DNA of 64,000 bases from Felis catus (taxonomy: Eukaryota): the NCBI RefSeq assembly GCF_018350175.1, contig NC_058368.1, forward strand, positions 19,718,001 through 19,782,000, written 5' to 3'. A program made the position numbers and the translations under genes. The notes below the pieces were generated by a model. It searched no databases. It had not been told where the DNA came from and saw nothing but the letters and a program-made list of their open reading frames with translations. Each line of letters starts with the position of its first letter. Positions within the stretch are counted from its first letter, which is position 1. Of the stretch, positions 1 through 64,000 are shown piece by piece.

Positions 1-229
1 TTCATGTTACCAACCTGACTCCTTGCACCTGCTGGGGAAGGGGGTTCTATCTTGGCTAAATTACTCGGGCCATTACATGAGACAAGATACGTAGGAACTT
101 GGAAAATGCTGTGATAAAACTCATCGGATGGAGAAATCTTGTTAATATCATTACGCCTTATCTTTTTATTCCACATGATTTTCTGGGTAAGCAAATTCTA
201 CCAGCCATCTTTGCATCCCAGGCATACCC

Positions 230-1140
230 AGCAGACAGGTGTTCCCCAGATGACGCCCCAGGTGACGCCCGGTTTCAACCCCGAGTTGACCGTGTGACCC
301 TGAGTGCCGCCCGCAGCAGGGCCCTCCCCCCCTCTCCCTGCCCTCTGAGGCTGGGGCTGAGTGGGTGCTCCGCACAAAGCCGGACAGAGAGGCAGGGCGG
401 ACCAGAAGACTCCGCCGCGTTCCCCGTGGAGAAGAGCCCGCGGCTTTTACATAACTGGAATGACGTAACCGCCGGCGGCTCCGGAGGGCGGGGACACCGG
501 GAGCGCGGGCCCTACTACGTCCGTCCACCGCAGCGCCGCGAGGCTTGCCACAGGGCTGCGCGAATACACCAAGTAAGACGGCCCGGGCGGCCGGGTGGGC
601 GGGGCCGCTGGCAGTCACGTGGCCCGCCTCGGCGCGGGCGAGCGGGGACGCGCCCGCGACTCCGCGATCCCGCTGGGCAGACTGAGTGACAGGGCCCCCC
701 CGCAGGCATGCCGCCCGGCGGGCGGGGTCCAGCCCCGAGAGGCGGGGCTCTGCCGCGCCGGGGCCCGGATCCACTGACGTCAGGCGGCCCGCGCGCCCCG
801 GAGTCCCCTGGGCGTCACCTTGGCGCCCTGCAGGGCGTGCTCGGGTAGCCGCGCAGGGCTGCTTTTGGCCCCGGGCTGGGCGCGCCCTAAATCGCTGGTG
901 AGGACTCCGGCTTAGAACTCTCCCGAGTCGTGTGTTTTTGCTCACCGATAAAACGCAGCTTGTGGACTGTGACCTCTCGCTCCTGCTGGAACTTTCCGAA
1001 CGCCGGTTTCGGGGCGGGTGTCCGCCGTGCACCCAGTGTGAGTTTTGTGAACGGCGTTCGACGGTTTCACTGGCCTGGTGGTCACCCTCGCTGTACCCTA
1101 GCCGGCTCTCCACCTTGTGGTTTTAAGAGGCGGCCCGTTC
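230..1140. promoter_or_regulatory. CpG island promoter of the DHRS12 locus
   Basis: Very GC- and CpG-dense stretch surrounding exon 1. It contains GC boxes (GGGCGGGG ~596-604, ~720-727), a full CRE TGACGTCA 775-782, TGACGTAA 461-468, a D-box TTACATAA 447-454 and an E-box GTCACGTG 614-621. Confidence 0.85.
517..572 (+). pseudogene. DHRS12: DHRS12 pseudo-exon 1 (coding part); start codon ACG instead of ATG
   Basis: ACG TCC GTC CAC CGC AGC GCC GCG AGG CTT GCC ACA GGG CTG CGC GAA TAC ACC AA|gtaag = TSVHRSAARLATGLREYTK vs recalled human MSLYRSVVWFAKGLREYTK. Canonical donor. Confidence 0.88.
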
Positions 1141-1186
1141 CGGGGGACAGAGAGGTGGTTTTTATCTTAGAATTAATTAGAGAAAC

Positions 1187-1345
1187 GCGGTGGTTCTCAA
1201 TCCTGGCCGAATAATAGGGCAAGAATCTAAAATACCAGCGTCAGGCCCTGCCCCTAGAGATTCCAGTTCGGTTGGCCTGCACTGGGGCCTAGACTGACAT
1301 TTTATAAATATCCTCCAGGTGATTCTCATGCCGCCCAGTTATCTA
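1187..1345. mobile_element. MER5A-like hAT-Charlie MITE, degraded
   Basis: gtggttctcaa start and the ...cctccaggtgattctcatgc motif. Confidence 0.55.
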
Positions 1346-2067
1346 AGGGACCTCCTCTTCTCCCTGCACTAGGGTTTTTATGAGTTCCTAAGGCAGGCCG
1401 GCAAATTTCCGTGTTCCAAGGGGAGGCAGCATGCTGCTGCTGACTTCTCTCCTCCCCCACACGCCATCCTTTCGGGAAAAGTGCATGTTTTTCTCAGGAG
1501 CCAGGGCTGCAGAGAGTGGTGGGAAGCAGAGCTGTCAGCCCAGCTCCACTGGATTTTGGCAAATGGCAACCTCTCTCTTTCAAATAGTGGCAGTGGCCAC
1601 TATTCGCTGGGTCTTTCCCTGTTACACAGCAGCCTGGAGAGCTTGGGTTAGCTTCTCGCCCTGGGAAAGCAGGCTCCTGAAAGTCTCTCCCCGAACTCTT
1701 ACATGGGGGTGGGGGTGGATGGGGGAGGGAAAGACAATTCCTAATATTTTCATCCCCATATGAGGGTCTGTAGTTTGGGTTTGTAATGCTTTTTCTTGGC
1801 ACACCATGATTTTTACGAAGTTCCCCTATATTGCTCACCTATGCAACAGCATCAAGTCACTGTTCCCTAAACTTGCCTGAACCTGACAATTACCTGGGAC
1901 AATTAAAAAGAAAACAAACAAACCCTGACCCCTAAGCCCCTGACAGGTATAGATGAGGGCTACAATTTGCATATGCAAATTCCCTGTTGGGTAAATTGGG
2001 GGAAACTGACGCCTGGGAGCTTGCCCCCTGGTGATTCCTATCTTTGGTGGTTCCGGAAACACAAGCA

Positions 2068-2229
2068 CAGTGGTTGCTCAGCTTGAATCAGAATCACGAG
2101 GAGGGCATATGACCCTAGATGGCTGGGTACCATTTTGAACCGTGGACTCAGTAGACAACGCATTTCTAACAGGTTCTCAGGTGATGCTGATGCCACCTGT
2201 CTGGGGAGCACCCTTTGAGCCTCACTGGT
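2068..2229. mobile_element. MER5A-like MITE
   Basis: cagtggtt...cattctaacaggttctcaggtgatgctgatgc...ctttgag..cactg. Confidence 0.6.
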
Positions 2230-3089
2230 TCAGTAGAAGGTGCCCCAGGTTGGGGTGTTGAAAGAATGGAAACCCTCCTTTGGCTTTATCACCTACCATT
2301 TTGTGACCTTAGGCAAGTCATTTATTTCTCTTCACACTGAAAAATAGGGACTGGTATCAAGAGTTTGTGAACATAAAATACTTCCCCAAAAGAGGGCAGG
2401 GGGATACAAAAAAAAAAAAAAAACCCAGCCAAATCTCATTGTTCACAACAGATTGGCTGAGGACAGGATCCCGAGATGAAGTCAAAGAGCCAAGGCAAAG
2501 GACAGAAAGAGAGTGTGACAGGCCCAGCAGGCCAGCCTGGCCCCGCCCTCTTGGAAGGGCTCACAGCCTGGAGTTTGAGGAAGAGATTTAATCCACAGGA
2601 GCTGTCGTCAGCAAGCCTTAGTGTTTAATAGGATCAACATAATCTTCCGGAGGCTAAGGTCTCCTCTAGGTGTCACAGAGGAAGGCCTCAGCTTCCTGCC
2701 CCTGGAGGAGGGGATCTTTGGGGCGGTTCCTGGTTTCCCCGTATGTTCTCTGTGGCCTGCACTTCTGGCTCTCCTGTGGTTTGGGAAAGTCTCACTCGCT
2801 CCCCACCAGTACTTTTTCTCCTGGCTAGGACCCTTTAGCCTAGAAGAAGGCCCTTAGCCCCTTCTTGAGGAATCATTTGCTTCTGCAAGAAAATCCTTTC
2901 ATAGTGACCCTACCCCCCCCCCCCGCCCCCGCCCGCCAACAATTATCAGAGAAAACAAATCTTACAGCTTTATCTTTGGTTATAGTTTAAAATGCTCTCA
3001 AAGTCCCTAATGATTTGGAGGGCTGGGATGGGGGTGGGGGCAAATGAGGAACTCAGTTTTGAACATGGAGAGTATTGATGTCATTAAGA

Positions 3090-3325
3090 ATAATAGTAAC
3101 ATAGCAACTGCTGTGTATTGAACTCTTAATTTATTCCAAGTGTGGTAAGAAAATGCCTTACATACATTATCTCATCCAGGCTGCCCAATAGTTAGCTTTT
3201 ATTATCCCCTTCCTGCAGAAGAGGAGACAGGAGCCCAGAAAGGTTAAGTCAACACATGAGATCGCACAGCTATTAAGCAGGAGAGCTGTGATTGAAACCC
3301 AGGTTGTTTGATCCAAAGCCCTTAT
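3090..3325 (-). mobile_element. MIR SINE
   Basis: attatcccc..cagaagaggagac..aggttaagtcaac core. Confidence 0.65.
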
Positions 3326-4618
3326 TATTGATAATTCTTTTTAGCTTCAAGTCAGCCTCGCAGGAAGCTTTGGAAGAGTCAGAAGTCTTGCTCACCCCAC
3401 TGTGCCGCTAGCAGCAGAAGCAGTGGGAAGGGTGTTCTCTGAGCTGCCCTGGACATTCAAGTGAGTTACAGATGGTGGGAACGGGAACATTCTTCCTGGT
3501 CTTTTGGCTGTGAGACAAGGGGCCATGACTGCCCCTGTGGCAAGGACTTCCAAACCTAACCCAGGCTGATAAACATTCTTTGGCCTCCTCTCCAGTGTCC
3601 TGGCTTGTAGTTGGCAATTGTGCTATACCAGGGAGACCAGCTGTTGGCAGTCTGTGTGTAAACACCGTGTGTGGGAGGGCACTGGGCTTTGCGTAGAATC
3701 TTCAAGGGAAAGAGTCCCGTTCTCTGCTGCAGAGCAGGAGAAATCACTCGGCTCTTTGGGTGAGAGTTGCAAGCTCTGAGACCCCAGCCTGCCTGTGTGG
3801 GGGGAGGGCTCTGCCCTCAGGACCTCCTCCTGCTAATCCCCCTCCAGGCCAAACCTAGGAAAGCAAAGGTAGAAGAGGTATCTCAAAAGGCAGAGAGAAA
3901 CAGTTAAGGAACTCAGGGTTACTTTTATGCGGTGTGATCCTTTCGTGCAAATGAGGAAAAGCACCTCCTTGGTGCGCTTTGCTGCCATCTGCAAAGAAGT
4001 TGCTCTAACGCAGATACAAATCTCCCATCGCTGTGATCTGGACGGTGCCCCCTAGAGTTACGCAGCACACGCCCTGTAGCCCTGAAGGAGCCTTTGCTTT
4101 CTCCGAGGCGGTGTGAGCTCAAATAACGACCTTCCTCTAGCTTCATTCTGTACTTGCAAATCTCCCCCCTCTCACCCGTCCTTCCGTAGCTCAGTAGGGA
4201 CACCTGTCCTGCCACACAACAGGCATGATGCTAATGGTCTCCTACGCTTCTCCTCTTTTCCCCTCAAAATTGGAAAAACGGAAAATAATCCATCTATCAG
4301 AGGATTTTTTTTTTGTTTTTTGGAGGGGGGCACTTCTGGTCTCAGAGGCAGTCAGAGAAAGCTGATTTGGATGCCAGATTGTTAGGGTCTCCAAATATTT
4401 TTGAAAGTTCAGGAAGCCAGTGATGAGGAAATGTAAAGTCTGAGAGGGCAGCATTGTTCCTGAGACCAGGGAAGGAAACAGGGAGGCGTGGAAGGAAGGA
4501 GCTATGTGATGTGCTAGAGAGAGCGATCATGCCCACCTCACAACTAGGCTTTCTCCCTGCAGGGGTTTCTTTTCCTGGCTCCTTATAGTCCTTCTTTCTC
4601 TGGGCTTGCTGCTTCCAG

Positions 4619-4752
4619 GAGTGGCTGTGAACCAGCGGCTAAGGACTTTGTGCCTGAGGGCTTCGAGGTCCAAATTCCTGGAATAGCCTTCTGGGTCACT
4701 TGAGGGAACAGTGGCATTGGAAGAGCGACTGCTATTGAAATAGCCAAGCGAG
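4619..4752 (+). pseudogene. DHRS12: DHRS12 pseudo-exon 2, in-frame TGA at 4701-4703
   Basis: ttccag|G AGT GGC...: SGCEPAAKDFVPEGFEVQIPGIAFWVT*GNSGIGRATAIEIAKR|gtgag. Phase fits exons 1 and 3. Confidence 0.93.
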
Positions 4753-6195
4753 GTGAGCAGCCTGCTGTGTGTCCACTCGAGGTCAGCCTGTGGCCGCTCC
4801 ACACTGGGGAGAGAGCCCGATGTCACAGGCAGGTCAGGAAGGGCCCAGCCAGCATGGCCAGGAGTTGACCGTGATCCCGCGGTAATCAGCTGCTGATTCT
4901 GAGATGGGCATTGAGCTTCCAGCTAGAGGTGGATAGAGCACGAGACCGGAGGAGCCTGTCCTCAACTCTTAATTAATTCACAGGAGAGCTCGGGTCACGG
5001 CCACACATCATTAAGAGCAGTGAGGGGCTCCCAACCCTGGGCATCTGAATCACCAGTAGAACTGGGACCCACCTCATGTGTTGTCATTGAGCCTCTGTGG
5101 GGGGATGTAGGGAGGAGAGTGGGAGTCCACTGCAGTTTGGCTGTGGACCCTACTTAAGAATCAGTGCCCCCAGAATAACTGGAGAGTCCTCCTTCCTGGG
5201 GTCCAGGCTCCAGGCTTAGAGCAGCTGGCGATGACCTCTTATTTCTCTTCCCTAACCTTGATTTTGTGAAAAGACTCTGTGGGTTCCCTGTCAATTTTTC
5301 CATCAGCTGAAGTCTTCCTCTGGGTAAACACCAGAATTTCCTGCACGAATTCAACCGCCCTGGGTCACGCAATGGCACTGTGGTGGCTAGAAAAGGCCAC
5401 CGTGTCTATCCGGAGACTCTTCTCCAGAAAAACGGATGCTCCAGCAGAAGTTGGAGAATAGGTTGGGGATTTATCATTTTTCAAGATGCTCAAAGATGGG
5501 TTTTTTTTTTTCCCCTCTAAAATCAAGTTAGGCATTTTCCAGGGCAATATTATACCATTTGGGCTGTATTTCATTATCTACCCAGTCAGGGTGAGGAGTA
5601 AGTACATCTCAGCAACTGGGAGATCCCTCGGAAGCGTTTGGGGAGAAGGAGAGAGGCTGGTTACGTGGTTAGCTCATAGCCTCCCGTGAAACAGACTCCA
5701 TTTAATAAAGCGGGCTATTTTAAGTGAAGAGACCAGGCTCTGTAATGATCGTTTTTTAACTGTCACAGCCGAGGAATTCCCCCTTTACACTTTGATTGAT
5801 GATGGTATCATCTTTGCTGGAATAGTCTAAGTGCCATTTATGGATTCACCCACTCAGTAAATATTAATTGAGTCCCTGCTACATGTTAGGCCAGTGCTTC
5901 TGAACTCAGGTTGAGCATTAGGCTCATTTGGGAGCTTTTAAAACATACCTAGGCCTAGATCCATCATCTGGAGCTTTAAGAACTCCCCAGGTGAGTCTAA
6001 AGTGCAGCCAGGTTGAGACCTGTGTGTCAGGTGCTATGGGAGATGCTAGGGACGCATCTGTGACCAAGACCCACACTTCTTATCCTTGATGCGTTCCGAC
6101 CCCTGTAAAAATCAGGATCTTCTCCTGGGTGCCCCATCAGTCAGCCCATATAGGCAGGAGGTCGGGTTCCAGGATCACCTTCACTATTATACCTG

Positions 6196-6306
6196 CTGCC
6201 CTAACTGTGGGGACCATCCATCTAGATTTTCCAGAATAGTCTCAGTTTCAGGTATTCTTCCTGTGAGCCTGTATGTCTTAATTCATTTGGAAAAGCTGGT
6301 CTCCAC
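6196..6306. mobile_element. MER94/MER81-like hAT MITE just upstream of exon 3
   Basis: Imperfect terminal inverted repeats gtggggacca...tggtctccac. Confidence 0.4.
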
Positions 6307-6356
6307 GGCCATAGCTGTCTCTAGAACTCACAGATGGTTTCATTGAATTCCACCAG

Positions 6357-6439
6357 GTGGCACAGTTCACCCGGTGTGTCGAGATAGAGACCAGGAAGGA
6401 GGTGCCAAAGGTGAGATCATCAGGGAGAGCGGTAACCAG
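6357..6439 (+). pseudogene. DHRS12: DHRS12 pseudo-exon 3
   Basis: caccag|GT GGC ACA...: GTVHPVCRDRDQEGGAKGEIIRESGNQ|gtgag. 83 bp, frame preserved. Confidence 0.92.
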
Positions 6440-6909
6440 GTGAGCTGCTCTTTGCCCCTCCCGCTGGGGGTTTCTTGCACGCCGACCTCGTCAGCTGCTG
6501 CGGGGGCCGAACTGCTGCCCGCGCTCCCTGGCCTTGGCAGTGGCCTGTGTTGGTGCTTCTGCGTTGGAGGCAGCCCCCAACCCCCCTGGGAGCTGGAGCC
6601 GCGCTTGCTTTTCCATGGCTGGGTTTGACTCCACGCCCTGGGCTGCCCGTGAGACAGCAGGCGGGGGCCAGTCCCTGCTGCAGAGATGTTATACTGACCG
6701 TGACTCTCTTGGGATTTCCACCAGGGAAGGAGCCCGGGTCAGTGAGACACATCGAGGGGGACTCGGGCACCACAAGCCAAGCTGTGAACTGACCCAGTGG
6801 CTTTCCAATAAACAGGCAACAGTTAGCTCTTGACGAGAGCCACGTCCTCACGAGAGCTTTCAGAGCTGGCCCACATCTTGTGCTCTTCCCTTCCTAAAAC
6901 AGTCGGAGC

Positions 6910-7082
6910 CAGGACTGGCTGCGTAATTTGCGGGGCACAGCGCAAAATGAGAATGTGGGCCCCCGTGTAAAAAGTATTAAACACTTCAAGATGGTGAAGG
7001 CAGACCCCCCTGAAAGTGTGGGGCCCTTCCGAGGGTGGGGCTTGCGTACCTACACGGGTAGGACCCCGTGAAGCTGGCCCCC
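6910..7082 (-). mobile_element. MER45A-like hAT-Tip100 MITE
   Basis: caggactggctgcgtaatttgcgggg...aaaatgagaatgtgggcccc...gtgaagctggccc. Confidence 0.65.
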
Positions 7083-8897
7083 GGATGGAAAACCCGGGGA
7101 AAACCCCCTGTAAAAAGAGCTTGGGCAGTGTTCTTCGTTTCCCTCAACCTCAGTTTTCTCCTCTGAGAAATGGGGGTGGTATCATTCTGTGTTTGAACAT
7201 ATGTCTGAGAGTGAATGCTATGTCAGGCTGCATGCTAGGAGCTGGAGACAGAAAGGAGAAGACGGAAGGGGCCCCTTGCGTTCACTGAAGAATGTCCCTC
7301 TGTCCTCCCTTCCATTCTGCCGAAGTCTCCTCCTCTTTCCGGGAAACCCTCTGCTCCAGCGGGTGGGCCCGTGGGAAGGGACTGGGCGGGGACGCAGCAC
7401 CCCCTGCCCCCTCAAGCTTGGACCTTGGCCAGAAGGAAAAAATGCCCCAATCTAGAACGGAGTATTTTGCATCTGCCCCTGAAGGCTGTTATTATTATTT
7501 CTGAAATAACGTTTTCAAAGCAAGCCCCGTTCTTTCTCTTCTCACCGCGCGTCTGTGGTCTCTGGCCGTCAGATGCCGCACAGAGGCTCAGCGCTGGCGG
7601 CGAGCGTGAGGGTCTCTAAATCTTCTCTAATGCGTGAGTGCCGCCGCGATCTGGGGCTGCAGTTCTTGAGATTGAAAGCTGGCTGTCTGCCTGCTGATAA
7701 CTTTCAGTTGTGCTGCTGTGGGACGCAACAAGAATACTAATAGGCCACAGGCGGGCCAGGGATTGCCTGGATTCCAGCCTGCTGTGGTTTGGGCTACATT
7801 TTTGACAAAGTGGATTGATACGGAAAAAGGTGACAGTATGGTTTTGTTTGTAATAGTGAGCCCTCCTTATATCCACCTCCACCACTGTTGGGAGCATAGA
7901 GCTGGAAAGAGGGAGCAAACGTGTTTCCGGGGCTGGGGAGAGAGGCAGCCCGTTATTTACTGCCCCCGCCCCCCCCTCCCCATGTAAGTACCCAAGGTGG
8001 GGTCGAAGCTCACACAGTGGAGATTCCTTTTCTTGTGTTTGTAAGTGGCCTCCGGTGCAGAGAGCTCTGAGGGGTGGGGGCTGACAGGGCCTGTCCGCTC
8101 ATCCCCGTGGCGTGGTGTCCTGTCCCTGACTCAGTGTACCCGCCCCAAGCTCTGCCAGGGATCAGCCGCTCCTCCCCCTTTATGAAAGAGAGAGCTCCAT
8201 AGCTTCATCTGGTCTAGCGCATGCAGCCCCCACACAAACGTGGGGCATGGGAAGGCGCTGGGCTCGGATCGGAGTCTGGTTGTGCGCTCGCTAGCCCTGT
8301 GAGCTTAGGCAGTGTTCTTCGCTTCCCTGAACTCCAGTGTCCCCAACTGAAAAGTAGGAGTGATATTACTCTATATTTGATCATATGCTTGAGTGTGAAC
8401 CCTATGTCGGGCAGTGTGCTGGGAGCTGGGGAGAGGACAGAGTCTGACGCAGCCCCTCACGGTCTTGGGAGGGATGATGTGGTTGACAAGCAGTGGCAGG
8501 AAGCGTGGGAGTCCACCCCGGGGCCTGCCGGCTCAGCTCCGCAGCACAGAGGGGGCAGGCGGGGAGTAGATGCGCGGACCCCCCGAGTACGTGTTTCTCC
8601 CGCCTTCACATCAGCCAGCTGCTGGCCGGGTTTGGCCATTGAGGAAGATCGGTGGGTGGGAAGAAGGGAGAAGCAGGACATTCGACTTCCCTGGCAACGG
8701 CCGGACCGCTCTGAGGTTCTTCCTTTTGGTGGCGAGCCTGGCTCAGGCCACACCACCTCCTCTGTTCCTCCAGCCTAGGCTGGTAGCTTCCTGCTCTTCG
8801 TCATCCCTTGGCTGTTGGCTGGTCCCAGCTGAGCCCTGGCCTTCCTCCTCTGGGGACCAGTCCCTTCATTCAACTCCCTCTGTTGAAAGAGGTTTCT

Positions 8898-9101
8898 GGG
8901 GACGCCTGGGTGGCTCAGTCGGTTGAGCTTCCGACTTCAGCTCAGCTCATGATCTCATGGTTCGTGAGTTCGAGCCCACATCAGGCTCTCTGCTGTCAGT
9001 GCAGAGGCCGCTTTGGATCCTCAGTCCCCCCCGCCCCTCTCTCTCTTCCCCTCTCTCACTAGTGCTCTCTCTCTCTCTCAAAAATAAATAAAACATTAAA
9101 A
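8898..9101 (+). mobile_element. Can-SINE (SINEC_Fc-type)
   Basis: ggggacgcctgggtggctcagtcggtt head, (CT)n, A-rich tail. Confidence 0.9.
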
Positions 9102-9719
9102 AGAGAGAAAGTTTTCTGTTAGACGGATGTGACGTTGTGTGTGCCATGACATGGGCAGTGCAGGGTGTCATCGAGCATGTAGCTCTCAGTCAGCAGGAGA
9201 CTATTGCGTTATCCGTAGTTTTCGTACTAATGCTGTTACCACTCCCACCCTTACGTTCTCTGCTCCAAGGTACCCACTTCTCTTTAATCGGGCCGTAGGC
9301 CCGTGGAGCAGTGAGAGTATGGAGGGAGTGGTCCCGGCTGCATGTTGGGTGCAGGGGTCCCTTGAGCAGGAAGGCTTGAGCGTGTGCACCGCAGGCCAGC
9401 CGGGTCAGGTGACTGTGGGCACCAGGAAGGTGTGAGGTCGTGTTCACATCAGTGGCCTGTACACACTGGCTTGGTCCCGTCAGACGCGTGGACGGCAAGG
9501 AAGTCAACATCCTGCCGTGGTGCTCTTGCTGGAGGGAACGGATGCTTACTGACGCGAAGTCCCTGCCCGCCAGCCCGCTGTTTCTGGCACAATGTCTCCA
9601 ATGGGCCTGGGGCAGGAAATCAGAGTGGACCTTCCTTCCTCAGCTTCTTGTTGCACTTCATTACCATCTTGCTGTCTGTCTTTGATCTGGCTTGATCTCC
9701 TTGGGCAACATTTTTTAAA

Positions 9720-10150
9720 AATCTTAGAATAGTCTAATATTTTAGAACAATTTTACATGCACAGGCAAGTTGTACAACTAGTACAGAGTTCCCACTTACC
9801 CCGCATCCAGTTTCCCCTTCGTTAACGTTTATTACATTTGTTACCACCGGTGGACCAATATGGGTACTTTATTATTAACCGAAGTCCATATGCTATTCAG
9901 TTTTCCCTCGTTCTTGCCTACTGCCCCGTTTCTGTTCTCAGATCCCATCCAGGACCACATTGCTTTTGGTCATCGTGCCTCCTTAGTCTCCTCTTGGCTG
10001 TGATGGTTTCTCAGACTCTCCTAGTTTGTGATGAGCCTGAAGGTTTTGAGAAGTACAGGTCAGGGATTTTGTATACTGTCCCTCAATCAGGATTTGTCTG
10101 ATGTTTTTCTCATGATTAGACTGGAGTTACAGGTTTTGAGGAGAAAGATT
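9720..10150 (-). mobile_element. Old L1 (L1MC-like) 3' fragment
   Basis: agtacagagttccc..acccc..ccagtttcccc and gatttgtctgatgtttttctcatgattagactggagtt motifs. Confidence 0.65.
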
Positions 10151-11174
10151 ACAGAGGTGCAGTGTCGGGGCAACATTTTAACTCCTGCCACGTTCCTGAT
10201 GTGGCCAGAAGGTGCTGTAAATGTGCCTTATGTCTTGTGGGGATCGACCCCAACAATATGTGGACGCTAAGAGGTAAAACGGGGGTTTCTACTCTCCAGA
10301 TCTCCCAGGTCAATGTGGAATTTCAACCTTTTGAGAATTATTGGTTTAGCTTCCTGCCTACCCGACGTGAATATTAACTGGCACCTCATTCCTATGCGGT
10401 GATTTCTACTGAGGGCACATTCGTGCACTGTTTCCCATTTGCTCCTCAGCCTCACGCTCTCACATGGGTAGAGGGGTTCCTGTGATGTCGTCTCATGACT
10501 CCTAGGCCATGGAACATGGTGACTCATCAGCAGAAAGGATCCAGTTGGCTTTTGTTCAATTTCAACAACCACACTTGTATCCCAAGGTTTAAAGAGTTAG
10601 CACAGCAGTCCCAGTGGCTCCTAGGGCCAGCCTTGACACACGTAGATCAGCAGATTGGTGGTTTTTGCGCACTTGTGTCTGTTCCTAGCTCCTTCTGCTG
10701 GTCACAGCAGACTCCTGGCCTTCCCTTCTGGGTGCTTTCTGGCCTTCTATTTTCTCCCAGAGGGAGACAGATGATTTCCTTCCATCTTTTCATGATGCTT
10801 CATTTCAGCGGGCCCCATGGCTGATTTATCTAGGACAGTGATTCTGTCTTCCATGCTGTTACCTCCGTCCGATGCTGGGATGCCCCAGGTGCCTCCAGGA
10901 AGCTCAAGGAGGTTGTGGAATGTTCAAAGTGGAATTGATTTTCGTTCACTTGAATTTTGTTGTTTTTTGAACCTGGATTTTGTACGAGTGTTACTTGGCA
11001 CTATTGGGTAGGAGGGAGTTTTAGGGTGGTTGTGGGGAGGACCTCAAAAGAAAGGACTGGGCGTCTATAGACTTAGTTTGTAGTCATTGGAGGGGGGGTG
11101 CTCGCAGCCCATCCAGGAAGGAGTCAGCAGGCAGCCTGTGTCCACTGTGGCTGAGCAAGTGCCTTCACAGCCTT

Positions 11175-11383
11175 TTTTATTTTTTATGTTTATTTTTTAT
11201 TAGAGAGAGAGCAGGGGACGGGCAAAGGGAGAGAGAGAGGAAGAGAGAGAGAGAGAAAGAATCCCAAGAAGACTCCATGCTCTGCAGGAGCACGGTGCAG
11301 GGCTTGATCCCACGACCCTGGGATCATGACCTGAGCCAAAATCAAGTCGGACGCTCATCCAACTGAGCCACCCAGACACCCCC
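11175..11383 (-). mobile_element. Can-SINE (older subfamily)
   Basis: Reverse head ...actgagccacccagacacccc, (GA)n, T-rich tail. Confidence 0.85.
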
Positions 11384-12362
11384 ACAGTCTTTTTCAAAGA
11401 GCAGAGTCCTGTACAGACCATGCTTTTCCTAGCCTTTGAAAGTAGAGGAATATTCAGCTGTGTCAGACTTGAGCTGAATATGATAGTTAAGCTGACTATA
11501 GACCTTCTGAGGCATGAAAATGTAGGATTGTTTCCATCTTCTCATTTTCCAAGACTGTCTCAGAGAGTGAGAAAACGATATGTTTTCAGAACGGTAGAAA
11601 GAAATTCTGACTATGGTCTTGGGTTCTATGGCTTAATTAATGGGGAAATTGAGGCAAGGCACCGAACCCTGCTTTATGAAAGGAATTGTGGCTGCTGCTC
11701 AGTATCTCACCTGTCAGTTCAGTTGTCAGGTCTCTGAAGCAGCAGGAGTCTCTGCCTTGGGCTGGTGATAAGTCACAAATGCCTTCCGGGGCTCGGACAG
11801 CATGTCCTTGCATTCACTGGATACTCAGAATATAAGCTTGATTCCTATGCTGGGCACAGAGAAGGGGCTGAACAGCCCACATACATGAATCATTTATGTG
11901 TGTGGCTGTGTGTACCCCCACGAGGGAAGGGGGTGATTCAACATGTCTCCTCCATCGAGAAGTCCTGAGTCTACTGGGGGAGGGAGCTGTGTCCAGCAAT
12001 GGCTATAGCACAACGTGGAAATTGATAAACATCATAAGCAAGGACCGAGTAACAAAGGAAGTTGTCGTCTTATAGTTATGATGTACCTTGGATATTGTCG
12101 TAAGAGCAAAACATTGACAAAAAACTCCTAAATGACTGGCAGGAGGAAACTATAACACATCCATGTCAAAGTATGTTATGTAGCCATTAAAAGAAATAAG
12201 ACAGATTTATATGTAACAAAAAAATCTCCAAACCTTAAGTGAGAAAGAAGGATGCAGAGCAAGGCATAGTCTGATCCTATTTGTATGGAAGGGGGCATAT
12301 ATTTATAATATGTGTATCGTGCTTAATATATATAATATATTTATTTTTATTTAAAAAAATTT

Positions 12363-12789
12363 TAATGTTTATTTTTTATTTTTTAACGTTTATCTATTTT
12401 TGAGACAGAGAGAGACAGAGCATGAACAGGGGAGGGGCAGAGAGAGAGGGACACACAGAATCTGAAACAGGCTCCAGGCTCCGAGCTGTCAGCACAGAGC
12501 CCGACGCGGGGCTCGAACTCACGGACCGTGAGATCATGACCTGAGCCGAAGTCGGACGCTTAACCGACCAAGCCACCCAGGCGCCCCTAATGTTTATTTT
12601 TTGAGAGAGAGAGACAGAGTGCAAGTGGGGGGAGGGAAGGGCAGAGAGAGAGGGAGACAGAATCTGAAGCAGGCTCCAGGTTCTCACCTGTCAGCACAGA
12701 GCCTAATGCAGGGCTTGAACTCACAAGCCACAAGATCAGGGCCTGAGCCTAAGCTGGACATTTAACCAACTGAGCCACCCAGGTGCCCC
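12363..12789 (-). mobile_element. Two nested Can-SINEs (younger 12378-12587 inserted in the tail of older 12588-12789)
   Basis: Two heads ending ...gcgcccc and ...gtgcccc. Target-site duplication (TSD) taatgtttatttttt at 12363-12377 and 12588-12602. Confidence 0.88.
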
Positions 12790-13043
12790 TAATATACATA
12801 GTCTATATTATGCTTTAAACATATGTATATAACTACTATACATGCTTAAAATATTTCTGGATGATTAATAAGAAACGGTGAGCGACGGTTTACTTTCGAG
12901 GAGTGAGATTGTTACTTTCCGTTTTGTATTTCCAAACTATTTTATTTTAAAACCATGTACATGTATTTTGAATTAAAAAATGCTAGTTTCTATCTTTTTT
13001 TAAAAAAAAAGCGTTACAACTTTTTGTTTGTGTTCTGGTTTAG

Positions 13044-13136
13044 AACATCTTTCTGCACATCGTGGCCTTGTCTAATTCCAAGAAAATATGGGAATTTATT
13101 GAAAATTTCAAGCAGGAAAAGAAACTCAACATTCTG
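13044..13136 (+). pseudogene. DHRS12: DHRS12 pseudo-exon 4
   Basis: tttag|NIFLHIVALSNSKKIWEFIENFKQEKKLNIL|gtaag. 93 bp, canonical splice sites. Confidence 0.92.
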
Positions 13137-13456
13137 GTAAGTTTTATAAACATAAGTAGAGGATAAATTTCGTGTGTGTACATTTTTGGTCTACGTAGGT
13201 ATGGAGCGATGTGTGTGTTTGTGGGTCTTTGTGACGACGTCTTAGTGAGAATCCTTTATGGTGAGGCTTATTCGTGCAATCAGTTTACACACTGGCTTCA
13301 AGGGGAGTGGGAGGATGGGGATATTCCATTTTTCATAAAATGACGATGCGTATATCTGCATTCCTGAGCTCTGTAGATTTGGGGATGGGTGTATTAAAAT
13401 TAGAGGTTCTTGGAAAAATAAAAACAAGAAGTTTAGTCCAAAAGAATGCCTGCTAC

Positions 13457-13673
13457 AGGAACGCCTGACTGGCTCAGTCGGTTAAGTGTCTGACTTTGCC
13501 TCAGGTTATGATCTCACGGCTCATGAGTATGAGCCCCGTGTCGTGTCGGGCTCTGTGCTGACAGCTCAGAGCCTGGAGCCTGCTTCGGATCCTGTGTCTC
13601 CCTCTCTCTCTCCTTCCCTGCTCATGCTCGCTCGCTCTCTCTCTAAAGTAAATAAACAATAAAAAAAAAATTT
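13457..13673 (+). mobile_element. Can-SINE with TSD aagaatgcctgctac
   Basis: Direct repeat at 13442-13456 and 13674-13688 flanks the SINE body. Confidence 0.9.
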
Positions 13674-13862
13674 AAGAATGCCTGCTACCAACAAGCAGAC
13701 CTTTTAGTAGCACAGTGTGGGATTCCACAGTGAGCCAGGAGGACTCAGGTGGGATGGTATGTGTCTGTTCCTCCCAGATGCTCTGCGTTGAGCTGAGCTG
13801 CTTTTCTATCCAAACAGTTTCTAACGTGCTCCAAAACGCCCGTTTGGGCCAAGCTCTGGTCT

Positions 13863-14146
13863 TGTGCTGTCCAATATGGCTATAGAACATTGGAAATGCA
13901 GGTAGTCCAAATTGAAATATGCTGTAAGTGTAAAAATGAGCCCATTCCAAAGACTTGGTCTGAAAAAAAAAAAAAAGCAAACCATCTCATTAATATTTTT
14001 ATATTGGTTACAGGTTGAAATAATACTACTTTGGAGATATTGAGTAAATAAAATATATTATTAACATTTACCTGTTTCTTCTTACCTTTTTAATGTGGCT
14101 GCTTTTGAGAAAACTTCAATTCTATATTTCTGTTGGACAGCTCTGG
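13863..14146 (-). mobile_element. MER33-like hAT-Charlie MITE
   Basis: gtgctgtccaata ... taatgtggct...tgttggacagctctg termini. Confidence 0.7.
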
Positions 14147-14410
14147 TCTAGATGCAATCCCAGAGCACCTCACTGAGGATTCGGTTGCCCAGCCAACCCC
14201 TTGTAATTGGAGATCTCTGCACAGTTCTGTGGCTGAGCTTTCTGCACTAGTGGCATTTTCCTGGAAGGGGTTTGACATGAAGGGACAGTTGAGCAGGACT
14301 GTGGTCGTCACTTGGATGTGGGACTATTGGTGGTCATGGAGGTGTGGAGTTTGGAAACAGGTCTTCTGGCCCTGTTTGCCTGTATTTTGAGATGGGAATG
14401 TAATTTCTAG

Positions 14411-14494
14411 ATCAATAGTGCAGGTTGCATGGTCAATAAGAGAGAGCTCATTGAAGATGGCCTTGAAAAAAACGCTTTGCTCCCTGTGCTCTGG
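14411..14494 (+). pseudogene. DHRS12: DHRS12 pseudo-exon 5, +2 frameshift and donor GT->GA
   Basis: ttctag|INSAGCMVNKRELIEDGLEKN, then extra GC (14474-14475), then FAPCALG in the shifted frame. Followed by gagagt instead of gtgagt. Confidence 0.88.
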
Positions 14495-14940
14495 GAGAGT
14501 ATGAGCAGTTTTCTTAGCAAAATAAGCAGAGACCTAGATAACACCATAGAAGGATCAGAAAAATATCGGCCACCTTTTTGTGTTCTTGGTCCTAAGCACG
14601 ATTGTATTTTCCTCTTTCGCTGCATTAAATTTTCTTCATAAGACACTCTTTAAAAAATGCTTTTCTCGTGTTTTTTTATAATATGTGTTAGTGCCAGAAA
14701 TACTTAGCATTGTTAAAGCATTTTTTTCTAGGAAGCTCCAGGCTCATTATAGATGTTATTTTGGCAAGGAGCGCTGGTTCATCCCCCGTGGAATGTGCAA
14801 AGGGAACTTCTAGCCAGGGCTGAGGAAGGTGCAACCATGAGACGAGAGGACAGATCAGAAAGGGCGTTCAGTTAGAATGCAGGACATCTGGATCCTGGTC
14901 CCTGATCTGTTATAACAGGCTCACTCATTTGATGCCAGCC

Positions 14941-15130
14941 CAGTGGTTCTCAGAGTAGGGTTCCTGGACTGGCAGGATTAGCATCACTAGAGGAACTTGG
15001 TAGAAATGCATTTTCTTGGGCCTCACCCCCAGATCGACTGAAACCAAAACTCAGGGGTGGACCCAAGCAGTCTATGTTTTAACAGGCTCTCCAGATGATC
15101 CTGATGTACATTATCATTTCAGAACCAATG
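14941..15130. mobile_element. MER5A, near full length
   Basis: cagtggttctca...agaaatgca..ttcttgggcctcacccc...tttaacaggctctccagatgat...agaaccaatg. Confidence 0.8.
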
Positions 15131-15289
15131 TACCAGCCTTTTAACTTCTTTGGATTTTCTCCTTCTTGAACGAAGGAGTCTGCAGTAAATTATCTTGGTG
15201 TCTTTCAGCTTGGAGATGCCATGAATATAAGCTTCTCTCCTGTATCCACTTCCTCACTATAATTTAAGCTTTTAATGAGGCATTTAAAA

Positions 15290-15508
15290 AAAATTTTTTT
15301 AATATTTATTTATTTTTGAGAGAGAGAGCAGCGCACATGAGAGGGGGAGAAGCAGAGAGAGAGAGTAAGGCACAGAATCCAAAGCAGGCTCCAGGCTCTG
15401 AGCTGTCAGCACAGAGCCTGATGCTGTAGGGCTCAAACCCCCAAACTACAAGATCGTGACCTGAGCCGAAGTTGATCGCTTAACTGTCTGCGCCACCCAG
15501 GCAACCCA
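15290..15508 (-). mobile_element. Can-SINE with TSD tttaatgaggcattt
   Basis: SINE body flanked by a direct repeat at ~15271 and ~15513. Confidence 0.88.
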
Positions 15509-16034
15509 GGTTTTTAATGAGGCATTTTAATTAAATCTTGTCCTAAGTCACAAAGATGGCTGGCAGGGCTTGTCTGGTTGTTGGGGTCGTTGAGGATATC
15601 CATTAAATCGCAACCCTCTTCCCACTCAAGAACTGAACAAGTTGAGGAGTGAGACAGTGGAATAGTAACTGAAAGCCAGCATATATATCACTGCTGTTAC
15701 CAAACAAGGCTAGTTGAAGGGCGTGGTGCAGTGTGAGAGCCAAATGGGTTTCTTACTATCGCGCCCAGGAAGGAGACCCACTTCCCTTGTCACAGCTGGC
15801 TGGCCTAGGCCCTACTCTACCTTCTCCTGCCCAGGAAGAGGAGAAAGTGGGGAGCAGAGCTGAGCATGCCCAGTTTGTTGCTCCCAAGTGTACTAAATTG
15901 ATTATTGATAATGGCTCTGCCTATCCTGGGCAGAGGGAAGAGGGGGCTGAGAGAGGGCAGAATCACTACCCTCTCTCCATGAGGAAGGAAATGGTGGGAG
16001 TCGGGAAGGACCTTTCTCCCCAGTGGTGAGGCTG

Positions 16035-16065
<31 letters not shown>

Positions 16066-16252
16066 ACCTAGAAGCTTATCATAAAATGATGTGGAGTTTA
16101 GTACAAAATATTCTCTTTGATTTTGTTCCAAGTGTAGTATCTTTGCCCGAAGTACCAAACCCAAATGTGGGGTCATGTGGGTTTTGCCTTATAACTTTAT
16201 AGGGTGGCAGAGATGCCCGGAGAGCCACAGCTGGCCTCCGGGGGGCTGCTCA

Positions 16253-16645
16253 GCAGGACCAGCTTTATGATTTGTGGGGCCCAGTGACAAACAAAAATAT
16301 GGCACCCATACTCAAAAATTAGGAATTGCAGGGGCGCCTGGGTGGCACAGTCGGTTAAGCGTCCAACTTCAGCCAGGTCACGATCTCACGGTCCGGGAGT
16401 TCGAGCCCCGCGTCGGGCTCTGAGCTGATGGCTCAGAGCCTGGAGTCTGTTTCCGATTCTGTGTCTCCCTCTCTCTCTGCCCCTCCCCCGTACATGCTCT
16501 GTCTCTCTCTGTCCCCAAAATAAATAAACGTTGAAAAAAAAAATTAAAAAAAAAAAATTAGGAATTGCAGTACACTGTCAACAGAGCATCAACCAAACGG
16601 GGAGGCCCTTCAAAGGTCAGGGGCCTGTGAGACCACATGGAAGAA
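16253..16645 (-). mobile_element. MER45A-like MITE interrupted by a young SINE
   Basis: caggaccagcttt..atttgtggggcccagtg on the left; acagagcatcaaccaaacgggg..ggccctt on the right. Confidence 0.6.
16331..16557 (+). mobile_element. Young SINEC_Fc, full length, perfect 17-bp TSD
   Basis: TSD aaaaattaggaattgca at 16314-16330 and 16553-16569; CpG-rich body. Confidence 0.93.
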
Positions 16646-16689
16646 GTCAGCGCTGCTGCTTACCCACCCTCCGTCCAACAGAATTCTGC

Positions 16690-16885
16690 TGGGCACTGAC
16701 CGTGCGCCGGACATTGGAGAGTATTGTCCATACATAGTCATTTAACCCTGGTGACCATCCTGTGACAGAGGTATTCTTACCTCTACATCCCAGATGAAGA
16801 AACAGGCCGAGAGAGGTTGAATCGCTTTCCGGAGGTCAAGTGGGGGAGCCAGAATTTGAACCCAGGCCTGTCTGCCTCCACAGCC
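16690..16885 (-). mobile_element. MIR SINE
   Basis: cagatgaagaaacaggccgagagaggttgaatcgcttt...gaatttgaacccaggcctgtctg. Confidence 0.75.
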
Positions 16886-18328
16886 CATGAACAGGATGCA
16901 GTTCTGCCCCCAGCAGCCTTTTCCCCCTGTATTACGGTGAAGTAGGTGCTAAGGGAGCACAGGGAGGGAGGTGAGCAGTCCCGCCAGGGGGACGACGGGC
17001 GGGCTGGGGCATCGCTTGGCGGGCAGCTGGGAATCTGCATTCACAGAGCATGCAGCCGGGTGTCACAGTCTAAGGGGACTGCCTTTTTGATTGTACGGCT
17101 GGTTCTGTTGTACTTTTGTATGGATCTGGTCTGCTTCTGAGGACCTTGATATCTCTTCATTTTCATTTCCTCTTTGTGTTGAAACATCTTATTGATCTTC
17201 CCAGCCTCTCTGAGACGCATAATAATTCTCGGGCTTTGATATGTATTCATCGTCTCCAGAGTGGAAGACAGGGTACAGTATACAAAGCAGCATGTTAAGG
17301 ACAGAGGGGGCAGCTTCATGTGTCTGTGCTCACGGATGAGGAGATACAGAGAGGTTAAAATACTGTCATTCTGAACAGGTCCAGAGCCAAAGGAACAACC
17401 CAGACCTCTGTCTGAGTCCTAGGAAATTGCTGGCTGCCTCGCTAATATGAAACATGTTTTCCTGGCCCGATTATGTAACGTGGGATGGGTTGTTTTCTCT
17501 GATTCTGTTGGGCCTCTAGAAACGATTCCAATCCCCAGCCAAACACCGGTAGGTTCCTGACACTCTGAGGACAGGACAGCACCAGTCTTTGCAGAATTTA
17601 TCACCAGATCCTGAGGATTTGGAAGCTGGAGGGCTGTCAGAGCCCATGCCTGCAGGTGGCCGTTTGTGGAGACATCACAGTGTATGAATTTGATTAAGGA
17701 CGGAAAGAACTCTCCTTAACCTTCTGTGGGGGTAGGTGGGGCGTGGGGAGATCTTCATAGTTTGCCCTTTGGTGGGACAAAATGAGCTACTCTGGGTAGA
17801 TCTGTGGGCGGATGGACCGAGGAGGCAAAGTGGTCTCGTGAGACAGGTTCTGTTTGGTTGTTCTTCTCGCCCCTGTGTTTTGGGTGTTCTCACATCCTAT
17901 GCTCTTTGCCTGTTAGCATGCAGCGGCATTAAGCGTCCATTGGAGTGAAGACAGATGGGAGGGGAGGGGGGGCCGTGCTAAGTGCTCTGCTGGCAGCCTG
18001 CCACAGCCTGAGCGTTAGCGCATTAAATCCACCACATCTTAGCCTCGCTCACGCTGCAGGACACAGGACGAGGACACTGACTCTACCTCCTCCAGGACAG
18101 CTGCGTCATCAACTAACTGGCTGTAATAAACAGGCAGTGGTGCCTTCGTTCTCTGGCAGAAGGTGGGGGAGTTCAGCATAGGTCATTCTGGAAGGACATA
18201 CGTTGCTGTACAGTTAAGTGTTCTGTCACTTGACATTCGGTGATCTGGAGCTCTCTGCTCTCTGGCATATCCCCACACGCAGTGGATACTGCTGTTTAAG
18301 GCAGGGACTCAAAGTCCAGAAACACCTC

Positions 18329-18361
18329 AATAATAATAATAGTAATAATAATAATAATAAT
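18329..18361 (+). repeat. (AAT)n microsatellite
   Basis: aataataataatagtaataataataataataat. Confidence 0.9.
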
Positions 18362-18523
18362 GGCACACATTCTTGGGTCACCTCACTCAATCCTCGTAAC
18401 ACCTGTACAGATTTTCGAGACGAGGAAACGGAGAGTCAGAAGTACTCTGAAACCACAGTCTGTGACTTACCTTACTAAAGAAAGGACAACTAAATTATAG
18501 TTGGTGCATTTTTAGTATAGGGT

Positions 18524-18910
18524 TGTATCTGTCAGTTATTGCTACATAACAAACAATTCCAAAATCTCAGAGACCTACAAAACAAGCATGTACTTTTTGC
18601 TGACTCTTCTGCAGGTCTACTGGGCTAATCTCAGCTGGGTTTAGCAGCGTGTCTCAAAGCAGCAGGTGAGATCTGGAGTATGTCCCAAATGTCTCACATC
18701 ATCCTAGGCTGACCAGGATTTGTTCCCATGGTGATAGCAGAGGTCCAAGTATGCAAGCACTTTCAAGCCCCTACCGGATTCACATCTGCTAGTATCCAGT
18801 TGGCTGATGCAAGTCACTTCATAGAGCCCCAAACCAGAAGTCAGGGAGCATACTCCTCCATGGAGGTGGGGAAGAGAAGGTGAATTATTGTTGACAATAT
18901 TCTTCCACAA
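18524..18910. mobile_element. MLT1-family MaLR solo LTR (old)
   Basis: tgtatctgtcagttattgctacataacaaac..ccaaaatctcag start and ...ttccaca end. Confidence 0.7.
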
Positions 18911-19939
18911 GGCCTGTTTTATTACATTCTAATTCTTTGGAAATAGGTGATCTGAGTTTGATGTGGTAACTATTAACCAAAATACTTAATGAACAAAATA
19001 CTTTATTTGTTCAGTAAACATTCAGAGATCACCTGCTATATAGCAGACACTGTGGTCAGTGATGAGGACTCAGAAATTGAAGGGGCTCCTGGTCTAGTGG
19101 GGGAATTAGACACGTAAGCAATTTCAGTAGCCATACAGTAAGTTCTCTTTTCATCCATGAAGCGAGCTAGGGTGCAAAGCAAAGAGGAAAGCAAAGAACA
19201 GCACTGCCGGGGGAGAATGTTTCCTTAGACACCGCATGTGTTTGGTACCAGGCATTTTTACTTGTCAATAATCTTTACCCTGAGTTTTACCCATGCACCA
19301 TTTTGCTTCAAAGACCTCCTTCCAGCTCACAGATCTTCAAGCCTCCCAGAGAGGCACAGAATCTGGGAGATAATAACTACTCTAGACATGTCAGCTAGCA
19401 TTGTTTTAATATCCAAACCCTTTAACCTGGAATTAAAGTCCTCTGTTGTCATACCCCACCTACCTGCCCAAAAATATTTCCTATTTTTTTCCCACATGGA
19501 TCCTCTATCAGTCAGCCCATTAATTTTGGAAAATGCCACTAACAGTTTTATGTCTCCAAGCCTTCATCCCTGCTGTCCCTCTGCCTGGAATGTTCTCCTC
19601 CTGGTTAACTTTTGCTTCTCTGTGACTCAACTGGGCACAACCCCGGCACAGAGCTGAGTCAGGTGCTCCACCTCTTGGCTCCACCTCTTGGGAACCTGTT
19701 GCATGACAGGAATCGCCTGTTGACAGTTTGGTTCTTGCGCAGAGCAGAAATCCTTGAGGGCAGACACTGCCTGGCCATTAGGAGGCGCTCGGTCTGTGTT
19801 GGCTGAACCACAGTCCAGGTCCTCCAGCCCTTTGTGCACAATGTACAAACCTGTCCACGCCTCATGTTCCCATTCTGTAAAATGCGGATAGTGATGCTTT
19901 TGCAGGCTAGAGGTGAGGATTAAAGAGAGAATTGTAAAT

Positions 19940-20405
19940 TACTTGCCCAAGAGAAATTACTCACGTGCACACAAAAACAGGCACATGAATGTTTAAGCAG
20001 CTTTATTTTTATTCATAATCACCCCAAACTGGAAACAACCCAGATGTCCTTCAGCTGGTGCATAGATAAAGGGTGGGGGGGGGGGGGGGGACTTCCACAC
20101 AATGGAATGCTATTCAACAATAAAAAGGAACAAAATACTGATGGATGCAACAATGTGGATGAATCTTGAATGAACTGGCAAAAGTCAAGCCAGACTCAAA
20201 AGGATACATACTTGTATGATTTATGTGACATTCTAGAAAAGGCGAGCCATAGGGACAGAGAACGCATCAATGGCTACAGGGTGGTTGGGGTGGGTGGGGG
20301 ACAACTATGAGGGAATATTTGGCTGAAGGAACTGTTCTGAATCTAACGCAGTTACCCAACCCTATGCATTTACAAAAATTCAGAACTGTGCACGCGTGCA
20401 CACGT

Positions 20406-20438
<33 letters not shown>

Positions 20439-20470
20439 TGCAGAGTTTTACCGTATGTAAAAAAAATTTA
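19940..20470 (+). mobile_element. Old L1 (L1MB/MC-like) 3' end
   Basis: ccaaactggaaacaacccagatgtcc, caatggaatgctattcaacaataaaaaggaac, gtggatgaatctt motifs. Confidence 0.8.
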
Positions 20471-20476
20471 AATGTA

Positions 20477-20803
20477 CAGTTGGCCCTTGGGCAACGCAGG
20501 TTCAAACTGTACTGGTCCACTTATGTGTGGATGTTTTTCAATAACTCCAGTATAGGACTGTAAATATACTTTTTCTTCCTTATGATTTTCTTAATAATAT
20601 TTTATTTTTTATAGCTTAATTTATTACAAGAATACAGTGTATAATACATATACAAAATATGCGTTGACTGTTCCAAATTATCAGTAAGGCTTCCAGTCAA
20701 CAGCAGGCCAACAGTAGTTCAGTTTGGGGGGAGTCAAATTATACCTGGATTTTTGACTGCATGGTGGGGGTCAGTACCCCTGATACTGCATTGTTCAAGG
20801 GTC

Positions 20804-20808
<5 letters not shown>
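20477..20808. mobile_element. Tigger2a-like (TcMar) MITE
   Basis: Terminal inverted repeats cagttggcccttgggcaac / ttgttcaagggtcaactg, preceded by TA. Confidence 0.85.

Positions 20809-20849
<41 letters not shown>
20807..20849 (+). repeat. (TG)n microsatellite; (CA)n at ~20407-20436
   Basis: Direct reading. Confidence 0.95.
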
Positions 20850-20851
<2 letters not shown>

Positions 20852-21859
20852 TTGTATATATGAAAGAAAAAAGAAAGAAAAGCATTGTAACTCTCAGCAC
20901 ATGTCTGGCAGGTAGTGAGTCCATTTCTTAGAAGCAGATGATTTATTATGGTTGTTTCTTGGTGCCTTTTTTTAGTAATCAATGAGCTCCTACAAGGGGG
21001 ACTTTATTTTCTTCAGCTTTGAGCCCAGGTCACCCAGCACACCCAGAACACACAGTAGCAGGTGTTCAGAAGCATCATTGGTGAGGAATAAATGCAGAAA
21101 CACCTCCCATGCTGTGCTGTGCGGAGACCGGGGAGGTCCCTTCCTGGTCTGCCTGCTCCAAGGACATTGGGGTACACAACAGCTAGTAAAGGAGAAAATG
21201 GCCACCTTTCAGTCCAGGAAAACACCTTGACCCCAAATTTTGTGTTTCCCGAGAGCCCGTGTGGTTCTGGGAAAAACGGGATGGGGATAGTAGTCACAAA
21301 CAATGAGCAGCCAGCCCCAGTGCCTCCCTGGGGTTCCTGTTGTTCCTCCATCATCATCATCACTGTCCTAGAATTGTCTCTGCACTGCCTTTCCCCTAAG
21401 AAGCCAATGAAAGGGAAGGGGACAGGAGGATGGAGAAGGAGAGGGCCACCATCCGGCTACAATGGAGTCTGGACCCCAAAGTGCCCAGACTCTTCTGATC
21501 TCTCTAAAAAATCAAATTAATGGATGCAAGAGTAACATCCAGGCCCCAGCAAGGCCAGTGTGGGCCTCAGCATCATTCCACATTCTGGACCATCCCTAGT
21601 TACCTCCTTTATTCTCCCCATCTCCCCTCCCTCTAAACATCTGTCTCCTTTCTTTCATTCCTTTAGGCCATATTCCTTTAGGGGTCCAGCTCACAGCTAA
21701 GCGAACCGAGGGATCTGTGCTCATCTTAGTAGGTGCTGTCTTCAGACTTTGTGTGTAGAGGGAAGGGGAGGGGAGGAGGCATTTATTCAAGATAACCTTT
21801 TTTTTTTTCCCTAATCTTAAAACAGATGAGTATTCATTTAGAAAATAGGGAAATAAAAA

Positions 21860-22800
21860 TATGCAAGAGTAACAGAAAACTCTCCTGTAATTCCATCATT
21901 AAGCTATAGCCACTGTTAACATTTTTGGTCTATTTCTCTAAGCCTTTTTCTATGCTTGTCCCCTGCTCTCCCCTTGGAACCACGTGATATGTATCATTCT
22001 GAGTCCTAGGTTTTTCCACTTAACCACTGTATTTTAAGTGTTTTCTCATGTCATTTAATATCCTTTAAAGTGTCACTTCTATTCAGAATATATTCTATTG
22101 TATGAATGTTTCATGATTTATTAACCCTCTCGTATGGGATATTTAGCTTGCTTCTAATTTCTCACTATTGAAAATGACTCGGTGATAAATGCTTTTGCAC
22201 ATACGTTTTTGCTTGTCTTTGGTTACTGCCGTAGAATGGATCCCTGGTGGTGAAATTACAGAGACTTAGTGTGTGAGCATTTTTAAGACTTGGATCTGTA
22301 GTAACCACATTACCCTCCAGAAAAAAATGTACCAATTTATATTCCCCCCAGCACTGGAAGTGCTTGTGTTTTTTACTTTCTGTTGTTCTCAAGTGAGTGA
22401 GCTTTGTAAAACTGATGGATGAGATATGGCATCTTATTTTTCTTTGCATTTCTTTGGTTACTAGTGATATTGGAGTTGGTGGTGGTAGTTTATTGGCCAT
22501 TTGTACTTCTTTTGCTACTTGTCTGTTCATGTCCTTTGCCCATTCTTCTATTGAGATTGTTATCTCTTAAACTTTCTTTATAAGCCTTCTTTGGCATATT
22601 TATTGCAAGTGCTCCCCTTCCCCCTCCCCTGTTGGGCAAATTGCTTTTTAATTTTTTTTTTTTTTATGTTTGGTTTTTTTTTTATGTTTTTTTTATGTTT
22701 GGTTTGCCACACAGAAGTTCAATTTTTTTATGAGGTCAGGCTGTATATTTACCATTAAGACTGATTTATTCACTTTTAGGATTAAAAAATCCCTTGTTAG
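21860..22800 (-). mobile_element. Old L1 (L1ME-like) fragment
   Basis: ttccctccagaaaa..tgtaccaatttatattccc..ccagca and tttgcatttctttggttactagtg motifs. Confidence 0.7.
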
Positions 22801-22930
22801 TCTCAATAATTTAGTTACATGGTTCTCTCCCCACCCCCATTTTCCTCTAACATTTTCTTAGCTTTTTAATGCACCTGGAAGTCTTTTTGGAATAAGGTAG
22901 GTAAGGAGTGTTTTAAAAAATTTATTTCTC

Positions 22931-23152
22931 GGGGCGCCTGGGTGGCGCAGTCGGTTAAGCGTCCGACTTCAGCCAGGTCACGATCTCGCGGTCCGTGAGT
23001 TCGAGCCCCGCGTCGGGCTCTGGGCTGATGGCTCAGAGCCTGGAGCCTGTTTCCGATTCTGTGACTCCCTCTCTCTCTGCCCCTTGCCCGTTCATGCTCT
23101 GTCTCTCTCTGTCCCAAAAATAAATAAACGTTGAAAAAAAAATTAAAAAAAA
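22931..23152 (+). mobile_element. Young SINEC_Fc, full length
   Basis: TSD aaaaaatttatttctc at 22915-22930 and 23148-23163; nearly identical to the 16331 copy. Confidence 0.93.
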
Positions 23153-23191
23153 ATTTATTTCTCTTTTTCATCTTCTCTCCCTCATATTCTT

Positions 23192-23403
23192 AATTTTTTT
23201 TAATGTTTATTTGTTTTTGAGAGAGAGAGGCAGACTGCAAGCAGGGGAGGGGCAGAGAGAGAGGGGAGACACAGAATCCGAAGCAGGCTCCAGGCTCTGA
23301 GCTGTCAGTACACAGCCTGACGTGGGGCTCGAACCCACAAACCGTGAGATCATGACCTGAGCCGAAATCGGTCACTTAACCGACTGAGCCACCCAGGCGC
23401 CCC
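23192..23403 (-). mobile_element. Can-SINE (Fc-type)
   Basis: Reverse head ...cgactgagccacccaggcgcccc. Confidence 0.92.
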
Positions 23404-24689
23404 ACTCTCCTTTGTATTCTTAATAAACAATGTCACACAACACTGCTTATTTACTACATGTGCTTTCCTTCCTTTTGAGTCGTGATCCCATCTTTATCAT
23501 ATACCAAATTCTCGTTAAGTTGCTTCTGTCTGTTCCACGGATCTGACTACTAATTATTATGTTCTATGTTCTGTTATGTTCTAATTATTCGCAGTATATT
23601 TTACTATCATCTAGAGCAAGCCCCAGCTCATTAGTTTTATTTCTACAACATTTCAACCCACAAGATTGATCGGTGGGGTTGAGGAGCCCCCCTCCGCCGC
23701 CCACACCCAGAAGGATTCTGGAGCCCTGGCGAGGTTCTTGGTCTTCGGCTGCCCTAGAGAGTCTCAGGAAAGAGAATGCATGAGCCCAAAAGTCAGAGGT
23801 CATTTGCCCATTGGCTTTTGGTTTTCTGCCAGGTATCCGAGGCTGCTTTGGATGAGGCCCCAAAACCACTTGGTGCTTGGATCTCCCCAACTGCCATGGG
23901 GGTAGGGGCGTCTGGGCTGCTGTGGCACTCAGGGCGGGGCCAAGCCTTCCCTGGGCTCGGCAAGGACTGCTCCCCTGGTCTCTCTGTCCCAGTCTAGGAA
24001 GTCAGCGTTGTGCTTGGAACGCCTCCTGGCCTGTGGGGCGGGAGCCTCATCTGATTACCTAGCTGGGATTCAGCCGTTGTTTTTAAAGGAGTTCTACCCG
24101 GCCCTCATTTAGGGGAATTTTACAAACAAAATCCCAAAGAAGCACCTTCATTCTTTTAATGAGCGGAGGCCCCAGTGCCCACACCCAGGTCCTCCCCGCT
24201 GTAAAGCAGGTGCTCTCATTGTGTCCCCAGGGTGGTAGGCAAGAGCCTCCCTCGATGTGACTGCAGGGAGCAAATTCAGTCATCTTGCACCAGAAACACT
24301 GGTTTTGCCTGTGCACCTTGGGGCTTGGACCTTGGATGGCCTGGGGAGGATGAGGAAGTGAAAAGGAAGCCTTTTCACTTCTGTGTGAGCAACGTGGAAC
24401 CTTTGGACAGGTGACCGGGACTCCTCCCTCAGGTGGATCCTTCCCGTTAGCATTCATAAATGTCCATTTCCGTGTCTAAAAATGACAAGCACAATAACTT
24501 TGCTAGACTCCACGTTATGGCGACTAGCTGTCTGGATTTCCGCGGGACTAAGTGCGTTCCCAGCATGGAGGACTTTCAGTGCCAAAGCTGGGGGAGTGCT
24601 GGGCAAGCTGGGATGAGTCCCTGCTCCACACCCTGCTCCTCCTCTCCTTCCCTGCTGCTGGCCTCTCTCTTCCCTTCCTCCCTTCCCAT

Positions 24690-25965
24690 TCACCCGAAAC
24701 CACTCCATCCTGGCTTTCTCCCCAACCGTTGGTGACCCTCGCCAAGGTCACCTGTGACCCTTGTGTTGCCAAACCCAGAGGATGTGCCTCCGTTCTCAGC
24801 CTGCCTGACTCCCAGCAACACTTGCCGTGGCTGTCTGGGCTCACGGGGAACACTGTCCACATGGGCTCTGTGACTCCACTCCTGTGTCTGCGGCCCCTCC
24901 CGTCCCTGCTCAGTCCTCCCCAAACTCCTGAGCTGGCTGCAGTTTCTCTGCGTGACCTTGAAATGCGGCAGTCCCTCCCAGCCCAATCCTGGCCTCCTCT
25001 TTTCTCCCCCTGCACTCTCTGTGAGAATCTCACCCCTGGCCGTGGCCCCACGTGCTGTCACGTGCCCTGGTCCCCCAGTGGTCTGCATGCAGCCCAGGTC
25101 TCTCTTCGGAGCTCCCAGCTCGTGTCTCAAATGCCTCATACTCAGCACGTCCAAAATCCACGTGTTAGTCTCCCTCACTGATCTCTTCCTCCTCTCGTTG
25201 AGCCAACCTCAGTGGGTGGCATGACCGTCCACCCTCTTGCTCATCCTTGACACCTCCCCTTCCTCCCCTCCTGTATGTAGTTGATTTGAATGAGTCTCCA
25301 TCACATGCCTCCAGTCTGTCTGCCTCTCTTTATCTCCACGCTACCACTGCCCAAGCACCTCGGTCACTGAGACGCAAGCAGTAATACTAGGGCTCCCAGT
25401 GCCCTCTCATGCCCTCCCCCACCCTTGGTGGCTTCCTCCACAAAGCTGGCAGAATGACCCTTAAAAATGCAAATATGTTTCATTCTGCCTCAGATCAGCC
25501 CTTGGTGTCATTAGAGCTCCGTGTCGTTGGCGTTGGCCTCCAAGGCTCCAGCCTTACCAGGCCTCACTCTCCACCTCGCTCACACAGCTTCAGCCCCCTT
25601 GGTTGAGCCCTGCAGCCTCAGGGCCTCTTTGCCCAGGCCGTGCTTCACACCGGAGCACCCTCCTCCCCGCCCTCACCCCTTCCCAACACCCTTACAGCTT
25701 GTTCCCACCTCTCCTGTAAATCTTAGATGCCACCTCATTGCTAACGTGGGCCCCCACACCACTCCCACACCGCCTCATGTGCTCGTGACGGCCTGCACAC
25801 ACTCTCCCATCACGGCACCTACCCGAACAGTGAGTGTGAGTTAATTACGAAACAGCCTGCTTACGCTTGGTGAGCGCGAAGGCCGGGGGCCCTCACAGTA
25901 CCCCTCGTACTTAGCGCTGGGGCTGCCATTGAGCAGGCCCTTGATAAATACTCACTGAATGAACG
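24690..25965 (+). mobile_element. L2 LINE 3' region, degraded
   Basis: ccttgtgttgccaaaccca, cagcacgtccaaaatcc, and 3' end ataaatactcactgaatgaac. Confidence 0.65.
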
Positions 25966-27019
25966 GAACTGGATGGGGAGGATGAGTTGAGGTTGGGGGC
26001 AAAGGGAAAAGTCTGACTCCCCCTCACTGTGGTCTGACCCCAAACCAAGAATACCCCCTAAGAGGCTGACAGCATGAATGCCTCCTGGTGCCTCGTTTTC
26101 TGCAAGAACCTGTGCGGCTGGCTTCCCCGGGTTGTATGACCTTTGAAACAGTCTTTATGCGACGTGTAAGGTCAGTGTGTGAGGCTCCCAGGAGCACGAC
26201 GGGACATTTTATTACCGCACAAGTGGAGAAGTACCAGATGGGATCCACCAGGGCAGGAGTCCGCTCCTTTAAAATCTGCACCAGTAACCTCCCAGAACCA
26301 GAGCAAAGTTCTTTGTCCAGTGGGTAGTCCAGCTGGTGGCAGATATCCCCGGGCTCATAACCAGCGTGGCTCTATTCAAGCTGGCTTTGCAGGTTTCCGA
26401 ATAGAAACACCTGTCAGTTTTCCTGTGCTAAAATGTAAAATTTACAATACGGTTTTCTCATCAAGCAATAACTAACTTTAATGCTATTCAAATATATCAA
26501 ACTCAGGATATTTTATGATTTTAGGAGCAGCACGATTTCTTTGAGGTGTAATTGATGTACAAGATCATATTAGTTTCAAGTGTAATGAATTTAATATTTG
26601 GATGGGAATGTGGTTTTATAGTAAGGCTTTAAGGGAGCGGTACATCTCTCCTTCAGCATCACCCAGACGTGACACAGCTTTACATCCCTTCCTAATTAGC
26701 TTATAGAGAGAGCTTTGCTTCAAGTCATGTACCCATGTAATAAAGGTCCTTGTTGCCATATTTAGAAGACTATGTCCAACATAAATTCCACTCCCAAATC
26801 TCTTTCTTATAATGAACCTCCATCAACATAATGAGTTCCTTGGAAGGAAGGCATTGTGTAAATTAAAAATACTAATGAGTCATAATGATAATGAATTATT
26901 TTTCTTATTACTGGGAGCAGGACTAACCTTGGGCACATTTTCCAGTATCTGACGGTGCCTTCCCTACACCCAGGATTGCCTCCCTTAAAATATCTCCTTC
27001 CTTCTTCCCCTTTTTTTCC

Positions 27020-27135
27020 TTTCTTTCCTTCCTTCCTTCCTTCCTTCCTTCCTTCCTTCCTTCCTTCCTTCCTTCCTTCCTTCTTCCCTTCCCTTCCCTT
27101 CCCTTCCCTTCCCTTCCCTTCCCTTCCCTCCTTCC
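27020..27135 (+). repeat. (CCTT)n/(CCCTT)n polypyrimidine microsatellite
   Basis: Direct reading. Confidence 0.95.
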
Positions 27136-27354
27136 ATTTTTTGCATCAAAACTCTGAATCCCCCAAATGTCCCTGATCCTATCTGGTCAGTCTTGGAGGA
27201 AAGGAAGTTACCAAACTGGTCTACACTCAAATGAGTGACCAAAAGCACCCACTAGCCATTTTCAACAGTGCCCTAGCAGTACCTGGATACTGTTATTTTG
27301 AAAGGTAGCTGATTAGCACAGAGGAACTGGCAGACTTCCTGGTTGAGACAAGCT

Positions 27355-27530
27355 GTGTCTTAAGGATTGTCAGGTTACAAGTAACAGGAACCCACTCAAG
27401 CTGAATAGTCAAAAAGAATTTGTTGGTGGGCTACAGCACAGTCCTCACAGAACTCTGTGGCAGAGGCACAGCTGGGCTTTGGGGGCGTCAGGGACAGGAC
27501 AGGACTGCTATGAGGAACTAGGGTAAACTT
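27355..27530. mobile_element. MLT1 (J/K-like) LTR fragment
   Basis: aggatt..ggttacaagtaacaggaacccactcaagctg..aaaaagaatttgttgg. Confidence 0.5.
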
Positions 27531-28684
27531 CTCCCTTCTCTGGGACCGTTGTCCACAGACTCATCACGACTGCTTCACTCTCTCCCCTTCTGCAGACAGA
27601 CTCGCTCTGCTTTTCCACGCACACTGGCCAAATATGGCACCACTGAGTCAACCTGCACTCGGTTCCAGGGTTCTGTTTCCACATTCTTGGGTGAGGGGGG
27701 CTCGAGGCCAGTTGGGACAAACACAGTGCCTGGCCCAGGGTAACAACTTCATTATGTGTTTGTTGATTTAGACAGGATGCGGGCCCGCCCCTCAGGGAGG
27801 GGGATGGGGTACCTCTCCACAAGAAGTCTACTACATCAGGCCAACGAGTTTTTTGTTTTTGTTTTTTGGGTTTTTTGTTTGTTTGTTTTTTGCTTAATTC
27901 AGTTGGAAGCCCAGGATGTTGAAGAGCTTTGGGAGAGGAGAATGACATTGGCTCACGTTGGGGGTGGGGATTAGCAACAGGCCTGTGATGGGATCTGGAC
28001 AAGTGGGGCAAAGAGCTCCCGGGGCCAAGTTCATCCTCAGGGAATAATACTTGCAAACAATGGGATACCTTCCCACTCCCTTGGCACCTGTGTTGCCTGG
28101 GACTCAGCCGGGGTTTAATGAGTCAAGAAAAGGGGGATTTGCCAATTTGTTTTCCACTTCGCATGCACTTGCTGGGAACTTGGATAAGTCACCGGACCTC
28201 TTTGGGAGTCTCCTGATTCCAGTTCTTTTAATAAAAAATTATACACATGCACACATACAAACACATATACACACATACATTACTTACATACTTTTATGTT
28301 ATTCTTTTAGCAGATTATTATCGTGTTTCCCTTTGCTGTCCTGAAGTTACTCGGGAAGGGCCTCCAAAACCTGGCTGGGAGGCTCAAGGATTATAAATCG
28401 CTTGTGGCCAGAAAGAGAGATGGTTCACCTCCTTCTCGGGGAGGAGAAATGCGTGCTGTGTGTGAAGAGCTACATATGTTCTTTGTAGTGATGAAGCTGG
28501 TGATCTGGGAGGCAGAAAGCGCACAGAAGCAAATGATGTATCAGATCTGCTCCTTTGGGAGCGGGTGGGCGTGGGAGAAGGTCAAGGAAAGACCCGTTTT
28601 GTGCACTTGGGTTGAGGGAGAGCTTCAAAAGATAGAAAAACCCTTGGAGGGCCTGTGGCTAAAAACTGTGGATCTCCAGGAGTT

Positions 28685-28984
28685 TTTCTTTTTAAGTTTA
28701 TTTATTTATTTATGTTTTTAAAGATTTTTTTTCAAGTTATTTTTTTTAATATTTATTTTTGAGGCAGAGACAGAGCATGAGCAGGGGAAGGGCAGAGAGA
28801 GAGAGGGAGACACAGAATCCAAAGCAGGCTCCAGGCTCTGAGCTGTCAGCACAGAGCCCGACGCGGGGCTCGAACTCACAAACTGTGAGATCATGACCTG
28901 AGCCGAAGTTGGACGTTCAACCTGCTGAGCCACCCAGGCGCCCCTATTTATTTTGAGAGAGAAAGGGAGTGTGAGCTGAGGAGG

Positions 28985-29032
<48 letters not shown>

Positions 29033-29533
29033 CCCAAGCAGGCTCCATGCTGTCAGCATAGAGCCTGATGTGGGTTTGACCTCATGAACTGTAGGATCAC
29101 GACCTGAGCTGAAATCAAGAGTTTGACACTGATGAAATAAGCCAGTCAGGAAAAGACAGAAATCATGTTTTCACTCATATGTGGAATTTGAGAAACTTAA
29201 CAGAAGACCATGGGGGAAGGGAAGGAAAAATAAGTTACAAACAGAGAGGGAGGCAAACCATAAGAGACTCTTAAATACAGAGAACAAACTGAGGGTTGAT
29301 GGTGGTGGTGGGGGGGGAGGGAGGCAGAGAGGGGAAAATGGGTGATGGGCATTGAGGAGGGCACTTGTTGGGATGAGCACTGGGTGTTGTATGGAAGTGA
29401 TGAATCACGGGAATCTACTCCCGAAGCCAAGACTACACTGTATACACTGTATGTTAGCTAACGTGACAATAAATTAAAAAAAAAAAAAAAAAAAGAGCTG
29501 GACGCTTAGCCAACTGAGTTACCCAGGCGTCCC
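28685..29533 (-). mobile_element. Older Can-SINE split by a younger SINE (28718-28943) and an L1 3' fragment (29131-29492)
   Basis: The host SINE body reads ...gaaatcaagagtttgacact, then the L1, then aagagctggacgcttagccaactgagttacccaggcgtccc. Confidence 0.85.
29131..29492 (+). mobile_element. Carnivore L1 3' UTR fragment with poly(A), 5'-truncated
   Basis: gaaataagccagtcag..ttcactcatatgtggaattt..gagactcttaaatacagagaacaaactgagggttg..aataaattaaaaaa; diverged TSD. Confidence 0.9.
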
Positions 29534-31509
29534 TCTCCAGGAGATTTTAAAAAGCACCTACCACTTGGCTGTGCCCTAGAGGAGAGTATCTGGCAGGATG
29601 AATGGCCCAGCCAATCTTCCTGCAGCAGACTCTGTTAACGTTTAAATTGGCAGCTCTTTCTGCCCACTGGACCTGTCCTCCCCATGCTTTAATAAAACTA
29701 GCTTTTTGCACCAAAAAAAAAAAAATAATAAATAAAAAAAGAAAGAAAAGAAAAAAAGAAAAAAAAGGTTCAGGTGTATTCTCACAGGGGATGAAACAGC
29801 CAACAAAACACACAACATCTATCTCCCAGGTAGGGAGAGGAGGTGCAGACAGGCTCACCCTGGCTCTCATCCGTCCAAGTCCAAGGCGAGGAGAGACGAG
29901 GTGTGCCCGGACAGGCAGGGTGAGCAAGCCCGGCCCTCAGCCTGGCTGGGTGCGGGCAGCGGGGCCTCTCAGAGGAGGGGGCTGCAGGCCTGCCGTGTGG
30001 AACCTCTTTCTAGCATTCATTTCCTTTGCTCAGGAGTCATTTATGACAATCCGTCCGTGGCAGGCCGATGGGGCAGATAGCTTTTGGCAGAAGGCCTTTC
30101 TCCTTCTCGCAAATGAAATCACACGGAGAGCCACTGGCAGTGAATACAAAGGAAGTGTCTGAGGCCACTGGATGGAGGGGAACAGCTGTTGGAGCCCGAG
30201 TCCTCAAGAGACTTCAGAATCCACAGACTCACAAGGCAGGACCCTCCAAAAATAAACTGGGATGTGGACAATGAAGAATGCTGTCTGGGATGGAAGTCAA
30301 AACCCGGAATTACCAATGCTGATGCAGAAACGAAGTAACAAGCAAACGTGCACTGAGAGCCCTCCGGTCCACACACGCATTTTATTTCTCCACAGAACCC
30401 TCTGACCCTAGGAAGTGGGCTGGCCAGCGGTCTCCCCTCTACAAGAAACCAAGGCCGAAATTGCCATGGTGGCTTGCCCACGGTCCCATCGCTGGTGGGG
30501 GCCCAAATCCAGGCTCCCGGCGCCCACCCCGGTGCCCCGTCCGTGGTGCGAGGCTGCGCCCGCGGGCTTGGGTGCTGAGCGGGGCGCTGCCAGGGTGGTG
30601 CATCCAGCACTGGGTGGAACTGGTCAAGCAGAAACCCCCAGGAGTGGCCCAGAAAAGAGCCCAGGGCCCTGGCACTGGTAACCCTTACTTGTTCTCACCT
30701 CACGTTGAAAAACAATACAGATGGGCACGAGGACAGGCAAACAATAATTCCACCATTCAAAGATAAGCATTTTAAACATTTTAGTGCACCAAAGTATCAT
30801 CCTTGCAGCTATTTCCCGTTTTGATACCTTTGCTCACAGAAATGGGACTCTGCTGTTCCTGCCCTGTTGTAACTTCGCATTCTGTGTATTGTGAATATTG
30901 TTCTGTGTCAGGCACACTTCAACGGCATTTTTCTCATGTTGTTAAAAATGTGTGTGTGTGTATGTTTTATGATTACAGAAATAATCATAGAATTATATGC
31001 TTGTAAACCATTCTAATTCAAATAGTGCAGAAATGGGTAGCAAAGGAAGCCAACGTTTTACTTCATCCCACCCTTGGGACATAAGCAGTATTACTAAATT
31101 TTGTATTTCCTATTCGTCCTTTTCGACGCACAGACCAGACGTGACAGACTTATGTGCACATAGAAACTCTCTGCACACGGTGGGCTCGTAGACTGTTGTA
31201 CACTTTGCGTCTCCCCTTCCTGTAACGTGGGCACCTCCTCCTCCCCGGATGTGGGGCTCTCAGGCATCTTGGCTCCAGTCCGGGGGCAGAGGAAGGTCTC
31301 ACGGGACCCGAGAAGGGAGCAGTAGCAGCCGGGAGCCAGTTACAGCATTTGGATTGAAAACCCTCCGAGGGGAGGGAGACGGCAGCCCAGGCGGCCACTT
31401 GGCATTCGTCAGGCACCCGCCCACCCCTCCTCAGGGCCGCTGGCAGGAAGGGCCCCATGGCACCAGGTGGCTCCCTGCCACCCTCACCGAGCGCTCTGTG
31501 CCTCCCCAG

Positions 31510-31571
31510 GTGTGTGTATCCTCACGAGTGCCCTGATCCCTGCCTCGGAGGAAGAATACGACTCCAGAGCG
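31510..31571 (+). pseudogene. DHRS12: DHRS12 pseudo-exon 6
   Basis: ccccag|GT GTG TGT ATC CTC ACG AGT GCC CTG ATC CCT...AGA GCG|gtgagt = VCILTSALIPASEEEYDSRA vs recalled VYILTTGLIPVLEKEHDPRV. 62 bp. Confidence 0.88.
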
Positions 31572-32289
31572 GTGAGTTGAGCTCTTGGGATGTTTTGTGG
31601 GTTTGGCGTTGTTCCTGACAGGAAGCCGGTGGGCCTACATTTGGTCCAGACCCACGGGGAGAGCCAGCTCGTCCGGTGGGCCCACGGGCCTTCTCTTTGG
31701 TCACCTGAAATCAAGCAGTGTTGTGCCAGCCTGGACGGCAGCGAGGTGTGTCTGGAGAGGCGCTGACTGAAGGCTGGGAGGGACCCAGGTCAAGAGGAGG
31801 GTCAGTCCGGTGCTTCTTCCTGAGGACACACGTGCTTAAGGAGCTCCTGGCGTGTGGACTAGGATTCCCGAATGTTCATCCGGGCAGTAGAGGCTTCCTG
31901 GGAACCCGCTCCGAAGAGCACCTTCGCGTCCCCTACTCCTGCCTCCTGCCACGGCCGGTGGCTGCCTGCCGCCCACACACAGCCTACGAATTCCCTGCGA
32001 AAAGGGAGGCGGAACTATGCAACTAGAAACGTTAAAGACTCCAGTCCTCCCCGGAGGCTTTTCCCCATGATCATCTGGGAGTGGGCAGAGCGTCAGGAAA
32101 GGGAGGCCTCTGAAGAGCAGGGCAGCTGTGGGAGGCATTCAGGTCAAGGGTGAGGGGGTGCATTTCCTGGAGAGCATGCTGCTCTGATGAGAGACGACAG
32201 GTTTGTGGAGCCGGTTCTCTCCTAATAGGTTAAAATGACCCGCTCAGAGAAATCAGGGAGAAGGCAGTATATGCAGGCTGCCTTCTCTC

Positions 32290-32757
32290 TGCGGTAGTGG
32301 GCAGAATAATGACCACCTCCCACCCCCCGAGGTCCATGTCCTAATTCCTGGGACCTGTCACTATGTCACCTTTACATGGGGGAAGGGGACCTTGCACAAG
32401 TGACTAAATGAAGGACATTGGGATGGGGGGAGTATCCTGGGTTATCCAGGTGGGCCCAGCATAAGCACGAGGGTCAACAGAAGGAAGGGAGGTGAGTGCG
32501 AGTTGGAGAAGGAGACGGTCTCCTTCCGGGAGAAGAAGAGGTCACTGGGGCAGGGCAGCCATGAGCAAGGAATGCAGGCGGCCCCTGGAAGCCAGGGAAG
32601 GCGAGGCACTGGTCTCCCCTAACACTTGCAGAGCGAACACGGCTCTGTGACACCTCGATTTCAGACCTCCGGCCTCCAGAACTGTAAGAGAGTGCATCTG
32701 TGTGGTCTTAAGCCACTAAGTTTGTGGCCATTTGTTACCACCACCACTGAGAAAATT
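32290..32757 (+). mobile_element. MLT1D-like MaLR solo LTR
   Basis: ggcagaataatg..gtccatgtcctaattcctgg..tatcctgggttatccaggtgggccc..aagccactaagtttgtgg..tttgttac. Confidence 0.85.
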
Positions 32758-32836
32758 AATTTGCTGCTTGGCAGAGAAGAGGAATGGGAAGGTATTGTCC
32801 ATTTTTGCTTATAAACTTCTCTTGTACGTATTGTAG

Positions 32837-32940
32837 ACGACAGTCTCCTTGGGAGGAATGCTGGTTCAGACACTGAATCCCAATGACCTAAGTGAGAAAG
32901 GACGGCACTTAATGGAACTATGGTCTGTGCACAAAACAAA
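32837..32940 (+). pseudogene. DHRS12: DHRS12 pseudo-exon 7 (active-site exon), -1 frameshift, catalytic Y->C
   Basis: ttgtag|TTVSLGGMLVQTLNPNDL..[shift]..ERTALNGTMVCAQNK|gtaagt. 104 bp where 105 is needed. Confidence 0.9.
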
Positions 32941-32975
32941 GTAAGTGACGTGGCTTCCTTGAGACTGCATTTTAT

Positions 32976-33376
32976 GGAGTATTACTTGGTGAGCAAAAAG
33001 AATGAAATCTTGCCATTTGCAACAACGTGGATGGAACTAGAGGGTATTATGCTAAGCGAATGAGTCAGAGAAAGACAAATATGACTTTACTCATATGTGG
33101 AATTGAAGAAACAAAACAAATGAACATAAGGGAGGGGAAGCAAAATATGAAAACAGGGAGGGGGACAGACCATAAGAGACTCTTAAATACAGAGAACAAA
33201 CTGAGGGTTGCTGGAGGGGTGGTGGGTGGGGGGATGGGCTAAATGAGTAAGGGGCATTAAGGAGGACACTTGTTGGGATGCGCACTGGGTATCATATGTA
33301 GGGGATGAGGCACTGGGTTCTACTCCTGAAATCATTCTTACAATAGATGCTAACTTGGATGAAAATTTTTAAAAAA
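32976..33376 (+). mobile_element. Carnivore L1 3' fragment with perfect TSD agactgcattttat
   Basis: aatgaaatcttgccatttgcaacaacgtggatggaactagaggg; TSD at 32962-32975 and 33377-33390. Confidence 0.92.
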
Positions 33377-34807
33377 AGACTGCATTTTATTAATGTGCCA
33401 CACGGGCCCTTTTCCACAACAGGTTTATTGTAGAATGTACATTGATTCGGATCCTAGTAGTTGACGGCATGCCCTGCAAAGTTCCTGGCACAGCGGGAGT
33501 CCTCTTCATGAGGGGCCAGGCGTGGCCGTGCTCAGACCAGGGAGGACCTTCATCGTGCTCCTGGGAGAAGCCACAGAGGCTGCCAGCTCTCTTCTCAGCG
33601 TTTCTCAGGCCCACAGAAGAATTGCCGAAGGCTGGCGACCATCCGAACAGGCAGGAGCCTGGCAGAGGCGTCCCTGCCCCGCACGGCTCAGAGAGAGTAA
33701 GGATGGTGAGAGGTCACTCCTCCCTCCTGTGGGCAGCCCTTGGCTCACCGGCCACAGATGTCACAGCAGTGACTGGGTTCCCTGTGCTCGCTTTGGAGGG
33801 CGTGCATGTTCAGTTCTGGAGCACTGAAAGGCAAGGGTCCAGATCTCTTACCTGATCTTAACAGAAACTACAGTCATACCACCGTATCTCAGCGTGTGAC
33901 AGCTATTTCGAAAAGCCCCATCTGTAACTTCCACGTTGACATTCTTGCCCTTAAACTCAACTGGGGGGGCTCCCTCGTTGTCTGTGAAGCTGCCGGCACC
34001 CATCAGCTCCCCTGTCATTGGTGCTGTCTGTCTCTGAAGGCCTCCCTGCCCAGTGCTCCCCCACTCCACCTCTGTCCTCCGCGTGCCCCGAGTATGTCCC
34101 GCTTTTGCTCGCTGATCTGCGGACCGTTGCTGGTGGATTACTTCTCAGGCCTCGAAATCCTGATGTTTCAAAGAGCCATACTTCTTCCCAGTTTTCCCAG
34201 GGGGCATGGGGATAAACCAGTCTCTCATTACAAAAGAGGCCTGGATGGAGTTCTTTGCGAAACATAAGCAAGCTGCCCTGGGATTGGGCAACAGCGGAGA
34301 TACAGCTGAGGCTCCCGTGCAGGGTGTGCTCTCCAGGCATGTCCAGCGTGTGGCCCACGCCCTAAGATGGGAGTTAACTCACATATTAGTGGGCAGCCCG
34401 CTCAGTGCCAGCCTGTGCCGGGGGCCTGAGGTCCCACAGCCAGCAGGGCAGATCCTGCCCTCGCCCAGCCTAGGTACAGCGAAGGCTAGAGTGGCATGAC
34501 CCCCTTGGGAAAGGGGCAGATCTTGGCACTAATTTCACAGGGAGGGGCTCAGGAGGCCCAGGCAGCGTGCAGCATGACTTCCTTCATTGTCATGGTCACT
34601 CTCTTATGCTCCTTCCACCTCCTGAGGGGGGGCCAGGGTGCAGCCCTGGGTTCCAGGGAGGCGTCCATAAAGGGCTGATCAGGAGGACCGGGAAGCGACA
34701 TCTGTGCACACTGCTGTCCCAAACGAGGCTTGTGGGATGAGCGCCTGCAGCCAGCTCCCTTGCCTCACACCTGAGGGCGCCTTCTCTCTCCAGTCTCCCT
34801 GGTCCAG

Positions 34808-34870
34808 AGGCGGCGGAGGGTTCTGAGCGGGGGACCCGAGGGCACCTGGCTCCATTGCTCATCGTGCCAG
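34808..34870 (+). pseudogene. DHRS12: DHRS12 pseudo-exon 8, eroded by deletions
   Basis: Pyrimidine tract + ccag|AGG CGG CGG AGG GTT CTG ..AG CGG GGG ACC CGA GGG CAC CTG GC.TC CAT resembles RQQVVLTERWAxGHPAIH. The 3' part (HPGWADT) is missing, and CCAG is followed by gaagg (no GT donor). Confidence 0.65.
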
Positions 34871-37369
34871 GAAGGTCGCGGCCTTTAACTTCCGTGCAGA
34901 GCAGCCACAGGATTGACTCTCCCCAGGAACGACCTAAAACCAGAGTAAAGAGGACTAGGGAATTGCTTTAAGAGGGGCACATTGGGACTAGAAAGGGAGA
35001 AGCCTTGTCCTCAGAGGCAGTGCTTTGGTCTCCAGTTTGCATTGGGCGTGGCTGAAGGGGGCAGTGCTGGAGTCGGGGGGACCACTGGGGGGCCCCTCCT
35101 CCACGAGCTGTCCTGACTCCGGCAGCCTGGTGACAGAGGGGGCTGGTAAACGCTGGCTTTCCCGTGTCAGAGAGGCATGAACCGGGGCCGAGGGAAGTTG
35201 ATGGGAGACCGATGGGGACCTGGGGACAGGCCCAGGCCCCCGCACCCCCACCCAGGTTTCTAGACATGGCGAGTGTGCAAAGGTAAGTAATAATCACTAA
35301 GGAGACAACTAGAATTATCTGGAAGCATGTTGGAACAGAAGGCGAGCACAGCTCTCTTCGGGATCTGCCCTTCCCAACTTTTATGAGGAGCTCTCGGGAA
35401 AGACCTCCTAAAACAAGGGAACTAAACCCAGCAGCAGACACCCCCATACACCCGAGGTGCCAAGGGCCACTCCCAGTGCCACCTGGGTACGATGCGTGTG
35501 TCCTCACGGCCCCCAGGGGATGGGCACCGCTGTCACCCCGTTTACAGGGGGGAACCAAGCACAGAGGCTGCCGGCCCAGCCGGGCCCGGCCACAGCGTCT
35601 GGGAAGCACGCTCTCGAACACCGCTGCCCCCTCTCCGAGAGCCAGTTTGTTAGAAGCCTAATTTGGATACACATCCTTGGAGTCAGTCCTAAGAAATAAT
35701 TAAAGATCTGGGAAACGAGGCTGCTCGTCGCAGCACTAGTGAGAGAGGGAGGTGATAAATTATGGAACACCTGTACAAGAAATCTGTTCAAACCTGAAAA
35801 CCCTGCCGTAGATAAATGTCTGTGGGAGACGAAAACTGTCTGCACCGTATCATTAAATGAAGAGATCCGGTTCCAAAACCGTGCATGCCTTGTGATCCGA
35901 TTCTTCCTATACCCGCGCGGCCGTAGAAGGAGACATGTGTTGGTGCTGGGGAGCATGCTGCAGAACCCTGGCTCGGAGACCTGGCCCAGATTAGCCCTCT
36001 GATGCACAGACCTGAGGAGGCTCTGAATATCCTGTGACGAATGCCCAGGGGATGTTCTCAGGGAAGCACACGCCCCAGGAGCGACTCAGGCCAGGAGTGC
36101 TGGGAGAGCGGCTTCTCGGTTCTTCTCCCTTCCTGAGGGAGACGTGCTTGGCTCTGCCTGACCGAGGTGAGCGCCATCAGGCCGCGGAGGGCCCCCTGCC
36201 CCTTGGTGCTCTGGGCGCATCATCCGGACACCTCCACCGTCAGCCTGTGTGCTTACAAAATCTCCGCCAGCAAGCCCACCGCCCGGATCTGTGCGCCTGG
36301 CCCACGGGTCACAGAGCGACGACCAGGCCTCTTGGGTTCAGGCAGCCCGGCTGTGGCCCTGGAGACCCGAGGGAGGGCTGGACGGGGGGACTGAGCACAT
36401 GGACGCCTGTCCTCCATGAGCACTGCAACAGAAGGCGCCAGATTCCTTCTTGCTCTTCGGTATTTCCTCATTTTCCCATAATGAACAAGTAAGTACTGCT
36501 TCTGTAAAAAAGAAGAAAAAAGCTTAGTTTTAATTTAAAAAATGAGAGCCCTACATGACACGATCCTTTCTAGCTCTGACATCCTCTGATCTCATTACAG
36601 CTCTTGAAGGTTTACTCTGGTTTCTTTTCTTTCCTTGGCTTCCCAGGAGAACGCTTTTGTTTCCCAGTGTGCTCACTATAGAGACGCCGTGTTCCCGGAG
36701 GCCCGTGGGCAAACGGGCCGCCGCCTGCAGCCGGCCGTGGGGCCCCGGGGAGGTGACGCTGGGTGAGGAGCCTGTGTGTAGCCAAGGGCCAGGGTGGGGA
36801 GGGAGGACGCGGCCGAGCAGCTTGGCAGAGGCAGTAAAGTTCCTTCGCTCTTACCGTGTTCCTCCCTGAAAAGAAGAAAACACTTCAAGAAGCCAGGATA
36901 CTCTGAGAGGCCAGACTCATTCGAGCAAGACAGCCGACCCGGGAGGCGGGAGTCTGAGCGTTCGAGCGGCCTCGGCCTCAGCGCGGCCCTCACGCCGTTG
37001 GAAGGAGACCCGGGTCCAGCATGCAGAGGGAAGGGGGGCGGTGCAGGGGATTTCGCTCCCAGGGGATGGGCTGGGATGGGTGCCCATGTCCCAGGGCCCG
37101 GAGGGCACAGGACCCAACACGCTCGCAGGCTCTGGTGGGCAGCACTTTCCACCCAGGCCGAGGGGCGACCCCTCAGGGCCTAACAAGAAGGTCTGGAAGC
37201 CGAGCAGCTTGGCTGAGTGCTGTTTTGAAGGGGAAAGAGAGCAGTTCCCGATCACAGTCCTTTGTGTTACTAGCGGTACTGGTATTAAAAGGAGGCCAGC
37301 CATTCACAGTCTCTTCACTTGAGAATGCCGTCCTAATCTCCTCGTGTCTCTGTCCCTTCCTTCTTGCGG

Positions 37370-37455
37370 CCGGCCGTGCACTGGGCTAAAGGACGGCGTG
37401 CTGTGGCCGCCCCGCCCCTGCGACCCCGCACACCTCAGCACAGGGTCTGGGAAGG
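37370..37455 (+). pseudogene. DHRS12: Possible remnant of DHRS12 exon 9
   Basis: Pyrimidine tract ending ttgcgg (possibly a mutated tgcag), then GAC GGC GTG CTG TGG CCG...GCA CAC CTC AGC, resembling DTMLWLA...AQPS. Short and GC-rich, so weak evidence. Confidence 0.35.
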
Positions 37456-38401
37456 CGGCTCACGCCCTCTCTCTCTAACCACACACTGGGGCCTCTCCAT
37501 GTGGAGCCTCCCCTCCATGAAACTCAGGGTAGGGTGGGACTGTCCTCTTTCCTCATGAGTGTCCCCAGGCTTCACCAGTGAGACGGGTCCCTGGCCTGTC
37601 GGGGTGAGTTTTGTAAAGTGCCTCACCAGATTTTACACCCCCGTCTTTCTGAACTCAGGGGGTCCCTGGAAGACGGAAGTCCTCAGGTTGTGATCAGGGT
37701 CATCAAAGTCCTAGGCAAGGCCATGCCCTCCCTGGGTAAAGGCGATCCCAACCGGGGAGGTGGAAGGTCACCTGGGAAGCTGACCGAACCCCGGGGAACG
37801 GGACCCGTCCATAGCAGCAACGCGAAGCACGTTGGCCGTGACTCGGCTTTTCTATTTCTGGAGGCGGTTATCTGTTGGGGTTTTGTTCTCTAGCTGGGCA
37901 GAGTCCCAAGGGACAAGCTCCGGGACAGGAGGAGCTGGGAGGAGGTGGCCAGGGAGCTCCGGGAGGAAGCCGCGTCTTCTCTCTGGCTCTCTCTCCATCA
38001 CGGATAACCACTCTTGAGCCGTTGTGAGGCTCTCGGTGACCCTGTGGCCGCGAGGATGGCTGCACTTCTCCCTTGGCTACCGCCTGCCCGGCTCCCGAAC
38101 ACCTCACACTCCTGCCGTGGGCAAGCCCCACCCAGCCGCACCCCTGCCCCAAGGCCCTCCCTCAGCCCCCAATGTCTGTGTCAGGCAAACTCCCCTGACT
38201 CCTCGTTCTCCCCTGCTGGGTCTCCCTGCTGTATGTAGCACGTCAGGACACTTCTCCGTGTGGACCCCTGAGGGCTGGGGCGGCACTTGTGGGCCCCCGG
38301 CAGGGGTCGCTGACATGACCCATCTGGGGCCCTTGCAGCCACAGGCAGAGGCCAGTCACGAAGCTGCCGTTCTCACAGCTTGGTTTCTCCGTCACTTTTA
38401 G

Positions 38402-38511
38402 CTCAGAAATCGGTTCCCACATACTTGCCCTCTTGCCAGACCATCCTCCTCATCGACTGAAGAGGGGAAACGAATAGAAATCCTGAAGAGCTGGCTCAGA
38501 GATCTAAGGAA
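38402..38511 (+). pseudogene. DHRS12: DHRS12 terminal pseudo-exon with +1/-1 frameshifts and lost stop
   Basis: ttttag|CT CAG AAA TCG GTT CCC ACA TAC TTG CC[C]T CTT GCC AGA CCA TCC TCC TCA TCG ACT GAA GAG GGG AAA CGA ATA GAA ATC CTG [-]AA GAG CTG GCT CAG AGA TCT AAG GAA, vs recalled DRKPVSTHLPLATASSSPAEEEKLIEILEQLAQTFK*. Confidence 0.88.
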
Positions 38512-38630
38512 GCCAGACCAGAGTCAACTCAGGGCCAGGGAAGGCAGGCACCAAGGGCCGGTGGGCGGACTCCACTTCTACTTCCCCCTGGCGACGAGGA
38601 ACTTCGGGAGACTGGGAACTGTAATTTTAA

Positions 38631-38636
38631 AATAAA
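38631..38636 (+). terminator. Candidate poly(A) signal of the DHRS12 locus
   Basis: AATAAA ~120 nt downstream of the ancestral stop position. Confidence 0.45.
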
Positions 38637-38986
38637 TATGACCGGGGCCAGGAACAAGCCAACCCTCATCTTCAGCAGCAGGTTTTTCCCCCCCTGTGCA
38701 AATTTCTCCTTGATTTGAAAATTTGGTTTTCTTAAAAATTCTGTGTTTAAGATCACCCCGCATTGTTGGTTTGAGGGAAGCAGGGCGGGAAGAGGGAGAC
38801 GTGCTAATGGGCTGTGCACCTCTGTACCCCAGGAGAGGGCTCCACCCTGCCTCCATCGTGTGCAGCCCCTTTGTGGCCCTAGGCTCAAAGCATGATTCTG
38901 GGATAGCACATATTGACATGAACAAATTACATGAGGCCAGTTTACATTTGCTTAAGATTAGGAGTGGCTTCAGTAATGCACATGGC

Positions 38987-39192
38987 AGAGCGCCCGGGTG
39001 GTTTAGTTGGTTAAGGGTCCGACTTTGGATCAGGTCACGATCTTATGGTTCGTGGGTTCAAGCCCCACGTCGGGCTCTGTGCTGACAGCTCGGAGCCTGG
39101 AGCTTGCTTTGGACTCGTGCCCCCTCTCTGCCCCTCCCCTGCTTGCACGCTCTCTCTCTCTCTCTCTCTCTCAAAAATAAACATTAAAAAAA
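38987..39192 (+). mobile_element. Can-SINE
   Basis: gcgcccgggtggtttagttggttaag head, (CT)n, A tail. Confidence 0.88.
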
Positions 39193-40028
39193 TATTACGT
39201 ACCTGGCATTCTAGTGCTGGTTTGAAAAACTTCTGTGTTACCCCATTTTACCTCCTAATGACTGCAAAGTTGTAACAACACATATAGAAATAAACACATA
39301 TAGAAATATCTACATACGTTCTTGGTGTTCAAGGCAAAATAACCCTCACTCGTCATTCATAGAGGAGGAAAACCCAAGTGGACGGTTCCTCAGAGGTGCT
39401 CAGATCCAGGCTATCAGCCAAGGCACCCCAGGAAGGGATTTTCTGGGTGCGCCTGCCCGGAAGGTCGGCGAGTGTCGGCTCCATTTGCATCCGTCCTTTT
39501 CCAAAGAAAACGGTGTGGGCGGAGTGGACGGTACTTCTGGAGTGCGGGGTGTGGGTGGGTTGTCACAAAGGGGCCAGGAGGGAGAGGGGCCACCAGTCAC
39601 AGGCCTTGGTGTGAAGGGCAGTCCAGCGACCCCACCCACTGTTCAGTGCCACGCAAGCCATTGTTTTCTTCCCACCTCTCTTCCGATCCATAAAATTGGC
39701 TTCCTAAGTTTTTAGCCCTGAAGTCCTTTCTCCTCAGTTGGAAAGTTTCAATACAGTTAAAGCAGACTTATGTGAAAGATAAAGAAAAGAAAAAGGACTA
39801 CGCGGCCACAGCCCATTTGCTGTGCAGAGCCTGGGGTAAACGGTGGCTCACCTTGGTTTCCAGACTGTGGCTCTCCCTAGGTCTGGACAGCCAGGTGCAG
39901 GAGTGGCCCAGAGACTTCCCTTCCCTCCCACGGTTAGCACCAAAGCGGGGCTGTTGGGATGCATGTGGCCGCGTGTCTCAGCTTGACAACAATGAGGGAC
40001 CACAGATACAGGCAGGTTTCCACAGAGA

Positions 40029-40034
40029 TTTATT
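40029..40034 (-). terminator. Candidate distal poly(A) signal of WDFY2
   Basis: tttatt on the + strand; on the minus strand it is followed by ...cctgtatctgtggtccctcattgttgtc (GU/U-rich). Confidence 0.5.
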
Positions 40035-42644
40035 TTAAACCGTGGAGGCAACTTTGCATTGAGAGTCTCTTACATTGGTAATGGCTACAGGCATGTTTCA
40101 GTCAGAGGGAACACAGTGGGAAAGTGAGCAGAGTTGAAAAACATTCACAACATCCAGCAGCATTTGAACAGAGAACGGGATACAGACATTTTGACATGGT
40201 AAGAAATTCTTGCTCCGTCTCACCGGATCAGTCAGGAAGTCAAGGTCAAGCCTGTCCGGTCTGGTTGGCGGACTCTACCGGCAGATAGCATGGCCATGCC
40301 GGAGGGTTCTGCTGGAACCACACGTGAGAGATGGGTTCCAGCCTCGGGCTCATTACCTTCTCAGCCTGACCCCTTGGGGAATCTCATTTCAGAAAGAAAG
40401 AAAAAGACACCTGAAAAGTGACGTGCCTGCTGCGGCCAGGTACGGAGGTGGCCACAGACTGACGGCGTGCAGGATGGCAGAGTCCATTTCCCTGGTTATG
40501 AAGAGTGGGAGGCAGGCACGAACGTGGAGCTAGCACCTTCCCTGTTGTCCAGTTAGTAACAGTTTTTGTCCTTTTCATATAAAGATTTTCTTTTGCAAAA
40601 TGACAGTACGTGAAAAAAAGTCATTAAAAAAGCAAGGCAAATGGCGTCAAACACAAATATATCAAGAGTACCATGGTTACCAGTGACACAAGTGTTTGGT
40701 CTATACTTCACACGGGTGGATGCTACTGACCTAAGGCTGCCATCTACCTGGATGGGAAAAAGAAAAGTGTAGACAAATGAAATACTTTTTTCAAACCATT
40801 TTCCCTTTTTGTAGTATAGTTCGCCCTCTTCTGATTCCCAGAGAACCGAGGGAGAAAGGTATCAAGGTCAGATCCTAAATCTAATGTCAAAACTAACTTG
40901 CGGTTCCCTGACACCGTCTCTCCCAAGAAAGTCAGATACGCTTCTTAAGTCACAAAGGTGGACAGTTTGAGGTATCTATTTTTAATGAGATGGTACCATG
41001 ATCAAGTTCCACCTTCTTTATCTTCTTCAGACCTCTAGATGGAAACACGCAGTAAGCAGTTTATGTGATGTGACAGAAGACAAAGACGTTCCTATGTCAG
41101 CCACTAGTCAAACGGTAAACAACATAAATGGAATCACAGGATCGCAGGACTGGAAGGGGTCTTAAGGACGATCATCAAATTCGATCCCTACTCCAGGCTT
41201 CAGCCTCCCTCCCACTTTGCCGACAAGGGGCTGTCTACTGGCTGTGCAAACATTTCCTGGCACGGGGAACACAGGGAGGAATCCCACTCCAGTATTGGGC
41301 AGATCTAATTTCTGAAGACTGCTTTTGGGTGTTAGGCCTAAATAGGTTTCTCAGTGGAAGGGATAATGTTCACGGGCAAAATTACAAACTAAAAACCCCA
41401 AGGGTTGGTATGGATGTAATTCTTGGTTGTAAACTTGAGCAGAAGTTGAAAAATGAACACGGGTACCCTGAATTAAGTTACGGACACACGATACCTGGCT
41501 AGCGCAAGACAAAGGCGAACGGATGCAGTGGCAAGAACTAGAAAGTGCCGAGCCCCACGGCAGAATGTTGGGGTGCCCTGGCTGGGCAGGGCCGGGTCTC
41601 TGAGGTGGGGGCTGCCTGAGCCCTTTTCACAGTCTCTGAATTGAGGAAAATGTTCCCTTCCACTTGGCAAGTGCCACTAGGTGGAGGATTTATCACATTT
41701 GCCACACTGTACTGAGATGACCCATTACTTGCGAGAACGATTTAAGGCCAACAGGGAAATTGAGGGCAGCTCCTGCTTACGCACCGACGGGCTTGGCCAC
41801 AGTTGTCTAGAACAGTCTCCTCCTGCCCCAGGCAAGCTCTTTCCTTTCTCAAAGGGGAGCAGCCGAGACTGGCCCACCTGCGCAATAAGGGAACTAGCAG
41901 GCAAGTTCTCCCAGGCCGAGTCCATGCATGCAGCGGTCTCCAGCTCCACCTCACGGCCTCCAGGACGGGGCTGTGCCTCCAGAAACTTCAAAAATTAATT
42001 ACCAAGGGCCATTTTAACATAACGATCCCAGGTATTTCTAAAGGAAAAACAAACAAACTTTGATACTAGCCTCAGCTGCAGGAAAACTTGACTCTCAAAC
42101 TCTGAGTGAACCCCTCCTGGCGAACTGTGTGCGGCCTCCCTCCCTGCACGGGCCCGCCCGTAATGACAAGAGCTCGGGCCCCAGGACTGCCGCTTGAGCG
42201 CGCAATTATTCTCCGGCAACTCCAAACCACTTGTGGCCTCTGCGTACCAGGCTGATGCCAGATCGTAGGCATTTGTTTCTGTTTCTGCAGCCTACAGGTC
42301 ACTTCCCGACTCCACTAACCCCACCTCCACCTTTAACCGGCTCAGAAACCCTTTCTGCTGGGGGAGGGGCACCCTGCACAGAACTCCCCCGGGGGACCTC
42401 AAGCATGCTCCTTTCACTGAATGAACTACATGGGACTGAAATGACCCATCTGCTCCCCCGTGTGGCCTCTGCCCAGGCCAGGAAGTGGACCCCGGCACCC
42501 CAGGGCCTAGTTCAAAGCCCTCGTATGTGGTGGACACTCAACAGATGGCTCAAGTGGGCTACAATCTCTAGGAGCACCTAGAGAACTCTGTGCTTCCCAG
42601 TCAACTTGTTAGATACCCACTTTCAGTTAAAATTTACTATTATT

Positions 42645-42867
42645 TTATTTATTTTTATTAAAACAATTTTTTTTAATGTTTATTTTTGAGAGAGACACAG
42701 AGCGCAAGCAGGGAAGGGGCAGAGAGAGAGAGACACAGAATCCGAAGCAGGCTCCAGGCTCTGAGCTGTCAGCACAGAGCCTGACTTGGGGCTCGAACCC
42801 ATGAGCCATGAGATCATGACCTGAGCCGAAGTCGGATGCATAACCGACTGAGCCACGCAGGCGCCCC
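42645..42867 (-). mobile_element. Can-SINE in the probable WDFY2 3' UTR (sense to the mRNA)
   Basis: Reverse head ...actgagccacgcaggcgcccc. Confidence 0.92.
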
Positions 42868-43138
42868 AAAATTTACCATTATTTTAAAGGAGAGAAAAAG
42901 AAGGCTGTTTGGGCAAAGTGCTTTCTTTTACTTTAAAATATATATCTTAGTGAAGGAGATCGCTTACGTACAATTAAACAATGAAAAGGCAAAAGCAAAG
43001 GAATCTCATTTAATGAATATTTGTGGCCAGTAACTTTGGTACACAGTTTAGAGCTATCCCTTTACTTAAAAGTCAAAATCCAGGCTTTAAAAATTGATTT
43101 TTAAGCAAAAGTAAATTATGCTTTTTAAAAATGAATCT

Positions 43139-43342
43139 GGGGCACCTGGGTGGGTCAGTCGGTTGGGCTCAGGTCATGATGTCGTGGTTCATGAGTTCGA
43201 GGCCCATGTCCGGCTGTGTGCTGACTGACAGCTCAGAGCCTGGAGCCTGCTTCGGATTCTGTGTGTCTGTCTCTCTGTCCCTCTCCCACTTGCACTCTGT
43301 CTCTTTCTCTCAAAGATAAATAAACATTAAAAAAAAAAAAAA
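43139..43342 (+). mobile_element. Can-SINE in the probable WDFY2 3' UTR (antisense to the mRNA)
   Basis: ggggcacctgggtgggtcagtcggtt head, A tail. Confidence 0.92.
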
Positions 43343-46300
43343 ATGAATCCCAAACCGTGAAAAGGTGATCACGTTCCCTAAGAAAGACCGACTCAAGGCT
43401 AGCCTTCAGACAAAAGGGAAGATGAATTTTCAACACCCTCGGATTTCCACTTGGATTTGGCTGCTGGGGTGGTCCATGGAGAAGAGCGCCAGAATGAGTT
43501 TATTCTGATCAAGACCAGCAATAGTTGCCTCACTGAGTAGTACCCATCCACTCGTAAACAAGGCTGGAGCCAAAAGAAGTGTCAGGTTCACCTACAAGAG
43601 CATCAAACCTGGTTCCCAAGAGCTGCTTGGAGGTCCCTCCTCCTAGTCATGCCATTACTAGTTAAGGTCCAAAAGCAACTGTTCCTCAAAAACTCTTCTT
43701 TTAGGTTCTCTTGTTTACACCTCAGCTGTATCCAACTGCCTGGTGTGACTACATGTTTTCTGCTTGGAACATTCTAGATCTCTGAAGATCCCTTCCAGTT
43801 TTGTGATTTTAGGATTCCTTGAATAATTCAAACAACCAAATGAGAAACACGTCGTCGACTGACCGCATATAAAAAGACATGCAATTCCAAGTGCTTAATT
43901 TAAAACGACTTTCGCTACTGTGGACACAAACCCAGGCAGCTAGAGGTTCCAGTAACATTTCTTTGGAGAAACTGAGAGCAGGTGATTCGTTTTATCCTAC
44001 GAAACGAAGAATAAGTCTGTGCATGACATGTGTGCAGTTTTGCCAGTTTCAGGTAAGGCATCACTTGCCGGAACTGGTCAAGTAACAGAGCAAAAACATA
44101 TGTAAAGTGCAATTCCAATAGGGCAAAACAAGAACTATGACAGTTAACCTGGACAGGAGCAGAGCCAAGTGCTGGTGCCAGCCTTCACTCCTAATGGGTG
44201 AAGCCTCCAGCCACAAAATGCTTGGAAGACACGCACCACCCGCGTCTCTCTCTCCATGAGTCACAAAAATGGCGGAGGCACTCAATGTAAAACTCAAAGA
44301 ATTCACAGTATCACAAACACGCACAGTTGGTTTGCTAAGCGCTTCTCACCAAATTCAAGCACCCACACAGACGAGGAAAAAGGAAAAGGCGGAGCAGCGG
44401 ATGCCACGATACATCTGTGGTTTCCGATCGCGACTCTCATCGGTGGGGTGTCGAGTGGTTTCGACCTCCGAGTGGCTCTGAGGGCTGGGGTCCCGCCGTG
44501 CTGGGAGGGAGACGGCTGCAGTGAAGTGCAAGGTCACAGACCAGGGCTACCGCGGTGTACACTCGTGACCCCATAGGGGCAGGCAGCTTCCCCGGTGGGG
44601 TGTGAGCTCGTCTAGACCTAACTCACATCCACGTCAGGCTTGAGGGGCACTGGTCTACCGCTTCCCTAACACTTCTCCCTCTCTGTATACAGGCCACGCT
44701 CCAAAACCCAGGAAGGGAAAACAGATTAATTTCTATTACTCATTTCCAACACATGGTTCTTTATCATGTGCAACTTAGTAAGCGGCTCCAAGTTCTGGTA
44801 GTAGACTATAATATAGATACTTGAATATTTGAATTCCCTTTTTAAAGCTCTCTCACAATCATGCAGAAAAGACTCGGATTAGTTATAACAGGCAACTAAC
44901 TGATGGTAAGCAAGGGTCATGTGGAAGGGGACAGTGACGTGACCGGTGGTAACCGCTTCCGTGGGCGTGCGCACGCGCACACGCAACCTTAGCGTTTGGG
45001 CACGTGAGCTCATCCGGTCTGAGGTCTGGGTGATGGCCGCCATTACTCTGGCTGCACGGGGCGTGCGCACTGGTCCTGCGTCCCAGCGCTGCAGCAGCGG
45101 ACCCTCTCTAGGAAGCCCCCTCCCCGGGTCGTACACGGGCCAGTGTCAGGGGTCTTCAGAGAATGGGAGTACGGCAGCCACGTAAGGCTGGTAGTACTTT
45201 TCCTGGTTGGAAAGAAAAGCAATGAATAGTCACTGAGGGGCAAAAAAATGGCTTCCCCCGAAGCGAAAGAAAAATCGGGAGCAGTTCAAATACTACCACC
45301 AAAAAACTGTCAAATCAGGAATGCACAAGCTAATATGGATAGTGAAGGGCAAGTCATTGGCCTGTTTATCGGCGAGGCTTGATTTAACCTGGTGATCTCA
45401 AGAGACTTAGTGATCCCCGGCCGCCCCTGCCAGGGGAGGGTGACGAGGCGGTGCATGTAAAGCACGCACAAGGGGCCGGCTCATCCTGCATGCCTGCTGC
45501 TAACGCAGTCTGGCTTTACGGGTGAAAATAAGATTCCTAAAAGGGACTTCAGTGGCCTGAGGTGAGTCACTACACATAAGAGTATTTCACTTCATCAAGT
45601 CTGTCTGGATTCCCTTCAACTGAGAGCTCTTCAGGTTCATTTTCTAAGCTCCCCACCCACTTTTTAAAAATTTTTTAACATTCCCAAGGGGAACACAGTA
45701 TGAGCTGTACGACTCGGTACCTTTTACGTCTCAGATCACACAGGTTTAGTACGAAAGTGTGCACAGTGTTCTGAAATACATTAAGATCAAAATCTTTAAA
45801 TATCTAGTTTTTAAAGGGGAAGAGAATACAGATGGTGAGTAGAGCAGGATACGATCTCGCAGTAACGAACACATTCAAATTCAGAGGTGCAGTGTGGAGA
45901 AACACATCTTACAGATGCTCCCCCCCCCCCCGAAGGTCATGGGTTTTTGTTTTGTTGTGTTGTGTTTGTTTTGAATATTGTGAGCGAGGAAGAGCTATGT
46001 GAATAAAGCCAAAACAGAAAAGGCTCAGACAGCTCCAAATGAATTAGAAATGACCCAGGCACTGCGAGTTGAAGCTCTGAGTTACAATCACCCACCTCTG
46101 CGGGGATGGTGGTTGGGAGCAGCTTTCTCACAGCCTTTTTGTAACGTGGGAAAGACGGAGACACGGAGGCAGAAGCACAAGGTCATGTCTACTCAGAACA
46201 TGAGCGAGTGAGACGTGTCAAAGGGATAACTCTTCACGTGATTCAAGAAGTCGGTTGGAAAACCCACATGAATGGTTTCCCAGCTCTCTCTGTTGAAGAG

Positions 46301-46834
46301 GATTTCTGTGAAAGCGGAAACGCTGAGAAGAAAGAGCGTAAATATAAACACACTGGCAAAGAGCCGATGAAGCGGAGAGTAGGTAACAGAAGAAAAAGAC
46401 GCTGACCACAGAATATGTGCCGGAAGTGAAGAAAACATGGAAACGACTTTATAATGACCAAAAATACCCTGAACAGATGCCTCCGTCATTTCTCCAACAC
46501 GCAAAGCAACAACTAAAACGAAGTGTTGAAAAATGTAAAAATTAAACACCCCACACAAAGTTTTCAGTATGCTCAAAACAATGTAGCACAGCCAGACCGT
46601 ATAAACCATTTGCTAAAAAAATATCTTCTTTTATATCGTATGAACGCGTTGAAAGTCTCCCTCGCCAGCGTTCACTCACGAGCTCACCCCTGTACGCGCT
46701 GCTACCCCGTCAGCTCAGCCCCACTCTGCAGTTTCTCTCGAACTCTCACACGTCCGCTTGCAGCTCCAGTAATGATGTGGATTAGAACAACCGTTTCTTG
46801 AGTAAATACTATCTTTGTGATGCCTGCAGTGTCA

Positions 46835-46864
46835 TCAAGACACGACTGGGGTCATATCCCACAA
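46835..46864 (-). CDS. WDFY2: WDFY2 terminal coding exon: LWDMTPVVS*
   Basis: ttttcacag|TTG TGG GAT ATG ACC CCA GTC GTG TCT TGA, followed by a second TGA. Confidence 0.95.
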   Translation of the reverse strand: MWDMTPVVS

Positions 46865-47921
46865 CTGTGAAAAGGAAAAGAAAACATCTGATGAATTAAA
46901 AATTCAATTGTGCTAAGGATAAACAGTCCCCATCGAATGCAAGCGAACGTTTTGACAAGCAACTAGGAGCTATGCTAACGTGCTTTCTAAATCTATTAAG
47001 TAGTATTTTGCCAGGAAAATGTTTCACGTAAACTTTAAAACCGTGGCTGTGGGGAATTTCAATCCAGCCAGTGGAGAATAAGGCAGATCAGATTCACTTA
47101 AGGGGCAAGGCAACAGACGTGTGTTAGGCACCCAATGGGCGCCAGGGATGTGCTGTGTCCTTCCTGTATCTTCCCTCATTCAGTCTTCTCAAGGTCCTCT
47201 GAGATGTCTCATTTTCAAAAATGAAGGAACCAAGGCTCCCAGACTTGACTTCTAACTTGCTCCAAGTCACAGAGGCCTAGTGGCTTTGAAGGGGGTTATT
47301 GTAGCCACTGCATCCTGTGGCCGCCTCCAAGAAGGGCCCAGAGTGGGCCGGTGTGCCAGGCGACCCTGTGCCTGTTTGTCAGGGGTGGCGCAGCTGTGGC
47401 CCCTCCTGTCCTGGGCCTCTGCTGTAGTACCAAATCCATGCGGTCCAGCACAGTCCTCAGAGAGGCCCTGGAGGAATGCTTCTGGATTAATTGATCTCAC
47501 GGGGGAAAGAGCTCATTTATTTCTTGTTGGCTTACCTGAGTCCTTCCTTTCCTTCAATGCTCGGCTCAAACCCCACCACCTTCCTGAAGCCATCTCCAGC
47601 AGCCCCATCCCCCTCCACTGAATTCTTCAGGTAATTCTTGCCTGTTATCACTCTTTTGGCTGCTGAACACATGACCTATGAGTAACCGTCAAAAAGACAG
47701 AGTACGTCCCCAGTAGACTACCCGCTGCCTGCAGCCAAGAGCCACGTCCGATTTTGGTGTGTGAAGTCCGTGTCCTGGCGTGGGGCCTGGCACATAATGG
47801 GTTCTCAAAAACACTCACCACTGAGAGTAACCTTGTGAGCAGACCTCACACAGTCTTGGGGCTCCGGTATATTTACATAGGGCCAAAGATGGAAAGCTTC
47901 TAAAATGAGATGGCATCCTAC

Positions 47922-48030
47922 CTTAATAACCTTGTCAGTTCCAGAAGTCAGTAACCATCCTCTGGTTGCATCGAAATGCACATGCACAATGTTATGTTTA
48001 CTGTCATGGAAGGTAGCCGTGGGTGCACGT
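47922..48030 (-). CDS. WDFY2: WDFY2 coding exon: RAPTATFHDSKHNIVHVHFDATRGWLLTSGTDKVIK
   Basis: ttctag| ... |gtagg. 109 bp, phase matches its neighbours. Last WD40 repeat. Confidence 0.96.
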
Positions 48031-48144
48031 CTAGAAGGAGCAAAGTAAGTTTCCGAGAGTGAAAAGTAGTGACACGTGAATGAAAGAGACCTAAGGTGTC
48101 ATTAAGCTCTAATTTGCAGCCAAATGGCTAAGACTGCTTCACGT

Positions 48145-48490
48145 TATTTATTATTATTTTTTAATGTTTATTTATTTTTGAGAGAGAGAGCCAGATTATA
48201 AGCAGGGGGAGGGGCAGAGAGAGAGGGAGACACAGAATCCAAAGCAGGCTCTAGGCTCTGAGCTGAGCTGTCAGCACAGAGCCCAATGCAGTGCTCGAAC
48301 TCATGGACCATGAGATCATGACCTAGCTGAAGTTGGACGCTCAACCAAATAAGCCACACAGGTGCCCCTATTTTTTAATTTTTTTTTTTAATTTTATTTT
48401 TAAGTAAAGTCTGTACCCAACATGTGGCCCCAACTCACAACCCCTAGGTCAAGAGTTGCATGCTCTACCGACTGAGCCAGCCAGGCGCCC
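48145..48490 (-). mobile_element. Two tandem Can-SINEs (Fc-type plus a short older type)
   Basis: Heads end at ~48369 and ~48490. Confidence 0.85.
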
Positions 48491-50047
48491 CAAGACTTAT
48501 TCACTTTAAAATTACTCTTTATATCTACTGTTAGTCCCTGGGAACCTGTTAATGATTTTTTTTCTTAAGGTGCAACGATTCTTGTCTTCTCCAGAATGGG
48601 AAAGAGATGATGACATTTCCCAAAGTCTTACGGGTTACTTGTTGCTCTGATAGAGCCTATGAAAATCTCTATTGATGCTTTTGACAAATCTTAAAACAAA
48701 CGCCTCAATGCTTTTGCTAAGTCTCAGAAGAACTTGCTGGTACCTGTGCCTATTAAAAACAAAAAGCACACCTGTTACAAAGCCTAAGATACTATTACCA
48801 TTCTAACTGAAGGGCTGCCTAATCTATTTCCTTGTGTTCCTGGTGTTAACTCGCAGGCTTCTTAGTTTTTCTATGGTGTTCTAACTCTTTAACCGGTAAA
48901 ACAACCTATCAACAAACATCATTATTTGTTTTGTATTTTTTCATCTGTGTTTTTTTTTTTTTTTTTTTGGTAAGAAGTCTTGTCAACTGCCTAGGTTGTC
49001 TAGAGGCAAAGCAGAAGAGGCAGGACAAACGGTGACATGGGGAGGAGGGGGAAGGAGAGACATAGGGAAGGAGACGGCTGTCCTCTCCTCGTGTTTCAAG
49101 GGGGCCCACTCTGCAGTGGGCTCTCTGAAGACGGCTGTTACCTGTAGCTAAGTCTGCAGCACAGATCTTGAGTATTCTAAAACGGTCACTTTCAAATATT
49201 TAGAATTCAAGATTTAGGTTCAATGTGCTGTTGCCTAGGCTATCTGGGTCTGTGTCTTTATCTATTAAATGAAGAATTAATTTAGAATATCTCTAAAGTT
49301 TCTTGCAGCTCTCTAATGAAAAGAACTCTCTTATGAATTCCATCACATATGATGAGTGGAAAATAATCAATGAATATAAATGCTTATTGATGCAAGGGCA
49401 TCTTAATTTATATTTGATATGGATAAATAAGAAGGAAAAAACACATAAATTAGGGTTATCTGTAAGAGAATGCTTTGGTTTATCAATTGCCAAGAATTTC
49501 CTTTAAATGCTGACTTCCTCCGGTGCATTTTAAATGTGTTTCTATCTACGTGCCGCTTACAAGACACCTATCTGATACTTAAAACAATTCTACTGTAGAC
49601 AAGGTACGGGAGTAGGTGGGGGAGAATCGGGCAGGTAAGTTCCTCAGGAGAGCGTGCCGTCATCCATTATATAAGGGGACCAACAAGCAAGACTGAGTAG
49701 CCGCACGGCCGGAAGTCCTGGCCTCTTAGGTAAAGTGGCTTAGCGATTCTGGAGAAGACGCCAACTTCTGGAGCCTGTGGGCTGATTCAGCTCCTGTAAA
49801 GATACCAGCTTGGGCTAGAGGGTGAAGCTTGGGTTCCTAGACTCCTGAGCAACCCTTAAGGAAATAAACAGATAGAAGGGTTTGCTGGAAGAACATCTGT
49901 TTGCAGTGCACATGTCCTTGGGGGTGGAGAAAAGCACAGAAGACATGAATTCTTCACGTGTACTCCCTTTTCCTGACTCGTAAGAGAACACGTATCTCTT
50001 GGAAGGAAGGAGGGCTTTACCCACTTGCCATGGTCTATATTCTATAA

Positions 50048-50209
50048 ATTTTTTTAAGTTTATTTATTTATTTAGAGAGGAGGAGGGGGTAAGCATGAGA
50101 GAAAGGGGAGAAAGAGAATCCCAAGCAGTGAGGCTCAATCCAATGAACCATTAGGTCATGACCTGAGCCAAAACAAGGACACTTAACCACTGAGCCACCC
50201 AGGTGCCCC
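50048..50209 (-). mobile_element. Can-SINE, internally deleted
   Basis: ...ttaaccactgagccacccaggtgcccc; flanking direct repeat gccatggtctatattcta. Confidence 0.85.
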
Positions 50210-50336
50210 GCCATGGTCTATATTCTAAACCAGCAGGAACGAGGACACCGTTGGTCACGGCTGAGGTGCCGAGGGCAGCTTCCCAGATCACGTTCTCTCC
50301 TTCACCCTGACAGCCCTGCGCATTGCTGGAACTCAC

Positions 50337-50467
50337 TCTTCATCGGTGATGGCCTCGTGGCAGCTGTCACAGACCCTCACTTCAAACTCGAAGCCCATCA
50401 GGGGGATGGAGGAGCGCTTGGAGCTGCACTTGCCGCAGACGGCCTTCCCACACTTGCGGCAGTGGTG
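50337..50467 (-). CDS. WDFY2: WDFY2 coding exon (FYVE core): [43 protein letters not shown](E)
   Basis: caccag| ... |gtgagt. 131 bp, with the RxHHCR and RVC PI3P-binding FYVE motifs. Confidence 0.96.
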
Positions 50468-51293
50468 CTGGTGGGAGAGAGAGCGCACGCTTGCTGTGGC
50501 TCCCACGCCTCTGCCTTACCAGGCTCAGGCGTGGTCAACAGCATTCAGGGGAGGATGTTAAACAAGAGCGCCCCAGGAAACTGAAGGAACACACCAGGCG
50601 TGTTCTCTTCGGGGCTCTTTATTCAAAGGAAAGCTGCTGGAAAGATCTGCTCGTGCCACCGCACCCGCCCCTTCCCCCACCCCTACCACAGCCCCCTTTC
50701 GCCCATTCTCGGTCCTTCCCAGCCATCATTAGTATGAACTCCACAGATGATGCTGCTGGATGAAGGAGAACATGAGTGAAGCCCAATTCATGCTCAGGCC
50801 ATGCTCAGGCTGGGTGACTGACACTGATTTCCTTGGGGAGGACCAAATCCAACCTCGAATCAGACTGAAAATGCTCTATTATTATGAGTAGATCTAAATG
50901 ACGAAAACTAAGATGGCAGGAGAGAACGTGAAATTATTAAGAAGAAATAAACACCACTTACATAATTTCATGGTTTGGTACCACTATGAGCTAAGCATGA
51001 CCCCTCTAATTTTAAGATGTGTTTCGGCAGACGCCACTAGAATTCTAAAATCACATCCCTTAACTACTTGGAACAAGGCACTACAGAAACTGAACCCAGA
51101 AGGAATGAGCTGCAGTCGATAAGGGAATAAATTAATGTGCAGTCACAAAGTGGCTGCAGGGTTATAACTGACCCCCCCCCCCGCCCCCCGCGCTGTCCCC
51201 GCCAACTTCTGCCCAGGGTGCTGGTTCTTCTAAGATCACGGGTGAAGTTATTTCCACTCTATTACATTCTGATGAGGGATCTGTATCACCCAC

Positions 51294-51395
51294 CTGTCTT
51301 AGGCCAATTTTCTTACTGTCCCACATTTGCTTGAAGTTCCAGAAGAAAGGCTGGTCACATTTTTGGCAGGAATCACTGTCCAACCATTCAGGGGT
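51294..51395 (-). CDS. WDFY2: WDFY2 coding exon (FYVE N-half): TPEWLDSDSCQKCDQPFFWNFKQMWDSKKIGLRQ
   Basis: cacaag| ... |gtgggt. 102 bp, with WxxD and CxxC FYVE motifs. Visible in ORF 51162..51416. Confidence 0.96.
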
Positions 51396-54300
51396 CTTGT
51401 GAAATAAAGCACGCAACAGGACACAGTGAGGAGCAGTGAGGACAATGAACGATTAACACCGATGAAAGTTACAGAATCAAGATGTGTTTACAAGAAACAG
51501 AGGTATGATTGCTCAGTTAGTCATTGAAAAAATATTCACTGAAGGCCTATTGTGCGTCGAGCCCTGGGAGACGTAGTGGTGAATTAAAAGAATCTCTGTC
51601 ATCATGGAGCTTATAACTTATCAGGGAAGACTACACAAGAAAATATTATGAATGTCAATTACTTAAATAAGTGAAAGTGCTAAGGCCTGAGAAGGCGACG
51701 CAGAGTACCATGAGAGCGGAACAGCACAGGCTGGGGCTCAGGCGCATTCAGGGATGGCTGGGGCCACACCACACAGAGTTCTGAGAGCCATGGTGACTTT
51801 ATCACATATTCTCAGATCGTATATCTGCTCTGGCTGTATATAATTATGTGTAACTGCACATGACAGTGTGGGAAGGATACAATGTGGCCTCAGTGGGTAC
51901 TCAGGGAAGCCGCAGCCGCATGTCCACCTTCCACTCACGGCAGGGCCCAGCAAGGGTGCAGGCTTTGCTCTTTGCCTCATGGACCACATACTATTCCGCC
52001 TCTGTTCGCTATTTCCCAACCCCATCACGAGTACTTGAAACTGTATCAAATGCATTTAAAAGACGTATTAAGCTTAAAGTTATTCCTTAGCAAATCTTTA
52101 CGGATTATGTAAATGGTGACTCTACATCTGTTTCTAGAGTTCCATGTTCAACTCTGTACATTTCATCATTTGGCAGAGAGACTGATCTCTTTCCACCTAT
52201 CACTGAACCCAAGGAACCTGGACAAATATATCCAACTCCAGGCTTTCTCAAAAGTGAATTCCAGGAAACTCCAATGTGACTCGCAGGCCACTTACTATAT
52301 AAAAGAAGCCTGAGATCAAACAAGTTTCAGAAATGTGGCAAACAACAGCCCGCCCCCTCTCTCTACGAGATTCAATGGACAGCAGCATAGCCAAGGCTCG
52401 GAAAGGCTTTTGTCTGTTGATGTAATCCTTTCCCAAAGAAGACCTGTTACGGAACAGATTTGGGGGGTTAGCCTATTCTCCCACCTCCAAGCAGAAATGA
52501 ACCTAAAGCTATACACACTGTCTCAAAAAAGAAAAGTAAAAAGATGACATTTTAGGAGTTCCAATTCTTGGTTTATTTATTTTGGCAAAACCAAAGAGTT
52601 ATTAGGAAGTAAGCCTTGATTTGCTTTGTAATTTGCATGCTCTAATCAGTTTAAGGACAGATTTGACAAAGTAATACAAAGTTTTCAGGCAAAAACATCT
52701 TATCCCTGAAAGACTTATCTATGTTGTGATTTTTCAAAACACTTATGATGCAGGAAAATTCACAAAAGAGTCACATACACACACTACTGCATCTTTTGTA
52801 AGGAAGCATACAGATTTAGGACATGTATCAAATGCGTCACAGTGGGTGTCTATGAGGGGGAAATGGGAATAAGGATCAGGAAAAGGGAACAAAATCAGCA
52901 TGTGTGGTATGATTCCATTTTTTATCCACCCCCCGCCCCCCCCACAATGCTTGTACATGTGTATTTGCAGAGCAAACTATAAGGAAGGACTTTTGCCAAC
53001 ATGTTACGGGTGATATTTCTGGGGTGGGTGATATGTTTTCTATTTGTTAGTGAGCACTCTGATTTTTCTACAAAGAACGTGTATTGTATATACGTCTAAA
53101 AAATGATAACGATTCTTGACAAAACGGGTTTCACGAATAAGAGAAACACAGGTTTAGCCTATGAGATGTCAACTCGATGTGTGCTCAGCCACTCAGTCTC
53201 CCTCTGCTCCCCAACGCCAATCACCTCTGACTGCTTCTACTGCTCACAAGCATAGGGTGGCTTCTCCTGTTCACCTGGTCTTTACTTGTGGTGTTTCCTG
53301 TTCTGGTCGGAGCACATCTGGGCCCCATCAATCTTTCATTTCAGCGCCATGTCCTTGCACAAACTCTGTGCTGAGAAACCCAACAATGGTAACGCCCCTT
53401 CCTAAATACCCGGCACTAATGTTCTATCTTACAGCAACTACGATCGAATCGTTCATACCATTTAATAACAGAAAAGACCCACATGTCTTTTCTTCCAGAA
53501 AGTCAGCCAGCACAGGGACTGCTTCCTTACAAGTCTCCAGCCTCCTGAGTTAAGCACCCTGCATAGCATTTGCCAGGACCCAGAAGCTCCACAGATACAT
53601 CTCAGGTCTTTACATTTCTAAAAGATGACCCTTGCAAAAAATGGCTGGAACTATCACTCAAAGAAGAAGATTCAAAACAGTCAGCAAGTACCAAGTGCCC
53701 CTTTGATATCCGCATGTCAAAGGGTGTAACTTAAGCAAGATGACTCAAAGGACAGCCCATCAACCACCTGGTTTCATCTCTGGAAACCACATCATTATCC
53801 TCTTTGGGGCCTCTGTCCATCAAGGGTGGAGGCTGCATGCACTGAGGGAAAAGAGCCCGGTGGCTCCCCCTCTCCTGGTCTGGTCAGTTAGGCCTGGGAA
53901 GAAGTCAGGACAGACTAGGTGTGACCGTCCCTCGCCCAAAGCAGGCTACAGCACAGAATCCACAGTCACATGGACGGCCTGGCTGGCGTGGTCACCGCAC
54001 ACTGCACCGATTTCCCAGCTGTTACGCTGAAGGGGCCAAGCGGTGCTTTCAAAAGCCATATTCTACAATTCCCCACTCCCAAAGCGTAATGATCATTTTA
54101 ATTAGTTACTAATAGAACTCCCATGGATTTATGGTTTGGGCAAGTCAGGCTTTAATCTTCTTAAGCATTTAATTACTGGCATTTGAAAGGCATTACATTG
54201 TGGATAATAGCAACTACTCTCTTGAAATGAGATTGGGGTGAGGGCGTGGAAAGAAGTTGGGAAATTGCTTTTGTCTTTTTAAAGTGTTGCTTTTCTAAGT

Positions 54301-54881
54301 CTTGCACCCTGCAAAGAAATAAATTAGAAGAATATACACTGTCAGAGGGAAAGTTCACCCCGCATAATTCTAGGGAAATGAGAAAATGGTTAACTTCAAA
54401 GTCCTTGTCAAAGGGGATATTCAGTAAACAGATCAGTTGTTAAGATGCTCAAAGATGAAAAAAGAAAACTCATAAAGAAAGAATCCTATGATAAAACTTA
54501 AATGTATGCTTAAAAATGACAAAGTATATATTTATATCTGGAGAATGGTTAAAAGCACAAAAATAGTTATTTCTGACATTTCTATTAATATCAAACTAAA
54601 AAGACTCTGACTTCATCAAGTACCATTTCTCACACGTTAGCCACCGTTCTCTAACATAAAGCACATGAGTTTTCTATGCTCCTAGGGCACTTTAGGGAGT
54701 AATCGCCTGAAAATAGACGGTTCCCTTTTCCCACCTGAACTTTGGTTATGAATGGAGCAACAGATTCAAAGCCTGAACAGCTTAGCCTCGGTCGAAATTC
54801 TTATGAAATCTCTATTGCATGAATGTTACATGCCAATTTGTGAGGGGTACAAAAAATGGAATTTCCTTTTGTACGGAAAAA

Positions 54882-55094
54882 ATTTCTTTAAGGTTTATTT
54901 GGTTTTGAGAGACAGAGAGAGACAGAACCTGAGTGGGGAAGGGGCAGAGAGAGAGGGAGACACAGAGTCTGAAGCAGGCTCCAGGCTCTGAGCTGTCAGC
55001 ACAGAGCCGGACACGGGGCGTGAACCCATAAACCGTGAGATCACGACCTGAGCCAAAGTCGGACACTCAACCGACTGAGCCACCTAGGTGCCCC
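54882..55094 (-). mobile_element. Can-SINE
   Basis: Typical reverse body and head. Confidence 0.9.
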
Positions 55095-55259
55095 CGAAAA
55101 TTTTTTATTCTCTGACATAACGTCTTATTTCACAGTTTAATCATAAAATAAAGCAGAAATGAGCAGAAGGGGAGGCTGAGGCATTCCTCGGCAGACCCAG
55201 AACCGCACAGTCCAGCCCAGCGGCCATGGAGTGGTCCTGTGACCTGCTGTGACACGTAC

Positions 55260-55365
55260 CTCCTGCCTCTCCACGTCCATGTTCCAGACCACAATCCCAC
55301 CGTCACCACCGCAGGAGATGAGCTGCCGTGTGTGCTGCGCATAGGAAAGGGCCTGGACTTTGTCA
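55260..55365 (-). CDS. WDFY2: WDFY2 coding exon (WD40 repeat): (N)DKVQALSYAQHTRQLISCGGDGGIVVWNMDVERQE
   Basis: ttttgcag| ... |gtacgt. 106 bp, matches recalled WDFY2 and joins in frame to the next exon. Confidence 0.95.
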
Positions 55366-55696
55366 CTGCAAAAGAAAGCAAAAGTCAGTGACAGTTCTGG
55401 AGAGCAAATGAAAGCCCTAAAGGCAGGAAGCCCAGCAAAGTCAATCAGTGCGCATGCTCACCCTTGAGCCCCAAGCACAGGTCTTAGAAATCAGATGGAA
55501 TCAAAATGTTTAAGATGCTGAGGCCCAGGAAGAGAGAGTTTTTGTCAGTTACCAACACTTAAGGGAAAAAGCTGATTGTTGAACTCAGTGTAAGATAGTA
55601 GTATCCCTTTCCTTAATTGATTTATTACATATAAAATCTGTGGCACATGTCTGTGCTGTATTTGTTCTAAAGTCATGATTTTACCTTTTAAAAAAA

Positions 55697-55743
55697 ATTT
55701 TACTTTAGAGAGTGCGTGAGGCGGGGAGAAGGACAGAGGGAGA

Positions 55744-55793
<50 letters not shown>

Positions 55794-56154
55794 CAGAGAA
55801 TCTTCAGTAGGCTCCACGCTCAGTGTGGAGCTGGACACAGGGCTCAATCCCACCACCCTGGGATCACAACCTGAGCTGACATCAAGAGTTGGATGTTCAA
55901 CTGACTGAGCTACCCAGGTGCCCCTGATTTTACCTTTTATAAGAAAAGTATCCTTTTTTTAATGTTGATTTTTGAAGGAGAGAGACATAGAGTGCAAGTG
56001 TGGGAGGGGCAGAGAGAGAGGGAGACACAGAATCTGAAGCAGGCCCCAGGCTCCCAGCAGAGAGCCCAGTGTAGGGCTTGAACTCATGAACTGTGAGATC
56101 ATGACCCAAGCCAGAGTTGGATGCATAACCGACTAAGTCACCCAGGCACCCCCC
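55697..56154 (-). mobile_element. Two adjacent Can-SINEs (55697-55924, 55953-56154)
   Basis: Two reverse heads; TSD-like repeats tgattttacctttta and aaaagtatccttt. Confidence 0.88.
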
Positions 56155-56990
56155 CAAAAGTATCCTTTAAGAGTACTGGAGGTCATTCATCGGAATGCCC
56201 ACTGCATTCCTGCCAGATCGAGGTAAACCATGTTGCCTGAGGTGTGAGGCACATCATGGTGGCTTAAGCCAAAGGGTGCCATTTCTTGGCTTCCAGAGTG
56301 AAACCAAAGCAGCAATAGACTTGAGTTTTGCTGATTCTCTATTTTCTCTAGTTTTCATTTCCTCTCTACTCATTTTGTGTTTTATTTTTCTTTCTAGTTC
56401 ATACATGGCTGATGAATTATTCCTTCTTGGGGAAAGCCAAGACCAGTTCCGTGGTCTGACAATTTGAGCATCACTAACAAAAAGTTATATACATTATTCT
56501 CCATTGGGTGAGGGAATAGGAAACTGGCTTCTTGGTTGTTTCTGATTATGTTTCTATGTTGAGCTCAAATCAATTAAGGATTCTGTGCCCACTGGGAAGG
56601 AGAACAACTCCTTGAAATCTGGACTGGGGTTTTTTTTTTGTGTGCTTTCGTGTTTCCTTTTGCCCTGCAGCTGAAGTTGTGGAACAGATGCTGTTAAAGC
56701 CCCGTGTGTCTGCGTCTACACTTCAGTAAGGCCTGTCCCTCTCGTATATGGAGTGCTATTGTATTTCCAGAGGGTGTCAATAACTTAGATTACAGTATTA
56801 TTTCTTTTTTCTTGTTTTAATTTCTTTTTTTTTTTAGATTATAGTACTTCTTAAATTATAAGAACTTGTTCTATTTGGCTTATAAAGAGAAACAAATGTT
56901 TACAGAAATTCATTCTTCCTAAACTTAACAGAAAAAAAGGAAATTGAGCCTCTAAAACTTTAAGTTTACTAGACTTAAAAATTATTTTAC

Positions 56991-57047
56991 TCTCTCTCTG
57001 TCCCAAAAATAAATAAATGCTGGAAAAAGAAAAAAAAAATTAAAAAA
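56991..57047 (+). mobile_element. Extremely 5'-truncated SINEC_Fc (tail only)
   Basis: tctctctctgtcccaaaaataaataaa...A-tail flanked by TSD aaaaattattttac (56977-56990, 57048-57061). Confidence 0.85.
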
Positions 57048-57904
57048 AAAAATTATTTTACACAAAATACTAACTCAATAACATTTTAAGAACCTAAGTT
57101 CAGAGAATTGAGGCTAATTCTTTGGCAAGTGAGATTAGTATGGTTACATTTTAAAACACAACTAGTCTTTTTCTTATTTATCAGTGTTAAATATAACACA
57201 AGTGTACAACTTATTTTAATGGGGTTGATTTCTTATAAGTGTATATAGGATAACTGGTCAAACAAGCGAATATGATGCCTATATAATGCTTAAGACTATT
57301 AAAAATATAAATTCGTGTTGAATGCAACTGAATTAATTGTTTTGATAAAGTTTCTCTATAACTAGCAATTATGTGTTATGGCACATCAACTTACAGATAA
57401 TCCTTAAGACCTTTAGGTAACTTAAAATGGACTACTATTAGGTTGAACTAATTGATAAATAATCGTTGGATACCCACTTAGATAATTTCCAAGTAAGTCA
57501 GAATACTGAAACTTTGATTACAAAGCATAATATTAAGCTTATATACACTTCCTTTTTATTTTGTACATCCTAGACAGGCTGCAACTTAGGTGAGTCACCA
57601 ATGAACACGTCCATGCGTGCCACCTTAAGGAGACATAAAAGTGGCATATGTTCCAAGAGAAATTTCTGTGGTGTGCGCTCCTGAGCTTTGCTGGTCTGCT
57701 CGGATGCTTGTATGTGACAGCTTTCAATTATCCACATCCTCCCTCCTCCCAATTTTCTCTAGGAGATATACACTAGTTACTTTGGTTAATTATTATAATT
57801 AAAATGGATGGTTGAGACTATGCCAGGGGCAGTAATGGAAACAAGATATGACGATGTGTGGGCTTTTGTTTTTCAAAGAGAAAACAGAACAGTTTTGTCT
57901 TAAA

Positions 57905-58320
57905 GCAATGGTTCTCGAACTTTTTTGTCTCAGGACCCCTTTGCACTCTTAAAACTTACTGGAGGACACCAAAGAGCTTTGGTTTCAATAAGTGATAACT
58001 ATCAATATTTATTGTATTTGAAGTCAGAATTGAGAATTTAAAAAAATATCGATTCATTTCGAATTAGCAACGAATCCATTCCATCTTAATATAAATAACA
58101 TATATTTGATGAAAATTAACTGTACTTCCCAAAGTGACAAATTTTGATGACAAAAATGGCACTGTTGAACATTTCTGCAACTCTTTCTAAATAGTATGTG
58201 GCTTTACAGGAGCAAGCCAGATAAACATCTCTTTCTGCATTTATTCTGATGCCACTCGTCATGCAGCCTCTGGAAAACTCCATTGTACATTTTTGAGAGA
58301 ATATGGATGAATAAGGCAGT
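57905..58320. mobile_element. Charlie1-like hAT transposon terminal fragment
   Basis: ca.tggttctcgaacttttt.gtctcaggaccccttt.cactcttaaaa..ggac.ccaaagagcttt. Confidence 0.75.
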
Positions 58321-61300
58321 TCTAAAGTAAAGTATAAATTTGTTCCAGAATATGAGAAAGAAAAATGAAGGATAAAACTTGGAACGTGAATTTTATTTGC
58401 TTTGGTTTATAATACTCGAGTCTGAAAAAAGAGCAATAAAATGCATTAAAATCTTGGCGTAGTTCCCTCAGTTTTGATGGCCTGCTTCCTTGCCTTACTG
58501 ATTAATGCCTTTGACTACAATGCAAAAGGATATTTTTTACCTTCTATAGAATCTGCCTAGCTAGCAAAGATTTTGTGTGTCACCACAATTATTTTCAGAG
58601 CTTTATGTTGACTTGGTTAAAGTCCCAGAAACATCTCTGACAACTCTTTTGATTTTGCCTTCCCAGACTGTACCCTGTCTTTTGAAAAAATAAAATAAAA
58701 AACTTGGGATACTTTTTATACCTACAGCTATCTTTGAGATTTCCTGGAGGGATCCTTGAGAATTGTAAAGATGTGTTCCTTTGCCTCATGAAAAGAGAGA
58801 TGCTATAAATAACTGTATTCGTTTGCTGTGTTGCTATTTTAAGAGTTTCATGGGATGAGTTGTCAGATCACAAGAGATGCTCAGTCTTCCCTAGGTCAAG
58901 TCAGTATAGATAAGATGTTATTAATATATAAGTATTTCTAAGGTTGCATATTTTATGGGAGGACCCTGGAGATTAATCAGAGCTCTCATTGTCTATAATA
59001 TGTTTTCCCCTCTGGGGAAATAACGATCAAAACTCTTGGGAAACACTTATGTAGGCTATCTCAATAGAGAATTTTATTCTCCTCCCTTATGATATTATCT
59101 GTCACAGTAAAAAAAAAAAAAAACAAAACAAAAACCTAACCATTAAAGTCTCTATAATCTATAGATAACTTTTGTTTCACTCTGATGCTTGCCTGAGGGC
59201 TCTGTTATAAGCTACAGTCCGGAAAGGAGAATCTCGAGAGTTTCACAGAAAAGGACGACATGTACCAGGTATTTTAAAATATTGCTATTTCAAAGAACAG
59301 AGTCTCGGGCAAAGGTTACAGAGCTGACACGGCTTAGACAATTCGTAAGCTGTGCTAGTGGACGAAGTCTGGATTTCCTTGGATTTCTGGACTCTTTTTA
59401 GTCTGGCTGCAGATGGCTTCACGAATGCAGACCACTAAAGCAAGAACCAGCAGAACAAGAATTAATTACACAGGACTGAATGAACTGAAGAGGGACATTT
59501 TACCGTGGTTACATGTCTGGAATATTGTTAAATGTTCTTTGGATCTATGAGGCTGCCTTTTCTCTTACTTTTTACCTTACGTCTAACCTACAATCTTGTA
59601 AACTCTGCTTTTATAAGCTAAAGAAACATTTAAACATGACATCCAGTTTTCAATGATTCCCCCGGAATTAAAAAAGTAATACTGAATCCCCTTAAATTTA
59701 ATGGCAATATATTTATTTTGTAGGTTCAGTTAGCCTCCATCCAAAGGATATGACTTGGCAACCAGGTCTTTACCTGGAGTGTCATATTAGAGAACGATGC
59801 TCATCGAATCAGATATGACTAGCCACTTGAACTTATGGTGCCAATGCCTACAAAGTCTTCCCAGGAAAACTGGCCTAGTACTGGGTTTGCAGGGTCCTGG
59901 CCTTACAGATAGTAAGGAAACTATCAGGCCAGGGACCTGGCAAACGTTGGCAACCTCGAGGAAGTCAACCAAAGCTGTAAATACCACAGGTGAAATATGG
60001 TGCAGAATCTTTTGGGCTAGCTTTCCTAATCTTGGTACAGCCAATAACAGAGGCTTTGAAAAGCCCAATCCAAGATTCCTTATAAAAACTTGCAGGCAGA
60101 AGTTAATTCTGCAGGCTTGATAGTTATTGTTTAATACTCTTTGGCTCTATTATTTGCAAAGCAAACCAAGAAGACCTATATGGCTAATTAACACTCTCAC
60201 CGTACAATGTAAATAATTAGGCCAAACCTTATGAGACCAACCTTTTGTGATCGAGAATAATCTTTGAGATTATTATGATTATAGGAGGGGTGGGGGAAGA
60301 ACTATCAGGCAGACTGTGAAGGAATGAAATGGGCAAAAAGAAATTACTGGTACCTTCAAATGAAATATCAGGTAATACCTAGCATACCTTTTGGGGTTGT
60401 CTGATTCTGTAGGGGTCTGCATCTTTCAGTACCATTAACTTTGCTATTTTATAACTCTATAAGTGACACGAACCTGGTATTATTGCAAATGAACCTTTCC
60501 AGTGATGATATAACTAATCCCCCTGCCCTCCCCCTCCCACAGAAGAAGCCAATTGTGAATCCACCTACAAATTCATTTCAGTTCTCCATTGTCTATGCAT
60601 ACGTCTGTTCTTTGGGTTTTCCTTTGAACTGGTGTAACATCTTACTAGTCCCTTTAGTAATTAATGACTAATATAAAATTTTCACCGGGTATTTGTTAAC
60701 AAAAGAGTCAATTGTTTTCTATCTCTCTTGGCTGCTACTTCACACATTTTAAGGTATGGAGCGCCACCATTCTGACATTCAAGGGCAAGAAGGAAAATCT
60801 ATCTACTTGAACAGACTCGTAACCCGGTGATTTGAACTACATTTCATTTGTTAAGGCATCTTGATACACATCAGTGATCTTGTAAAACCAAAATAAGCTA
60901 CAGAAGGAACTGCTTTGCCACTCATAGCTGGCAGCAACATTCAGCAACCAATACATAATTTATGGGACTCCAATACTGTTAATATTCCAACACAGATGAG
61001 TGGAACACAGTGATGAATGCTGGATTCCAAGCTTTGTCATAAAGCTGCTCAGGGACTTCTTGATTTAAGGATTCACAATCTAACCACCTTGCAGTTAAAA
61101 ACGAGGTAAGGGAACATCCCCAGGTTCACAGATTGAGGGTTATAAAGAACAAAAGATACCTTCTTCTTACATTCATGTTTCATCTGACATCAGTGTAGCA
61201 TTTATACTGGAAAGCATTTCAAAACTGGTTATCATTCCACGGGTGAGAGCTCCAAGTACTGCATTGCAAATGCTCTTACCGGTGCACAAAAGCCTCACTT

Positions 61301-61396
61301 TTCGCAACTACCAGGATCTGCCAGCTACAAAGACTACACTTACTGGCAATGGCCTCATTTCCCTTCTCACCAGCCCTAGAGGGAACACAGGCCTTA

Positions 61397-61586
61397 GTAG
61401 GCCTAGCTACATAATTTGGGGGGTGGGGGGGGGAGCGTCATGCACAATGAAAATGCAGGGCCCCTTGCTAAAAATGTACTAACAATGACAAGATGGTGAC
61501 AGCAGGACATTAACCCAAGCATGGGGCCCATCCAAGCATGGGGCCCTGTGTGACTGCACAGGTAGTATGCCCCTGAGGCCAGTGCT
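61397..61586 (-). mobile_element. MER45A-like MITE
   Basis: gctacataatttg...aatgaaaatgcagggcccctt...ggggccctgtgtgactgcacagg. Confidence 0.75.
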
Positions 61587-62509
61587 GCGTCTGATGCTTG
61601 TTAAGGAAAAAGGGTAGAGAAGCCTTTATTCTTTTTATTGAAACAGATTTTCAGACATAAGGTAACATCTGCTCAAATGTCAACTTAGGTCCTCTTCTAC
61701 ATCCTAAGAGTAGTACAGCAGCTTTCATTTCTTTGATGAAAAGTCCTAGATTACTTGGTGAAAATCTAATCAGTCATGCACCTGCTCCCAGAGAACTCGC
61801 TCTCTTATATTCAGAGCCCCCATATTCATAAGTCTCCCAAACCTCCAAGGACCAGAGAAGGCTCGTGAGTAATCCACACATGTGAGGTCCCCCAGATAAC
61901 AGATACTTGGGGCCATCTCACACCAAAGGGACCCTGGATGGATCTGCCTCCCTGGGAATCCTTGGATCACAGCCAGCCTGAACCTGAACATAGGATCCTA
62001 CTGGGAGTGCTGGTTCGAGATTGGCAACATTTGGCTGTTTACCGGCTAAGACGGAAGATCAGAGCAGCCGCTGCCCTTCCATGCGCCTGCAAGTTCCTGA
62101 AAACACTGTATTGAGTTCATGCAGTTCTGTTTTGGGTAACCTCCTGATCCTCAGAACAATGAGAACACATTCATCTCCTAAGATCCAAATCAACAGTGAC
62201 TCCCTCCACTGAGGCTTCCCATTTTTCAGTACAACTGGCAAACTGTCCCACCTCGTCCCCATTCTCATGCCTCTATAGCACCATTTAGGCAGTGGCTGTT
62301 GCCATAGTGCCCTTCATATCCGAAGTGTCTGCTATAAAGTCTGGTATATAGACAGAGATCAGTAAACTTCTGTTGAGTGTAATATAGATTGAGGGAGTAG
62401 GTACATGTGGCTATACTTCCACTTAAAATGCTATGTTCAGAGAGAAAGACAAATCCTATCCAAAAGCTTGACTTACAAATTACTATAATTTTTATTAACA
62501 AGAATATTC

Positions 62510-62730
62510 TTAACACCTGTCACTTACTGTCCCTTACTCTTGTGCTGATTATTTTACATGCATTATATCATTTATGGTTCTTGACAACCTTTGAGGGTTT
62601 TCCTTTCCGATATTATCCTTACTTTAGAGATGAGGAAACTGAGGATCGGAGAGATAGAGAGCCCTGCTTAGAGCCAGAAGGGCTGGCTCAAAAACAGCCT
62701 GGCCTGATCCAGAGGCCAGCAATTAATGAC
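62510..62730 (-). mobile_element. MIR SINE
   Basis: tattatccttactttagagatgaggaaactgagg. Confidence 0.65.
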
Positions 62731-63084
62731 CACACCACGGAGCACCACCCCTCGGATAAGATTCCACTCTCCGTGAAAACCCTAATTTTGAATTCTTTGA
62801 CCTATTATGCATTAGCTAAGTGAGAAATAGAAAAAAATCTCTTCCTCTGTATCCTAATAATTCTCCAGTGATACAATGAGAAATGCTCCTAAATCTGAGA
62901 TTGGCAAAGAGAGAAACCTTGCTCTCTTGACCCTTGCTCTCCTTCCCCAAACCCAGGAAAGGATGAATGTGAGAATTCTACTTCCTTTCCTAACTTGACA
63001 GGCAATTTACCTGATAAAGAGGGAAAGGTACAAATTCTCCCGATGGATATTTATCGACGAATCGCCCCTTTCTTTTTAAAAAAA

Positions 63085-63284
63085 TTTTTTTTTAATGTTC
63101 ATTTATTTTTGACAGACAGACACAGAGTGTGAGCGGGGTAGAAGCAGAGAGAGACACACAGAATCTGAAGCAGGCTCCAGGCTCTGAGCTGTCAGCACAG
63201 AGACTGATGCGGGGCTCGAACTCATGAACTGTGACATCATGATCTGAGCCGGAGGCTTAACTGACTGAGCCACCCAGATGCCCC
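63085..63284 (-). mobile_element. Can-SINE
   Basis: Typical reverse body and head. Confidence 0.9.
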
Positions 63285-64000
63285 ACTGACTAGTCCCTTT
63301 CTTTACCAAAAGGCTTTGAAGATGCTTGTAACAAAAGTCTTATACATGCTAAGAGTCGGAAGAGAAAAACCAAGAGCTGGGACTATGGAAAAAGGAAGCA
63401 AATACACAGGCCATGTGTGCCAACAGCCGGGGCTGTGACCACGTCCCCCGTAACCGAAGATCCCAGTCTTGGTGGAGGGTTCCATCCCAAAAAGTTCATC
63501 TGTGCTTTAAATTGAGTTACCGTTAAACTAAATTGCCACAAAGTCTTAAAAGCCTGAGAAAAATACTGCTAGAAAGGAAAATTATGGTCATAAAGTTGGT
63601 CATGAAATGACAGGTATTATCTAAGAATAAAAAAGGATCTAAAAAGCCCAAGTATCGTTATTAGCTTTGACACGGTGGGCATGGGACAATAAATGTCCAG
63701 GCTTATGCTTCTATAATATCCATCCAACTGGTAATGGATACTTCAGAAACATAACTGGTCCCTGAAACTGGAACCTTTTCTTTGCCTTTCCTTCCACAGA
63801 GCTAGCACACAATCATGGTCCACTTGCTACAGGGAATAAAAATACCAAAATGTTTCAAATGCAGAGAATATTGTATAGAAGTATACTTTCTTAGCTTTTT
63901 TCCCTTGGACTTGGAAACATTTCAGTTACTCTAGTGCTAAAGCTCTCTCTGCTTTGATGGGTTTTTCACACACCAGATCAAATTAGTAGCACAAATGTCT

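Follow-up and report, generated by a model that had tools for sequence, protein, structure and literature searches.

Human DHRS12 (SDR40C1) is a short-chain dehydrogenase (SDR) gene of 10 exons, for which Table 1 of PMC9859523 lists GGNSGIG and YAQNK as motifs and 120020022 as the intron phase formula. Its nearest paralogous family is SDR7C, the retinol dehydrogenases RDH11-14 and DHRS13, with which it has the classical SDR fold and motifs in common. On the basis of shared splice sites, PMC9859523 proposes that SDR40C1 join SDR7C, and its Table 2 gives SDR7C only 28–33% identity to human DHRS12. In fish, PMC8060510 identifies the zebrafish protein 36K, an abundant short-chain dehydrogenase of central nervous system myelin, as DHRS12 (dhrs12), with a mammalian orthologue. 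For the cat, PMC10969784 (Table 2) reports the gene order TMEM272, DHRS12, WDFY2 and lists DHRS12 among the protein-coding genes. The cat sweet receptor gene TAS1R2 is described in PMC1183522 as a unitary pseudogene with frame-disrupting lesions at its syntenic locus.

We analysed a window of 64,000 nucleotides of Felis catus DNA (the whole stretch, in which position 1 is the first letter). Positions 517–38511 of its plus strand are the orthologous DHRS12 (SDR40C1) locus, which is a genuine unitary pseudogene of an ordinary kind and is wrongly annotated as coding. To our knowledge, DHRS12 has been little studied, and its part in fish myelin is the only role that has been studied.

Searching the window with human DHRS12 (P0082, 317 aa) by tblastn recovered exons 1–7 and 10 (8 of 10), colinear and separated by introns. 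Support was strongest for exon 2 (E 1e-14) and exon 4 (E 3e-10), followed by exons 3 and 5 (E 4e-7) and exon 7 (E 5e-5), and was weakest for exon 6 (E 0.011), exon 1 and exon 10 (both E 0.17). A six-frame search with a profile built from 41 full-length DHRS12 proteins gave identical matches in identical order, and its top minus-strand match reached only E 3.7. A database search with exon 2 of the window retrieved proteins named DHRS12, and in both search directions the best match was DHRS12 and not another SDR. A word-index search with exon 2, with X at the stop position, returned no candidate. A protein atlas supplied family-level neighbours only, with no useful taxon range.

Exon 1 (aa 1–19) lies at 517–572 and ends in AA before the intact donor GTAAGA (573–578), which splits the Lys19 codon; its partner is the exon 2 acceptor, ttccag followed by G. 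Exon 2 (4619–4752) has the reference length of 134 nt, 70% tblastn identity and an intact acceptor and donor (GTGAGC). Open frames are kept in exon 3 (83 nt, 6357–6439; donor intact), exon 4 (93 nt, 13044–13136; donor GTAAGT intact) and exon 6 (62 nt, 31510–31571; donor GTGAGT intact). Frameshifts interrupt exon 5 (14411–14494, 84 nt versus 82 expected), which also lost its donor, and exon 7 (32837–32940, 104 nt versus 105 expected), whose donor GTAAGT is intact. Exon 10, the last exon, occupies 38402–38511. Introns 1–7 and 9 fall at the codons expected from the human 10-exon gene, with phases 2, 1, 0, 0, 1, 0, 0 and 1; the phase-0 introns agree outright with the formula in Table 1 of PMC9859523, and the others agree if its labels 1 and 2 mirror ours.

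Compared with human DHRS12 and its placental orthologues, the locus is alike in its WDFY2 neighbour, its exon order and the positions, and probably the phases, of introns 1–7 and 9, but it is disabled throughout. The start codon has changed from ATG to ACG (517–519), and the nearest upstream stop is 17 codons away with no Met in between. In exon 2, a TGA at 4701–4703 replaces Gly47 of the cofactor motif. Exon 5 carries two additional nucleotides (14474–14475) and a donor changed from GT to GA (14495–14496). Exon 7 lacks codon 189 and has a 2-nt insertion at 32897–32898, and exon 10 has a 1-nt insertion at 38431, a 1-nt deletion at 38483–38484 that reduces a Leu codon to CT, and GAA in place of the stop codon (38509–38511).

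Substitutions have also reached the functional motifs. Where a functional classical SDR would have GGNSGIG, NNAG and the Tyr-x-x-x-Lys motif YAQNK, the cat locus reads *GNSGIG, NSAG (exon 5, 14417–14419) and CAQNK; the last reflects the change of the catalytic Tyr201, by the consensus of PMC9859523 Table 1, to Cys (TGT, 32926–32928, exon 7). Further replacements are Leu69 to Pro in exon 3 (6371–6373), Asp99 to Ala in exon 4 (13065–13067; IVDLSD to IVALSN), Tyr152 to Cys in exon 6 and VSSGG to VSLGG in exon 7 (32849–32851). The total is more than 10 independent lesions of differing kinds, four frameshifting indels among them, plus two missing exons.

Exons 8 and 9 (aa 206–282) are expected at 32941–38401, and neither tblastn, the 41-sequence HMM in six frames nor a frameshift-tolerant alignment gave any signal for them. 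The frameshift-tolerant alignment of these exons to 32950–38400 scored 46, within the range of 12 shuffles (33–59) and below the reverse complement (49); as a yardstick, true remnants scored 92 and 108. One weak candidate for exons 8–9 at 33637–33777 (score 39) was rejected because the reverse complement and the shuffles scored equally high or higher. By sequence comparison, the two exons would either have been deleted or have decayed beyond recognition.

A preliminary description of this DNA had reported about ten exon remnants, two lost donors, start loss, a nonsense codon, at least four frameshifts, active-site substitutions and stop loss. The order of the remnants, the introns between them and every one of the coding lesions can be read from the DNA. 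The number of recognizable remnants, however, is eight, and only one of the seven readable donors is lost, that of exon 5, the donor of exon 1 being intact. Since this locus has lost its start and stop codons, glycine motif, catalytic Tyr, one donor, reading frame and exons 8–9, it cannot give rise to an enzyme.

The neighbouring gene is in a different state. Downstream of the remnant, on the minus strand, the 3' part of a WDFY2-like gene (46835–55365) lies convergent to DHRS12. Its four exons, a WD40-like exon (55365–55260), a FYVE exon (50467–50337, E 6.8e-13), a third exon (48030–47922) and a last exon that includes the TGA stop (46864–46835), are all open with AG/GT borders; the preliminary description had likewise seen no lesions in the adjacent WDFY2 exons. 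Human DHRS12 is likewise convergent with WDFY2.

The possibility of an intact paralogue elsewhere was addressed with a six-frame search of the whole assembly (71 contigs, 2.43 Gb) using human DHRS12, which produced 14 matches. The window was the sole locus with several matches (three, at 67–73% identity). Outside it, 10 of the 11 matches had 30–49% identity and the other was a 33-residue fragment on contig C15 at 58%; at such identities the other SDR loci of the assembly are neither substitutes for DHRS12 nor a source of its exons. No other DHRS12-like copy was found in the 2.43 Gb by this search. Since the introns are kept at the human positions, WDFY2 adjoins the locus, the lesions are many and independent, no second copy exists among the matches, and orthologues are intact elsewhere, the pseudogene is unitary. 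As the preliminary description had argued, it is no processed (retrotransposed) copy: its exon remnants extend across 38 kb at the position of the parent gene and are separated by AG/GT-bounded introns.

We assessed the extent of decay against a reference set of 19 intact placental DHRS12 orthologues. The remnant has the placental consensus residue at 173 of 239 aligned codons (72%, with one truncated Leu codon scored as Leu), versus 266–310 of 317 for the intact orthologues. Of the 145 columns that do not vary among the 19 references, 29 are changed in the remnant; when each intact orthologue was left out in turn as a control, it departed at 0–5 of 145–150 invariant columns. At codons that are otherwise invariant, the decay amounts to ~0.10 replacements per non-synonymous site. 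Mammalian neutral rates are 1–2.2e-9 per site per year, at which this decay would correspond to roughly 45–100 million years.

A second felid supplies a relative date. We compared the window with an annotated 80-aa fragment from the same locus of a genome that its source names Prionailurus iriomotensis (P0271). Over the 77 codons common to both, 22 derived changes are shared, seven of them at invariant columns, and the changes found in the window only and in Prionailurus only are few (1 and 3, small counts for a within-felid clock). As nearly all derived changes are shared (22 versus one window-only), the loss long predates the split between cat and Prionailurus. On neutral rates and a split time taken from general background, inactivation would date to tens of millions of years ago.

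The view that the loss was recent, confined to Felidae and tied to hypercarnivorous metabolism is unlikely. It draws on the fact that the only carnivore-labelled DHRS12 proteins retrieved came from two felids. Against it stand the 29 changed codons, with the long interval that they imply at neutral rates, and the presence in Prionailurus of 22 of the 23 derived changes. Moreover, no intact DHRS12 from any carnivore, caniforms included, occurred among the best 120 of 3103 matches or the listed members of the 10 laurasiatherian clusters inspected. DHRS12 models that look broken are also annotated in a fruit bat and a manatee, which argues against a diet-specific cause. The preliminary description had already supposed an old loss, as the changed and shared codons bear out, but had placed it in Felidae or Feliformia and possibly linked it to the metabolism of an obligate carnivore; by neutral rates, ~0.10 replacements per non-synonymous site would make it older than the cat family. 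Rather than an adaptation specific to cats, this looks like the ordinary loss of a gene long ago.

The account that we prefer, and hold to be very probably correct, is that of a DHRS12 unitary pseudogene, inactivated tens of millions of years ago, with residual transcription that yields no dehydrogenase. The locus is unable to encode a short-chain dehydrogenase now that start, cofactor motif, frame, donor, two exons and catalytic Tyr have gone. Under this account, inactivation would have come well before the living cats diverged, possibly early in Carnivora. Transcription would persist, and its products would either lack coding capacity or contain an ORF without meaning.

Full-length DHRS12 of 317 aa was found, among the matches listed, in cetaceans, ruminants, camelids, primates, tree shrew, colugo, shrews, hedgehog and afrotheres. 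No intact protein from a rodent, lagomorph, perissodactyl or pangolin appeared among the best 120 of 3103 matches. A mention of 'Dhrs12' in a bone paper was set aside as evidence for a rodent gene because it refers to human HEK293T RNA-seq. Given a decay older than cats, no intact carnivore protein among those listed, and broken bat and manatee models, the loss is probably wider than felids, and DHRS12 may be recurrently dispensable. Tentatively, and with rather more doubt than belief, we suggest that the inactivation of DHRS12 preceded the carnivoran radiation or fell early in it, and that several other placental orders lost the gene independently. If this were true, mammals would repeatedly have dispensed with an enzyme that is a major protein of fish myelin. 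The distribution of losses could then help to infer the DHRS12 substrate, and lesions common to orders could act as phylogenetic markers within Laurasiatheria.

Zebrafish 36K and the cat locus belong to one family, and the death of the cat gene agrees with a role that some mammals, at least, can do without. Like cat TAS1R2, cat DHRS12 is a unitary pseudogene, although its loss looks older and is probably wider than Felidae. The function of TAS1R2 is known and there is a phenotype that corresponds to it, whereas for DHRS12 we know of no mammalian substrate and no such phenotype. The literature searched on DHRS12/SDR40C1 yielded no published report of its loss, and DHRS12 was absent from the text supplements of the gene-loss and carnivore-genome papers PMC6386725, PMC5090899 and PMC7498332. 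The locus thus adds a well-documented natural knockout of an orphan enzyme; it suggests dispensability in more mammals than cats and is not evidence for dietary adaptation.

A cat database protein of 361 aa (P0270, source name DHRS12 [Felis catus]) matches the window at 100% identity. It is a chimera without an SDR domain: exons 3, 4 and 7, the last read in a shifted frame, are flanked on both sides by unrelated ORF sequence. Only 58 of its residues follow the DHRS12 frame; the remainder comes from exon 7 out of frame and from GC-rich sequence without homology. The non-homologous 5' coding pieces (708–815 and about 905–1039, together spanning 708–1039, plus strand) are no part of the ancestral DHRS12, and the non-homologous 3' exons (about 36645–36761 and 36873–37319, plus strand) lie inside the exon 8–9 interval. 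P0270 probably derives from the same assembly as the window and is thus not independent evidence. This model joins unrelated exons to the genuine exons 3, 4 and 7 by splicing, and on that ground the locus is presumably still transcribed.

It is highly improbable that the locus is alive and encodes P0270 as a different functional protein. A source does annotate P0270 as a protein, and its ORF is open across the spliced exons, but no Pfam family was found in it (human DHRS12 scores 82 bits on adh_short), and its DHRS12-frame portion is short. Moreover, the Prionailurus model at the same locus is a different fragment, which means that not even cats conserve this ORF. On the pseudogene account, no RNA from the locus would carry a meaningful ORF, and the 'protein-coding' label of cat DHRS12 would consequently be an annotation artefact. 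The annotation calls for correction, in that the gene is listed as protein-coding and yet cannot yield a dehydrogenase; selection scans and other studies in which cat DHRS12 is taken for a gene are counting a pseudogene.

Fourteen DNA runs labelled with the same species, from seven studies, hold 93–96% of the 31-mers sampled from 4551–14550, a general and not a site-specific agreement. RNA-labelled runs hold 9–68% of this mostly intronic interval, and these values are no evidence of expression. That errors of assembly or sequencing, or one individual's polymorphic null allele, explain the lesions is scarcely credible given these DNA runs, more than 10 independent lesions and two missing exons beside four clean exons of the adjacent gene, a window with 0 N, and a second species' model with the same replacements at invariant positions.

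The DHRS12 locus of the window is a real unitary pseudogene, documented lesion by lesion. As the preliminary description had proposed, it lies at the ancestral position: intron-bearing remnants in order, with many lesions, beside intact exons of the neighbouring gene. The first clue came from a motif scan, which found the string 'VT*GNSGIGRATAIEIAKRG' on the plus strand at ~4700. With the stop read as X, the exon 2 query matched DHRS12-like proteins in a library-wide phmmer search. At E ≤ 1e-20 a follow-up protein search yielded 3103 matches; nearly all of the best 120, which were listed, are named 'dehydrogenase/reductase SDR family member 12', including human DHRS12 (P0082, 317 aa). Using tblastn and a profile from 41 full-length proteins, we located the remnants of eight exons, arranged in order along the plus strand: exon 1 (517-572), exon 2 (4619-4752), exon 3 (6357-6439), exon 4 (13044-13136), exon 5 (14411-14494), exon 6 (31510-31571), exon 7 (32837-32940) and exon 10 (38402-38511). 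The top minus-strand match of the profile had an E value of 3.7, and the plus-strand remnants are therefore not chance matches.

AG acceptors are present wherever expected across all eight remnants, and introns 1-7 have phases 2,1,0,0,1,0,0, with phase 1 at intron 9. Table 1 of PMC9859523 gives human DHRS12 10 exons, the phase formula 120020022 and the motifs GGNSGIG and YAQNK. The phase-0 introns match this formula outright, and all remnant intron positions and phases fit it if labels 1 and 2 in that table are mirrored. About ten remnants had originally been counted; their order and introns hold, but only eight were found. Exons 8-9 (aa 206-282) were undetected in 32950-38400, where a frameshift-tolerant alignment scored 46 against null scores of 49 for the reverse complement and 33-59 for 12 shuffles; the same alignment scored 108 for the real exon 6-7 remnants and 92 for the exon 10 remnant. 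A whole-assembly search did not find exons 8-9 elsewhere either.

The start codon is ACG (517-519), with an upstream stop 17 codons away and no intervening Met, and Gly47 of GGNSGIG in exon 2 is replaced by TGA (4701-4703). Exon 5 has gained two bases (14474-14475) and carries GA in place of GT at its donor (14495-14496). Codon 189 is missing from exon 7, which also has two extra bases (32897-32898); exon 10 has one extra base (38431) and a Leu codon shortened to CT (38483-38484), and the stop position holds GAA (38509-38511). Functional motifs are also altered (NNAG>NSAG, VSSGG>VSLGG, YAQNK>CAQNK and IVDLSD>IVALSN). The start loss, nonsense codon, stop loss and four or more frameshifts of the preliminary description were thus all recovered, whereas one of its two lost donors was not. 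The border after exon 1 reads ACC AA|GTAAGA and that before exon 2 ttccag|G, so the intron interrupts the Lys19 codon and has an intact site at each end. Of the seven readable donors, only that of exon 5 is lost.

We take the minus-strand gene with FYVE and WD40-like exons to be WDFY2, on the basis of its domain content and a published gene table. That table gives the order TMEM272, DHRS12, WDFY2 on cat chromosome A1 (PMC10969784 Table 2). Four exons of the minus-strand gene, a WD40-like exon (55365-55260), a FYVE exon (50467-50337; Pfam E 6.8e-13), a third (48030-47922) and one ending in TGA (46864-46835), served as a quality control: all are open with AG/GT borders, free of lesions as first described. 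The window contains no N. Between the end of the DHRS12 remnant and the convergent WDFY2-like stop codon lie ~8.3 kb (38512-46834), presumably made up of a long 3′ UTR and intergenic DNA.

We searched the whole assembly (2.43 Gb, 71 contigs) in six frames with human DHRS12 for a second copy and obtained 14 matches. The three inside the window have 67-73% identity to the query; 10 of the 11 outside have 30-49%, and the last, a single 33-residue fragment (C15), has 58%. In Table 2 of PMC9859523, DHRS12 and the SDR7C family are 28-33% identical. The outside loci are other SDR genes, and this search found no intact DHRS12 paralogue in the assembly.

A database protein named DHRS12 from Felis catus (P0270, 361 aa) aligns to the window with 100% identity, and a published cat study counts DHRS12 in its tabulated protein-coding genes (PMC10969784). 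P0270 is a chimeric ORF. Its 5′ pieces derive from an unrelated ORF (708-815 and ~905-1039), its middle from true DHRS12 exons 3 and 4 followed by exon 7 in a shifted frame, and its 3′ pieces from unrelated sequence (~36645-36761 and 36873-37319). It contains no Pfam family; against adh_short, human DHRS12 reaches 82 bits. We read P0270 as a transcript-based gene model over a pseudogene whose transcription we infer. GC-rich stretches (0.58-0.60) occur at 1-2000 and 34000-38000; the former, over the dead gene's 5′ end, may be a still-active CpG-island promoter, which would account for continued transcription.

To assess the extent of decay, we built a consensus from 19 intact 317-aa placental DHRS12 proteins and placed the remnant codons in register. 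The remnant equals the consensus at 173 of 239 comparable codons (one truncated Leu codon scored as Leu); intact placental proteins agree with it at 266-310 of 317 positions. At columns invariant across the 19 references the remnant departs at 29 of 145, versus 0-5 of 145-150 for a single intact orthologue in a leave-one-out control, which is direct evidence that constraint was lost. Poisson correction of the invariant columns gives ~0.22 replacements per codon, roughly 0.10 per non-synonymous site. Since mammalian neutral rates are 1-2.2e-9 per site per year, the decay would date to ~45-100 million years, an estimate with wide error that far exceeds the age of the living cats. A further indication, which needs no rate, came from a word-index search with exon 4, which found only P0270 and P0271, an 80-aa DHRS12 fragment from Prionailurus iriomotensis comprising exons 3, 4 and 6. 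Over 77 common codons, 22 derived changes are shared, one is window-only and three are Prionailurus-only; thus nearly all of the decay predates the split of the Felis and Prionailurus lineages. Seven shared changes fall at invariant columns (L69P, D99A, P103S, H117K, Y152C, L162S and V170A). The loss is old, as first suggested, and probably not cat-specific; a tie to obligate carnivory finds no support here.

Mammals among the best 120 of the 3103 proteins are cetaceans, ruminants, camelids, hippo, primates, tree shrew, colugos, eulipotyphlans and afrotheres; non-mammals are birds, reptiles, amphibians and fishes (reptiles and fishes at ~60% identity). Carnivores, rodents, lagomorphs, perissodactyls and pangolins have no entry among the same 120, nor do pig, elephant and marsupials. 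All members listed for 10 laurasiatherian clusters (up to 15 listed of up to 40 read in each) are cetartiodactyls or eulipotyphlans. An intact carnivore protein should score above primate ones. The fruit bat (Pteropus) model P0012 has 192 aa, with exon 3 read on into the intron and the motif GGKSGIG; in the manatee model P0016, flagged 'LOW QUALITY PROTEIN', exons 4-5 are missing and Thr occupies the Met1 position, as in the window. Both suggest independent decay in other orders. This indirect evidence, drawn from listings of annotated proteins, suggests that several orders carry a broken DHRS12; the absence of orders from the best 120 could reflect recurrent loss or merely the make-up of the listing.

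The literature searched, which did not extend to the big public catalogues of gene loss or to supplements on bioRxiv, contained no report of DHRS12 loss, and DHRS12 was absent from the text supplements of the relevant papers examined. According to PMC8060510, the teleost 36K myelin protein, which ranks third in abundance in the CNS myelin of zebrafish, is DHRS12; the authors of that paper are not aware of evidence that mammalian myelin contains the orthologue. DHRS12/36K is reported in PMC8073704 to affect membrane lipid composition and Notch signalling.

The window also contains a repeated element, seen as near-identical translated strings (…LQALSCQHRA…DHDLSRS…LSHPGAP…) in plus frames at ~11.3k, 12.5k, 12.8k, 15.4k, 23.3k, 28.9k and 42.8k. 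The element is apparently a dispersed SINE family and resembles carnivore tRNA-derived SINEs.
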